A model generated the notes under the pieces. That model worked only from the letters and a program-made list of their open reading frames with translations, made no database searches and was not told where the DNA came from. Positions 1 through 64,000 of a stretch of DNA of 64,000 bases are shown piece after piece. Position 1 is the stretch's first letter, and every line of letters begins with the position of its first letter. The stretch comes from the human T2T-CHM13v2.0 reference genome, Homo sapiens, in the NCBI GenBank assembly GCA_009914755.4, contig CP068257.2, positions 8,288,001 through 8,352,000 of the forward strand, given 5' to 3'. The position numbers and the translations under genes are program-made.

Positions 1-3000
1 ATGTTTCTGTGTAGTTTTTAGGTGAAGATATTTCCTTTTTCAAAACAGGCCTCAAAAGCCCCCAAATATCCACTTGCAGATTCTACAAAAAGATTGTTTC
101 AATACTGCTCAATCATAAGGCAGTTTCAACTGTGTGAGATGAATGAAGACATAACAAAGATTTTTCTCAGAATGCTTCTGTGAAGTTTTTATGTGAAGAT
201 ATTTGCTTTTCCACAGTAGGCCTCAAAGCCCTCTAAATATCCACTTGAAGATATTACAAAAACAGTGTTTCAAAACTGCTGAATCATAAAATAGGTTCAA
301 CTCTGTGATTTGAATGCACACATAGCAAAGAAGTTCCTCAGAATGCTTCTGGGTAGTTTTAATTTGAAGATATTTCCTTTTCCTCCATAGGCCACAAAGG
401 GCTCCAAATGTCCACTTGCAGATCCTGCAAAAAGAGGGAATCAAAACTGCTCAATGAAAAGATAGGTTCACCTCTGTGGGTTTAATGCACATATCACAAA
501 GTCGTTTCTCAGAATGCTTCTGTGTAGTTTTTATATGAAGATATTTCCTTTTTCACAATAGGCTGCATGGGTTCCAAATATACACTTGCATTTTCTACAA
601 AAAGAGTGTTTCAAAACTGCTCAATCATAAGATAGGTTGAACATTGTGAGATGAAAGCACACATCAGAAAGAAGTTTCTCAGAATGCTTCTGTGTAGTTC
701 TCATGTGAAGATATTTCCTTTTCCACCTTAGGCTGCAAAGGGCTCCAAATATCCGCTTGCAGATTCTATAAAAAGAGAGATTCAAAACTGATCAATAATA
801 AGATAGGTTCAACCCTGTGAGTCGTATGCACACATCAGAAAGAAGATTCTCAGAAGTCTTTTTTGTAGTTTTTATGTGAAGATATTTCCTTTTCCACAAT
901 ATGCATCAAAGCGCTCCAAATATCCAATTGCAGATTGTACAGAAAGAGTGTTTCAAAACTGCTCAATCAAAAGAAAGTTTAAACTTTGTGAGATGAAGGA
1001 ACACCTCGCAAAGAAGTTTCTCAGAATGCCTTTGTTTTATTTTAAGATATTTCCTTTTCCTCCATAGCCCGCAAAAGGCTCCAAATATCCCCTGGCAGAT
1101 TCTGCAAAAAGAGAGATTCAAAACTGCTAAATCAAAAGATAGCTTCAACTCTTCGAATTCAATGCACACATCAGAAAGAAGTTTCTCAGAATTCTTTGGT
1201 GTAGTTTTTATATGAAGATATTTCGTTTTCCATGATAGGCTGCAAAGGGTTCAAAATACTCACTTGCAGATTCTACAAAAACAGAGATTCAAAACTGCTC
1301 AATCAAAACATACGTTCAACTCTGTGTGTTGAATGCACACATTACAGAGAAGTTTCAAAGAATGCTTCTATGTAGTTTTTATGTGAAGATATATCCTTTT
1401 CCACAATAAGCCACAAAGGGCTCCAAATATCCACTTGCAGATTCTACAAAAACGGTGTTTCATAAAGCCCAATCATAAGATAGGTTCAACTCTGTGAGAT
1501 GAATTCACATATCACAAAGAAGTTTCTCAGAATGCTTCTGTGTAGTTTTTATTTGAAGATATTTCCTTTTCCACCATAGGCTGCAAGGGGTTCCAAATAT
1601 CCACTTGCAGATTCTACAAAAAGAGAGATTTAAAACTGCTCAATCAAAAGATAGTTTCAACTCTGTGTGTTAAATGCACACATCACAAAGAAGTTTCTAA
1701 GAAAGCTTCTGTGTAGTTTTTATATGAAGATATTTCTTTTTCCACCATAGGCCTAAAAGCACTCCAAATATTCACTTGCAGATTCTACAAAAAGAGTTTT
1801 TCAAAACTGCTCAATCAATAGAATGTTCAACCCTGTGAGATTAATGCACACATCAAAAAGAAGTTTCTCAAAATGCCTCTGTGAAGTTTTCATGTGAGGA
1901 TATTTGCTTTTCCACAGTCGGCCTCAAATCACTCCAAATATCCACTTTCAGATACTACAAAAACCGTGTTTCAAATCTGCTCCATCAAAAGAAAAGTTCA
2001 ACTCTGTGAGATGAATGCACACATCACAAAGAAGTTTCTCAGAATATTTCTGTGTAGTTTTTATGTGAAGATATCTTCTTTTCTAAAGTAGGCCTCAAAG
2101 CACTCCAAATATCCACCTGCAGATTCTACAAAAACAGTATTTCAAAACTAGTCAATCAAAATAAAGTTTCAACTCTGTGTGGTGAATGCATTCATCACAA
2201 AGAAGTTACTCAGAATGCGTCCATGTAATTTTTATGTGAGGATTATGCTTTTCCACAGTAGGCCTCAAAGCACTCCAAATAACCACTTGCAGATTCTACA
2301 AAAGTGTGTTTCAAATATCCTCAATAAAAAGAAAAATTCAAATCTGTGAGATGATTGCACACATCACAAAGAAGTTTCTCAGAATGGTTGTGTGTAGTTT
2401 TTATGTGAAGATATTTCCTTTTCCGCAGAAGGTCTCAGAGCTCTCCAAATATCCACTTGCGGATACTACAAAAACAATGTTTCAAAACTGCTCATTCGAA
2501 AGAAATTTTCAACACTTTGAGATGAATGCACACATCAAAAAAGAGTTTCTCAAAATGCTTCTGTGTAGTTTTTATTGGAAGAAATTTCCTTTTCCACCAT
2601 AGGCCAGAAGGGGCTCCAAATATCCACTTGCAGATTCTACAGAAAGAGAGATTCAAAACTGCCGAATCAAAAGACAAGTTCAACTCGGTGAGTTTAATGC
2701 ACACATCACAAAGAGGTTTCTCTGAATCCTTCTGCGTAGTTTTTATATGAATATATTTTCTTTTCCACTGTAGGCCTCAAAGCGCTCCAAATATCCACTG
2801 GTGGATTCTACAAAAAGATAGATTCAAAGCTGCTCAATCAAAAGAATGGTTCAACTCTGTGGTAAGATAGATTCTACTCTGTGAGACGAATGCACAATTT
2901 ACAAAGAAGTTTCTCAGAATGCTTCTGCGTAGTTTATATTTAAAGATAACTTCTTTTCCTAAAGAGCATCAAATATCCAATTGCAGATTCTACAAAAAGA

Positions 3001-6000
3001 GAGACTCAAATCTGCTCAGTCAAAAGAAAGGTTCAACTTTGTGAGATGAATGCACTCATCATGAAGAAGTTTCTCAGAATGCCTCTGTGTGGTTTCTTTC
3101 TGAAGATATTTGCTTTTCCACAGTAAGCCACAGAGCACTCCAAATATCCACTAGCAGATTCCACAAAAACAGTGTTTCAAAACCGCTCAGTCAAAAGAAA
3201 GATTCAACTCTTTGAGATGAATGCACACATCACAAAGAAGTTTCTCAGAATGCTTCTATGTGGTTTTTATGTGAAGATATTACCTTTTCCACAATAGTAC
3301 TCAAAGCCCTCCAAGTATCCACTTACAGATTCTACAAAGAGAGTGTTTCAAAACTGCTCAATCATAAGATAGGATCAACTCTGTGAGATGAATGCACAAA
3401 TCACAAAGAAGTTTCTCAGAATGCTTCTGTGTAGATTTATTTGAAGATATTTCATTTTCCTCCAAAGGTCACAAAGGGCTCCACATATCCACATGCAGAT
3501 TCTACAAAAACATAGATTCAAAACTGCTCAATCAAATGATAGGTTCAAGTATGTGAGTTGAATGTTCACATCAAAAGTAGTTTGTCAGAATGCTTCTGTG
3601 TATTTTTTATGTGAAGATATTTCCTTCTCCACAATAGGCCTCAAAGCCCTCCAAATATCTACTTGCAGATTCTAGAAAAAGAGTTTTTCATAAGTGCTCA
3701 ATCAAAAGAAAGTTTCAACTCCGTGAGCACACATCACAAAGAAGTTTCTCAGAATGCTTCTGTGTAGTTTTTATGTGAAGATATATGCTTTTCTACAGTA
3801 GGCCTCAAGTATCTCCAAATATCCACTTGTAGATACTACAAAAAGAGTGTTTCAAAACTGCTCAATCGAAAGAAAGTTTCAACTCTGTGAGATGAATGCA
3901 CACATCCCAAAAAAACTTCTCAGAATGTTTCTGTGTAGTTATTACGTGAAGATATTTCCTTTTCCATAACAGGCTTCAAAGCGCTGCATATATCCTTTAG
4001 CAGATTGTACAAAAAGAGTGTTTGAAAAGTTCTCAATGATAAGATAGGTTCAACTCTGTGAGAAGAATGCACACATCACTAAGAATTTTCTCAGAATGCT
4101 TCTGCGCAGTTTTTATTTGAAGATATTTCCTTTTTCACCATAGGCAGAAAAGGGCCCCAAGTATCCACTTGCAGATTCTGCAAAAGAGATATTCAAAACA
4201 GCTCAATCAAAAGATAGGTTCAACTCTGTGAGTTGAATGCACACATCTTAAATAATTTTCTCAGAATGCTTCTGTGTAGTCTTTATTAGAAAATATTTCC
4301 TTTTCCAAAATAAGCCTCAAATCCTCCAAATATCCACCTGCAAATTTTATGAAAAGAGTGTTTCGAAACTGCTCAATGATATGATAGTTTCAGTTCTGTG
4401 AGATGAGTTCACACATCACAAAGAGGTTTCTCACAATGCTGTCATATAGAGTTTATTTCAAGATATGTCCTTTTCCACCATAGGCCAATAAGGGCTCCAA
4501 ATATCCAGTTGAAGTTTCTACAGAAAGAGAGATTCAAAACTGCTCAATCAAAAGATTGGTTCAACTCTGTGAGTTGAAAGCACACATCACAAAATAATTT
4601 CTCAGAATGCTTCTGTGTAGTATTTATGTGAAGATATTACCTTTTCCAAAATAGGCCTCAAATCCCTCCAAATATGCACCTGCAGATTCTACAAAAAGAG
4701 CGTTTCAAATCTGCTCAATCAAAATAAATGTTAAAATCTGTGTGGTGAATGCACAGATCAAAAAGAACTCTCTCAGAATGCGTACGTGTAGTTTTTATGT
4801 GAAGATATTTCCTTTTCCACAATAGGCCTCAAAGCTGTCCAAATATCCACTTGCAGATTCTACGAAAACAGTGTGTCAAAACTGCTCAATATTAAGATAG
4901 GTTCAACTCTGTGAGATGAATTCACACATCAGAAAGAAGTTTCTCAGAATGCTTCTGTGCAGTTTTTATAGGTAGATATTTCCTTTTCCACAATAGGCCA
5001 TAAAGTGCTCCAAATATCCACTTCCACTTGCAGATTCTACAAAAAGAGTGTTTCAAAACTGCTCAATCAAAAGATAGGTTCAACACTGTGAGTTGAATGC
5101 ACACATCAAAAATGAGTTTCTCAGAATGCTTCTGTGTAGTGTTTATGTGAAGATATTTCCTTTTCCAAAATAGGCCCCAAAGCCCTCCAAATATCCACTT
5201 GCAGATTCTACATAAAAAGTGTTACAAAACTGTTCAATCTAAAGAAAGGTTCAACTCTGTGTGATGAATGCACTCATCAGAAAGAAGTTTCTCAGAATGC
5301 TTCTCTGTAGTTTTTATGTGAAGATATATCCTTTTCCACAATAGGCCTCAAAGATTTCCAAATATCCACTTTCAGATTCTACAAAATAGTGTTTCAAAAC
5401 TGCTCAATCATAGTATAGGTTCAACTCTGTGAAAATAATGCACTCATCTCAAAGAAGTTTCTCAGAATGCTTCTGTGTAGTTTTTATATGAAGATATTTC
5501 CTTTTCCACCATAGGCTGAAAAGGGCTCAAAACATCCTCTTGCAGATTCTACAAAAAGAGAAATTCAAAACTGCTCAATCAAAAGATAGTTTCAACTTAG
5601 TGAGTTTAATGCACACTTAACAAAGGTGTTTCTCAGAATTCTTCTGTGTAGTTTTTATTTAAAGATATTTCCTTTTCCACAATAGGCCTCAAAGTGCTCC
5701 AAATGTCCACTTGCAGATTCTACAAAAAGAGTGTTTCAAAACTACTCAATCAAACGAAAAGTTCAACTCTGTGAGATTAAAGCACACATCACAAAGAAGT
5801 TTCTCAAAATGCCTTTGTGTAGTTTTTTTGTGAAGATGTTTTCTTTTCCACATTAGACCTGAAAACAATCCAAATATCCACCTGCAGATTCCACAAAATC
5901 ATTGTTTCAAAATTTCTCAATCAAAAGAAATCTTCAACTCTGTGAGATGAATGCACACATCACAAAGTAATTTCTCACAATGGCTCTGTGTAGTTTTTTT

Positions 6001-9000
6001 GTGAAGACATTTTCTTTTCCACAGTAGATCTGAAAGTGCTCCAAATATCCACTTGCTGATTCTACAAAAACAGTGTTTCAAAATTACTCAGTCAAAAGAA
6101 AGTTTCGACTCTGTGAGATGAATTCACATATTACAAAGAAGTTTCTCAGAGTGTTTCTGTGTAGTTTTTATGTGAAGATATTTCCTTTCCAACAAAAGGC
6201 ATCAAAGCTCTCCAAGAATCCACTTGCAGATTCTAGAAAGAGAGTGTAACAAAACTGCTCATTCATAAGATATGTTCAACACCGTGAGATGAATGTACAC
6301 ATTACTGAAGTTTCTCAGAATTCTTCTGTGTAGTTTATATTTGAAGATATTTCCTTTTCCCCCATGGGCTGCAAGGGCTCCAAATATACACTTTCAGATT
6401 CTACAAAAAGAGAGATTCAAAACTGCTCAATCAAAAGATAGGTTCAACTGTGTGAGTTGAATGCACATCACAAAGTAGTTTCTCAGAATGCCTCTGTGTA
6501 GTTTTTATGTGAAAATATTTTCTTTTTCAGAGTAAGCCTCAATTGCTCCAAATATCCACTTGCAGATGCTACAAAAACACTGTTTCAAAACTGCTCAATC
6601 AAAAGAAATGTTCAACTCTGTGAGAGGAATGCACATATCACAGGGAAGTTTCCCAGAAAGCTTCTGTTTAGTTTTTATGTGAAGATATTTCCTTTTCCAC
6701 AGTAGGCCTCATAATGCTCCAAGTATCCACTTACAGATTCTACAAAGAGAGTGTTTCAAAACTGCTCAATCAAAACATAAGTTCAACTCTGTGAGATGAA
6801 TGCACAGATCATGAAGAAGTTTCTCTGAATGCTTCTGTGTACCTTTTCTTTGAAGATATTTCCTTTTTATTCATAGGCCAGAAAGGCACCAAATATCCAG
6901 TTGCAGATTCTATGAAGAGAGATTCAATATTGCTCAATGAAAAGATAGGTTCAACTATGTGAGTTGAATGCACACATCACGAAGAAGTTTCTCAGAATGC
7001 CTCAGTGTAGTTCTTATGTGAAGATATTTGTTTTTCCACAGTAGGCCTCAAAGCACTCCGAATATCCACTTGCAGATTCTACGAAAACAGCGTTTCAAAA
7101 TTGCTCAATCAAAAGAAAATTTCAACACTGTGAGATGAATGCACACATCACAAAGTAGTTTCTCACAATTCCTCCGTGTAGAGTTTATTTAAAGATATTC
7201 CCTTTTCCACCATAGGCCAATAAGGTCTCTAAATATCCGGTTGAAGATTCTACGAAAACATTCAAAGCTGATCCATCAAGAGATTGGTTAAACTCTGTGA
7301 GCTGAATACACATATCACAAAGATGTTTCTCAGAATGCTTCTGTGTAGTCTTTATGTAAAAATATTTCCTTTTCCAAAATAGGCCTCAAAGCCCTGCAAG
7401 TATCCACCTGCAGATTCTACAAAAAGAGCGTTTCAAATCTGCTCAATCAAAAAAATGTTAAAATCTGTGTAATGAATGTACACATCATAAAGAAGTTTCT
7501 CAGAATGCCTACGTGTAGTTTTTATGTGAAGATATTTCCTTTTCCCCAATAGGCCTCAAAGCTGTCCAAATATCCACTTGCAGATTCTACAAAAAGAGTG
7601 TTTGAAAACTGCTCTATCAAAAGATAGTTTCAAAACTGCGAGTTGAATGTACATATCACAAAGAAGTTTCTCAGAATGTGTCTGTGTAGTTTTGATGTGA
7701 AGATATTTCCTTTTCCAAAATAGGCCTCAAAGTCCTCCAAATATCGACTTGCAGTTTCTACATAAAGAGTGTTACAAAACTGTTCAATCAAAAGGAAAGG
7801 TTCAACTCTGTGTGATGAATGCACTCATAACAAAAAGTTTCTCAGAATGCTTCTGTGTAGTTTTTATATGAAGTTATTTCCTTTTCCACAATATACCTAA
7901 AAGTGCTCCAAATATAAACTTGCAGATTCTACAAAAAGAGTGACTCAAAACTGTTCAATCAAAAGATAGGTTCAACTCTGAGTTGAATGCACACATCACA
8001 AAAAGTTTCTCAGAATGCTTCTGTGTAGTTGTTATGTGAAGATATTTCCTTTTCCACACTAGGTCTCAAAGCTCTCTAAATATCCACTTGCAGATTCTGC
8101 AATAAGAGAGATTCAGAACTGCTCCATCAAAATATAGGCTCAATTCTGTGAGTTGAATGCACATATCACAAAGATGTTTCTCAGAATTCTTTTGTGTAGT
8201 TTTTATGTGAAGATATTTCCTTTTCCGCAATTGGCCTCAAAGGTCTCCCAATATCCACTTGAACATACTTCAAAAAGAGAGATTCAAAACTGATCAATCA
8301 AAAGATAGGTTCGAGTCCATGAGTTGCATGAACGCCTCAAAAGGAAGTTTCTGAGAATGCTTCTGTGTAGTTTTTATGTGAAGATATTTGCTTTTCCTCA
8401 ATAGGCCTCAAAGCGCTCCAAATATCCACTTGCAGATTCTGCAAAAAGAGAGATTCAAAACTGCTCAATCAAAAGATAAGTTCAACTCTGTTTGTTGAAT
8501 GCACACATAAATAAGAAGTTTCTCAGAATGCTTCTGTGTAGTTTTTATGTGAAGATATTTCCTTTTCCAAAAGAGGCCTCAAAGCCCTAAAAATATCCAC
8601 TTCCAGATTCTACAAAAAGAGTGTTTCAAAACTGCTCAATCAAAAGATAAGTTCAACTCTGTTTGTTGAATGCACACATAAATAAGAAGTTTCTCAGAAT
8701 GCTTCTGTGTAGTTTTTATGTGAAGATATTTCCTTTTCCAAAAGAGGCCTCAAAGCCCTAAAAATATCCACTTCCAGATTCTACAAAAAGAGTGTTTCAA
8801 AACTGCTCAATCAAAAGAAAAGTTCAACTCTGTGTGATGAATGCACTCATCACAAAGAAGTTTCTCTGAATCCTTCTGTATAGTTTGTATTTGAAGATAT
8901 TTCCTTTTCCACCTTAGGGCGCAAGGGGCTCCAAATATCCCCTTGCAGATTCTACAGAAAGAGAGATTAAAAACTTCTCAATCAAAAGATAGGTTCAACA

Positions 9001-9350
9001 CTGTGAGTTAAATGTACTCATCACAACGAAGTTTCTCAGAATGCTTCTGTGTAGTTTTTATATGAAGATATTTCCGTTTCCACAATAGGACTCAAATCGC
9101 TCCAAATATCCACTTGCAGATTCTACAAAAGCAGTGTATCAAAACTGCTCAATCAAAAGAAAGGATCAACTCTGTGAGATGAATGCATACATCACAAAGT
9201 TTCTCAGAATGCTTCTGTGTAGTTTTTGTGTGAACATATTTCCTTTTCCACAATAGGCCTCAAAGTTCTCCAAATACCCACTTGCAGATTCTACAAAGAG
9301 TGTTTCAAAACTGCTCTATCAAAAGAAATGTTTAACTCTGTGACATGAAT
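1..9350 (-). repeat. Alpha satellite, minus orientation, class X, mostly monomeric and divergent (about 55 monomers)
   Basis: Continuous ~171-bp periodicity. It is the reverse complement of the alpha consensus: ccacttgcagattctacaaaaagagtgtttcaaaactgctcaatcaaaag...cacacatcacaaagaagtttctcagaatgcttctgtgtagtttttatgtgaagatatttccttttccac. Class X markers are ctgtgtag and aaatatccac. Monomers are ~80-90% identical to each other. The X-to-Y boundary near 9330-9560 is fuzzy. Confidence 0.95.
8461..8802 (-). repeat. Exact tandem duplication of one 171-bp monomer
   Basis: 8461-8631 and 8632-8802 are identical by eye: ctgctcaatcaaaagataagttcaactctgtttgttgaatgcacacataaataagaagtttctcagaatgcttctgtgtagtttttatgtgaagatatttccttttccaaaagaggcctcaaagccctaaaaatatccacttccagattctacaaaaagagtgtttcaaaa. 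Neighbouring monomers differ from these at more than 10% of positions. Confidence 0.9.
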
Positions 9351-11189
9351 GCACACATCACAAAGAATTTTCTCAGATTGCTTCTGCCTAGATTTTATAT
9401 GAAGATATTTCCTTTTCTAAAATAGGCCACAAAGCACTCCAAATATCCACTTGCAGATTCTACATAAAGAGTATTTCCAAACTGCTGAATCAAAAGAAAA
9501 GTTCAACTCTGTGAGATGAACGAACGCATCACAAAGCGTTTCTCAGAGTTCTTCTGTCTAGTTTTTATGTGAAGATATTTCCTTTTCCACCATAGGCCTG
9601 AAAGCGCTCCAAATGTCCACTTGCAAATTCTACAAAAAGAGAGTTTCAAAACTGCTTAAAAAAAGAATGTTCAAACTCCTTGAGATGAATGCACACATCA
9701 CAAAGAAGTTTCTCAGATTGCTTCTGTCTAGATTTTATGTGAAGACATTTCCTTTTCTACTATAGGCCGCAAAGCACTCCAAATGTCCACTTGCAGATTC
9801 TACAAAAAGAATGTTTCCAAACTGCTCAATCAAAAGAAAGGTTCTACACTGTAAGATGAATGAACACATCTCAAAGAAGTTTATCAGAATTCTTCTGTCT
9901 AGTTTTTATGTGAAGATATTCCCTTTTCCACCATAGTCTTCAAAGCACTCCAAATGTCCAGTTGTAGATTCTGCAAAAAGAGTTTCAAAACTGCTCAATC
10001 AAAAGAAAGGTTTAACTCTGTGAGATGAATGCACACATCACAAAGAAGATTTTCAGATTCCTTCTGTCTGGATTTTATGTGAAGATATTTCCTATTCTAC
10101 CAATGGAAATAAAGTGCTCCAAATGTGCACGTGCAGATTCTACAAAACGAGTGTTTCCAAACTGCTCAATCAAAAGAGAGGTACAACTCCGTGAGGTGAA
10201 CACACACATCACAGAGAAGTTTGTCATAATTCTTCTGTGTAGTTTTAAACTGAAGATATTTCCTTTTCCACCATAGGCCTCAAAACACTCCAAATGTCCT
10301 ATTGTAGAATCTACAAAAATAGAGTTTCAAAACTGCTCAATCAAACTAAAGGTTCAACTCTCTGAAATGAACGCATTCATCACAAAGAAGTTTCTCAGAA
10401 TTCTTCTGTCTAGTTTCTATGTGAAGATATTTGCTTTTACACCATAGGACTCAAAGCACTCCAAATGTCCACTTGAAGATTCCACGAAAAGAGTGTTTCC
10501 AAAATACTGAATCAAATGAGACGTTCAACTCTGTGAGATGAACGCACACATCATAAAGAAGTTTCTCAGAATTCTTCTGTCTAGTTTTTATGTGAAGATA
10601 CTTCCTTTTCTTCCATAGGAATCAAAGGGCTTCAAATGTCCCTTTGCAAATACTACAAATAGAGAGTTTCAAAACTGTGCAATCAACAGAAAGGTTTAAT
10701 TCTGTAAGACTAATGTACACATCATGAAGAAGTTTCTCAGATTGCTTCTTTCTAGATTTTATGTGAAGATATTTCCTTTTCTACCATAGGCTGCAAAGCG
10801 CTCCAATTGCAGATTCTACAAAAAAAGAGTTTCAACACAGTTCTATAAAAAGAAAGCTTTAAATCTATGAGATGAATGCATACATCACAATGAAGTTTCT
10901 CAGATTCCTTGTGTCTAGATTTTATGTGAAGATATTTCCTTTTCTGTGATAGGCCTCAAAGCACTCCAAATGTCCACTTTCATATTCTACAAAAAGAGGG
11001 TTTCCAAACTGCTCAATCTAAAGAAAGGTTCAACTCTGTGAGATGAACGCACACATCACAAAGAAGTCTGTCAGAATTCTCCTGTCTAGTTTTTATTTGA
11101 AGATAGTACCTTTTCCAGCATAGGCCTCAAAGCGATCTAAATGTCCACTTGCAGATTCTACAAAAACAGAGTTTCAAAACTGCTCAATC

Positions 11190-11560
11190 AAAAGAAAGTT
11201 TCAACTCTGTGAGATGAACGCACACATCACAAAGTAGTTTCTCAGAATGTTTCTATCTAGTTTTTATGTGAAGATATTTCCTTTTCCACCATAGGTCTCA
11301 AAGCGCTCCAAATGTTCACCTGCAGATTCTACAAAAAGAGTGTTTCTAAAATGCTCAATCCAAAGAAAGGTTCAAATATGTGAGATGAACGCACACATCA
11401 CAAACAAGTTTCTCAGAATGCTTCTAGATAGTTTTTATATGAAGATATTTCCTTTTCTACCATAGGACACAAAGTGCTCTGAATGTCCACCTGAAGATTC
11501 TACAAAAACAGTGTTTCCAAACTGCTCAATCAAAAGAAAGTTTCAACTCTGTGAGATGAA
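11190..11560 (-). repeat. Dispersed duplicate (about 370 bp, 2.2 monomers), copy A
   Basis: ctgctcaatcaaaagaaagtttcaactctgtgagatgaacgcacacatcacaaagtagtttctcagaatgtttctatctagtttttatgtgaagatatttccttttccaccataggtctcaaagcgctccaaatgttcacctgcagattctacaaaaagagtgtttctaaaatgctcaatccaaagaaaggttcaaatatgtgagatgaacgcacacatcacaaacaag... is near-identical to 14415-14790. Confidence 0.85.
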
Positions 11561-14414
11561 AGTACAAATCACAAAGAAGTTTCACAGAATTCTTCTATCT
11601 ACCTTTTATGGGAAGATATTTCCTTTTCCACCATAGGCCTCAAAGCACTCAAAATGTCCACTTGCAGATTCTACGAAAAGAGAGTTTCAAAATTGCTCAA
11701 TCAAAAGTAAGTTTTAACTCTGTGAGGTGAATGCACACATAACAAAGAAGTTTATCAGATTGCTTCTGTATAGATTTTATTTGAACATATTTCCTTTTCT
11801 ACCCTAAAGCACTCCAAATGTCCACTTGCAGGTTCTACAAAAAGAGTCTTTCCAAAATGCTCAATCAAAAGAAAGGTTCAACTCTGTGAGAGGAATACAC
11901 GCATCACAAAGAAGTTTCTCAGAATTCTTCTGTCTAGTTTTTATGTGTAGATATTTCCTTTTGTACCATAGGACTCAAAGGGCTCCAGTGGTCCCCATGC
12001 AGATTCTGCAAAAAAAGAGTTTCAAACTTCTCAATAAAAAGAAAGGTTTAACTCTGAGAGATGAATGCACACATCGCAAAGAAGTTTCTCAGACTCTTTC
12101 TCTCTAGATTTTATGTGAAGATATTTCCTTTTCTGCCATAGGCCACAAAGTGCTGCAAATGTTGTTTCAGATTTTACAAAAAGAATGTTTCCATACTGCT
12201 CAATCAAAAGAAAGGTTCAACTCTGTGAGATGAATGCACACAACACAAAGACATTTCTCAGAATTTTTCTGTCTAGTTTTTATGTGAAGATATTTCCTTT
12301 TGCACCATAGGCCTCAAAGCGCTCCAAATGTCCACTTGCAGATTCTACAAAAAGAGAGTTTCAAAACTGCTCAATCAAAAGCAAGTGTTAACTCTGTGAG
12401 ATGAATGCACACATAAAAAAGAAGTTTCTCAGATTACTTCTGTCTAGATTTTATGTGAAGATATTTCATTTTCTACCATAGGCTGCAAAGCGCTCCAATA
12501 TCCACTTGCAGATTCTTCAAAAAGAGATTTGCAAAACTGTTCAATCAAAAGAAAGTGTTAACTCTGTGAGATTAATGCACACATCACAAAAAAGTTTCTC
12601 AGATTGCTTCTGTCTAGATTTTATGTGAAGATATTTCCTTTTCTACCATAGGCTGCAAAGCACTCCAAATGCCCTCTTGCAGATTCTACAAAAAAAGTGT
12701 TTCCAAACTTCTTAATCAAAAGAAATGTTCAACTCTGTAAGATGAACGCACTCTTCACAAAGAAGTTTCTCAGAATTCTTCTGTCTAGTTTTCATGTGAA
12801 AATACTTCCTTTTCCACCATAGGGCTCAAGGCGCTTGAAATGTCCACTTGCGGGTTCTACAAAAAGCATATTTCAAAACTCGTCTTTCAAAAGAAAGGTT
12901 CAACTCTAGGAGATGAAAAAACACATTGCAAAGAAGTTTTTCAGAATGTTCCTATCTAGTATTTATGTGAAGATATTTCCTTTTCCACCATAGGCATCAA
13001 AGTGCTCCAAATGTCCACTTGCAACTTCTACTAAAGGAGGGTTTCAAGACTACTCAATCAAAAGAATGTTTTAACTCTGTGAGATGAATGCACACATCAT
13101 AAAGAAGTATCTCAGATTGTTTCTTTCTAGATTTTATGTGAAAATATTTCCTTTTCTAACTTAGGCCGTAAAGTCCTCCAAATGTCCACTTGCAGATTCT
13201 ACAAAAAGAGTGTTTCCAAACGGCTCAATCAAAAGAAACATTCACCTCTGTGAGATGAACACACACATCACAAAGATGTTTCTCAGAGTTCTTCTATCTA
13301 GTTTTTATGTGAAGATATTTCCTTTTCCACCATTGTCCTCAAAGCACTCCAAATGTCCACTTGCAGACTCTACAAAAAGAGAGTTTCAAAATTGCTCAAT
13401 CAAATCAAAGGTTTAACTCTGTGAGATGAATGCTCACATCACAAAGAAGTTTCTCAGATTGCTTCGGTCTAGATTTTATGTGAGAATATTTCCTTGTCTA
13501 CCATAGTCCGCAGAGAGCACAAAAAGTCCTCTTGCAGATTCTACTAAAAGAGTCTTTCCAAACTGTTCAACCAAAGGAAAGGTTAAACTATGTGAGATGA
13601 ATGCTCACATCACTAAGAAGTTTCTAAGATTGCTTCTGTCTAGATTTTATGTGAAGATATTTCTTTTTCTACCAAAGGCGGCAAAGTGCACAAAATAGCC
13701 ACTTGCAGATTCTGCAAAAAGAGTGTTTCAAAACTGCTCAATCAAAAGAAAGGTTCAGCTCCGTGAGAAGAACGCACACATCACAATGTAGATCCACAAA
13801 ATTCTTCTGTCTGGTTTTTATATAAACATATTTTGTTTTCCACCATAGGCTTCAAAGCGTTCCAAATGTCCACTTGCAGACTCGACAAAAAGAGAGATTC
13901 AAAACTGCTCAATCAAATAAAGGTTTAATTTTGGGAGATGCATGCACACATCACAAAGAAGTTTCTCAGATTGCTTCTGTCTACAATTTAGGTGAAGATA
14001 TTTCCTTTTTTACCAGAGGAAGCAAAGCGTTCCAAATGTCCACTTGCAGATTCTACAAAAAAGAGTGTTTCCAAACTGCTCAATCAAAAGAAAGGTTCAA
14101 TTCTGTGAGATGAATGCACACATCACAATGAAGTTTCTCAGAATTCTTCTGTCTAGTTTTTATGTGAAGATATTTCCTTTTCCACCATAGACCTCAAACC
14201 GCTCCAAGTGTCCACTTGCACATTCTACAAAAAGAGAGTTTCAAAACTGCCCTATCAAAAAAGAGGTTTAACTCTGTGAGATGAATGCACATAGCACAAA
14301 GTAGTTTCTCAGATTGCTTCTGTCTAGATTTTAAGTGAAGATGTTTCCTTTTTTACCATAGGCAGAAAAGCGTCCCAAATGTCCACTTGCAGATTGTACA
14401 AGAAGACTGCTCAA

Positions 14415-14790
14415 TCAAAAGAAAGTTTCAACTCTGTGAGATGAACGCACACATCATAAAGTAGTTTCTCAGAATGTTTCTATCTAGTTTTTATGTGAAG
14501 ATATTTCCTTTTCCACCATAGGTCTCAAAGCGCTCCAAATGTTCACCTGCAGATTCTACAAAAAGAGTGTTTCTAAAATGCTCAATCCAAAGAAAGGTTC
14601 AAATATGTGAGATGAACGCACACATCACAAACAAGTTTCTCAGAATGCTTCTAGATAGTTTTTATATGAAGATATTTCCTTTTCTACCATAGGACACAAA
14701 GTGCTCTGAATGTCCACCTGAAGATTCTACAAAAACAGTGTTTCCAAACTGCTCAATCAAAAGAAAGATTCAACTCTGTAAGATGAACGC
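14415..14790 (-). repeat. Dispersed duplicate, copy B, 3227 bp downstream of copy A
   Basis: Matches 11190-11560 at about 98-99% by eye, far above the ~80-88% between ordinary neighbouring monomers. Sequence on either side of the two copies is not specifically similar. Confidence 0.85.
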
Positions 14791-14878
14791 AGACGTCCTG
14801 AACAAGTTTCACAGAATTCTTCTGTCTAGTTTTTATGTGAAAATATTTCCTTTTCCACCTTAGGCCTCAAATTGCTCC

Positions 14879-14916
14879 AAAAAAAAAAAAAAAAACAGAC
14901 ATTAAAAAAAAAAAAA
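14879..14916. repeat. A-rich patch replacing about 52 bp of a monomer: A15, cagacatt, A13
   Basis: ctccaaaaaaaaaaaaaaaacagacattaaaaaaaaaaaaagataggttcaactctgtgagttgaatgcacac. The expected monomer segment atgtccacttgcagattctacaaaaagag...gctcaatcaaaag is missing. Confidence 0.8.
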
Positions 14917-17900
14917 GATAGGTTCAACTCTGTGAGTTGAATGCACACATCACAAAGAAGTTTCTCAGATTGCTTCTGTCTAGATTTTATCTGAAGATAT
15001 TTCCTTTTCCATTAGAGGCTGCAAAGTGCTCCAAATATCCACTTGCAGATTCAACAAAAAGAGTTTTTCCAAACAGCTCTATCAAAAGAAACGTTCAACT
15101 CTGTGAGATGAATGCACACATCACAAAGAAGTTTATCAGACTGCTTTTGTCTACATTTTATGTGAAAATATTCCCTTTTCTAAAATGGGCCAAAAAGCCC
15201 TCCAAATGTCCACTTTCAGATTCCACAAAAAGAGTGTTTCAAAACTGCTCAATTAAATGTAAGATTCAATTCTGTGAGATGAATGAACACGTCACAAAGA
15301 AGTTTCTCAGAAATCTTCTGTCTAGTTTTTATGTGAAGATACTTCCTTTTCCACCATAAGCCTCAAGATGCTACAAATGTCCACTTGCAGATTCTACAAA
15401 AACCAGAGTTTCAAAACTTCTCAATCATAAGAAAGGTTCAACTCCATGAGATGAATGCACACATCAGAAAGAAGTTTCTGATTCCTTCTGTCTAGATTTC
15501 GTGGGAAGATATTTTCTTTTCTAACATGGGCCGCAAAGCGATCAAAATGTCCACTTGCAGACTCTACTAAAAGAGTGTTTCCAAACTGCTCAATCAAAAG
15601 AAAGGTTCAACTCTGTGAGATTAAATCACACATCACAAAGAAGTTTCTCAGAATTCTTTTGTCTAGTTTTTATGTGAAGATATTTCATTTTCGACCATAG
15701 GCCTCAAGGTGCTCGAAATGCCCACTTGCAGATACTACAAAAAGAATATTTCAAAACTGCTCAATCAAAAGAAAGGTTCAACTCTGTGAGATTAAATCAC
15801 ACATCACAAAGAAGCTTGTCAGAATTCTTCTATCTAGTTTTTATATGAAGATATTACCTTTTCCACCTTCGGCCTCAAAGCGCTCCACTACCAAATTCTA
15901 CAAAAAGAGAGTTTCAAAACTGCTCTATCAAAAGAAAGGTTTATCTCTGTGAGATGAATGCATACATCACAATGAAGTTTTTTCAGATTTCTTCTGTCTA
16001 GATTTTATGTGGAGATATTTCCTTTTCTACCATAGGCCACAAAGCAGTCCAAATATCCACTTGCAGATTGTACAAAAAGAGTGATTCCAAACTGCTCAAT
16101 CAAAATAAAGGTTCAACTCTGTGAGATAACTGCACGCATCACAAAGCAGTTTCTCAGAATTCTTCTGTATAGTTTTTATGTGAAGATATTTCATTTTCGA
16201 CCATAGGCCTCAAGGCACTCGAAATGCCCACTTGCAGATTCTACAAAAACAATATTTCAAAACTGGTCCATCAAAAGTAAGGTTCTACTCTGTGAGATGT
16301 ACACACACATCACAAAGAGGTGTTTCTGAATTTTTCTGTCCAGTTTTTATGTGAAGATATTACCTTTTCTACCATAGGACTCAAGGTGCTCCACTTGCAG
16401 ATTCTACAGAAAGAGAGTTTCAAAACAGCTCTATCAAAAGAAAGGTTTAATACTGTGAGATGAAAATATACATCATGGAGAAGTTTATCAGATTATTTCT
16501 GTTTAGATTTTGTGTGAAGATATTTCCTTTTTTACCAGAGTCCTCAAAGTGCTCCAAATATACACTTGCAGATTCTACAAAAAGAGTGTTTCTAAATAGC
16601 TCTATCAAAGGAAAGTTCAACTCTCTGAGATGAATGCACACATCGCAAAGAATTTTCTCAGAATTCTCTGTCTAGTTTTTACGTTCCTTTTCCACCATTG
16701 GCCTCAAAGCGCTATAAATGTCCACTTGAAGATTCTGCAAAAACGGAGTTTGAAAACTGCTCAATCAAAACAAAGTTTTAAATCTGTGAGATGAATGCAC
16801 ACATCACAAAGAAATTTCTCTGATTGCTTCTGTCTAGATGTTATGTGAAGATATTTGCTTTTCTACCATAGGCCACAAGGCACTCCCAATGTCCAATTGC
16901 AGTTTCTACAAAGAGTATTTACAAACTGCTCAATCAAAAGAAAGTTTCAACCCTGTTAGATGAATGCACACATCACAAAAAACTTTCTCAGAATTCTTCT
17001 GTCTACTTTTTATGTGAAGATATTTCCTTTTCTACCATAGGCCGCAAAACGCTCCAAATGTCCACTTGCAGATTCTACAAAAAGTGTTTCCAAACTGCTC
17101 AATCAAAAGAAAGTTTCAACTCTGTGAGATGAACGCACACATCACAAAGAAGTTTCTCAGGTTGCTTCTGTCTAGATTTTATGTGAAGATATTTCCTTTT
17201 CTTACATAGGCCAAAAAGCACTCCAAATGTCCACTTGCAGATCCTACAAAAAGAGAGTTTCAAAACTGCTCTGTCAAAAGAAAGGTTTAAATCTGTGAGA
17301 TGAATGCACACATCACAAAGAAGTTCCTCAGGTTGCTTCTGTCTAGTATTTATGTGAAGATATTTCCTTTTCTACCATGGGCTGCAAAGTAATCTAAATG
17401 TCTACTTGCACATTCCACAAAAAGTGAGTTTCAAATCTGCACTATCAAAAGAAAAAGTTTAACTCTGAGAGATGAATGCCCACATCACAAAGAAGTTTCT
17501 CAGATGGCTTCTGTCTAGATTTTATATAAAGATATTTCCTTTTCTACAATAAGCCACAAAGCGCTCCAAATGTCCACTTGCAGATACTACAAAAAGAGTG
17601 TTTCCATACTGCTCAATCGAAAGAAAATTTCAACTCTGTAAGATGAACGCACACCTCACGAAGTAGTTTCTGAAATTTCTTCTGTATAGGTTTTATGTGA
17701 AGATATTTCGTTTTCCACCATAGGCCTCAAGGCATTTCAAATATACAGTTGCAGATTCTACAATAAGGGAGTTTCAAAACTGCTCAATCATAAGTAAGGT
17801 TTAACTCTGTGAGATGAACACACACGTCACAAAGAAGTTTCTCAGATTGCTTCTGTCAATATTTTATGTGAAGATTTTTCCTTTTCTACCATAGGCCGCA

Positions 17901-19741
17901 AAGCTCTCCAAATGTCCACTAGCAGATTCTACAAAAAGAGTGTTTCCAAACTGCTCAATCAAAAGAAAGTTTCAACTCTGTGAGATGAATGCTCTACCTT
18001 ACAAAGGAGTTTCTCAGAATTCTTCTGCCTGGTTTTTATGTGAAGATATTTCTTTTTCCACAATAGGCTTCTAAGTGCTCCAAATGTCCACTTTCATATT
18101 CTACAAAAAGAGAGTTTCAAAACTCCTCAATCAAAAGAAAGCTTTACCTCTTTGAGTTGAATGCTCACATCACAAAGAAGTTTCTCAGATTGCTTCTGTC
18201 TAGATTTTATTTGAAGATATTTCCTTTTCTGCCATAGGCCACAAAGTTCTCCAAATGTCCACTTGCAGATTCTACAAAAAGAGTGTTTCCTTACTGCTCA
18301 ATCTAAAGAAAGGTTCAGCATTGTGAAATGAACACACACATCACAAAGAAGTTTCTCCGAATTCTACTGTCTAGTTTTTATGTGAAGATATTTCCTTTTC
18401 CACCATTGGCCACAAAGCGCTCCTGATGTCCATTTGCGGATTCAACCAAAAGAGATATTCAAAACTGCTCAAACAAAAGAAAATTTTATCTCTGTGAGAT
18501 GAATACACCCATCACAAAGAAGTTTCTCAGATTGCTTCTGTCTAGATTTTATGTGAAGATATTTCCCTTTCTACCATAGGCCGCATTGCGCTCCGTATGT
18601 CTACTTGCAGATCCTACAAAAAGAGGGTTTCCGAACTGCTCAATCTAAAGCATGGTTCAACTCTATGAGATGAACGCACACATCACAAAGAAGTTTCTCA
18701 GAATTCTTCTATCTAGTTCTTATGGGAAGATATTTCCTTTTCCACCATAGGCCACCTAGTGCTCCAAATGTCTACTTGCAGATTCTACAAAAAGAGAGTT
18801 TCAAAACTGCTCAATCAAAAAAAAATTTTAACTATGTGACATGAATGCACACATCACAAAGTAGTTTCTCAGATTGCTTCTGTCTGGAATTTATGTGAAC
18901 ATATTACCTTTTCTACAATAGGCCGCAAAGCGCTCCAAATGTCCACTTGCAGATTCTACAAAAAGAGTGATTCCAAACTGCTCAATCAAAAGAAAGGTTC
19001 AAATCTGTGATATGAATGCAGATATCACAAAGAAGTTTCTCAGAATTCTTCTGTATGGTTTTTATGTGAAGATATTACCTTTTCCACCATGGGCCTCAAA
19101 GCACTTCCAATGTACACTTGCAGATTCCACAAAAGGGAGTTTCTAAACTGCTGAATCAAAAGGAAGTTTTAACTGTGTGAGATGAATGCACACATCACAA
19201 AGAAGTTTCTGAGACTTCTTCTGTCTAGGTTTCATGTGAAAATAGTTCCGTTTTTACCATAGGCCACAGAGCGCTTCAAATGTGCACTTGAAGATTCTAC
19301 ATTAACAGTGTTTCCAAACTGCTCCATCAAAAGAGAGGTTCAACTCTGTGAAATGAACGCACACATCACAAAGAAGTATGTCGGAATTCTTCAGTCTAGT
19401 TTTTATGTTGAAGATACTACCTTTTCCACCATAGGCCTCAAAGCACTCCAATGTACACTTGCAGATTCTACAAAAAGAGAGTTTCAAAACTGCTTTATCA
19501 AAAGAAAGGTTTAACTCTGTGATATGAATGCATATATTACAAAGAAGTTTCTCAGATTTCTTCTGTCTAAATTTGATGTGAAGATATTTCCTTTTCTACC
19601 ATTGGCTACAAAGTGATCCAAATGTCCACTTGCAGATTCTACAAAAAGAGTGTTTCCTAACTGCTCAATCAAAAGAAAGGTTGAACTCGGTGAGGTGAAC
19701 GCACACATCCCAACAAAGTTTCTCAGAATTTTTCTGTCTAG

Positions 19742-20019
19742 TTTTTTTTTTTTTAAGAGCAGTTTGGGTTTTATTTCTTTTTTTATGTTCATAGAAGTAT
19801 TTATTTATTTATTTATTATACTTTAAGTTTTAGGGTACATGTGCACAATGTTCAGGTCAGTTACATATGTATACATGTGACATGCTGGTTCGCTGCACCC
19901 ACTAACTCACCATCTAGCATTAGGTATATCTCCCAATGCTATCCCTCCCCCCTCTCCCCACCCCACAACAGTACCCAGAGTGTGATGTTCCCCTTCCTGT
20001 GTCCATGTGTTCTCATTGT
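19742..20019 (-). other. L1 copy 1 3'UTR and poly(A) tail, with (TTTA)n and an extra ~43 bp between the canonical 3' end and the A13 run
   Basis: Reading the minus strand: ...gcacatgtaccctaaaacttaaagtataataaataaataaataaata, then cttctatgaacataaaaaaagaaataaaacccaaactgctctt, then A13. The ORF2 stop lies at about 20020. Confidence 0.8.
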
Positions 20020-23841
<3,822 letters not shown>

Positions 23842-23901
23842 GATGTTAGCTGGTTATTTTGCTCGTTAGTTGATGCAGTTTTTTCCTAGTCTCGAAGGTC
23901 T

Positions 23902-24920
23902 TTACATTTTGGTATGATTTTGCAGCGGGCTGGTACCAATTGTTCCTCTTCATGTTTAGTGCTTCCTTCAGGAGCTCTTTTAGGGCAGGCCTGGTGGTGA
24001 CAAAATCTCTCAGCATTTGCTTGTCTGTAAAGTATTTTATTTCTCCTTCACTTATGAAGTTAATTTGTCTGGATATGAAATTCTGGGTTGAAAATTCTTT
24101 TCTTTAAGAATGTTGAATATTGGTCCCCACTCTCTTCTGGCTTGTAGAGTTTCTGCAGAGGGATCTGCTGTTAGTCTAATGGGCTTTCCTTTGAGGGTAA
24201 CCCGACCTTTCTCTTTCGCTGCCCTTAACATTTTTTCCTTCATTTCAACTTTGGTGAATCTGACAATTATGTGTCTTGGAGTTGCTCATCTCGAGGAGTA
24301 TCTTTGTGGCATTCTCTGTTTTTCCTGAATCTGATTGTTGGCCTGCCTCGCTAGATTGGGGAAGTTCTCCTGGATAATAACCTGCAGAGTGTTTTCCAAC
24401 TTGGTTCTATTCTCCCCGTCACTTTCAGGTACAACAATCAGACGTAGATTTGGTCTTTTCTCATAGTCCCATATTTCCTGGAGGCTTTGCTCGTTTCTTT
24501 TTATTCTTTTTTCTCTAAACTTCCCATCTCGCTTCATTTCATTCACTTCATCTTCCATTGCTGATACCCTTTCTTCCAGTTGATCGCATTGGCTCCTGAG
24601 GCTTCTGCATTCTTCATGTACTTCTCGAGCCTTGGCTTTCAGCTCCATCAGCTCCTTTAAGCACTTCTCTGTATTTGTTATTCTAGTTATACATCCCTCT
24701 AAATTTTTTTCAACGTTTTCAACTTCTTTGCCTTTGGTTTGAGTGTTCTGCAGCTCGGAGTAGTTTGATCATCTGAAGCCTTCTTCTCTCTGCTAGTCAA
24801 AGTCATTCTCCATCCAGCTTTGTTCCATTGCTGATGAGGAACTGCGTTCCTTTGGAGGAGGAGAGGCACTCTACTTTTTAGAGTTTCCAGTTTTTCTGCT
24901 CTGATTTTTCCCCATCTTTG
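23902..24920 (-). pseudogene. L1 ORF1 remnant (RNA-binding chaperone ORF1p), disrupted
   Basis: The minus-strand start ATG sits in ...ccaaaagtagataaaaccacaaagATGggg (reverse complement of 24911-24940). Pieces at 24286-24648 (MELKAKAREVHEECRSLRSQCDQLEERVSAMEDEVNEMK...RIKRNEQSLQEIWDY...) and 24052-24243 (MKEKMLRAAKEKGRVTLKGKPIRLTADPSAETLQARREWGPIFNILKEKNFQPRISYPDKL) are in different frames. Confidence 0.85.
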
Positions 24921-25821
24921 TGGTTTTATCTACTTTTGGTCTTTGATGATGGTGATGTACTGATGGGTTTTTGTTGTGGATGTCCTTTCTGTTTGTTAGT
25001 TTTCCTTCTAACAAACAGAACCCTCAGCTGCACGTCTGTTGGAGTACCTGGCCGTGTGAGGTGTCAGTCTGCCCCTGCTGGGTGGTGCCTCCCAGTTAGG
25101 CTGCTCTGGGTTCAGGGGTCAGGGCCTCACTTGAGGTGGCAGTCTGCCCATTCTCAGATCTCCAGCTGCATGCTGGGAGAACCACTGCTCTCTTGAAAGC
25201 TGTCAGACAGGGACATTTAAGTATGCAGAGGTTACTGCTGTCTTTTTGTTTGTCTGTGTCCTGTCCCCAGAGGCGGAGCCTACAGAGGCAGGCAGGCCTC
25301 CTTAAGTTGTGGTGGGCTCCACCCAGTTCCAGCTTCCTGGCTGCTTTGTTTACCTAAGCAAGCTTGGGCAATGGCGGTGCCCCTTCCCCAGCCTCGCTGT
25401 CTCCTTGTAGTTTGATCTCAGACAGCTGTGCTAGCAATCAGCAAGACTCTATGTGTGTAGGACCCTCTGAGCCAGGTGTGGGATATAATCTCCTCATGTG
25501 CAATTTTTTATGTCCGTGGGAAAAGCACAGTATACGGGTGGGAGTGACCCGATTTTCCAGGTGCTGTCTGTCAACCCTTTCTTTGACTAGGAAAGGGAAC
25601 TCCCTGACCCCTAGTGCTTCCCGAGTGAGGCAATGCCTTGGCCTGCTTCGGCTCTTGCATGGTGTGTGCACCCACTGACCTGCTCCCACTGTCTGGCACT
25701 CACTAGTGAGACGAACCCGGTACCTCAGATGGAAATGCAGGAATCACCCATCTTCTGCGTCGCTCATGCCGGGAGCTGTGGACTGGAGCTATTCCTATTC
25801 GGTCATCTTGGTTCCTCTCCC
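24921..25821 (-). promoter_or_regulatory. L1 5'UTR (internal Pol II promoter region) of copy 1, CpG-decayed
   Basis: The reverse complement begins gggagaggaaccaagatgaccgaataggaatagctccagtccacagctcccggcatgagcgacgcagaagatgggtgattcctgcatttccatctgaggtaccgggttcgtctcactagtgagtgccagacagtgggagcagg. The YY1-box region caagatgGCCg reads caagatgaccg here. There are many CpG-to-TpG/CpA changes. Confidence 0.75.
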
Positions 25822-26700
25822 GGAACACTCTCTTTGTAGAATCTGCAAGTGGACATTTGGAGCGCTTTGAGGCCTATGGTGGATAACAAAATATCTTCAT
25901 ATGATAACTTGACAGAAGCATTCTAAGAAACTTCTTTGTGATGTATGTACTCGTCCCACAGAGTTGAACCTTTCTATTGATTTAGCAGTCTGGAAGCACT
26001 CTTTTTGTAAAATCTGCAAGTGGACATTTTGTGCACTTTTAGGCCTATGGTAAAAAGGAAATATCTTCACATAAAAACCAGACAGAAGCATTTTGACAAC
26101 CTTCTTTGCAATATGTGCATTCGTATCACAGAGTTGAGCCTTAATTTGATTTAGCAGTTTTGAAGCACCCTTTTGATAATACCTGTGATTGGACATTTGG
26201 AGTGCTTTGATGCCTTTGGTGGAAAAGGAAATATCTTCACATAAGAACTAGACAGACGCATTCTGACAAACTTCTTTGTGATGTGTGCATTCATCTCAGA
26301 GAGTTGAACATTTATTTTGATTGAACAGCTTTGAAAACCTCTTTTGTGGAATCTGCAAGTGGACATTGGGAGTGCTTTGAGGCCTATGGTAGAAAAGGAA
26401 ATATCTTCACATAAAAACTAGACAGAAGCATTCTGACAAACATCTTTGTGATGTGTGCATTCATCTCACAGAGTTGAACCTAACTTTTGATTGAGCAGTT
26501 TGGAAACACTCTTTTTGTAGAATCTACAAGTGGACATTTAGAGTGCTTTGAGGCCTATGGTGGATAAAGAAATATCATCACACAAAATATAGACAGAAGC
26601 AATCTTGGAAATTTATTTGTGATGTGTGCATTCATCTCACAGAGTTAAACCTTTCTTTTGATTGAGCAGTTTTGAAACACTCTTTCTGTAGAATCTGCAA
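25822..26700 (+). repeat. Alpha satellite, plus orientation, class Y (about 5 monomers), the 5' flank of L1 copy 1
   Basis: Begins ggaacactctctttgtagaatctgcaagtggacatttggagcgctttgaggcctatggtggataacaaaatatcttcatatgataacttgacagaagc. Monomers carry gtggacatt and [a/t]ctagacagaagc. Unusual variants (ctgtgattggacatttgg, ggtggataa) are shared with the paralogous flank at 52450-53606. Confidence 0.92.
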
Positions 26701-29700
26701 GTGGATATTCGGAGTGCTTTGTGGCCTATGGTGGAAAAGGTAATATCTTCACATAAAAACTACGCAGAAGCATTCTAAGAAAGTTCTTTGTGATGTGTGC
26801 ATTCAACTCTAAGATTTGAACCTATCTTTTGACTGGGCAGTTTTGAAACACTCTTTTTGTAGAATCTGCAAGGGGATATTTAGAGCGATTCGAGGCCTAT
26901 TGTGGAAAAGGAAATATCTTCACATAAAAACTACAGAAAAGCATTCTACGAAAGTTCTTTGTGATGTGTGCATTCAATTCTCAGAGTTGAACCTATCTTT
27001 TGATAGAGCAGTTTTGAAACTCTCTTTTTGTAGAATTTGCAAGTGGATATTTGGATTCCTTTGTGGCCTACGGTGGAAAAGGAAATATCTTAACATAAAA
27101 ACTACACAGAAGCATTCTGAGAAACTACCTTGTGATGTGTGAATTCACATCACAGTGTTTAACATTTCTTTTGATTGTGCAGTTTGGAAACACTCTTTTA
27201 CTAGTATCTGCAAGTGGATATTTCGAGCCCTTGTAGGCCTATTGTGGAAAAGGAAATATCTTCACATAAAAACTACACAGAAGCATTTTGAGAAACTCCT
27301 GTGTGATGTGTGAATTCATCTTACAGACTTGAACCTGTCTTTTGATTGAGCAGTTTTGAAACACTCTTTTTATAGACTCTGCAAGTGGATATTTGCATCA
27401 CTTTGAGGCCTATGGTGGAAAAGGAAATATCTTCCCAAAAAACCTACACAGAAGCATTCTCAGAAACTTCTTTGTGATGTGTGCATTCATCTTACAGAGT
27501 TGAAACTTTCTTTTGATTGAGCAGTTTAGAAACACTCTTTCATAGAATCTGCAAGTGGATACTTGGAGCGTTTTGAGGCCCATGGTGGAAAAGGAAATAT
27601 CTTCCCATAAAAACTACAAAGAAGCATTCTGAGAAACTTCTTTATGATATGTGCATTGAACGCAAAGAGTTGAACCTATCTTCTGATACAGCAATTTTTA
27701 AAATCACTTTTTATAGAATCTGGAAGTGGATATTTGGAGCGTTTTGTATCCTATGGTGGAAAAGGAAATATCTTTCCATAAATGCTACACAGAAGTATTC
27801 GGAGTAACTACTTTGTGATGTGTGCATTCAACTCATAGAGCTGAACCTATCTTTTGATAGAGCAGTTTTGAAAATCTCTTTTTGTAGAATCAGCAAGTGC
27901 ATATTTGGAAACCTTTGCAGGCTATGGTGGAAAACTAAATATCTTCTTATAAAAACTTCACAGAAGCATTCTGAGAAACTTTTTTGTGATGTATGCATTC
28001 ATCTCATGGAGTTGAACCTCTCTTTCAATTGAGAAGTTTGGAAACACTCTTTTTGTGGAATCTGCAAATGGATATATGGAGGGCTTGAGGCCTATTGTGG
28101 AAAAGGAAATATCTTCCCATGAAAACTACACAGAGGCATTCTGAGAAACTTCCTTGTGAGGTGTACATTCAACTCACCGATTTGAACCTTTCTTTGGATT
28201 TAGCAGTTTGGAAACACTCTTTTTGTAGAATCTGCAAGTAGTTATTTTGATCGATTTGGAGCCTATGTGGGAAAGGAAATATCTTCACATAAAAACTACA
28301 CAGAAATATTCTGAGAAATTTCTTTGTGATGTGTGCATTCACCTCACAGAGTTGAGCCTATCCTTTGATAAAGTAGTTTTGAAACTCTCTTTTTGTAGGA
28401 TCTGCAAGTGGATATTTGGAGCCTTTTGCATCCTACGTAGGAAAAGCAAATATCTTCACATAAAAACTACACAGAATCATTCTGAGAAACTTCTTTGTGA
28501 TGTGTGCATTCAACTCACAGAGATGAACTTTTCTTTTGATAGAGCAGTTTTCAAACTCTCTCTTTGTAGAATCTGCAAGTGGATATTTGGAGCCCTTTGC
28601 AGCCTAGGTAGGAAAAGGAAATATTTTCACATCAAAACTACATAGAAGCATTCTGAAAAACTTCTTTGTGATGTGTGCATTCAGCTCACAGAGTTGAACT
28701 TATCTTTTCACAGAGCAGGTTTAGAACTCTCCTTTTGTATAATCTGGAAGTAGATATTTGGAGGGCTTTGAGGCCTGTGGTGGAAAAGGAAATATCTTCA
28801 GATAAAAACTACACATAAGCATTCTGAGAAAGTTCTCTGTTATGTGTGCATACGTCTCACAGAGTTGAAGATATCTTTTACATATAGCAGTTTTGAAAAT
28901 TTCTTTTTGTAGAATCTGCAAGTGGATATTTGGAGTCCTTTGCAGCCTACGGTGGAAAACGAAATATCTTCACATAAAAACTACACAGAAGCCTTCTGAG
29001 AAACTTCTTTGTGATGTGTCCACTCATCTCACAGAGTTGAACCTTTCATTTGATAGAGCGGTTTTGAAACACTTTTTTTGCAGAATCTACAAGTGGATAT
29101 TGGGAACGCATTGAGGCTTATGGTGGAAAAGGAACTATCTTCACATAAAAACTACACAGAAGCATTCTGAGAAACTTCTTTGTGATGTGTGCATTCATCT
29201 CACAGAGATGAACCTATCTTTTCATAGAGCAGTTTTGAAACTCTCTTTCTGTAGAATCTGCGACTGGATATTTGGAGCCCTTAGCGGCCTATGGTGGAAA
29301 AGGAATTATCTTCACATAAAAACTACACAGTATCATTCTGAGAAACTTGTTTGTGATGTGTGCATTCATCTCACAGATTTGAACCCTTCCATCTTTTGAG
29401 CAGTTTGTACACCCTCTTTTTGTAAAATCTACAAGTGGATATATGGAGCGCTTTGAGGCCTATTGTGGAAAAGGAAATACCTTCACATAAAAACTACACA
29501 GAAGCATTCTGAGAAACTTCTTTTTGACGTGTGCATTCATCTCACAGAGTTGAACATTTCATGTGATTGAGCAGCTTTGAAACACTCTTTTTGTAAAATC
29601 TGCAAGTGGGTATTTGCAGCACTTTGAGGCCTATTTTGGAAAAGGAAATATCTTCCCATAAAAACTACATAGAAACATTCTCAGAAACTTCTTTGTGTTA

Positions 29701-32700
29701 TGTGCATGTATGTAGAGAGTTGAACCTTTCATTTGATTTAGCAGTTTGCAAACACTCTTTTAGTAGAATCTGCAAGTAGATATTTGAAGCCCTTGGGGCC
29801 TATTATGGAAAAGGAAATATCTTCACATAAAAACTATGCAAAAGCGTTCTGAGAAACTTCATTGTGATGTGTGCATTCACTTAACAGAGTTGAACCTTTC
29901 TTTGAATTAAGCAGTTTTGAAACACTCTTTCTGTAGAATCTGCAAGTGGATATTCAGAGTGCTTTGTGGCCTACGGTGGAAAAGGTAATATCTTCACATA
30001 AAAACTATGCAAAGCATTCTAAGAAAGTTCTTTGTGATGTGTGCATTCAACTCTCAGAGTTGAACATATTTTTTGATAGAGCAGTTTTGAAACTCTCTTT
30101 TTGTAGAATTTGAAGGGGATATTTGGATTCCTTTGTGGCCTATTGTGGAAAAGGAAATATCTTAACATAAAAAATATACAGAAGCATTCTGAGAAACTTC
30201 TTTGTGATGTGTGCATTCATCTCACAGAGTTGAACCTATCTTTTGATAAAGCAGTTTTGAAACTCTCTTTTTGTAGAATCTGCAAATGGATATTTGGAGC
30301 CCTTCGCAGCCTGTGGTGGAAAAGGAAATATCTTAACATAAAAAGTACACAGAAGCATTCTGAGAAACTTCTTTGTGATGTGTGCATTCATATCATAGTG
30401 TTGAACATTTCATTTGTTTGTGCAGTTTGGAAACATTCTTTTACTAGTATCTGCAAGTGGATATTTCGAGCTATTTTAGGCCTATTGTGGAAAAGGAAAC
30501 ATCTTCACATATAAACTACACAGAAGCATTTTGAGAAACTCCTGTGTGAAGTGTGAATTCACCTCATGGACTTGAACCTTTCTTTGAATTAAGCAGTTTT
30601 GAAACACTCTTTCTGTAGAATCTGCAAGTGGATATTTGGAGCACTTTGAGGCCAATGGTGGAAAAGGAAATATCTTAACATAAAGACTACACAGAAGAAT
30701 TCTGAGAAGTTCTTTGTGATGTTTGCATTCAACACACAGAGTTGAACATATCTTTTGATAGAGCAGTTTTGAAACTCTCTTTTTGTGGAATCTGCAAGTC
30801 GATATTTGGAGCACTTTGTGGCCCATTGTGGAAAAGGAAATATCTTCACATAAAAACTACATAGAAGCATTCTGAGAAACTAATTTGTGATGTGTGCACT
30901 TATCTCACATAGTTGAACCTTTCATTTGATACAGCGGTTTTGAAACACTCTTTTTGCAGAATCTGCAAGTGGATATTGGGAGCGCATTGAGGCCTATGGT
31001 GGAAAAGGAACTATCTTCACATGAAAACTACACAGAAGCATTCTGAGAAACTTCTTCGTGATTTGTGCGTTCTTCTCACAGAAATGAACCTATCTTTTGA
31101 TAGAGCAGTTTTGAAACTCTCTTTTTGTAGAATCTGCGAGTGGATATTTGGAGCCCTTAGAGGCTTATGGTGGAAAAGGAAAAGGAATTATCTTCACATA
31201 AAAACTACACAGTATCATTCTGAGAAACTTGTTTGTGATGTGTGCATTCGTCTCACAGAGTGGAAAATTTCATTTGAATGAGCAGTTTTGAAAAACTCTT
31301 TTTGTAGAATCTGCAAGTGGATATTTGGAGGGCTTAAAGGCCTAATGTTGAAAAGGAAATATCTTCACATTAAATCTACAGAGAAGCATTCAGAGAATCT
31401 TCTTTCTGTTGTGTGCTTTGATCTCACAGTGTTGAACCTGTCTTTTATTCAGAAGTTTGGAAACAGTCTTTTTGCAGAATCTATAAGTGTATATTTGGAG
31501 CACTTTGAGGGCTATGGTGGAGATTGAAATGCCTTCAAATAAAAACTGCACAATAGCCTTCTCAGAAAATTCTTTGTGATGTGTGCATTCAACTCACAGA
31601 GTTAAACCTATCTTCTGTTAGAGCAGTTTTGAAACTCTATTTTTTTGGAGTTTGCAAGTGGATATTTGGAGCTCTTTGAGGCCTATGGTGGAAAAGGAAA
31701 TATATTCACATAAAAACTACTCAGAAGCATTCTCAGAAAGTGCTTTGTGATGTGTGTATTCATCTCACAGAGTTGAACCTTTCTTTTGATTGAGCAATTT
31801 TGAAACACTGTTTTTGTAGAATCTGCAAGTGGGTATTTTGAGCGCTTTGAGGCCTATAGTGGAAAAGGAAATGTCTTCACAAAAAATCTACGCAGAAGAA
31901 TTCTCAGAAACTTTTTTGTGATATGTACATTCATCTCACAGTGTTGAATCTTTCTTTTGATTGGGCAGTTTGGAAACACACTTTTTGTAGAATCTGTAAG
32001 TGGATATTTAGAGTGCTTTGAGGCCTATGTTGGAAAAGGAAATATCTTCCCCTAAAAACGACACAGAAGCATTCCGAGAATCTTCTTATTGATGTGTGAA
32101 TTGAACTCACAGAGTTGAACCCATCTTTAGATAGAGCAGTTTTGAAACTCTCTTTTTGTAGAATCCGCAAGTGAATATTTGGAGCCCTTTGTGGGCGATG
32201 GTGGAAAAGGAAATATCTTCACATAAAAATTACACAGAAGCATTCTGAGAAATTTTTTTGTGATGTGTGCATTCAAATCACAGTGTTGATCCTATCTTTT
32301 GATACAGCAGTTTTGAAACTCTCTTTTTGTAGAATCTTCAAGTGGATATTTGAAGCCCTTTGTGGGCTAAGGTGGAAAAAATATCTTCACATAAACACTA
32401 CATAGAAGCATTCTGACGAACTTTTTTGTGTTGTTTGCATTCAACTCACAGTGTTGAACTAGTCTCTTGATAGAGCAGTTTAGAAACACATTTTTTGTAG
32501 AATCTGCAAGTGGATGTTTGGAGTGCTTTGAGTCCTGTTGTGGAAAAGGCAATATCTTCACATAAAAACTACACAGTAGCATTCTGAGAAACTTCTTTGT
32601 AATGTGTGCATTCAACTGACAGAGTTGCAGCTGTCTTTTGGTGGAGCAGTTTTGAAACTCCCTTTTTGTAGGATCTGCAAGTGGATATCTGGATCCCTTT

Positions 32701-35700
32701 ACAACCTTCTGTGGAAAAATAAGTATCTTCACATAAAAGCTACTCAGAAGCATTCTGAGAAACTTCTTATTGATGTGTGCTTTCATCTCAGAGAATTGAA
32801 TATTTCTTTTGATGAGCAGTTTGGAATCACAGTTTTTGTAGAATCTGCAAGTAGATATTTGGAGCGCTTTGTGTCCTATGGTGGAAAAGGAAATATCTTC
32901 AGATAAAAACTAAACAGAAGCATTCAGAGAAATTTCTTTGTCATGTGTGCATTCATCTCACAGAGTTGAAACTTTCTTTTGATTGAGCAGTTTTGAAACA
33001 ATCTTTATGTACAATCTGCAAGTGGATACTTGGAGAGCTTTGAGGCCTATGGTGGAAAAGAAAATATCTTTTCTAAAAACTACACAGAAACTTTCAGAGA
33101 AACTTCTTTGTGATGTGTGCATTCATCTAAAGTGTTGAAGGTTTCCTTTGATTGAGCAGTTTTGAAACACTCTTTTTGTAGAATGTGCAAGTGGATATTT
33201 GGAGCGATTTGGAGCCTATTGTGGAAATTGAAATATCTTCCCATAAATCTACACAGAAGCATTCTGAGAAACTTCTTTTTGATGTGTGCATTCAACTCAG
33301 AGTTGAAACTATCTTTTGATTGAGCAGTTTAGAATCTTTATGTAGAATCTGCAAGTGGATATTTGGAGCCCTATGAGCCCTATGGTGGAAAAGGAAATGT
33401 CTTCAAATACAAAATACACAGAAGCATTCAGAGAAACTTCTTTGTGATGAGTGCCTTCATCACACAGACTTGAACCTTTCTTTGGATTGAGTAGTTTTGA
33501 AAGACTCTTTTCGTAGAATCTGCAAGTGAATATTTGGAGGGCTTTGAGGCTTATTTTGGAGAAGGAGATATTTTCATATAAAAACTACACAGAAGCATTC
33601 TGAGAAACATCTTTGTGATGTGTGCATTCAAGTCACGGAGGTGAACCTATCTTTTGATGGAGCAGTTTTGAATCTCTCTTCTTGTAGATTCTGAAAGTAG
33701 ATATTTGGAGCACTTTGAGGTCTACTGTGGAAAATCAAATATCTTCACATAAGAACTACACAAAAGGATTCTGAAAAACTATTTTGTGATGTGTGCATTC
33801 AACTCACAGAGTTGAACTTATCTTTTGAATGAGGAGATTTGAAACTCTCCTTTTGCAGAATCTGCAAGTGGACATTTGAAGCCCTTTGAGGCTTACTATA
33901 AAAAAGCAAGTATCTTCACATAAGAATTAAACAGAAGCATTCTGAGAAACTACTTTGTGATGTGTGCATTCAACTCACAGAGTTGAACCTATCTTTTGAT
34001 TGAGCAGTTTAAAATATTTTTTTTTGTAGAATCAGCAAGTGGATATTTGGAGCCCTTTGCTACCTTTGGTGGAAAAGGAAATACCTTCAAATAAAAACTA
34101 CATAGAAGCATTCTGAAAAATTTCTTGGTGATGTGTGCATTCTTCTCACAGGGTTGAACCTATCTAATGACTGAGCAGTCTTGAAACACTCATTTTGTAG
34201 AAACTGCAAGTGGATATTTGGTGCGCTTTGAGGGCTTCGTGGAAAAGCAAATATCTTCACATAAAAACTACACAGAAGCATTCTGAGAAACTTCTGCGTG
34301 ATGTGTGCATTCATCTCACAGTGTTGGACGTTTCTTTTGATTGAGCAGTTTTGAAACACTCTTTTTGTAGAATCTGCAAGTGGATATTTGGAGCGCTTTG
34401 AGGCCTAATGTGGAAAATCAAATATCTTCACATAAAAACTACACAGAGGCATTCTGAGAAACTTCTTTGTTTTGTGTGCATTCAACTCACATAGTTGAAG
34501 TTATCTTTTGATTGAGATGCTTTGAATCTCCTTTTTGCAAAATCTGCACGTGGATATTTGGAGCCCTATTTCACCCTATAGTGGAAAAGCAGATATCTTC
34601 ACATAAACAAACACTACACAGAAGCATTCAGAGAAAGTTCTTTGTGATGTGTGCATTGAACATGCAGAATTGAAACTATCTTTTCATTGTACAGTTTTGA
34701 ATATCTCTTTTTGTAGAATCTGCAAGTGGAAGTTTGGAGCTCTTTGCACCCTGTGGTGTAGAAGTAAATATGTTCATATAAAAACTACACAGAAGCATTC
34801 AGAGAGACTTCTTTGTGATGAATGCATTCCTCACACAGAGTTTAATCTTTCTTTTTATTGAGTACTATTGAAATCTTCTTTTTGCAGAATCATCAAGTGG
34901 ATATTTGGAGAGCTTTGAGGCCTGTTTTGGAAAAGGAAATATCTTCAAATTAAAACTACACAGAAGCATTCTGAGAAACTTCTGTGGGATGTGTGCATTC
35001 AGCTCTCAGAGTTGAACCTATCTTATGATTGAGCAGTTTGGAAACACTCTTTTTGTAGAATCTGCAAGTGGATACTTAGAGCGATTTGAGGTCTACTGTG
35101 GAAAAGGAAATATCTTCACATAAAAACAACACAGAAGCACTCTGAGAAACTTCTTTGTGATGTGTGAATTCAACTCACAGAGCTGAACCTATCTTTTGAT
35201 GGAGTAGTTTAGAATCTCTCTTTTTTTAGAATCTGCAAGTGGATATTTGGAGTGCTTTGAGACCTACTGTGGAAAAGCAAATATCTTCACATAAAAACTA
35301 GACAGAAGCATTCTGAGATACATCTTTGTGATGTGTGCATTCATCTCATAGTGTTAAACCTTTCTTTTGATGGTTCAGTTTTGAAACACTCTTTTTGTAG
35401 AATCTGGAAGTGGATATTGGGAGCCCTTTGAGGCCTATGGTGGAAAAGGAAATATCTTCAAATAAAAACTACACAGAAGCATTCTGAGAAACTTCTTTGT
35501 GATGTGTACATTCATCTCACAGAGTTGAAACTTTCTTTTGATTGAGCAGTTTTGAAACACCACTTTTGTAGAATCTGGAAGTTGATATTTGCAGGGCTTT
35601 GAGGTCTATTTTGGAAAAGAAAATATCTTCACTTAAAAACTACGCAGAAATATTGTGAGAAACTTCTTTGTTAAGTGTGCATTCAACTCACAGAGTTGAA

Positions 35701-38700
35701 CCTATCTTTTGATTGAGCAGTTTTGAATCTCTCATTTTGCAGAATCTGCAAATGGATATTTGGAGCCCTTTGCTATCTATGGTGGAAAAGGAAATACCTT
35801 CAAACAAAAACTACACAGAGGCATTCTGAGAAACTTCTTTGTGATTGTGCATTCAACTCAAAAAGTTAAACCTATCTTATGATTGACCAGTTTGGGAACA
35901 CTCTTTTCATAGGATCTGCAAGTGGATATTTGGCGTCCTTTGAGGTCTATCGTGGAAAAGCAAATAACTTCAGATAAAAACTATACAGAAGCATTCTGAG
36001 AAACTTCTTTGTGATGTGTGCATTGATCTCACAAAGTTGAAACTTTATTTTGATTGAGCAGTTTTGAAACACTCTTTTTGTAGAATCTGCAAGTGGATAA
36101 TTGGGGAGATTTGAGGAATATTGTGGAAAAGCAAATATCTTCCGATAAAAACTACACAGAAGCCTTCTGAGAAACATCTTTGTGAGGTTTGCATTCAACT
36201 CACAGAGTAGAAGCTATCTTTTGATTGAGGAGTTTTGAATCTCTCTTTTTTCAGAATCTGCAAGTGGATATTTGGAGCGCTTTGAGGCCTACTTTTGAAA
36301 ATCAAATATCTTCCCTTAAAAACTACACAGAAGCATTCTCAGAAATTGTTTGTCATGTGTGCTTCCTAATCACCGAGTTGAACCTATCTTGTGATTGAGC
36401 AGTTTTGAATCTCCCTTTTTGTAGAATCTACAAGTGGATATTTTTAGTCCTTTGTAGACTGTGGTGGAAAAGAAATTATCTTGAAATCAATTCTACACAG
36501 AAGCATTCAGACAAACTTCTTTGTGATGAGTGCATTCGTCACACAGAGTTGATCCTTTCCTTTGATTGAGCAACTCTGAAACACTCTTTTAGAGGGTCTG
36601 CAAGTGGATATTTTAGAGCTTTGGGACAATTGTGGAAAAGTAAATATCTTCACATAAAAACTACACAGAAGCATTCTGAGAAACTTCTTTGTGAGATGTG
36701 CATTCAACTCACAGAGTTGAACCTATCTTTTCATTGAGCAGTTTTGAATCTCTCTTTTTGTAGACTCTGCTTGCGGATATTTGGAGAGCTTTGAGGCCTA
36801 TTGTGGAAAAGGAAATATCTTCACATAAAAACACACAGAAGCGTTCTGAGAAACTTCTTTGTGAGGTGTGCATTCAACCACAGAGTTGAACCTATCTTTT
36901 GATTGAGCAGTTTTGAATCTCTCTTTTTGTAGAAGCTGCATGTGGCTATTTGGAGACGTTTGTGGCCTATGGTGGAAAAGGAAATACCTTCAAATAAAAA
37001 CTAGACAGAAGCATTCTGAGAAACTTCTTTGTGAGGTGTGCATTCAACCACAGAGTTAAACCTATCTTTTGATTGAGCAGTTTTGAATCTCTCTTTTTGT
37101 ACCATCTGCAAGTGGATATTTGGAGCCCTTTGTGGTCTATGGTGGAAAAGGAACTATCCTCAAATAAAAACTACACAGAAGTATTCTGAGAAACTTCTTC
37201 GTGATGTGTGCATTCATCTCACAGAGTTGAACCTTTGTTTTGCTTGAGCAGTTTTGAGACCATCTTTCCATAGGATCTGGAAGTGAATATTTGGAGGGCT
37301 TTGAGATCTATTTTGGAGAAGGAGATATCTTCATATAAAAACTATACAGAAGCATTCTGAGAAACATCTTTGTGAGGTGTGCACTGAAGTCACAGAGTTA
37401 AAACTACCTTTTGATTCAGCAGTTTTGAATCTCTCTTTTTGCAGAATCTGTGAGTGAATATTTGGAGCGCTTTGTGGCCTACTGTGGAAAACCAAATATC
37501 TTCACATAAAAACTACACAGAAGCATTCTGAGAAACTTCTTTGTGATGTGGTCTTTCAACTAATAGAGTTGAACCTATCTTTCGATTGAGCAGTTTTGAA
37601 TCTCTCTTTTTGCAGAATCTGCAAGTGGATATTTGGAGAACTTTGAGGTCTACTGTGGAAAATCAAATATCTTCCCATAAAAACTGCACAGAAGCATTCT
37701 GAGAAACTTCTTTGTCATACGTACATTCACAGGGTTGATCCTATTTTATTATTGAGCACTTTTGAAACACTCTTTTTGTAGAATCTGCAAGTGAATATTT
37801 GGAGCTCATTGGGGCCTACTGTGGAAAAACCAATATCTTCACATAAAAACTACACAGAAGCATTCTGAGAAACTTCTTTGTGATGTGTGCATTCAACACA
37901 CAGACTCGAACATATTTTTTGGTTGAACAGTTTCGAATCTCTCTTTTTGCAGAATCTGCAAGTGGATATTTGGAGAGATTTGGGGCTGATTTTGGAAAAG
38001 GAAATATCTTCATTAAAAAACTACACAGAAGCATTCTGAGAAACTTCTTTGTGAGGTGTGCATTTAACTCGCAGAGTTGAACTAATCTTTTCATTGAGTA
38101 CTTTTGAATCTCTCTTTTTGTAGAATCTGCAAGTGGATATTTGGAGCCCTTAGTGCCCTATGGTGGAAAAGAAAATATCTTCACATAAATAGTACACAGA
38201 AGAATTCAGAGAAAATTTTTTGTGATTAATTCATTCCTCAAACAGGGTTGAACCTTTCTTTTTATTGAGCAGTTTTGAAACGCCCTTTTTGCAGAATCAA
38301 TTTGGAGAGTTTTGAGGCCTATTGTGGAAAGATATATCCTAAAATAAAAAATACACAGAAGCATTCTGAGAAACTTCATTGTTTTGTGTGCATTCAACTC
38401 ACAGAGTTGAACCTATCTATTGATTGAGCAGTTTTGAAAAACTCTTTTTGTAGAAACTGCAAGTGGATATTTGGAGCCCTTTGTGCCCTGTGGTGGAAAA
38501 GGAAATATCTTCGAATAAAAACTACACAGAAGCATTCAAAGAAACTTCCTTGTGAAGTGTGCATTCATCTCACAGAGTTGAACTTTTCTTTTGATTGAGC
38601 AGTTTTGAAACACTCTTTCTGTAGAATCGGCAAGTGGATATTTGGAGCTATTTGAGGCCTACTGTGGAAAAGGAAATATCTTCACATAAAAACTACACAG

Positions 38701-41700
38701 AAGCATTCTAAGAAACTTATTTGTGATGTGTGCTTTCACTTCACAGAGTTGAACCTATCTTTTGATTGAGCAGTTTTGAAACTCTCTTTTTGTGGAATCT
38801 GCAAGTGGATATTTGGAGCCCTTTGCAGCCTATGGTGGAAAAGGAAATATTTTCAAATAAATAATACACAGAAGCATTCAGAGAAACTTCTTCGTGGTGA
38901 GTACATTCATCACAGAGAGTTGAACCTTTCCTTTGATTGAGCAGTTTTGAAACACTCTTTTTTCAGGATCTGTAGGTGGATATTTTAGTGTTTTGAGGCC
39001 AAATGTGGAAAATCAAATATCTTCACATAAAAACTACACAGAAACATTCTGGGAAACTTCTTAGGGAGGTGTGCATTCAACTCACAGAGTTGAACCTATC
39101 TTTTCATTGAGCAGCATTGAGTCTCTCTTTCTGTAGAATCTGCAAGTGAATATTTGGAGAGATTTGAGGCCTATTGTGGAAAAGGAAATATCTTCACATA
39201 AAAACTACACAAAAGCATTCTGAGAAACTTCTTTGTGAGGTATGCATTGAACTCACAGAATTGAACCTATCTTTCGATTGAGCCGTTTAGATTATCTCTT
39301 TTTGTAGAATCTGCAAGTGGATATTTGGAACCCTTAGCAGCCTATGGTGGAAAAGGAAATATCATCAAATAAAAACTACACAGAAGCATTCTGAGAAACA
39401 TCTTTATGATGTTTGCATTCATCTCACAGGGTGGAACCTGTCTTTTGATTGAGTAGTTTAGAATCTCTCTTTTTGTAGAATCTGCAAGTGGTTATTTGAG
39501 GCCCTATTTCACCCAATAGTGGAAAAGCAAATATCTTCAAATAAAAACTACACAGAAGCATTCAGAGAAACTACTTTGTGATGAGTGCATTCATCACACA
39601 GAGTTGAACGATTGTTTTGATTGATCAGTTTTGAGACATTCTTTCCGTAGAATCTGAAAGTGAATATTTGGAGGGCTTTGAGTACTATTTTGGAGAAGGA
39701 GATATCTTCATATAAAAACTACACAGAAGCATTCTGAGAAACTTCTTTGTGAGGTGTGCATTGAACTCAAAAAGTTGAATCTATCTTTTGATTCAGCAGT
39801 TTTGAATCTCTCTTTTTTGCAGAATCTGAGAGTGGATATTTGGAGCTCTTTGAGACCTACTGTGGAAAATCAAATATCTTCACATAAAAACTACACAAAA
39901 GTATTCTGGGAAACCTCTTTGTGATTAGTACACTCATGTCACAGAATTGATACTTTCTTTTGATAGAGATGTTTTGAAACACTGTTTTTGTAGAATCTAC
40001 AAAGGGTTATTTGGTGGAAAAGGAAATATCCTCAAATAAAAACTACACAGAAACATTCTGAGAAACTTCATTGTGATGTGTGCATTCAACTCACGGAGTT
40101 GAACCTATTTTTTGATTGAGCAGTTTTGAATCTCTCTTTTTGTAGAATCTGCAAGTGGATATTTGGAGCCCTTAGTGCCCTGTGGTGGACAAGGAAATAT
40201 TTTCAAATAAAAACTACAAAGAAGCATTCAGAGAAACTTCCTTGCGATGTGTGCATTCATCTCACAGAGTTGAAACTTTCTTTTGACTGAGCAGTTTTGA
40301 AACACTCGTTCTGTAGAATCTGCAAGAGGATATTTGGAGCACTTTGAGACCTACATTGGAAAATCAAATATCTTCCATAAAAACTACACAGAAGCATTCT
40401 GAGAAACTTCTTTGTCATGTGTGCTTTCAAATCACATAGTTGAACCTATCTTTTGAATGAGCAGTTTTTAATCTCTCTTTTTGAAGAATCTGCAAGTGGA
40501 TATTTGGAGCCCTTTTTGACCTATGGTAGAAAAGGAAATATCTTCAAATAAAAACTACACAGAAGCATTCTGAGAAACTTCTTTGAGATGTGTGCATTCG
40601 TCTTTCGGGAATGAACCTATCTTATGATTGAGCAGTTTTGAAACATTCTTTTTGTAGTATCTTCAAGTTTATATTTAGAGCCCTTAGAGGCCTCCGTGGA
40701 AAAGCAAATATCCTCACATTAAAACTACACAGAAGCATTCTGAGAAACTTCTTTGTGTTGTGTGTATTCATCTCACAGAGTTGAAACTTTCTTTTGATTC
40801 AGCACTTTTGAAACACTCTTTTTGTATAATCTTCAAGTGGATAATTGGAGCCTTTTGAGGCCTATTGTGGAAAAGGAAATATCTGCACATAAAAACTATG
40901 CAGAAGAATTCTGAGAAACTTCTTTGTGAGGTTTGCTTTCAACTCACAGAGTTGAACATATCTTTTAATTGAGTAGTTTTGAATCTCCCTTTTTGCCGTA
41001 TCTGCAAGTGGATATTTGGAGCACTTTGAGGCCTACTGTGGAAAATCAATTATCTTCCCATAAAAACTACACAGAAGTAGTCTGAGACACTTCTTTGTGA
41101 TGTGTGCTTTCAACTCACAGTGTCAGACATATCTTTTGAATGAACAGTTTTGAATCTCTCTTTTTGAAGTATCTGCAAGTGGATATTTGGAGAGCTTTGA
41201 GACCTATTTTGGAAAAGGAAAGACCTTCACATAAAAACTACACAGAAGCATTCTGAGAAACTTCTTTGTGAGTTGTGCATTCAACTCACAGAGCTGGACT
41301 TATCTTGTCATTGAGCACTTTTGAATCTCTTTTTGTAGAATCTGCAAGTGGATATTTTGAGCCCTTTGTGCCCTATGGTGGAATAGGAAATATCTTCAAA
41401 TAAAAACTACACAGAAGCATTCTGAGAAAATTGTTTCTGATGAGTGCATTCATCACACAGAGTTGAACCTTTATTTTTATTGAGCAGTTTTGAAACACTC
41501 TTTTTGCAGAATCAGCAAGTGGATATTTGGAGAGCTTTGAGGCCTGTTGTGGAAAAGGAAATATCTTCAAATAAAAACTACACCGAAGCATTCTGAGAAA
41601 CTTCTTTGTGATGTGTGCATTCATATCACAGGTTTGAACCTAACTTATGATTGAGCAGTTTTGAAACTCTCTTTTTGTAGAATCTACAAGTAGATATTTG

Positions 41701-44700
41701 GAGCGATTTGAGGCCTATTGTAGAAAAGGAAATGTCATCAAATAAATACTACACAGAAGCATTCAGAAAAACTTTTATGTTATGAGTGCATTCATCACAC
41801 AGAGTTGAACCTTTCCTTTGACTGAACAGTTTTGAAACACTCTTTTTGCAGAATCTGCAAGTGCATATTTTAGAGCTTTGAGGTCAATTGTGGAAAAGGA
41901 AATATCTTCACATAAAAACTACACAGAAGCATTCTGAGATACTTCTTCGTGATGTGTGCATTCACCTCACTGGATTATACCTATCTTATGATTGAGCAGT
42001 TTAGAAACACTCTTTTTGTAGAATATGCAAGTGTATATTTGGAACACATTGGGGCCTACCGTGGAAAAGGAAATATCTTCACATAAAAACTACACAAAAG
42101 CATTCTGAGAAACTTCTTTTTGATGTGTGCATTCATCTCACAGAAATGAAACTTTCTTTTCATTGAGCAGTTTTGAAAAACTATATTTGTAGAATCTGCA
42201 AGTGGATATTTGGAGAGCTTTGAGGCCTATTTTGGAAAAAGAAATATCTTCACATAAAAACTACACAGAAGCATTCTGAGAAACTTCTTTGTGAGGTGTG
42301 CACTCACGGATTTGAAATTTTCCTTTCATTGAGCACTTTTGAATCTCTCTTTTTCTAGAATCTGCAAGTGGATATTTGGAGCTCTTTGCACCCTGTGTTG
42401 GAAAAGGAAATATCTTCAAATAAAAACTACACATAAGCATTCTGAGAAACTTCTTTGTATTGAGTGCATTCATCACACAGAGTTGAATGTTTCCTTTGAT
42501 TGAACAGTTTTGAAACACTCTTTTCGTATAATCTGGAAGTGGATATTTGGAGGGCTTTGAGGACTATTTTGGAAAAGGAAATATCTTCACATAAAAACTA
42601 CACAGAAGCATTCTGAGAAACTTCTTTTTTATTTGTGCATTCAACTCACAGAGTTGAATCTATCTTTTGATTGAGCCATTTGGAATCTTTCTTTTGTAGA
42701 ATCTGCTAGTGAATATTTGGAGACCTTTGTGGCCTATTGGGGAAAAGGAAATATCTTCAAATAAAAACTACACAGAAGAATTCTGGGAAACTTCTTTGTG
42801 ATGTGTGCATTCAGCTCACACGTTTGAACCTATCTTATGATTGAGCAGTTTTCAATCTCTCTTTTTGTAGACTATGCAAGTGGATATTTGGAGCCCTTTG
42901 TGCCCTATGGTTGAAAAGGAAATATCTTCAAATAAAAACTACACAGAAGCATTCAGAGAAACGCCTTGGTGATGAGTGCATTGATCACAAAGAGTTTAAA
43001 GTTTCTTTTGACTGAGCAGTTTTGGTACACTCTTTTTGTAGAAACTCAAAGTAGCTATTTGGAGGGCTTTGAGGCCTATTTTGGGAAAAGATATATCTTA
43101 ATATAAAAACTACACAGAATTATTCTGAGAAACTCCTTTATTATGTGTGCATTCAACACACAGAGTTGAGCCTATCTTTTGATTGAGTCATTTGGAATCT
43201 CTCTTTTGTAGAATCTGCTAGTGAATATTTGGAGACCTTTGTGGCCTATTGTGGAAAAGGAAATATCTTCAAATAAAAACTACACAGAAGCATTCAGAGA
43301 AACACCTTGGTGATGAGTGCATTGATCACAAAGAGTTTAAAGTTTCTTTTGACTGAGCAGTTTTGGTACACTCTTTTTGTAGAAACTCAAAGTAGCTATT
43401 TGGAGGGCTTTGAGGCCTATTTTGGGAAAAGATATATCTTAATATAAAAACTACACAGAATTATTCTGAGAAACTCCTTTATTATGTGTGCATTCAACAC
43501 ACAGAGTTGAGCCTATCTTTTGATTGAGCCATTTGGAATCTCTCTTTTGTAGAATCTGCTAGTGAATATTTGGAGACCTTTGTGGCCTATTGTGGAAAAG
43601 GAAATATCTTCAAATAAAAACTACACAGAAGCATTCAGAGAAACACCTTGGTGATGAGTGCATTGATCACAAAGAGTTTAAAGTTTCTTTTGACTGAGCA
43701 GTTTTGGTACACTCTTTTTGTAGAAACTCAAAGTAGCTATTTGGAGGGCTTTGAGGTCTATTTTGGGAAAAGATATATCTTAATATAAAAACTACACAGA
43801 ATTATTCTGAGAAACTCCTTTATTATGTGTGCATTCAACACACAGAGTTGAGCCTATCTTTTGATTGAGCCATTTGGAATCTCTCTTTTGTAGAATCTGC
43901 TAGTGAATATTTGGAGACCTTTGTGGCCTATTGTGGAAAAGGAAATATCTTCAAATAAAAACTACACAGAAGAATTCTGGGAAACTTCTTTGTGATGTGT
44001 GCATTCAACTCACAGAGTCGAACCCATCTTTTGATTGAGCAGTTTTGCATCTCTCTTTTTGCAGAACCTGCAAGTGGATATTTGGAGTGCTTTGAGGCCT
44101 ATAGTGGAAAAGGAAATATCTTCACATAAAAACTACACAGAGGAATTCTGAGAAAATACTTTGTGATGTGTGCATTCAACTCACAGAGTTGAACCTACTT
44201 TTGATTGAGCAGTTTAGAATCTCTGTTTTTGCAGAATCTGCAATTGGATATTTGGAGCGATTTGAGGCCTATTGTGGAAAAGGAAATATCTTCACATAAA
44301 AACTACACAGAGGCATTCTGAGAAAATACTTTGTGATGTGTGCCTTCAACTCACAGAGTTGAACCTATCTTTTGATTGAGCAGTTTTGAATCTCTCTTTT
44401 TGTAGCATCTGCAGGTGGATATTTGGAGCCCTTTGTGGCCTACAGTGGAAAAGGAAATATCTTCAAATAAAAACTAAAAAGAATCATTCCGGGAAAAGTC
44501 TTTGTGATGAGTGCATTCATCACAAAGTGTTGAATCTCTCTCTTGACTGAGTAATTTGGAAACACTCTTTTTGTAGAATCTGGAAGTGGATATTTGAAAA
44601 GCTTTGTGGTCTATTTTGGAAAAGGAAATATCTTCAGATAAAAACTACACAGAAGCTTTCTGGGAAACTTCGTTGTTAGCTGTGCATTCAAGTCACAGAT

Positions 44701-44770
44701 TTTAACCTATCTTTTGATAGAGCAGTTTTGAAACTCGCTTTTTGTAGAATCCGCAAGTGGATATTTGGAG
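26701..44770 (+). repeat. Alpha satellite, plus orientation, class X, mostly monomeric (about 105 monomers)
   Basis: Monomers are of the form ...ctctttttgtagaatctgcaagtggatatttggagc.ctttg.ggcctatggtggaaaaggaaatatcttcacataaaaactacacagaagcattctgagaaacttctttgtgatgtgtgcattca.ctcacagagttgaacc. The pJalpha motif occupies the CENP-B box position, and no CENP-B box is present. Confidence 0.95.
42951..43973 (+). repeat. Three tandem near-identical copies of a 341-bp alpha dimer (recent local amplification)
   Basis: attcagagaaac[g/a]ccttggtgatgagtgcattgatcacaaagagtttaaagtttcttttgactgagcagttttggtacactctttttgtagaaactcaaagtagctatttggagggctttgagg recurs at 42951, 43292 and 43633 with only a handful of differences. 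A more diverged relative of the second monomer lies just upstream (42620-42790). Confidence 0.88.
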
Positions 44771-47700
44771 CTTCTTGCGGCCTATGTTAGAAAATTAAAT
44801 ACTCTCACCTAAAATCTATACAGAAGCTATCTGAGAAATTTGTTTGTGATGTGTGCATTCATCTCAAAGAGTTGAACATTTCTTTTGATTGAGCAGTTTC
44901 AAAACATTCTTTTTGTAGAATCTGCAAGTGGACATTTGGAGGGCTTTGTGGCCTATGGTAGAAAAGGAAATATCTTAACATAAAATCTAGACAGAAGCAA
45001 TCTGAGAAACTTCTTTGTGATGTGTGCGTTCATCTCACAGAGTTGATCTTTTTTTTGATGGAGCAGATTTGGAACTCTCTTTTTGTAGTATCTGCAAGTG
45101 GAAAATGAGAGTGCCCTGTGACCTATTGTGGAAAATAAATTATCTTCACTTAAATACTACACAGGAGAATTATGAGAAACTTCTTTGTGATGCGTGTGTT
45201 CATCTCACTGAGTTGAATCTTTTTTTGATTGAGCAGTGTGGAAACACTCTTTTTGTTGAATCTGCAAGTGGACATTTGGAGTACTTTGTGGCATATGGTA
45301 GAAAAAGAAATATCCTCACATAAAATCTATACAGAAGCAATCTGTGAAACTTCTTTGTAATGTGTGCATTCATCTCACAGAGTTAAAAATTTCTTTTGAT
45401 AGAGCAGTTTTGAAACTCTCTTTTGTAGAATCTGCAAGTGAACATTTGGAGCACTTAAAGGCCTATGGTGGAAAAGGAAATATCTTCACATAAAAACTAG
45501 ACAGAAGAATTCCGAGAAACTTCTTTGTGATGTGTGTCTTCACCTTACAGATTTGAACCTTTCTTTTGATTGAGCAGTTTGGAAACACTATTTTGTAGAA
45601 TCTGCAAGTGGATATTTGGAGCGCTTTGCGGCCTAAGGTAGAAAAGGAAATATCTTTACATAAAATCTAGAGAGAAGCAGTCTGAGAAACTTATTTGTGA
45701 TGTGTGCATTCACCTCACAGAGTTAAACCTTCCTTTTGATTGAGAAGTCTTTAACTCTCTTTTTGAAGGATCTGCAAGTGGACATTTGTAGCACTTTGTG
45801 GCTGACGTTAGAAAAGGAAATATCTTCACATAAAATCTAGACAGAAGCAATCTTAGAAACTTCTTTGTGATGTGTGCATTCATCTCACAGAGTTAACTCT
45901 CTCTTTGGTTTGAGCAGTTCTGAAACTCTCTTTTGTTGAATCTGCAAGATGACATTTGGGACGCTTTGACGCCAATAGTGGAAAAGGAAATATCTTCACA
46001 TAAAAACTAGATAGAAGCATTCTGAGAAACATTTTGTGATATGCGCATTCATCTCCCAGAGAAGAACATTTCCGTTGATGGACCAGTTTTGAAACGCTCT
46101 TTCTGTAGAATCTGCAAGTGGACATTTCAAGCGCCTTGAGGCCTGTGGTGGAAAAGGAAATATCTTCACATAAAAACTAGACAGAAGAATTCTGAGAAAC
46201 TTCTTCATGATGTGTGTGTTCATCTCACAGAGTTGAACCTTTCTTTTGATTTAGCAGTATGGAAACACTCTTTTTGTATAATTTGTAAGTGGATATTTGG
46301 AGATCGTTGTGGCCAATGGCAGAAAATTAAATATCTTCACATAAAATCTAGACAGAAGTAATCTCAAAATCTTCTTTGTGATGTGTGCATTCACCTCAAA
46401 GAGGTAAACCTTTCTTTTGATTGAGGAGTTTGAAAATCTTTTTGTAGAATCTGCAAGTGGATATTTGGAAAAGGAAATATCCTCACATAAATACTAGGCA
46501 GATGTATACAGATAAATATCTTTGTGATGTCTGCGTTCATCTCATAGAGGTAAAACTTTCTTTTGACTGAGCAGTTTGGAAGCAAACTTTTTTGAGAATC
46601 TACAAGTGGACATTTTGTGCACTTTGCGGCCTATTGTAGAAAAGGAAATATCTTCACATAAAATCTAGATAGAAGTAACCTGAGCAATTTCTTTGTGATG
46701 TGTGCATTTATCTCACAGAGTTGAATCTTTCCTTTGATTGAGCAATTTGGAAACAATCTTTTTGTAGGATCTGCATGTGGACATTAGGAGCGCTTTGCGG
46801 CCTATGGTAGAAAAGGAAATATCTTCACATAAAATCTAGACAGAAGCAATCTGAAAATCTTCTTTGTGTTGTGTGCATTCATCTCACAGAGTTAAAACTT
46901 TTCTTTTGATAGATTAGTTTTGAAACTGTCCTTTTATAGAATCTGCAAGTGGACATTTGGAGAGGTTTGAGATCTATTGTGGAAAAGGAAACATCTTCAC
47001 ATGAAAACTAGAGAGAAGAATTCTGAGAAACTACTTTGTGATGCGTGCGTTCATGCCAGAGTTGAATGTGTCTTTTGATGGAGCAGTTTGGAAACACTCT
47101 TTTTGTGGAAACTGCATGTAGACACTTGGAGCAATTCGCGGCCTATGGCAGAATAGGAAATATCTTCACATAAAATCTAGACAGAACAAATCTGAGAAAC
47201 TTCTTTCTGATGTGTGCATTCATTTCAGAGAGTTAAACCTTTTCTTTTGATTGAGGTGTTTTGAAACTCTGTTTGTAGAATCTGCAAGTGGACATTTTGA
47301 GCGATTTCAGGCCTATAGTGGGAAAGGAAATATCTCCACATAAAAACTAGACAGAAGAATTCTTAGAAACTTCTTCATGATGTGGGTGTTCATCTCACAG
47401 AGTTGAAGCTTTCTTTTGTTGAGCAACGTGGAAACATTCTTTTTGTAGAATCTGCAAGTGCACATTTGGAACGCTTTGCGGCCTGTGGTAGAAAAGGAAA
47501 TATCTTCACATAAAATCTAGATGGAAGTAATCTGAGAAACCTCTTTGTGATATGTGCACTCATCTCACAGAGTTTAACCACTCTTTTGTTTAAGGAGTTT
47601 TGAAACTCTTTTTGTAGAATCTGCAAGTGGACGTATTGAGTGCTTTGAGGCCTATGGTGGAAAAGGAAATATCTTCACATAAAAACTAGAAAGAAGAGCT

Positions 47701-50099
47701 CTGAGACAGTACTTTATGATGTGTGCATTCATCTCACAGAGTTGAACCTTTCTTTTGATTGAGTAGTTTGGAAACACTCTTTTTGTAGAATCTACAAGTG
47801 GACATCTGGAGCACTTTGCAGCCTGTGGTAGAAAAGGAAATATCTTCACATAAAAACTAGACAGAATATTTCTGAGAAACTTCTTTGTGTTGTGTGCATT
47901 CAACTCACAGAGGTAAATCTTTCTTTTGATTGAGCAGTTTTGAAACTCTCTTTTTGTAGAATCTGTAAGTGGACACTTGGAGTGATTTGAGACCTGTGGT
48001 GGAAAAGGAAATATTTTCACATAAAAACTAGAAAGAAGTATTCTGAGAAACTTTTTGTTATGTGTGCATTTATCTCCCAGAGTTGAACCTTTCTTTTGAA
48101 GGACCAATTACGAAATACTATCTTTGCAGAATCTGCAAGTGGATATTTCGAGAACCTTGAGGCCTATGGTAGAAAAAGGAATATCTTCACATAAAAACTA
48201 GACAGAAGAATTCAGAGAAACTTCTTTGTGATGTATGCGTTCATATCACAGAGTTGAACCTTTCTTTTGATGGTGCAGTTTGGAAACACTCTTTATGTAG
48301 GATCTGAAAGTGGACATTGGGAGCGCTCTGCGGCCTATGGTAGAAAAGGAAATATCGTCATATAAAATCTAAACAGAAGCAGTCTGAGAAACTTCTTGGT
48401 GATGTGGGCATTCATCTCACAGAGGTAAACTTTTTTTTTGATTGAGCAGTTTTGAAACACTCTTTTTGTAGAATCTGCAAGTGAACTTTTGGAGCACTTT
48501 GATGCCTATGGTGGGAAGTTAATATCTTCACATAAAACTGGACAGAAGAATTCTGAGAAACTTCTTTGTGATGTGGGGGTTCATCTCACGTAGTTGTACC
48601 TTTATTTTGATTAAGCAGTTTGGAAACACTCTTTTTTTAGAATCTGCAAGTGGACAATTGGAGCGATTTGCAGCCTATGGTAGAAAAAGGAAATATCTTC
48701 ACATGAAATCTAGACAGAAGCAACCTGAGAAACTACATTGTGATGTGTGCATGCATCTCAGAGAGTTAAACCTTTCTTTTGATTGAGCAGTTTTTAAACT
48801 CTCTTTTTGTAGGATCTGCAATTCGACATCTGGAGCGCTTTGACGCCTATGGTGGAAAAGGAAATATCTTCACAAAAAACTAGACAGAATAATTCTGAGA
48901 AACTACTTTGTGATGTGTGCATTCATCTCACAGAGTTGAACTTTTCTTTTGATTGAGCAGTTTTGAAACACTATTTTTGTAGAATCTGCAAGGGAAATTT
49001 GAAGCGCTTAGAGGCCTATGTTTGAAAAGGAAATGTCTTCACATAAAAACTACATAGAATCATTCTGAGACCTTCTTAGTGATGTGTGCATTCATCTCCC
49101 AGAGTTGAAACTTTCTTTTGATGGACCAGTTTGGAAATAGTTTTTTGTAGAGTCTGCATGTGGACGTTTCGAGCGCCTTGAGGCCTATGGTGGAAAATGA
49201 AATTTCTACACATAAAAACTAGACAGAAGAATTCTGAGAAACGTCTTTGGAATGTGTGTGTTCATCTCACAGAGTTGAACACTTCTTTTGATTGAGCAGT
49301 TTGGAAACACTCATTTTGTAGAATCTGCAAGTGGAGATTTGGAGCGCTTTGCGGCCTATGGTAGAAAAGGAAATATCTTCACATAAAATCTAGACAGAAG
49401 CAATCTGAGAAACTTCTTTGTGATGAGTACATTCATCTCACAGAGTTAAACCTTACTTTAGATTGAGCAGTTTTGAAAATCTCTTTTTGCAGAATCTGCA
49501 AGTGGACATTTGGAGCGCTTTGAGGCCTACGGTCTAAAAAGAAATACCTTTATATGAAAACAAGATAGAAGAATTCTGAGAAACTTCTTTGTGATGTGTG
49601 CATTCATCTCACAGAGTTGAAACTTTCTTTTGATTCAGCAGTTTGGAAACACTCTTTTTGTAGAATCTGCAAGTGGACATTTGGAACGCTTTGGGGCCCA
49701 TGGTGGAAATGGAAATATCTTCACATAAACACTAGGCAGAAGAATTCTGAGAAACTTCTTTGTGATGTCTGCATTCAATTGACAGAGTTGAATCTTTCCT
49801 TTGATTTGAGCAGTTTGGAAACACTCTTTTTATAGAATCTACTTTTGGACATTTGGAGCGCTTTGTGGCCTATGTTAGAAAAGGAAATATCTTCACATAA
49901 AATCTAGACAAAAGCAATCTGAGAAACTTCCTTGTGATGAGTGCATTCATCTCATAGAGTTAAACCCTTCTTTTGACTAAGCAGTTTTGAAACTCTCCTT
50001 TTGTAGAATCTGGAAGTGGACATTTAGAGCACTTTGAGGCCTATTGGGGAAAAGGGAATATCTTCACATAAATACTAGACAGAAGAATTCTGAGAAACT

Positions 50100-50780
50100 T
50101 TTTGTGATGTGCGCATTACCTCACAGAGTTGAACCTTTCTTTTGATTGAGCAGTTTGGAAACACTCTTTTTGTAGACTCTGCACGTAGATATTTGGAGCA
50201 CCTTGTGGCCCATGTTAGAAAAGGAAATATCCTCACATAAAATCTAGACAGAAGCAATCTGAGAAAGTTCTTTGTGATGTGTGCATTCATAACACAGAGG
50301 TAAACCTTTCTTTTGATTGAACAGTTTTGAAACTCTCTTTTTGTAGAATCTGCAAGTGGACATTTACAGTGCTTTGAGGCCTACTGTGGAAAAGGAAATA
50401 TCTTCACATAAATACTAGACAGAACAATTCTGAGAAACTTCTTTGTGATGTGTGCATTACCTCACAGAGTTGCACTTTTCTTTTGATTGAGCAGTTTGGA
50501 AACACTCTATTTGTAGAATCTGCAAGTGGACATTTGGAGCACCTTGCGGCCATGTTAGAAAGGGAAGTATCTTCACATAAAATCTAGACAGAAGCAATCT
50601 GAGAAAGTTCTTTGTGATGTGTGCATTCATAACACAGAGGTAAACCTTTCTTTTGATTGAACAGTTTTGAAACTCTCTTTTTGTAGAATCTGCAAGTGGA
50701 CATTTGAAGAGCTTTGAGGACTATGGTGGAAAAGGAAATATCTTCACATAAAAACTAGACAGAAAAATTCTGAGAAACTT
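50100..50780 (+). repeat. Tandem pair of ~340-bp Y-class dimers at about 95% identity
   Basis: ...cttgtggcccatgttagaaaaggaaatatcctcacataaaatctagacagaagcaatctgagaaagttctttgtgatgtgtgcattcataacacagaggtaaacctttcttttgattgaacagttttgaaactctctttttgtagaatctgcaagtggacattt... is repeated from about 50440. Confidence 0.85.
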
Positions 50781-50934
50781 CTTTGTTATGTGTACATTCA
50801 TCTCACCGAGTTGAATCTTTCTTTTGATACAGCAGTTTGGAAACACTCTTTTTATAGATTCTGCTAGCAGACATTTGAGCACTTTGCAGCATATGGTAGA
50901 AAAGGTAATATCTTCACATAAAATCTAGACAGAA

Positions 50935-51615
50935 GCAATCTGAGAAACTTCTTTGTGATGTGTTCCTTCAACTCAAGGAGTTAAACATTTCTTTTGGTTG
51001 AGGAGTTTTGAAACTCTCTTTTTGTCAAATCTGCAAGTGAACATTTGGAGCGCTTTGGGGCACATGGTGGAAAAGGAAATATCTTCACATAAAAAATAGG
51101 CAGAAGAATTCTGAGAAACTTCTTTGTGATGTGTGCGTTCATTTCACAGAGTTGAATCTTTCCTTTGAGCAGTTTGGAAACACTTTTTATAGAATCTACT
51201 TTTGGACATTTGGAGCGCCTTGCGGCCTATGGTAGAAAAGGAAATATCTTCACATAAAATCTAGACAAAAGCAATCTGAGAAACTTCTTTGTGATGTGTT
51301 CCTTCAACTCAAGGAGTTAAACATTTCTTTTGGTTGAGGAGTTTTGAAACTCTCTTTTTGTCGAATCTGCAAGTGAACATTTGGAGCGCTTTGGGGCACA
51401 TGGTGGAAAAGGAAATATCTTCACATAAAAAATAGGCAGAAGAATTCTGAGAAACTTCTTTGTGATGTGTGCGTTCATTTCACAGAGTTGAATCTTTCCT
51501 TTGAGCAGGTGGAAACACTTTTTATAGAATCTACTTTTGGACATTTGGAGCGCCTTGCAGCCTATGGTAGAAAAGGAAATATCTTCACATAAAATCTAGA
51601 CAAAAGCAATCTGAG
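50935..51615 (+). repeat. Tandem pair of ~340-bp Y-class dimers at about 98% identity, ending about 30 bp before the 51643/51644 strand switch
   Basis: caatctgagaaacttctttgtgatgtgttccttcaactcaaggagttaaacatttcttttggttgaggagttttgaaactctctttttgtc.aatctgcaagtgaacatttggagcgctttggggcacatggtggaaaaggaaatatcttcacataaaaaataggcagaagaattctgag appears at 50935 and again at 51275. Confidence 0.88.
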
Positions 51616-51642
51616 AAACTTCTTTGTGATGTGTGCATTCAT

Positions 51643-51644
51643 CC
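51643..51644. other. Abrupt mid-monomer strand switch of the alpha satellite (inversion or duplication breakpoint)
   Basis: Plus-orientation monomer text ...aatctgagaaacttctttgtgatgtgtgcattcatc is joined directly to minus-orientation text catagattttatgtgaatatatttctttttctagcatagg. A normal monomer would continue ...cattcatctcacagagttgaac. Confidence 0.9.
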
Positions 51645-53606
51645 ATAGATTTTATGTGAATATATTTCTTTTTCTAGCATAGGCCACAAGCACTCCAAAT
51701 GTCCACTTGCAGATTCTACAAAAAGATTTTTTCCAAACAGCTCAATCAAAGAAAGATCCAACTCTGTGAGATGAATGCACACATCACAAAGAAGTTTCTC
51801 AGATGGCTTCTGTCCAGATTTTATGTCCAGATATTTCCAGTTCTACCACAGGCTTCAAATCACTCCAAATGTCCACTTGTAGATTCTACAAAAAGAGTGC
51901 TTTCAAACTGCATAATCAAAGGAAAGCTTCAGCTCTGTGAGATGAATGCATACCTCACAAAGAAGTTTTACAAAATTCTTCTGTCTGGTTTTTATGTGAA
52001 GATGCTTCCTCCTCCGCCATAGGCCTCAAGCACTACAAATGTCCACTTGCAGATTCTACAAAAAGAGAGCTTCAAAACTGCTCAATCAAAAGAAATGTTT
52101 AACTCTGTGAGATGAATGCACGCATCACAAAGAAGTTTCTCAGATTTCTTCTGTCTATATTTTATGTGAAGATAATTCCTTTTTGACCATAGGCTGCAAA
52201 GCTCTCCAAATGTCCACTTTCAGATTCTGAAAAAAGAGTGTTTCCAAACTGTTCAATCAAAAGAAATGTTCAACTCTGTGAGATGAATACACACATCACA
52301 AATAAGTTTTTCAGAATTCTTCTGTCTAGTTTTTATGTGAAGATACTTTCTTTTCCACCGTAGGCCTCAAAGCACTACAAGTGTCCACTTGCAGATTCTA
52401 CAAAAAGACTGTTCCAAAACTGCTCAAACTAAAGAAAGGTTTAACTCTGTGAGATGAATGCACACATCACAAAGAAGTTTCTCAGATTGCTTCTTGTAGA
52501 TTACATGTGAAGTTAATTCCTTTTCACCATAGGCCACAAAGCACTCAAAAAGTCCACTTGCAGATAATACAAGAGAGTTTCAAAACTGCTCAATCAAAAG
52601 AAAGGTTTAACTCTGTGAGATGAATGCACACATCACAAAGAAATTTCCAAGATTGCTTCTGTCTATATTTTATGTGAAGATATTTCCTTTTCTATCATAG
52701 GCCTCAAAGTGCTCCAAATGTCCACTTGCAGATTCTACAAAAAGAGGGTTTCCACACTGCTAAATTAAAAGTAAGGTTCAACTCTGTGAGATGAGTGCAC
52801 ACATTACAAAGAAGTTTCTCAGAATGCTTCTTTCTCTTTATTATACGAAGATATTTCGTTATCCACCACAGGCCTCAAAGACCTCCAAATGTCCACTTGC
52901 AGATTCTACAAAGAGAGTGTTTCAAAACTGCTCAATCAAAAGTAACGTTCAACTCTGTGAGATGAATGCACACATCACAAAGGTGTTTGTCAGAATGTGT
53001 CTGTCTAGATTTTATGTGAAGATATTTCCTTTTCTACCATAAGACTCAAAGCACTAGAAATGTCCACTTGCAGACTCCAGTAAAAGAGGTTTTCAAACCT
53101 GCTCAATCAAAATAAATGTTCAACTCTCTGAGATGAATGCACACATCACAAAGAAGTTTGTCAGAATGCTTCTGTGTAGTTCTTATGTGACGATATTTCC
53201 TTTTCCACCAAAGGCGTCAAAGCACTCCAAATGTCCAATCACAGATTTTACCAAAAGGGGGCTTCAAAACTGCTAAATCAAAAGTAAGGTTCAACTCTGT
53301 AGGATGAATGCACATATCACAAAGAAGGTTGTCAGAATGCTTCTGTCTAGTGTTTATGCGAAGATATTTCCTTTTTACCATAGGCCTAAAAGTGCGCAAA
53401 ATATCCACTTGCAGATTTTACAAAAAGAGTTCTTCCAAACTGCTAAATCAAAAGAAAGGTTCAACTCTGTGGGATGAATGCACACATCACAAAGAAGTTT
53501 CTTAGAATGCTTCTGTCTAGTTATTATATGAATATATTTTGTTATCCACCATAGGCCTCAAAGCTCTCCAAATGTCCACTTGCAGATTCTACAAAGAGAG
53601 TGTTCT
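51644..53606 (-). repeat. Alpha satellite, minus orientation, class Y (about 11.5 monomers), the 5' flank of L1 copy 2. Its proximal ~1.1 kb is paralogous to 25822-26750 in inverted orientation
   Basis: Starts in mid-monomer with catagattttatgtgaatatatttctttttctagcataggccacaagcactccaaatgtccacttgcag. It ends ...ccaaatgtccacttgcagattctacaaagagagtgttctg directly abutting gggagaggaaccaagatgg of the L1. Confidence 0.92.
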
Positions 53607-54513
53607 GGGAGAGGAACCAAGATGGCTGAATAGGAACAGCTCCGGACTACAGCACCCTGTGTGAGCAACGCAGAAGACGGGTGATTTCTGCATTTCCATC
53701 TGAGGTAACGGGTTCATCTCACTAGTGAGTGCCAGACAGTGGGAGCAGGTCAGTGGGTGCGCGCACCGTGCAGGAGCCAAAGCAGGGTGAGGCATTGCCT
53801 CACTCGGGAAGGACTAGGGGTCAGGGAGTTCCCTTTCCTAGTCAAAGAAATGGGTGACATACGGCACCGAGAATTCAGGTCACTCCCACCCGAATACTGC
53901 GCTTTTCCCATGGGCTTAAAAAATGCCACACGAAGAGATTATATCCCGCACCTGGCTTGGAGGGTCCTACGCCTACGGAGTCTCACTGATTGCTAGCACA
54001 GCTGTCTGAGATCAAACTGCAAGGAGGCAGTGAGGCTAGGGGAGGGGCGCCCGCCATTGCCCAGGCTTGCTAAGGTAAACAAAGCAGCTGGGAAGCTCGA
54101 AATGGGTGGAGCCCACCTCAGCTCAAGGAGGCCTGCCTGCCTCTGTAGGCTCCACCTCTGGGGGCAGGACACAGACAAACAAAAAGTCAGCAGTAACCTC
54201 TGCAGACGTAAATGTCCCTGTCTGACAGCTTTGAAGAGAGCAGTGGTTCTCCCAGCACGCAGCTGGAGATCTAAGCATGGGCAGACTGTCTCCTCAACTG
54301 GGGCCCTGACCCCTGACCCCTGAGCAGCCTAACTGGGAGGCACCCACCCAGCAGGGGCAGACTGACACCTCACATGGCCAGGTACTTCAACAGACGTGCA
54401 GCTGAGGGTCCTGTTTGTTAGAAGGAAAACTAACAAACAGAAAGGACATCCACAGCAAAAACCCATCAGTACCTCACCATCATCAAAGACCAAAAGTAGA
54501 TAAAACCACAAAG
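53607..54513 (+). promoter_or_regulatory. L1 5'UTR (internal promoter) of copy 2
   Basis: Canonical L1 5'UTR sequence. The YY1-box region reads caagatggctg (CpG lost). The ORF1 ATG is at 54514 (aagATGgggaaaaaacagagcagaaaaactggaaactc). Confidence 0.75.
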
Positions 54514-55530
54514 ATGGGGAAAAAACAGAGCAGAAAAACTGGAAACTCTAAAAAGCAGAGCGCCTCTCCTCCTCCAAAGGAATGCAGTTCCTCACCAGCA
54601 ATGGAACAAAGCTGGATGGAGAATGACTTTGACTAGCTGAGAGAAGAAGGCTTCAGATGATTAAATTACTCTGAGCTACAGGAGGACATTCAAACCAAAG
54701 ACAAAGAAGTTGAAAACGTTGAAAAAAATTTAGAAGGTTGTATAACTAGAATAACCAACACAGAGAAGTGCTTAAAGGAGCTGATGGAGCTGAAAGCCAA
54801 GGCTCGAGAAGTACATGAAGAATGCAGAAGGCTTAGGAGCTGATGTGATCAACTGGAAGAAAGGGTATCAGCAATGGAAGATGAAGTGGATGAAATGAAG
54901 CAAGAAAGGAAATTTAGAGAAAAAAGAATAAAAAGAAATGAACAAAGCCTCCAAGAAATATGGGACTATGTGAAAAGACCAAATCTATGTCTGATTGGTG
55001 TACCTGAAAGGGATGGGGAGAATGGAACCAAGTTGGAAAACACTCTGCAGGATATTATCCAGGAGAACTTCCCCAATCTAGCAAGGCAGGCCAACATTCA
55101 GATTCAGAAAATACAGAGAATGCCACAAAGATACTCCTCGAGAAGAGCAACTCCAAGACACATAATTGTCAGATTCACCAAAGTTGAAATGAAGGAAAAA
55201 ATGTTAAGGGCAGCCAAAGAGAAAGGTCGGGTTACCCTCAAAGGGAAGCCCATTAGACTAAGAGCAGATCCCTCAGCAGAAACTCAATAAGCCAGAAGAG
55301 AGTGGGGGCCAATATTCAACATTCTTAAAGAAAAGAATTTTCAACCCAGAATTTCATATCCAGACAAACTAAGCTTCATAAGCAAAGGAAAAATAAAATA
55401 CTTTACAGACAAGCAAATGCTGAGAGATTTTGTCACCACCAGGCCTGCCCTAAGAGAGCTCCTGAAGGAAGCACTAAATATGGAGAGGAACAACCGATAC
55501 CAGCCACGGCAAAATCATGCCAAATTGTAA
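54514..55530 (+). pseudogene. L1 ORF1 remnant, disrupted
   Basis: Reads MGKKQSRKTGNSKKQSASPPPKECSSSPAMEQSWMENDFD, then a TAG stop at 54637. The downstream piece 54874-55290 (MEDEVDEMKQERKFREKRIKRNEQSLQEIWDYVKRPNL...KEKGRVTLKGKPIRLRADPSAETQ*) is in another frame. The terminal ...caaattgTAA is at 55528-55530. Confidence 0.85.
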
Positions 55531-55592
55531 AGACCATCATGACTAGGAAGAACCTGCACCAACTAACAAGCAAAATAACCAGCTAACATCAT

Positions 55593-59410
<3,818 letters not shown>

Positions 59411-59642
59411 AGCAATGAGAACACATGGACACAGGAAGGGGAACATCACACTCTGGGGACGGATGTGGGGTAGGGGGAGGGGGGAGGGATAGCATTAGGA
59501 GATATACCTAATGCTAAATGACGAGTCAATGGGCTCAGCACACCAACATGGCACATGTACACATATGTAACAAACCTGCACAATGTGCACATGTACCCTA
59601 AAACTTAAAGTATCATAATAATACAATAAAATAAATTAAAAC

Positions 59643-62600
59643 AAAAACTATACAGCAGTACTCTGAGAAACTTCCTTGCAATGTGTACACTGAACTCTCG
59701 CAGTTGAACATATCTTTGGATTGAACGGGTTTGAAAATATCTTTTTGTAGAACCTGGAAGTGGATATATGGAGCCCTTTGCGGCCTACAGTGTAAAAGGA
59801 AATATCTTCACAAAAAAACTACACAGAAGCATTCTGAGAAACTTCTTTGTGAAGGGTGCATTCATCTCACAGACTTCAACCTTTCTTTTGATTGACCAGT
59901 TTAGAAACTTTTTTTGTAGAATGTGCAAGTGGATATTTGGAACGCTTTGGGGACTATTGTGGAAAAGGAAATATCTTTACATAAAAACTACACAGAAGCA
60001 TTCTGAGAAGTTTCTTTGTGATGTGTGCATTCATCTTACAAAGTTGAAACTTTCTTTTGTTTGAGCAGTTTGGAGACACTCTTTTTGTAGAATCTGCCAG
60101 TGGATATTTGGAGCCGTTTGAGGCTTATGGTGGAAAAGGAAATATCTTCAGATAAACACTACACAGAATCATTCTGAAACACTGCTTTGTGAAGTGTGAA
60201 TCCATCTCACAGAGTTGAACCTTACTTTTGATTAAGCAGTTTTGAAACGCTCTTTTTGTGGAATGTGAAAGTGGATATTTGGAGTGCTTTGAGGTCTATG
60301 GTGGAAAAACTACAAAGAAGGATTCTGAGAAACTTCTTTGTGATGTGTGCATTCAACTCACAGATTTGAACATATCTGTGGATTGAGCAGCTTTGAAACT
60401 GCCTTTTTGTTCAATCTGCAATGGGATATTTTGAGCCCATTGCGGCCTATGTTGGAAAAGGAAATATCTTCAGATAAAAACTACACAGAAGCATTCTGAG
60501 AAACTTCTTTGTGATGTGTACATTCATCTCACAGAGTAGAACCTTTCTTTTGATTGAGCAGTTATGAAATACACTTTTTGTAGAATGTTCAAGTAGATAT
60601 TTGGAGGGCTTTGAGGCCTATTGTGGAAAAGTTAATATCTTCAAATAAAAACTACTCAGAATCATTCTGAGAAACTACTTTGTGATCTGCGAATTCATCT
60701 GAAAGACTTCAAAATTTATTTTGTTTGGACAGTATGGAAACTCTTTTTATAGAATCTGCAAGTGAATATTTGGAGAGATTTGAGGCCTATGGCAGAAATG
60801 GAAATATCTTTACATGAAAACTACACAAAAGCATTCTGTGAAACTTCTTTATGATGTGTGCATTCAACTCACAGAGCTAAACCTAACTTTTGATTGACCA
60901 GTTTTGAAACTCTCTTTTGTAGAATCTGCAAGGGGATATTTGGAGTGCTTTGAGGCCTACTGTGGAAAAGGGAATATCCTCACATAAAAACTACACAGAA
61001 GCATTATGAGAAGCTTCTTTGTGATGTGTGCATTCAACTCACAGAGTTGAATATTTCTTTTGATTGTGCAGCTTGGAAACACTGTTTTTGTAGAATCTGC
61101 AAATGGATATTTGGAGCACTATGTGGTCTATTGTGGAAAAGAAAATATCTTCACATAAAAACTTCACCGAAGCATTCTAAGAGACTTCTTTGTTATGTGT
61201 GTATTCAACTCACAGAGTTGAACCTATCTTTTGATACAGCAGTTTTGAAACTCTCTTTTTATAGAATCTGAAAATGGATATTTGGAGCCCTTTGCAGCTT
61301 ATGGTGTAAAAGGAAATATCCTCACATAAAAACTATGCAGAAGCATCCTGAGAAACTACTTTGTGATGTGCTCATTCATCTCACAGAGTTGAACTTTTCT
61401 TTTGATTGTGCAGTTTGGAAACACTCTTTTTGTAGAATCTGCAGGTGGATATTTGGAGGGTTTTGAGCCCTATGGTGGTAAAGGAAATGTCATCACATGA
61501 AAAATAAACAGAGGCATTCTGAGAAACTTCTTTGTGACTTGTGGATCCACCTCCCAGAGTTGAACCTATCGTTTGATTAAGAAGTTTTGAAACTCTATTT
61601 TGTAGAACCTGCAAGTGGATATTTGGAGCCATTTGCGGCCTATGGTGTAAAAGGAAATATCTTCACTTTAAAACTACACAGAAACATTCTGAGACACTTC
61701 TTTGTGACGTGTGCATTTATCTCACAGAGTTGAACCTTTCTTTTGATTGAGCAGTTTGGAAACACTCTTTTTGTAGAATCTTCAAGTGGATATTTGGAGT
61801 GCTTTAAGGCCTATTGTGAAAAAGGAAATATCTTCACATAAAAACTACACAGAAACATTCTGAGTAACTTCTTTGTGATGTGTGCATTCATCTGACAGAG
61901 TTGAACCTCTCTTTAGTTTGAAGAGTTTGGACTCTCTTTTTGTAGAATCTGCAATTTAATATTTGGAGCACTTTGAGGCCTACGGTGGAAAAGGAAATAT
62001 CTTCACATAAAAACTACACAAAACTATTATGAGAAACTTCTTTGTGGTGTGTGCATTCAACTCACAGGGTTGAACTTATCTTTTGGTTGACCAGTTTTGA
62101 AACTCTCTTTTTGTAGAATCTGCAAGTGGATATTAGGAAACCCTTGTGGCCTATGGTGGAAAAGGTAATATCTTCACATAAAAAGTACACAGAAGCATTC
62201 TGAGAAACTCTTTGTAATGTGAGCATTCATCTCACAGATTTGCACCTCTGTTTTGATTGAGCAGTTTCAATCTGCAAGTGTATATTTGGAGCGTTTTGTG
62301 GCTATGGTAGAAAAGGAAATATCTTCTCATAAAAAGTACACAGAAGCATTCTGAGAAACTTCTTTGTGATGTATTCATTCTACTCACAGATTTGAACCTA
62401 TTTTTTGATAGAGCGGTTTTGAAACTGTCTTTTTCAATAATCCGCAAGTGGATATTGGTAGCCCTATGCGGCCTAAAATGGAAAAGGAAATATCTTCACA
62501 AAAAAAACTACACAGAAGAATTTTGAGAAACTTCTTTGTGATGTGTGCATTCCTCTCAGAGTGTTGAACGTTTCTTTTGATTGCGCAGTTTGGAAACACT

Positions 62601-64000
62601 CTTTTTGCAGAATGTGCAAATTGCTATTTGTAGCACTTTGAGGCCTCTGGTGGAAAAGGAAATATCTTCACATAAAAAATACCCAGAAGCATTCTGAGAA
62701 ATTTCTCTGTGATCTGTGCATTCAACTCAGAGGGTTGAATCTATCTTTTGATTGAGCATTTTGAATCTCTCTTTCTGTGGAATCTGCAAGTGGATATTTG
62801 GAGCCCTTTGCGGCCTATGGTGGAAAAAGAAATATCATCACATAAAAACTACACAGAAGCATTCTGAGAAACTTTTTGTGATGTGTGCATTCATCTCACG
62901 GGGTTGAACCTATCTTTTCATTGAGCAGCTTTGAAACTCACCTTTTGAAGAATCTGGAATGGGTATTTGGAGGCCTTTGTGGCATATGGTGCAAAAGGAA
63001 ATATCTTCACATAAAAACTACACAGAAGCATTCTGAGAAACTTCTTTGTGATGTGTGCATTCAACTCACAGAGTTGAAGCTACCTTTGATTGATCAGTTT
63101 TGAATCTCTCTTTTTGTAGAAGCTGCAAGTGGATATTTGGAGCCCTTTGCAGCCTATAGTGGAAAAGGAAGTATCTTCACATAAAAACTACACAGAAGCA
63201 TTCTGAGAAACTTCTTGTTGTTGTGTGCATTCATCTCACACACTTGAACCTATCTTTTGATTGAGCAGTTTTGAAACTCTCTGTTGGTAGAATCTGAAAT
63301 TGGATATCTGGAGTACTTTGGTGCCTATTGTGGAAAAGGAAATATCTTCACAAAAAAACTACATGAAAACATTCTGAGAAACTTCTTTGTGATGTATGCA
63401 TTCATCTCACAGAGTTGAACCTTTCTGTCGATTCAGCAGTTTTCACATTCTTTTTGTAGAATCTGCAAGTGGATATTTGGAGCGCTTTGGGGCCTATTGT
63501 GGAAAAGGAAATATCTTCACAGAAAAATTACACAGAAGCATTCTGAGGAAGTTCTTTGTGATATGTACATTTATCTGACAGTGTTGGACATTTCTTTTGT
63601 TTGAGCAGTTTGGCATCACTCTTTTTGTAGAATCTGCAAGTGGATATTTGGAGAGTCTTGAAGCCTATGGTGTAAAAGTAAGTATCTTCACATAAAAACT
63701 ATACAGAAGCAGTCTGAGAAAATTCCTTGTGGTGTGTGCATTCTTCTCACAGAGTTGAACCCATGTTATGATTGAGCAGTTTTGAGACACTCTTTCTGTA
63801 GAAACTGCAAGTGGATATTTGGAGCGCTTTGAGGCCTGTTGAATAAAAGGAACTATCTTCATATAAAAACTACACAGAATCATTGTGAGAAACTAGTTTG
63901 TGATGAGTGCATTCATAACACAGAGTTGAACCTATCTTTTGATTCAGTAGTTTTGAATCTCTCTTTTTGTAGAATCTGCAGGTAGATATTTGGAGCCTTT
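59643..64000 (+). repeat. Alpha satellite, plus orientation, class X, monomeric (about 25 monomers), the 3' flank of L1 copy 2
   Basis: Resumes as aaaaactatacagcagtactctgagaaacttccttgcaatgtgtacactgaactctcgcagttgaacatatc and continues with class X monomers (gtggatatttgg, aaaaactacacagaagcattctgag) to the window end. Confidence 0.94.

What the first reader, a model, noticed from the sequence alone, without database searches (positions are those of the whole stretch)
19700..59700. Each L1 sits exactly at an alpha-satellite orientation switch, and neither has a target-site duplication
In the frame of each L1, the upstream satellite runs antisense to the L1 and the downstream satellite runs sense. 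Copy 1 has alpha(-) on its left and alpha(+) on its right while the L1 itself is minus. Copy 2 has alpha(-) on its left and alpha(+) on its right while the L1 is plus. A classical target-primed insertion would leave the same array orientation on both sides and a 7-20-bp duplication. Here the 5' side abuts ...ttgtagaatctgcaagtgg monomer text, and the 3' side abuts (a)n ctaNacag text of the opposite strand. The L1 therefore marks a strand-switch breakpoint. Possible mechanisms include endonuclease-independent capture of the L1 at a double-strand break, an inversion with one breakpoint inside or next to the L1, or a deletion following recombination. Both 3' junctions fall at the same monomer position (ctgt.tag ttttt / aaaaa cta.acag). 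That could reflect a preferred L1 endonuclease site in the monomer or shared ancestry.
Basis: partly seen in the sequence, partly recalled or inferred. Interest (0 to 1): 0.55.

Follow-up and report, generated by a model that had tools for sequence, protein, structure and literature searches.

The report
L1 insertions flipped satellite DNA
Two dead full-length L1 retrotransposons in a monomeric alpha-satellite array do sit at orientation switches without target-site duplications, but they are two copies of a single junction event that matches a known outcome, an L1 insertion that flips about 2 kb of neighbouring DNA as it integrates.

Summary
L1 copy 1 (19742-25821, minus strand) and copy 2 (53607-59647, plus strand) each have alpha(-) on the left and alpha(+) on the right. 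Neither has a TSD; the longest flanking direct repeat is 5 bp, which is chance level. Both 3' flanks start at monomer phase 161.

The two L1s are not independent cases:
- They are head-to-head paralogs, 93% identical.
- They share an identical 5' junction (phase 75) and about 1 kb of 5'-flank alpha.
- Their 3' flanks are unrelated. Each 3' junction is poly(A) at TTTTT/ATGTG, the site holding 226 of 326 TTTTA motifs in these monomers. Integration was therefore endonuclease-dependent.

The 1.96-kb alpha(-) block beside copy 2 begins there at phase 159, the other half of that endonuclease site. The structure matches "L1 insertion with inversion of reciprocal-end DNA", described in L1-expressing clones and cancers.

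My inferred history:
1. A founder insertion flipped the 1.96-kb block.
2. A read-in transcript carrying about 1 kb of alpha made the second copy.
3. Recombination between the two inverted copies flipped the spacer.

One long-range switch, from A(-) to B(+), remains unexplained. This is a germline instance of a known mechanism and is moderately interesting.

The parts
1..19741 (-). Alpha-satellite array 'A', monomeric, minus orientation. Monomer type T2 from 1 to about 9 kb and type T1 from about 9 to 19.7 kb. It ends ...CTGTCTAG at phase 161 and is the 3' flank of L1 copy 1.
   Evidence: nhmmer map; phase; monomer typing; no higher-order periodicity except a weak dimer signal at 17.4-19.7 kb.
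19742..19754 (-). T13 on the plus strand, which is the A13 tail of copy 1. It abuts CTAG of the alpha monomer, so this is poly(A) on the endonuclease site TTTTT/ATGTG. Up to 5 of the T may belong to the monomer.
   Evidence: Sequence read; motif census.
19755..19799 (-). 45 nt of non-L1 sequence between the L1 3' end and A13. In the L1 frame it reads TACTTCTATGAACATAAAAAAAGAAATAAAACCCAAACTGCTCTT. It contains AATAAA 16 nt before the A13 and an 11-mer of alpha(-), CCAAACTGCTC. It is a candidate 3' transduction or filler and is absent from copy 2.
   Evidence: It is unique in the window except for the alpha 11-mer.
19800..25821 (-). L1 copy 1 body. It is full length, the 5' end reads GGGAGAGGAACCAAGATG..., and the ORFs are broken.
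   Evidence: Self-BLAST and global alignment to copy 2; ORFs; Pfam RVT_1, Tnp_22_trimer and Transposase_22.
25822..26800 (+). 'd1': about 0.97 kb of 5'-flank alpha co-duplicated with the L1. It is about 92% identical to 52460-53606, starts at phase 75, and is T1-like or ambiguous in type. The outer boundary is fuzzy, about 26770-26810.
   Evidence: Sliding identity and shifted alignment; divergence equal to that of the L1; typing.
26801..51649 (+). Spacer array 'S', alpha(+). It is type T2 from 26.8 to about 46 kb and type T1 (dimeric) from about 46 to 51.65 kb. It continues in phase from d1, with an abrupt type change at about 26.8 kb, and ends at phase 44.
51650..53606 (-). 1,957-bp alpha(-) block a' of type T1. 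Its left end TTTTATGTGAA is at phase 159, the other half of the endonuclease site. Its right end, at phase 75, is joined to the 5' end of L1 copy 2. The part 52460-53606 ('d2') is the paralog of d1 and carries one extra 171-bp monomer at about 52687-52857. I interpret the block as reciprocal-end target DNA inverted at integration.
53607..59647 (+). L1 copy 2, full length with broken ORFs and a simple A-rich tail ...AATAAATTAAAACAAAAA.
   Evidence: Pfam Transposase_22, Tnp_22_trimer and Exo_endo_phos.
59648..64000 (+). Alpha array 'B', plus orientation, type T2. It starts CTATACAG at phase 161 and is the 3' flank of copy 2. It is not paralogous to the 3' flank of copy 1.

Best explanation
All three strand switches in the window trace to L1 integration events followed by recombination between the resulting copies. 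I propose three steps.

1. Founder insertion. A full-length L1 integrated by endonuclease-dependent target-primed reverse transcription (TPRT) at the one strong endonuclease site of the alpha monomer, CTAGTTTTT/ATGTG (phases 156-160), inside a T1-type array.
- The break was not resealed classically.
- The 1.96 kb of target DNA on the reciprocal side of the nick was inverted.
- Its far end (phase 75) was joined to the complete L1 5' end.
- Its nick-proximal end (phase 159) was joined back to the array, with loss of 30 bp (phases 45-74, modulo 171).
- The result is no TSD, antisense alpha upstream of the L1, and an L1-less switch 1.96 kb away.

2. Second copy. A transcript started about 1 kb upstream, inside the inverted block, and read through the L1 to its own poly(A) signal. 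It was retrotransposed (a 5' transduction) into the same endonuclease site of a T2-type monomer about 25 kb away, in the opposite orientation. Its alpha-containing 5' end was joined in phase to alpha of the same polarity.

3. Spacer flip. The two head-to-head 7-kb repeats recombined (NAHR) and flipped the intervening spacer, giving the present order.

Shown:
- Paralogy of the two L1s and the shared 5' junction.
- Independent 3' junctions at the endonuclease site.
- The phases of all junctions.
- The monomer-type map.

Inferred:
- The inversion happened at integration.
- The second copy was made through an RNA intermediate.
- The spacer flipped.
For: Paralogy
- One long inverted repeat, 19799-27782 against 59636-51651, is the only strong self-match in the window.
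- Sliding identity shows that real paralogy covers the L1 (7.0% divergence, 5.8% at non-CpG sites) plus about 1 kb of 5' flank (7.5% and 6.2%). In-register identity then falls to the array background of about 0.80.
- Both 5' junctions read GAGAGTGTTCY|GGGAGAGGAACC at phase 75.

Independent 3' ends
- The 3' flanks share no diagonal at any monomer offset.
- The tails differ.
- Both 3' ends are poly(A) followed by phase 161.
- 226 of 326 TTTTA motifs lie at that one site and strand.

Local inversion
- The alpha(-) block starts with TTTTATGTG at phase 159. This is exactly complementary to the retained 3' half, which starts at phase 161. A random breakpoint would land within 2 bp of this position about 3% of the time.
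- The block's other end (phase 75) and the array end it abuts (phase 44) are 30 bp apart.
- The block is the same monomer type (T1) as the adjacent S-end and as A-end.
- The architecture matches the published class. In bioRxiv 10.1101/2024.12.14.628481 an L1 insertion carries a 917-bp inversion of reciprocal-end DNA, one inversion breakpoint lies next to the primary RT breakpoint, and there are small deletions.

Direction of copying and the flip
- In copy 2 the duplicated flank sits in native T1 context.
- In copy 1 it abuts T2 monomers, and the log-likelihood ratio jumps abruptly from about -3 to -27 at 26.77 kb, exactly where paralogy ends.
- Flipping the spacer restores a single T1 domain flanked by T2.
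- A-end and S-end are each other's best matches at 84-85%, and both are dimeric.
- The 45-nt extra tail plus A13 then belongs to the founder, and the simple tail belongs to the copy.
Against: - No pre-insertion allele or outgroup is available, so the timing 'at integration' is inferred from junction phases only.
- The 30-bp gap is known only modulo 171.
- The 5' boundary of the duplicated flank is fuzzy (about 26770-26810) and lies in phase with the neighbouring alpha. No TSD or discrete 5' junction of the retrocopy can be shown, and a 5' transduction normally carries TSDs around the whole unit.
- Whichever spacer isomer is ancestral, the second copy still separates arrays of opposite polarity: A(-) against S(+) as assembled, or RC(S)(-) against B(+) if flipped. 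One long-range strand switch is therefore not explained inside the window. It needs either a large L1-associated inversion with its other breakpoint outside the window or a pre-existing switch.
- The T1/T2 difference is small (about 2-3% identity), although classification is 89-96% correct under leave-one-out.
- The origin of the 45-nt tail segment is unproven.
Confidence: 0.5

Rival explanations
1. Same events but no spacer flip. In this version the assembled order is the historical one. The founder is copy 2, inserted into a (+) array made of S and B, with its 1.96-kb upstream block inverted. Copy 1 is the 5'-transducing retrocopy and landed at, or created, the A(-)/S(+) switch.
For: - It needs one event fewer.
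- The junction phases fit equally well: block end at 159 against B at 161, and S end at 44 against block end at 75.
- S and B flank copy 2 in one orientation.
Against: - The T1-to-T2 boundary would have to coincide exactly with the endonuclease site. S-end and the block are T1, B is T2.
- The T1 domain would be split into two places.
- The derived copy would carry 45 nt plus A13 that are absent from the supposed source's 3' flank.
Confidence: 0.2
2. The second copy arose by a DNA-level inverted segmental duplication of L1 plus about 1 kb of flank, through replication template switching or break repair, and not through RNA. One breakpoint fell in the A/T run at the L1 tail by microhomology.
For: - The inner boundary is in phase and seamless in both copies, as expected for homology-guided DNA events in a tandem array.
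- Alpha A5/T5 runs offer microhomology with a poly(A) tail.
Against: - The duplication stops exactly at the L1 3' end.
- The two tails differ in structure.
- Each tail abuts the canonical endonuclease site in an unrelated monomer. That is the signature of two TPRT events.
Confidence: 0.12
3. Two classical L1 insertions in opposite orientation, followed by recombination between them. This swaps their inner flanks and creates the apparent strand switches and the loss of TSDs.
For: The two L1s are head to head at 93% identity. That geometry does invert the spacer on recombination.
Against: - Recombination swaps flanks; it does not make them identical. Here both 5' flanks are the same sequence joined at the same base.
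- The swapped flank pairs show no TSD either, only 5 bp.
- This model leaves the L1-less switch at 51649|51650 unexplained.
Confidence: 0.03
4. Endonuclease-independent capture of L1 cDNA at pre-existing double-strand breaks or at a pre-existing strand switch.
For: - There is no TSD.
- Divergent alpha satellite is known to be rich in inversions and L1s.
Against: - Endonuclease-independent insertions typically lack poly(A) at a TTTT/A site and are often 3'-truncated (established knowledge, from memory).
- Here both copies are full length and have A-tails on the dominant TTTTA site.
- The reciprocal half of that same site is retained at 51650.
Confidence: 0.05

Closest known systems
L1 insertion with inversion of genomic DNA on the reciprocal end of the ORF2p-induced break. 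Described in L1-expressing RPE-1 clones and cancer genomes, bioRxiv 10.1101/2024.12.14.628481 (read).
   Same: - Poly(A) junction at an endonuclease site.
- A sub-10-kb block of flanking DNA inverted between the array and the L1 5' end.
- One inversion breakpoint at the primary RT breakpoint.
- A small deletion at the other breakpoint.
- No conventional TSD.
   Different: - This case is a fixed germline event, millions of years old, inside a tandem satellite.
- The L1 is full length.
- The inverted block is 1.96 kb, against 917 bp in the experimental example.
- Microhomology at the inversion junction cannot be scored because both sides are A/T runs.
- The structure was subsequently copied and rearranged.
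L1 5' transduction, meaning flanking-sequence co-mobilisation from an upstream promoter. Symer et al. 2002 Cell, recalled from memory and not read here.
   Same: Upstream flank plus full-length L1 are copied as one unit that ends at the L1 poly(A) and sits at a new endonuclease site.
   Different: - No TSD around the unit can be shown.
- The 5' end merges in phase with target alpha.
- The transduced sequence is satellite antisense to the L1.
Inversion of a spacer by non-allelic homologous recombination between inverted repeats, as for inverted segmental duplications at pericentromeric inversions (bioRxiv 10.64898/2026.07.22.740206).
   Same: 7-kb inverted repeats flank a spacer of about 25 kb, and the monomer-type map is simplest if the spacer has flipped.
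   Different: The repeats here are L1-plus-satellite retrocopies, and the flip is inferred from one haplotype only.
Twin priming, the L1 5' inversion described by Ostertag and Kazazian 2001 (from memory).
   Same: An inversion is generated during TPRT resolution at a single target site.
   Different: In twin priming the inverted segment is L1 cDNA. Here the L1 is colinear and complete, and the inverted segment is target DNA.

Membership tests
LINE-1 (primate L1) element | ORF1p (trimerisation and RBD-like domains) and ORF2p (APE-type endonuclease and reverse transcriptase) in one orientation | tested here: met
   Pfam Transposase_22, Tnp_22_trimer, Exo_endo_phos and RVT_1 on ORF fragments of both copies. 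The ORFs are fragmented.
LINE-1 (primate L1) element | Full-length 5' UTR start and A-rich 3' tail | tested here: met
   Both copies start GGGAGAGGAACCAAGATGG. This matches the L1PA/L1HS 5' end as I recall it from memory and was not checked against a library. The tails are A13 and AAAACAAAAA.
Monomeric (non-HOR) alpha satellite | 171-bp monomers about 80% alike with no higher-order period | tested here: met
   302 monomers. Lag-k identity is flat at 0.79-0.81, apart from weak dimers at 17.4-19.7 kb and 49.3-51.6 kb.
Classical endonuclease-dependent TPRT insertion | Poly(A) at a 5'-TTTT/A-3' site | tested here: met
   Both 3' junctions lie at CTAGTTTTT/ATGTG, phases 156-161.
Classical endonuclease-dependent TPRT insertion | 7-20-bp target-site duplication and co-oriented flanks | tested here: not met
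   The longest flank repeat is 5 bp, equal to the null mode. The immediate flanks have opposite polarity.
L1 insertion with reciprocal-end genomic inversion | An inverted block of local target DNA lies between the array and the L1 5' end, and one of its breakpoints coincides with the primary RT breakpoint | tested here: met
   Block 51650-53606 is antisense to both S and B. Its outer end is at phase 159 and the 3' flank starts at phase 161. The block is of the local T1 type.
L1 insertion with reciprocal-end genomic inversion | Inversion and insertion arose in one event, shown by an empty or pre-insertion allele | not testable with these tools
   No primate genome collection is available. The genome collection on offer holds only bacterial and archaeal genomes.
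L1 5' transduction | The offspring copy carries the source's upstream flank contiguous with a full-length L1 and ends at poly(A) | tested here: met
   About 0.97-1.14 kb of flank is co-duplicated at the same divergence as the L1. Paralogy ends at the L1 tail.
L1 5' transduction | TSDs bracket the whole transduced unit | tested here: inconclusive
   The 5' boundary is only localised to about 26770-26810 and is in phase with the adjacent alpha. No sense-strand copy of the 3' target is seen there.
L1 3' transduction (45-nt segment of copy 1) | A non-L1 segment between the L1 tail and a second poly(A), with a poly(A) signal, that matches the progenitor's 3' flank | tested here: inconclusive
   The segment is followed by A13 and has AATAAA 16 nt upstream. 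No progenitor flank is available, and the segment does not match the 3' flank of copy 2.
NAHR inversion between inverted repeats | Inverted repeats bracket the segment, and both isomers exist or the ancestral order can be shown | tested here: inconclusive
   The repeats are present. The ancestral order is inferred only from the monomer-type map and tail logic.

The most novel reading that the evidence does not exclude
L1 integration may be a general, phase-locked generator of strand switches in monomeric alpha satellite. Each monomer offers one dominant ORF2p endonuclease site, so unresolved TPRT breaks would produce local or long-range inversions whose breakpoints sit at phases 155-161. Retrocopies that carry antisense satellite at their 5' end can only anneal to the array in inverted register, which would force further inversions. 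If so, a sizeable share of the many inversions catalogued in divergent alpha satellite would be L1 footprints rather than stochastic by-products of array expansion.
Probability: 0.25. Interest if true: 0.65.

Novelty: new member of a known kind. Interest (0 to 1): 0.42.

Why it matters
Divergent and monomeric alpha satellite is known to be full of both inversions and L1s. About 90% of alpha-satellite strand switches lie in monomeric regions. The papers I read do not state a causal link between the two.

In this window all three strand switches in 64 kb are tied to L1 integration chemistry. One of them is an L1-less switch that still carries the endonuclease half-site. That makes this a fixed germline counterpart of rearrangements so far documented in L1-expressing cell clones and in tumours.

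It also suggests a simple genome-wide test on telomere-to-telomere assemblies: are alpha strand-switch breakpoints enriched at monomer phases 155-161 and within a few kb of L1 5' ends?

Tried and rejected
1. I first took the 8.0-kb BLAST HSP at face value, as L1 plus 1.96 kb of shared flank, and built a model in which the duplicated unit ended at the 51650 switch. Sliding identity showed that the HSP was over-extended through in-phase background alpha similarity. Real paralogy stops about 1 kb from the L1.

2. Fold-back or palindrome models. These included A as a mirror copy of S or B, the 51650-52480 segment as an inverted copy of S-end, and a sister-chromatid fusion giving two head-to-head L1s. 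I rejected them because no inverted match above 84-85% exists outside the L1 unit, and the 3' flanks are of different monomer types.

3. Treating 51650-59647 as a simple insertion with TSD. The only shared string, CTGAGAAACTTC, is conserved monomer text 25 bp from the junction.

4. I tried using the dimer parity of T1 monomers to prove contiguity of A-end and the inverted block. I abandoned this because later dimer duplications and a monomer indel make parity unreliable.

5. A paralogous patch at 26907-27120 against about 29981-30190 (92-95%) was examined as a possible marker of the retrocopy's 5' junction. It is too short and patchy to be informative.

6. I tried aligning the 45-nt tail segment to the alpha consensus. 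Only an 11-mer matches.

7. I could not assign the L1 subfamily because no L1 consensus library is available offline.

8. Four literature calls failed on term syntax (searches returned errors).

Full report
**Layout**

GC skew changes sign at about 20 kb, and there are two A/T-skewed 6-kb islands.

I mapped the window with nhmmer, using a 171-bp alpha-satellite consensus written from memory. It gave 307 hits in four blocks. Reading the junctions base by base refines these to:

| Segment | Coordinates | Strand |
|---|---|---|
| alpha 'A' | 5-19741 | - |
| L1 copy 1 | 19742-25821 | - |
| alpha (d1 plus spacer 'S') | 25822-51649 | + |
| alpha block a' | 51650-53606 | - |
| L1 copy 2 | 53607-59647 | + |
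| alpha 'B' | 59648-63997 | + |

The array is monomeric. Identity at lags 1-12 is flat at 0.79-0.81, apart from weak dimers at 17.4-19.7 kb and 49.3-51.6 kb.

The two islands are L1s. Their ORF fragments hit Transposase_22, Tnp_22_trimer, Exo_endo_phos and RVT_1. Both copies have broken reading frames.

**Checking the observation**

Each L1 has alpha(-) on its left and alpha(+) on its right. In each L1's own frame that is antisense alpha upstream and sense alpha downstream.
- The quoted junction strings are present.
- The longest direct repeat between 40-bp flanks is 5 bp for each copy, and also 5 bp for the swapped flank pairs. This equals the mode of a null built from random monomers at the same phases. 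There is no TSD.
- Both 3' flanks begin at consensus phase 161 (CTAGACAG and CTATACAG), directly after the A-run.

Because of it, the alpha(-) beside copy 2 is only 1,957 bp long.

**The two L1s are one junction event seen twice**

Self-BLAST finds a single strong repeat, 19799-27782 against 59636-51651, inverted, at 90.75%.

A global alignment with sliding identity shows that this HSP is over-extended.
- The L1 bodies are 93.0% identical (5.8% divergence outside CpG).
- The first 0.75 kb of 5' flank is 92.5% identical (6.2% outside CpG).
- After allowing for one extra 171-bp monomer in copy 2, similarity continues to about 26.8 kb in copy 1 and about 52.46 kb in copy 2.
- It then drops to the in-register background of about 0.80.

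Both 5' junctions read GAGAGTGTTCY|GGGAGAGGAACC at phase 75. L1 plus about 1 kb of upstream alpha were therefore copied together.

In contrast, the 3' flanks share no diagonal at any monomer offset. The tails also differ:
- Copy 2 has a simple A-rich tail.
- Copy 1 has the L1 end, then 45 nt of non-L1 sequence containing AATAAA 16 nt before a pure A13.

**Why the same 3' position**

In 302 monomers, 226 of 326 TTTTA motifs lie at one place: the alpha(-) strand at phases 155-160, CTAGTTTTT/ATGTG. Two independent endonuclease-dependent insertions would be expected to land at this phase, with the L1 sense to the alpha downstream. It argues against endonuclease-independent capture.

**The L1-less switch**

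At 51649|51650 the (+) array stops at phase 44. The (-) block starts with TTTTATGTGAA, which is phase 159. That is the other half of the very endonuclease site whose 3' half (phase 161 onward) follows the L1 poly(A). A random break would fall within 2 bp of this position about 3% of the time.

The block's other end, at phase 75, is joined to the intact L1 5' end. Phases 45-74 (30 bp, modulo 171) are missing between the block and the array it now abuts.

By BLAST and by a naive-Bayes monomer typing, the block is the same type (T1) as the adjacent end of S and as the end of A. The classifier is 96% and 89% correct under leave-one-out. It gives the same picture when trained on S alone and applied to the other regions.

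[quoted passage not shown] There, a 917-bp example has one inversion breakpoint next to the primary RT breakpoint, small deletions occur, and the structure is attributed to resection and self-annealing of the reciprocal end (bioRxiv 10.1101/2024.12.14.628481).

**Which copy is the source**

In copy 2 the duplicated flank continues into T1 monomers. In copy 1 it abuts T2 monomers, with an abrupt jump in the log-likelihood ratio from about -3 to -27 at 26.77 kb. That is where paralogy ends. The flank is therefore native beside copy 2's block and foreign beside S.

The second copy ends exactly at the L1 tail, on an endonuclease site, in an unrelated monomer. I therefore infer an RNA intermediate: a transcript initiated about 1 kb upstream, inside the inverted block (a 5' transduction). 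A DNA-level duplication is not excluded.

**Spacer flip**

The type map as assembled is:

T2(-) T1(-) | L1 | T2(+) T1(+) | T1(-) block | L1 | T2(+)

Inverting the segment between the two head-to-head repeats gives T2-T1-T2 with a single 18-kb T1 domain.
- In that order A-end, the block and S-end are neighbours. A-end and S-end are each other's best matches in the window, at 84-85%, and both are dimeric.
- In that order the founder sits wholly in T1 and carries the 45-nt tag plus A13, while the retrocopy sits in T2 and has the simple tail. This removes the conflict of a derived copy carrying sequence that its source lacks.

I therefore infer a later recombination flip. This rests on one haplotype and on small type differences.

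**What remains unexplained**

Whichever isomer is ancestral, the left end of the window is (-) and the right end is (+). The retrocopy therefore separates arrays of opposite polarity, and its alpha 5' end is joined in phase to alpha of like polarity.

One plausible cause is that cDNA ending in antisense satellite can anneal to the array only in inverted register, which would give a large L1-bridged inversion with its reciprocal junction outside the window. Intrachromosomal inversions between L1-induced breaks are also documented. A pre-existing switch removed by a target deletion is equally possible. Neither can be tested here.

The 45-nt segment contains an alpha(-) 11-mer just before the A13. 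Its origin is also open.

**Context and verdict**

Divergent alpha satellite is known to accumulate inversions and L1s. Most alpha strand switches lie in monomeric regions. Neither source links the two mechanistically.

The finding is real. Its interpretation needs correcting on three points:
- There is one founding junction, not two.
- Integration was endonuclease-dependent.
- At the founder the switch is a local 1.96-kb inversion.

The mechanism belongs to a class already described experimentally. This is a germline, satellite-embedded member of that class, with an added history of 5' transduction and probable recombination. From the 5.8-7% divergence between the copies, and using substitution rates from memory, the duplication is very roughly 15-30 million years old.

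Noticed in passing
window 1-9000 vs 9000-19741; 26800-46000 vs 46000-51649; 59648-64000: Two monomer types differ by about 2-3% in mean identity and form domains. T2 covers 1-9 kb, 26.8-46 kb and 59.6-64 kb. T1 covers 9-19.7 kb, 46-51.65 kb and 51.65-53.6 kb. As assembled, A and S both run T2 then T1 from left to right on opposite strands. The T2/T1 boundary in S coincides with irregular monomers at 46362-46675.
   Followed up: partly
window 50937-51270 vs 51273-51605: A very recent tandem duplication of one alpha dimer, 98-99% identical at lag 2. It lies right next to the 51649|51650 switch and is far younger than the L1 events. Further dimer copies at 50087-50766 are 92-96% identical.
   Followed up: no
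window ~52687-52857: Copy 2's duplicated 5' flank carries one extra 171-bp monomer relative to copy 1. Equivalently, copy 1 lost one. This shows monomer-scale turnover after the duplication.
   Followed up: partly
window 19755-19799 (minus strand): A 45-nt non-L1 segment lies between the L1 3' end and a pure A13. It carries AATAAA 16 nt upstream of the A-run and ends in CCAAACTGCTCTT, whose first 11 nt (CCAAACTGCTC) are an alpha(-) 11-mer lying within the phases 45-74 that are missing at the far breakpoint of the inverted block. It could be a 3' transduction from an alpha-embedded progenitor or filler DNA.
   Followed up: partly
window 26907-27120 vs ~29981-30190: A short patch of 92-95% identity between two places 3.07 kb apart in the spacer array, embedded in sequence at about 80% identity. 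It could be a local duplication or a gene-conversion tract.
   Followed up: partly
window 51608-51726: nhmmer reports a weak (+) alpha hit (20.7 bits) running across the strand switch. The start of the (-) block (ATATTTCTTTTTCTAGCATAG) resembles (+) phases 48-68 (AACCTTTCTTTTGATAGAGCAG). This internal inverted similarity within the monomer might favour self-annealing of a resected end.
   Followed up: no
window 53607-54500 vs 25821-24930: The 5' UTR portion of the two L1s is more divergent (9.6%) than the rest (6.3%), with 26 of 86 differences in CpG context. This is consistent with long-term methylation decay rather than a different history.
   Followed up: no
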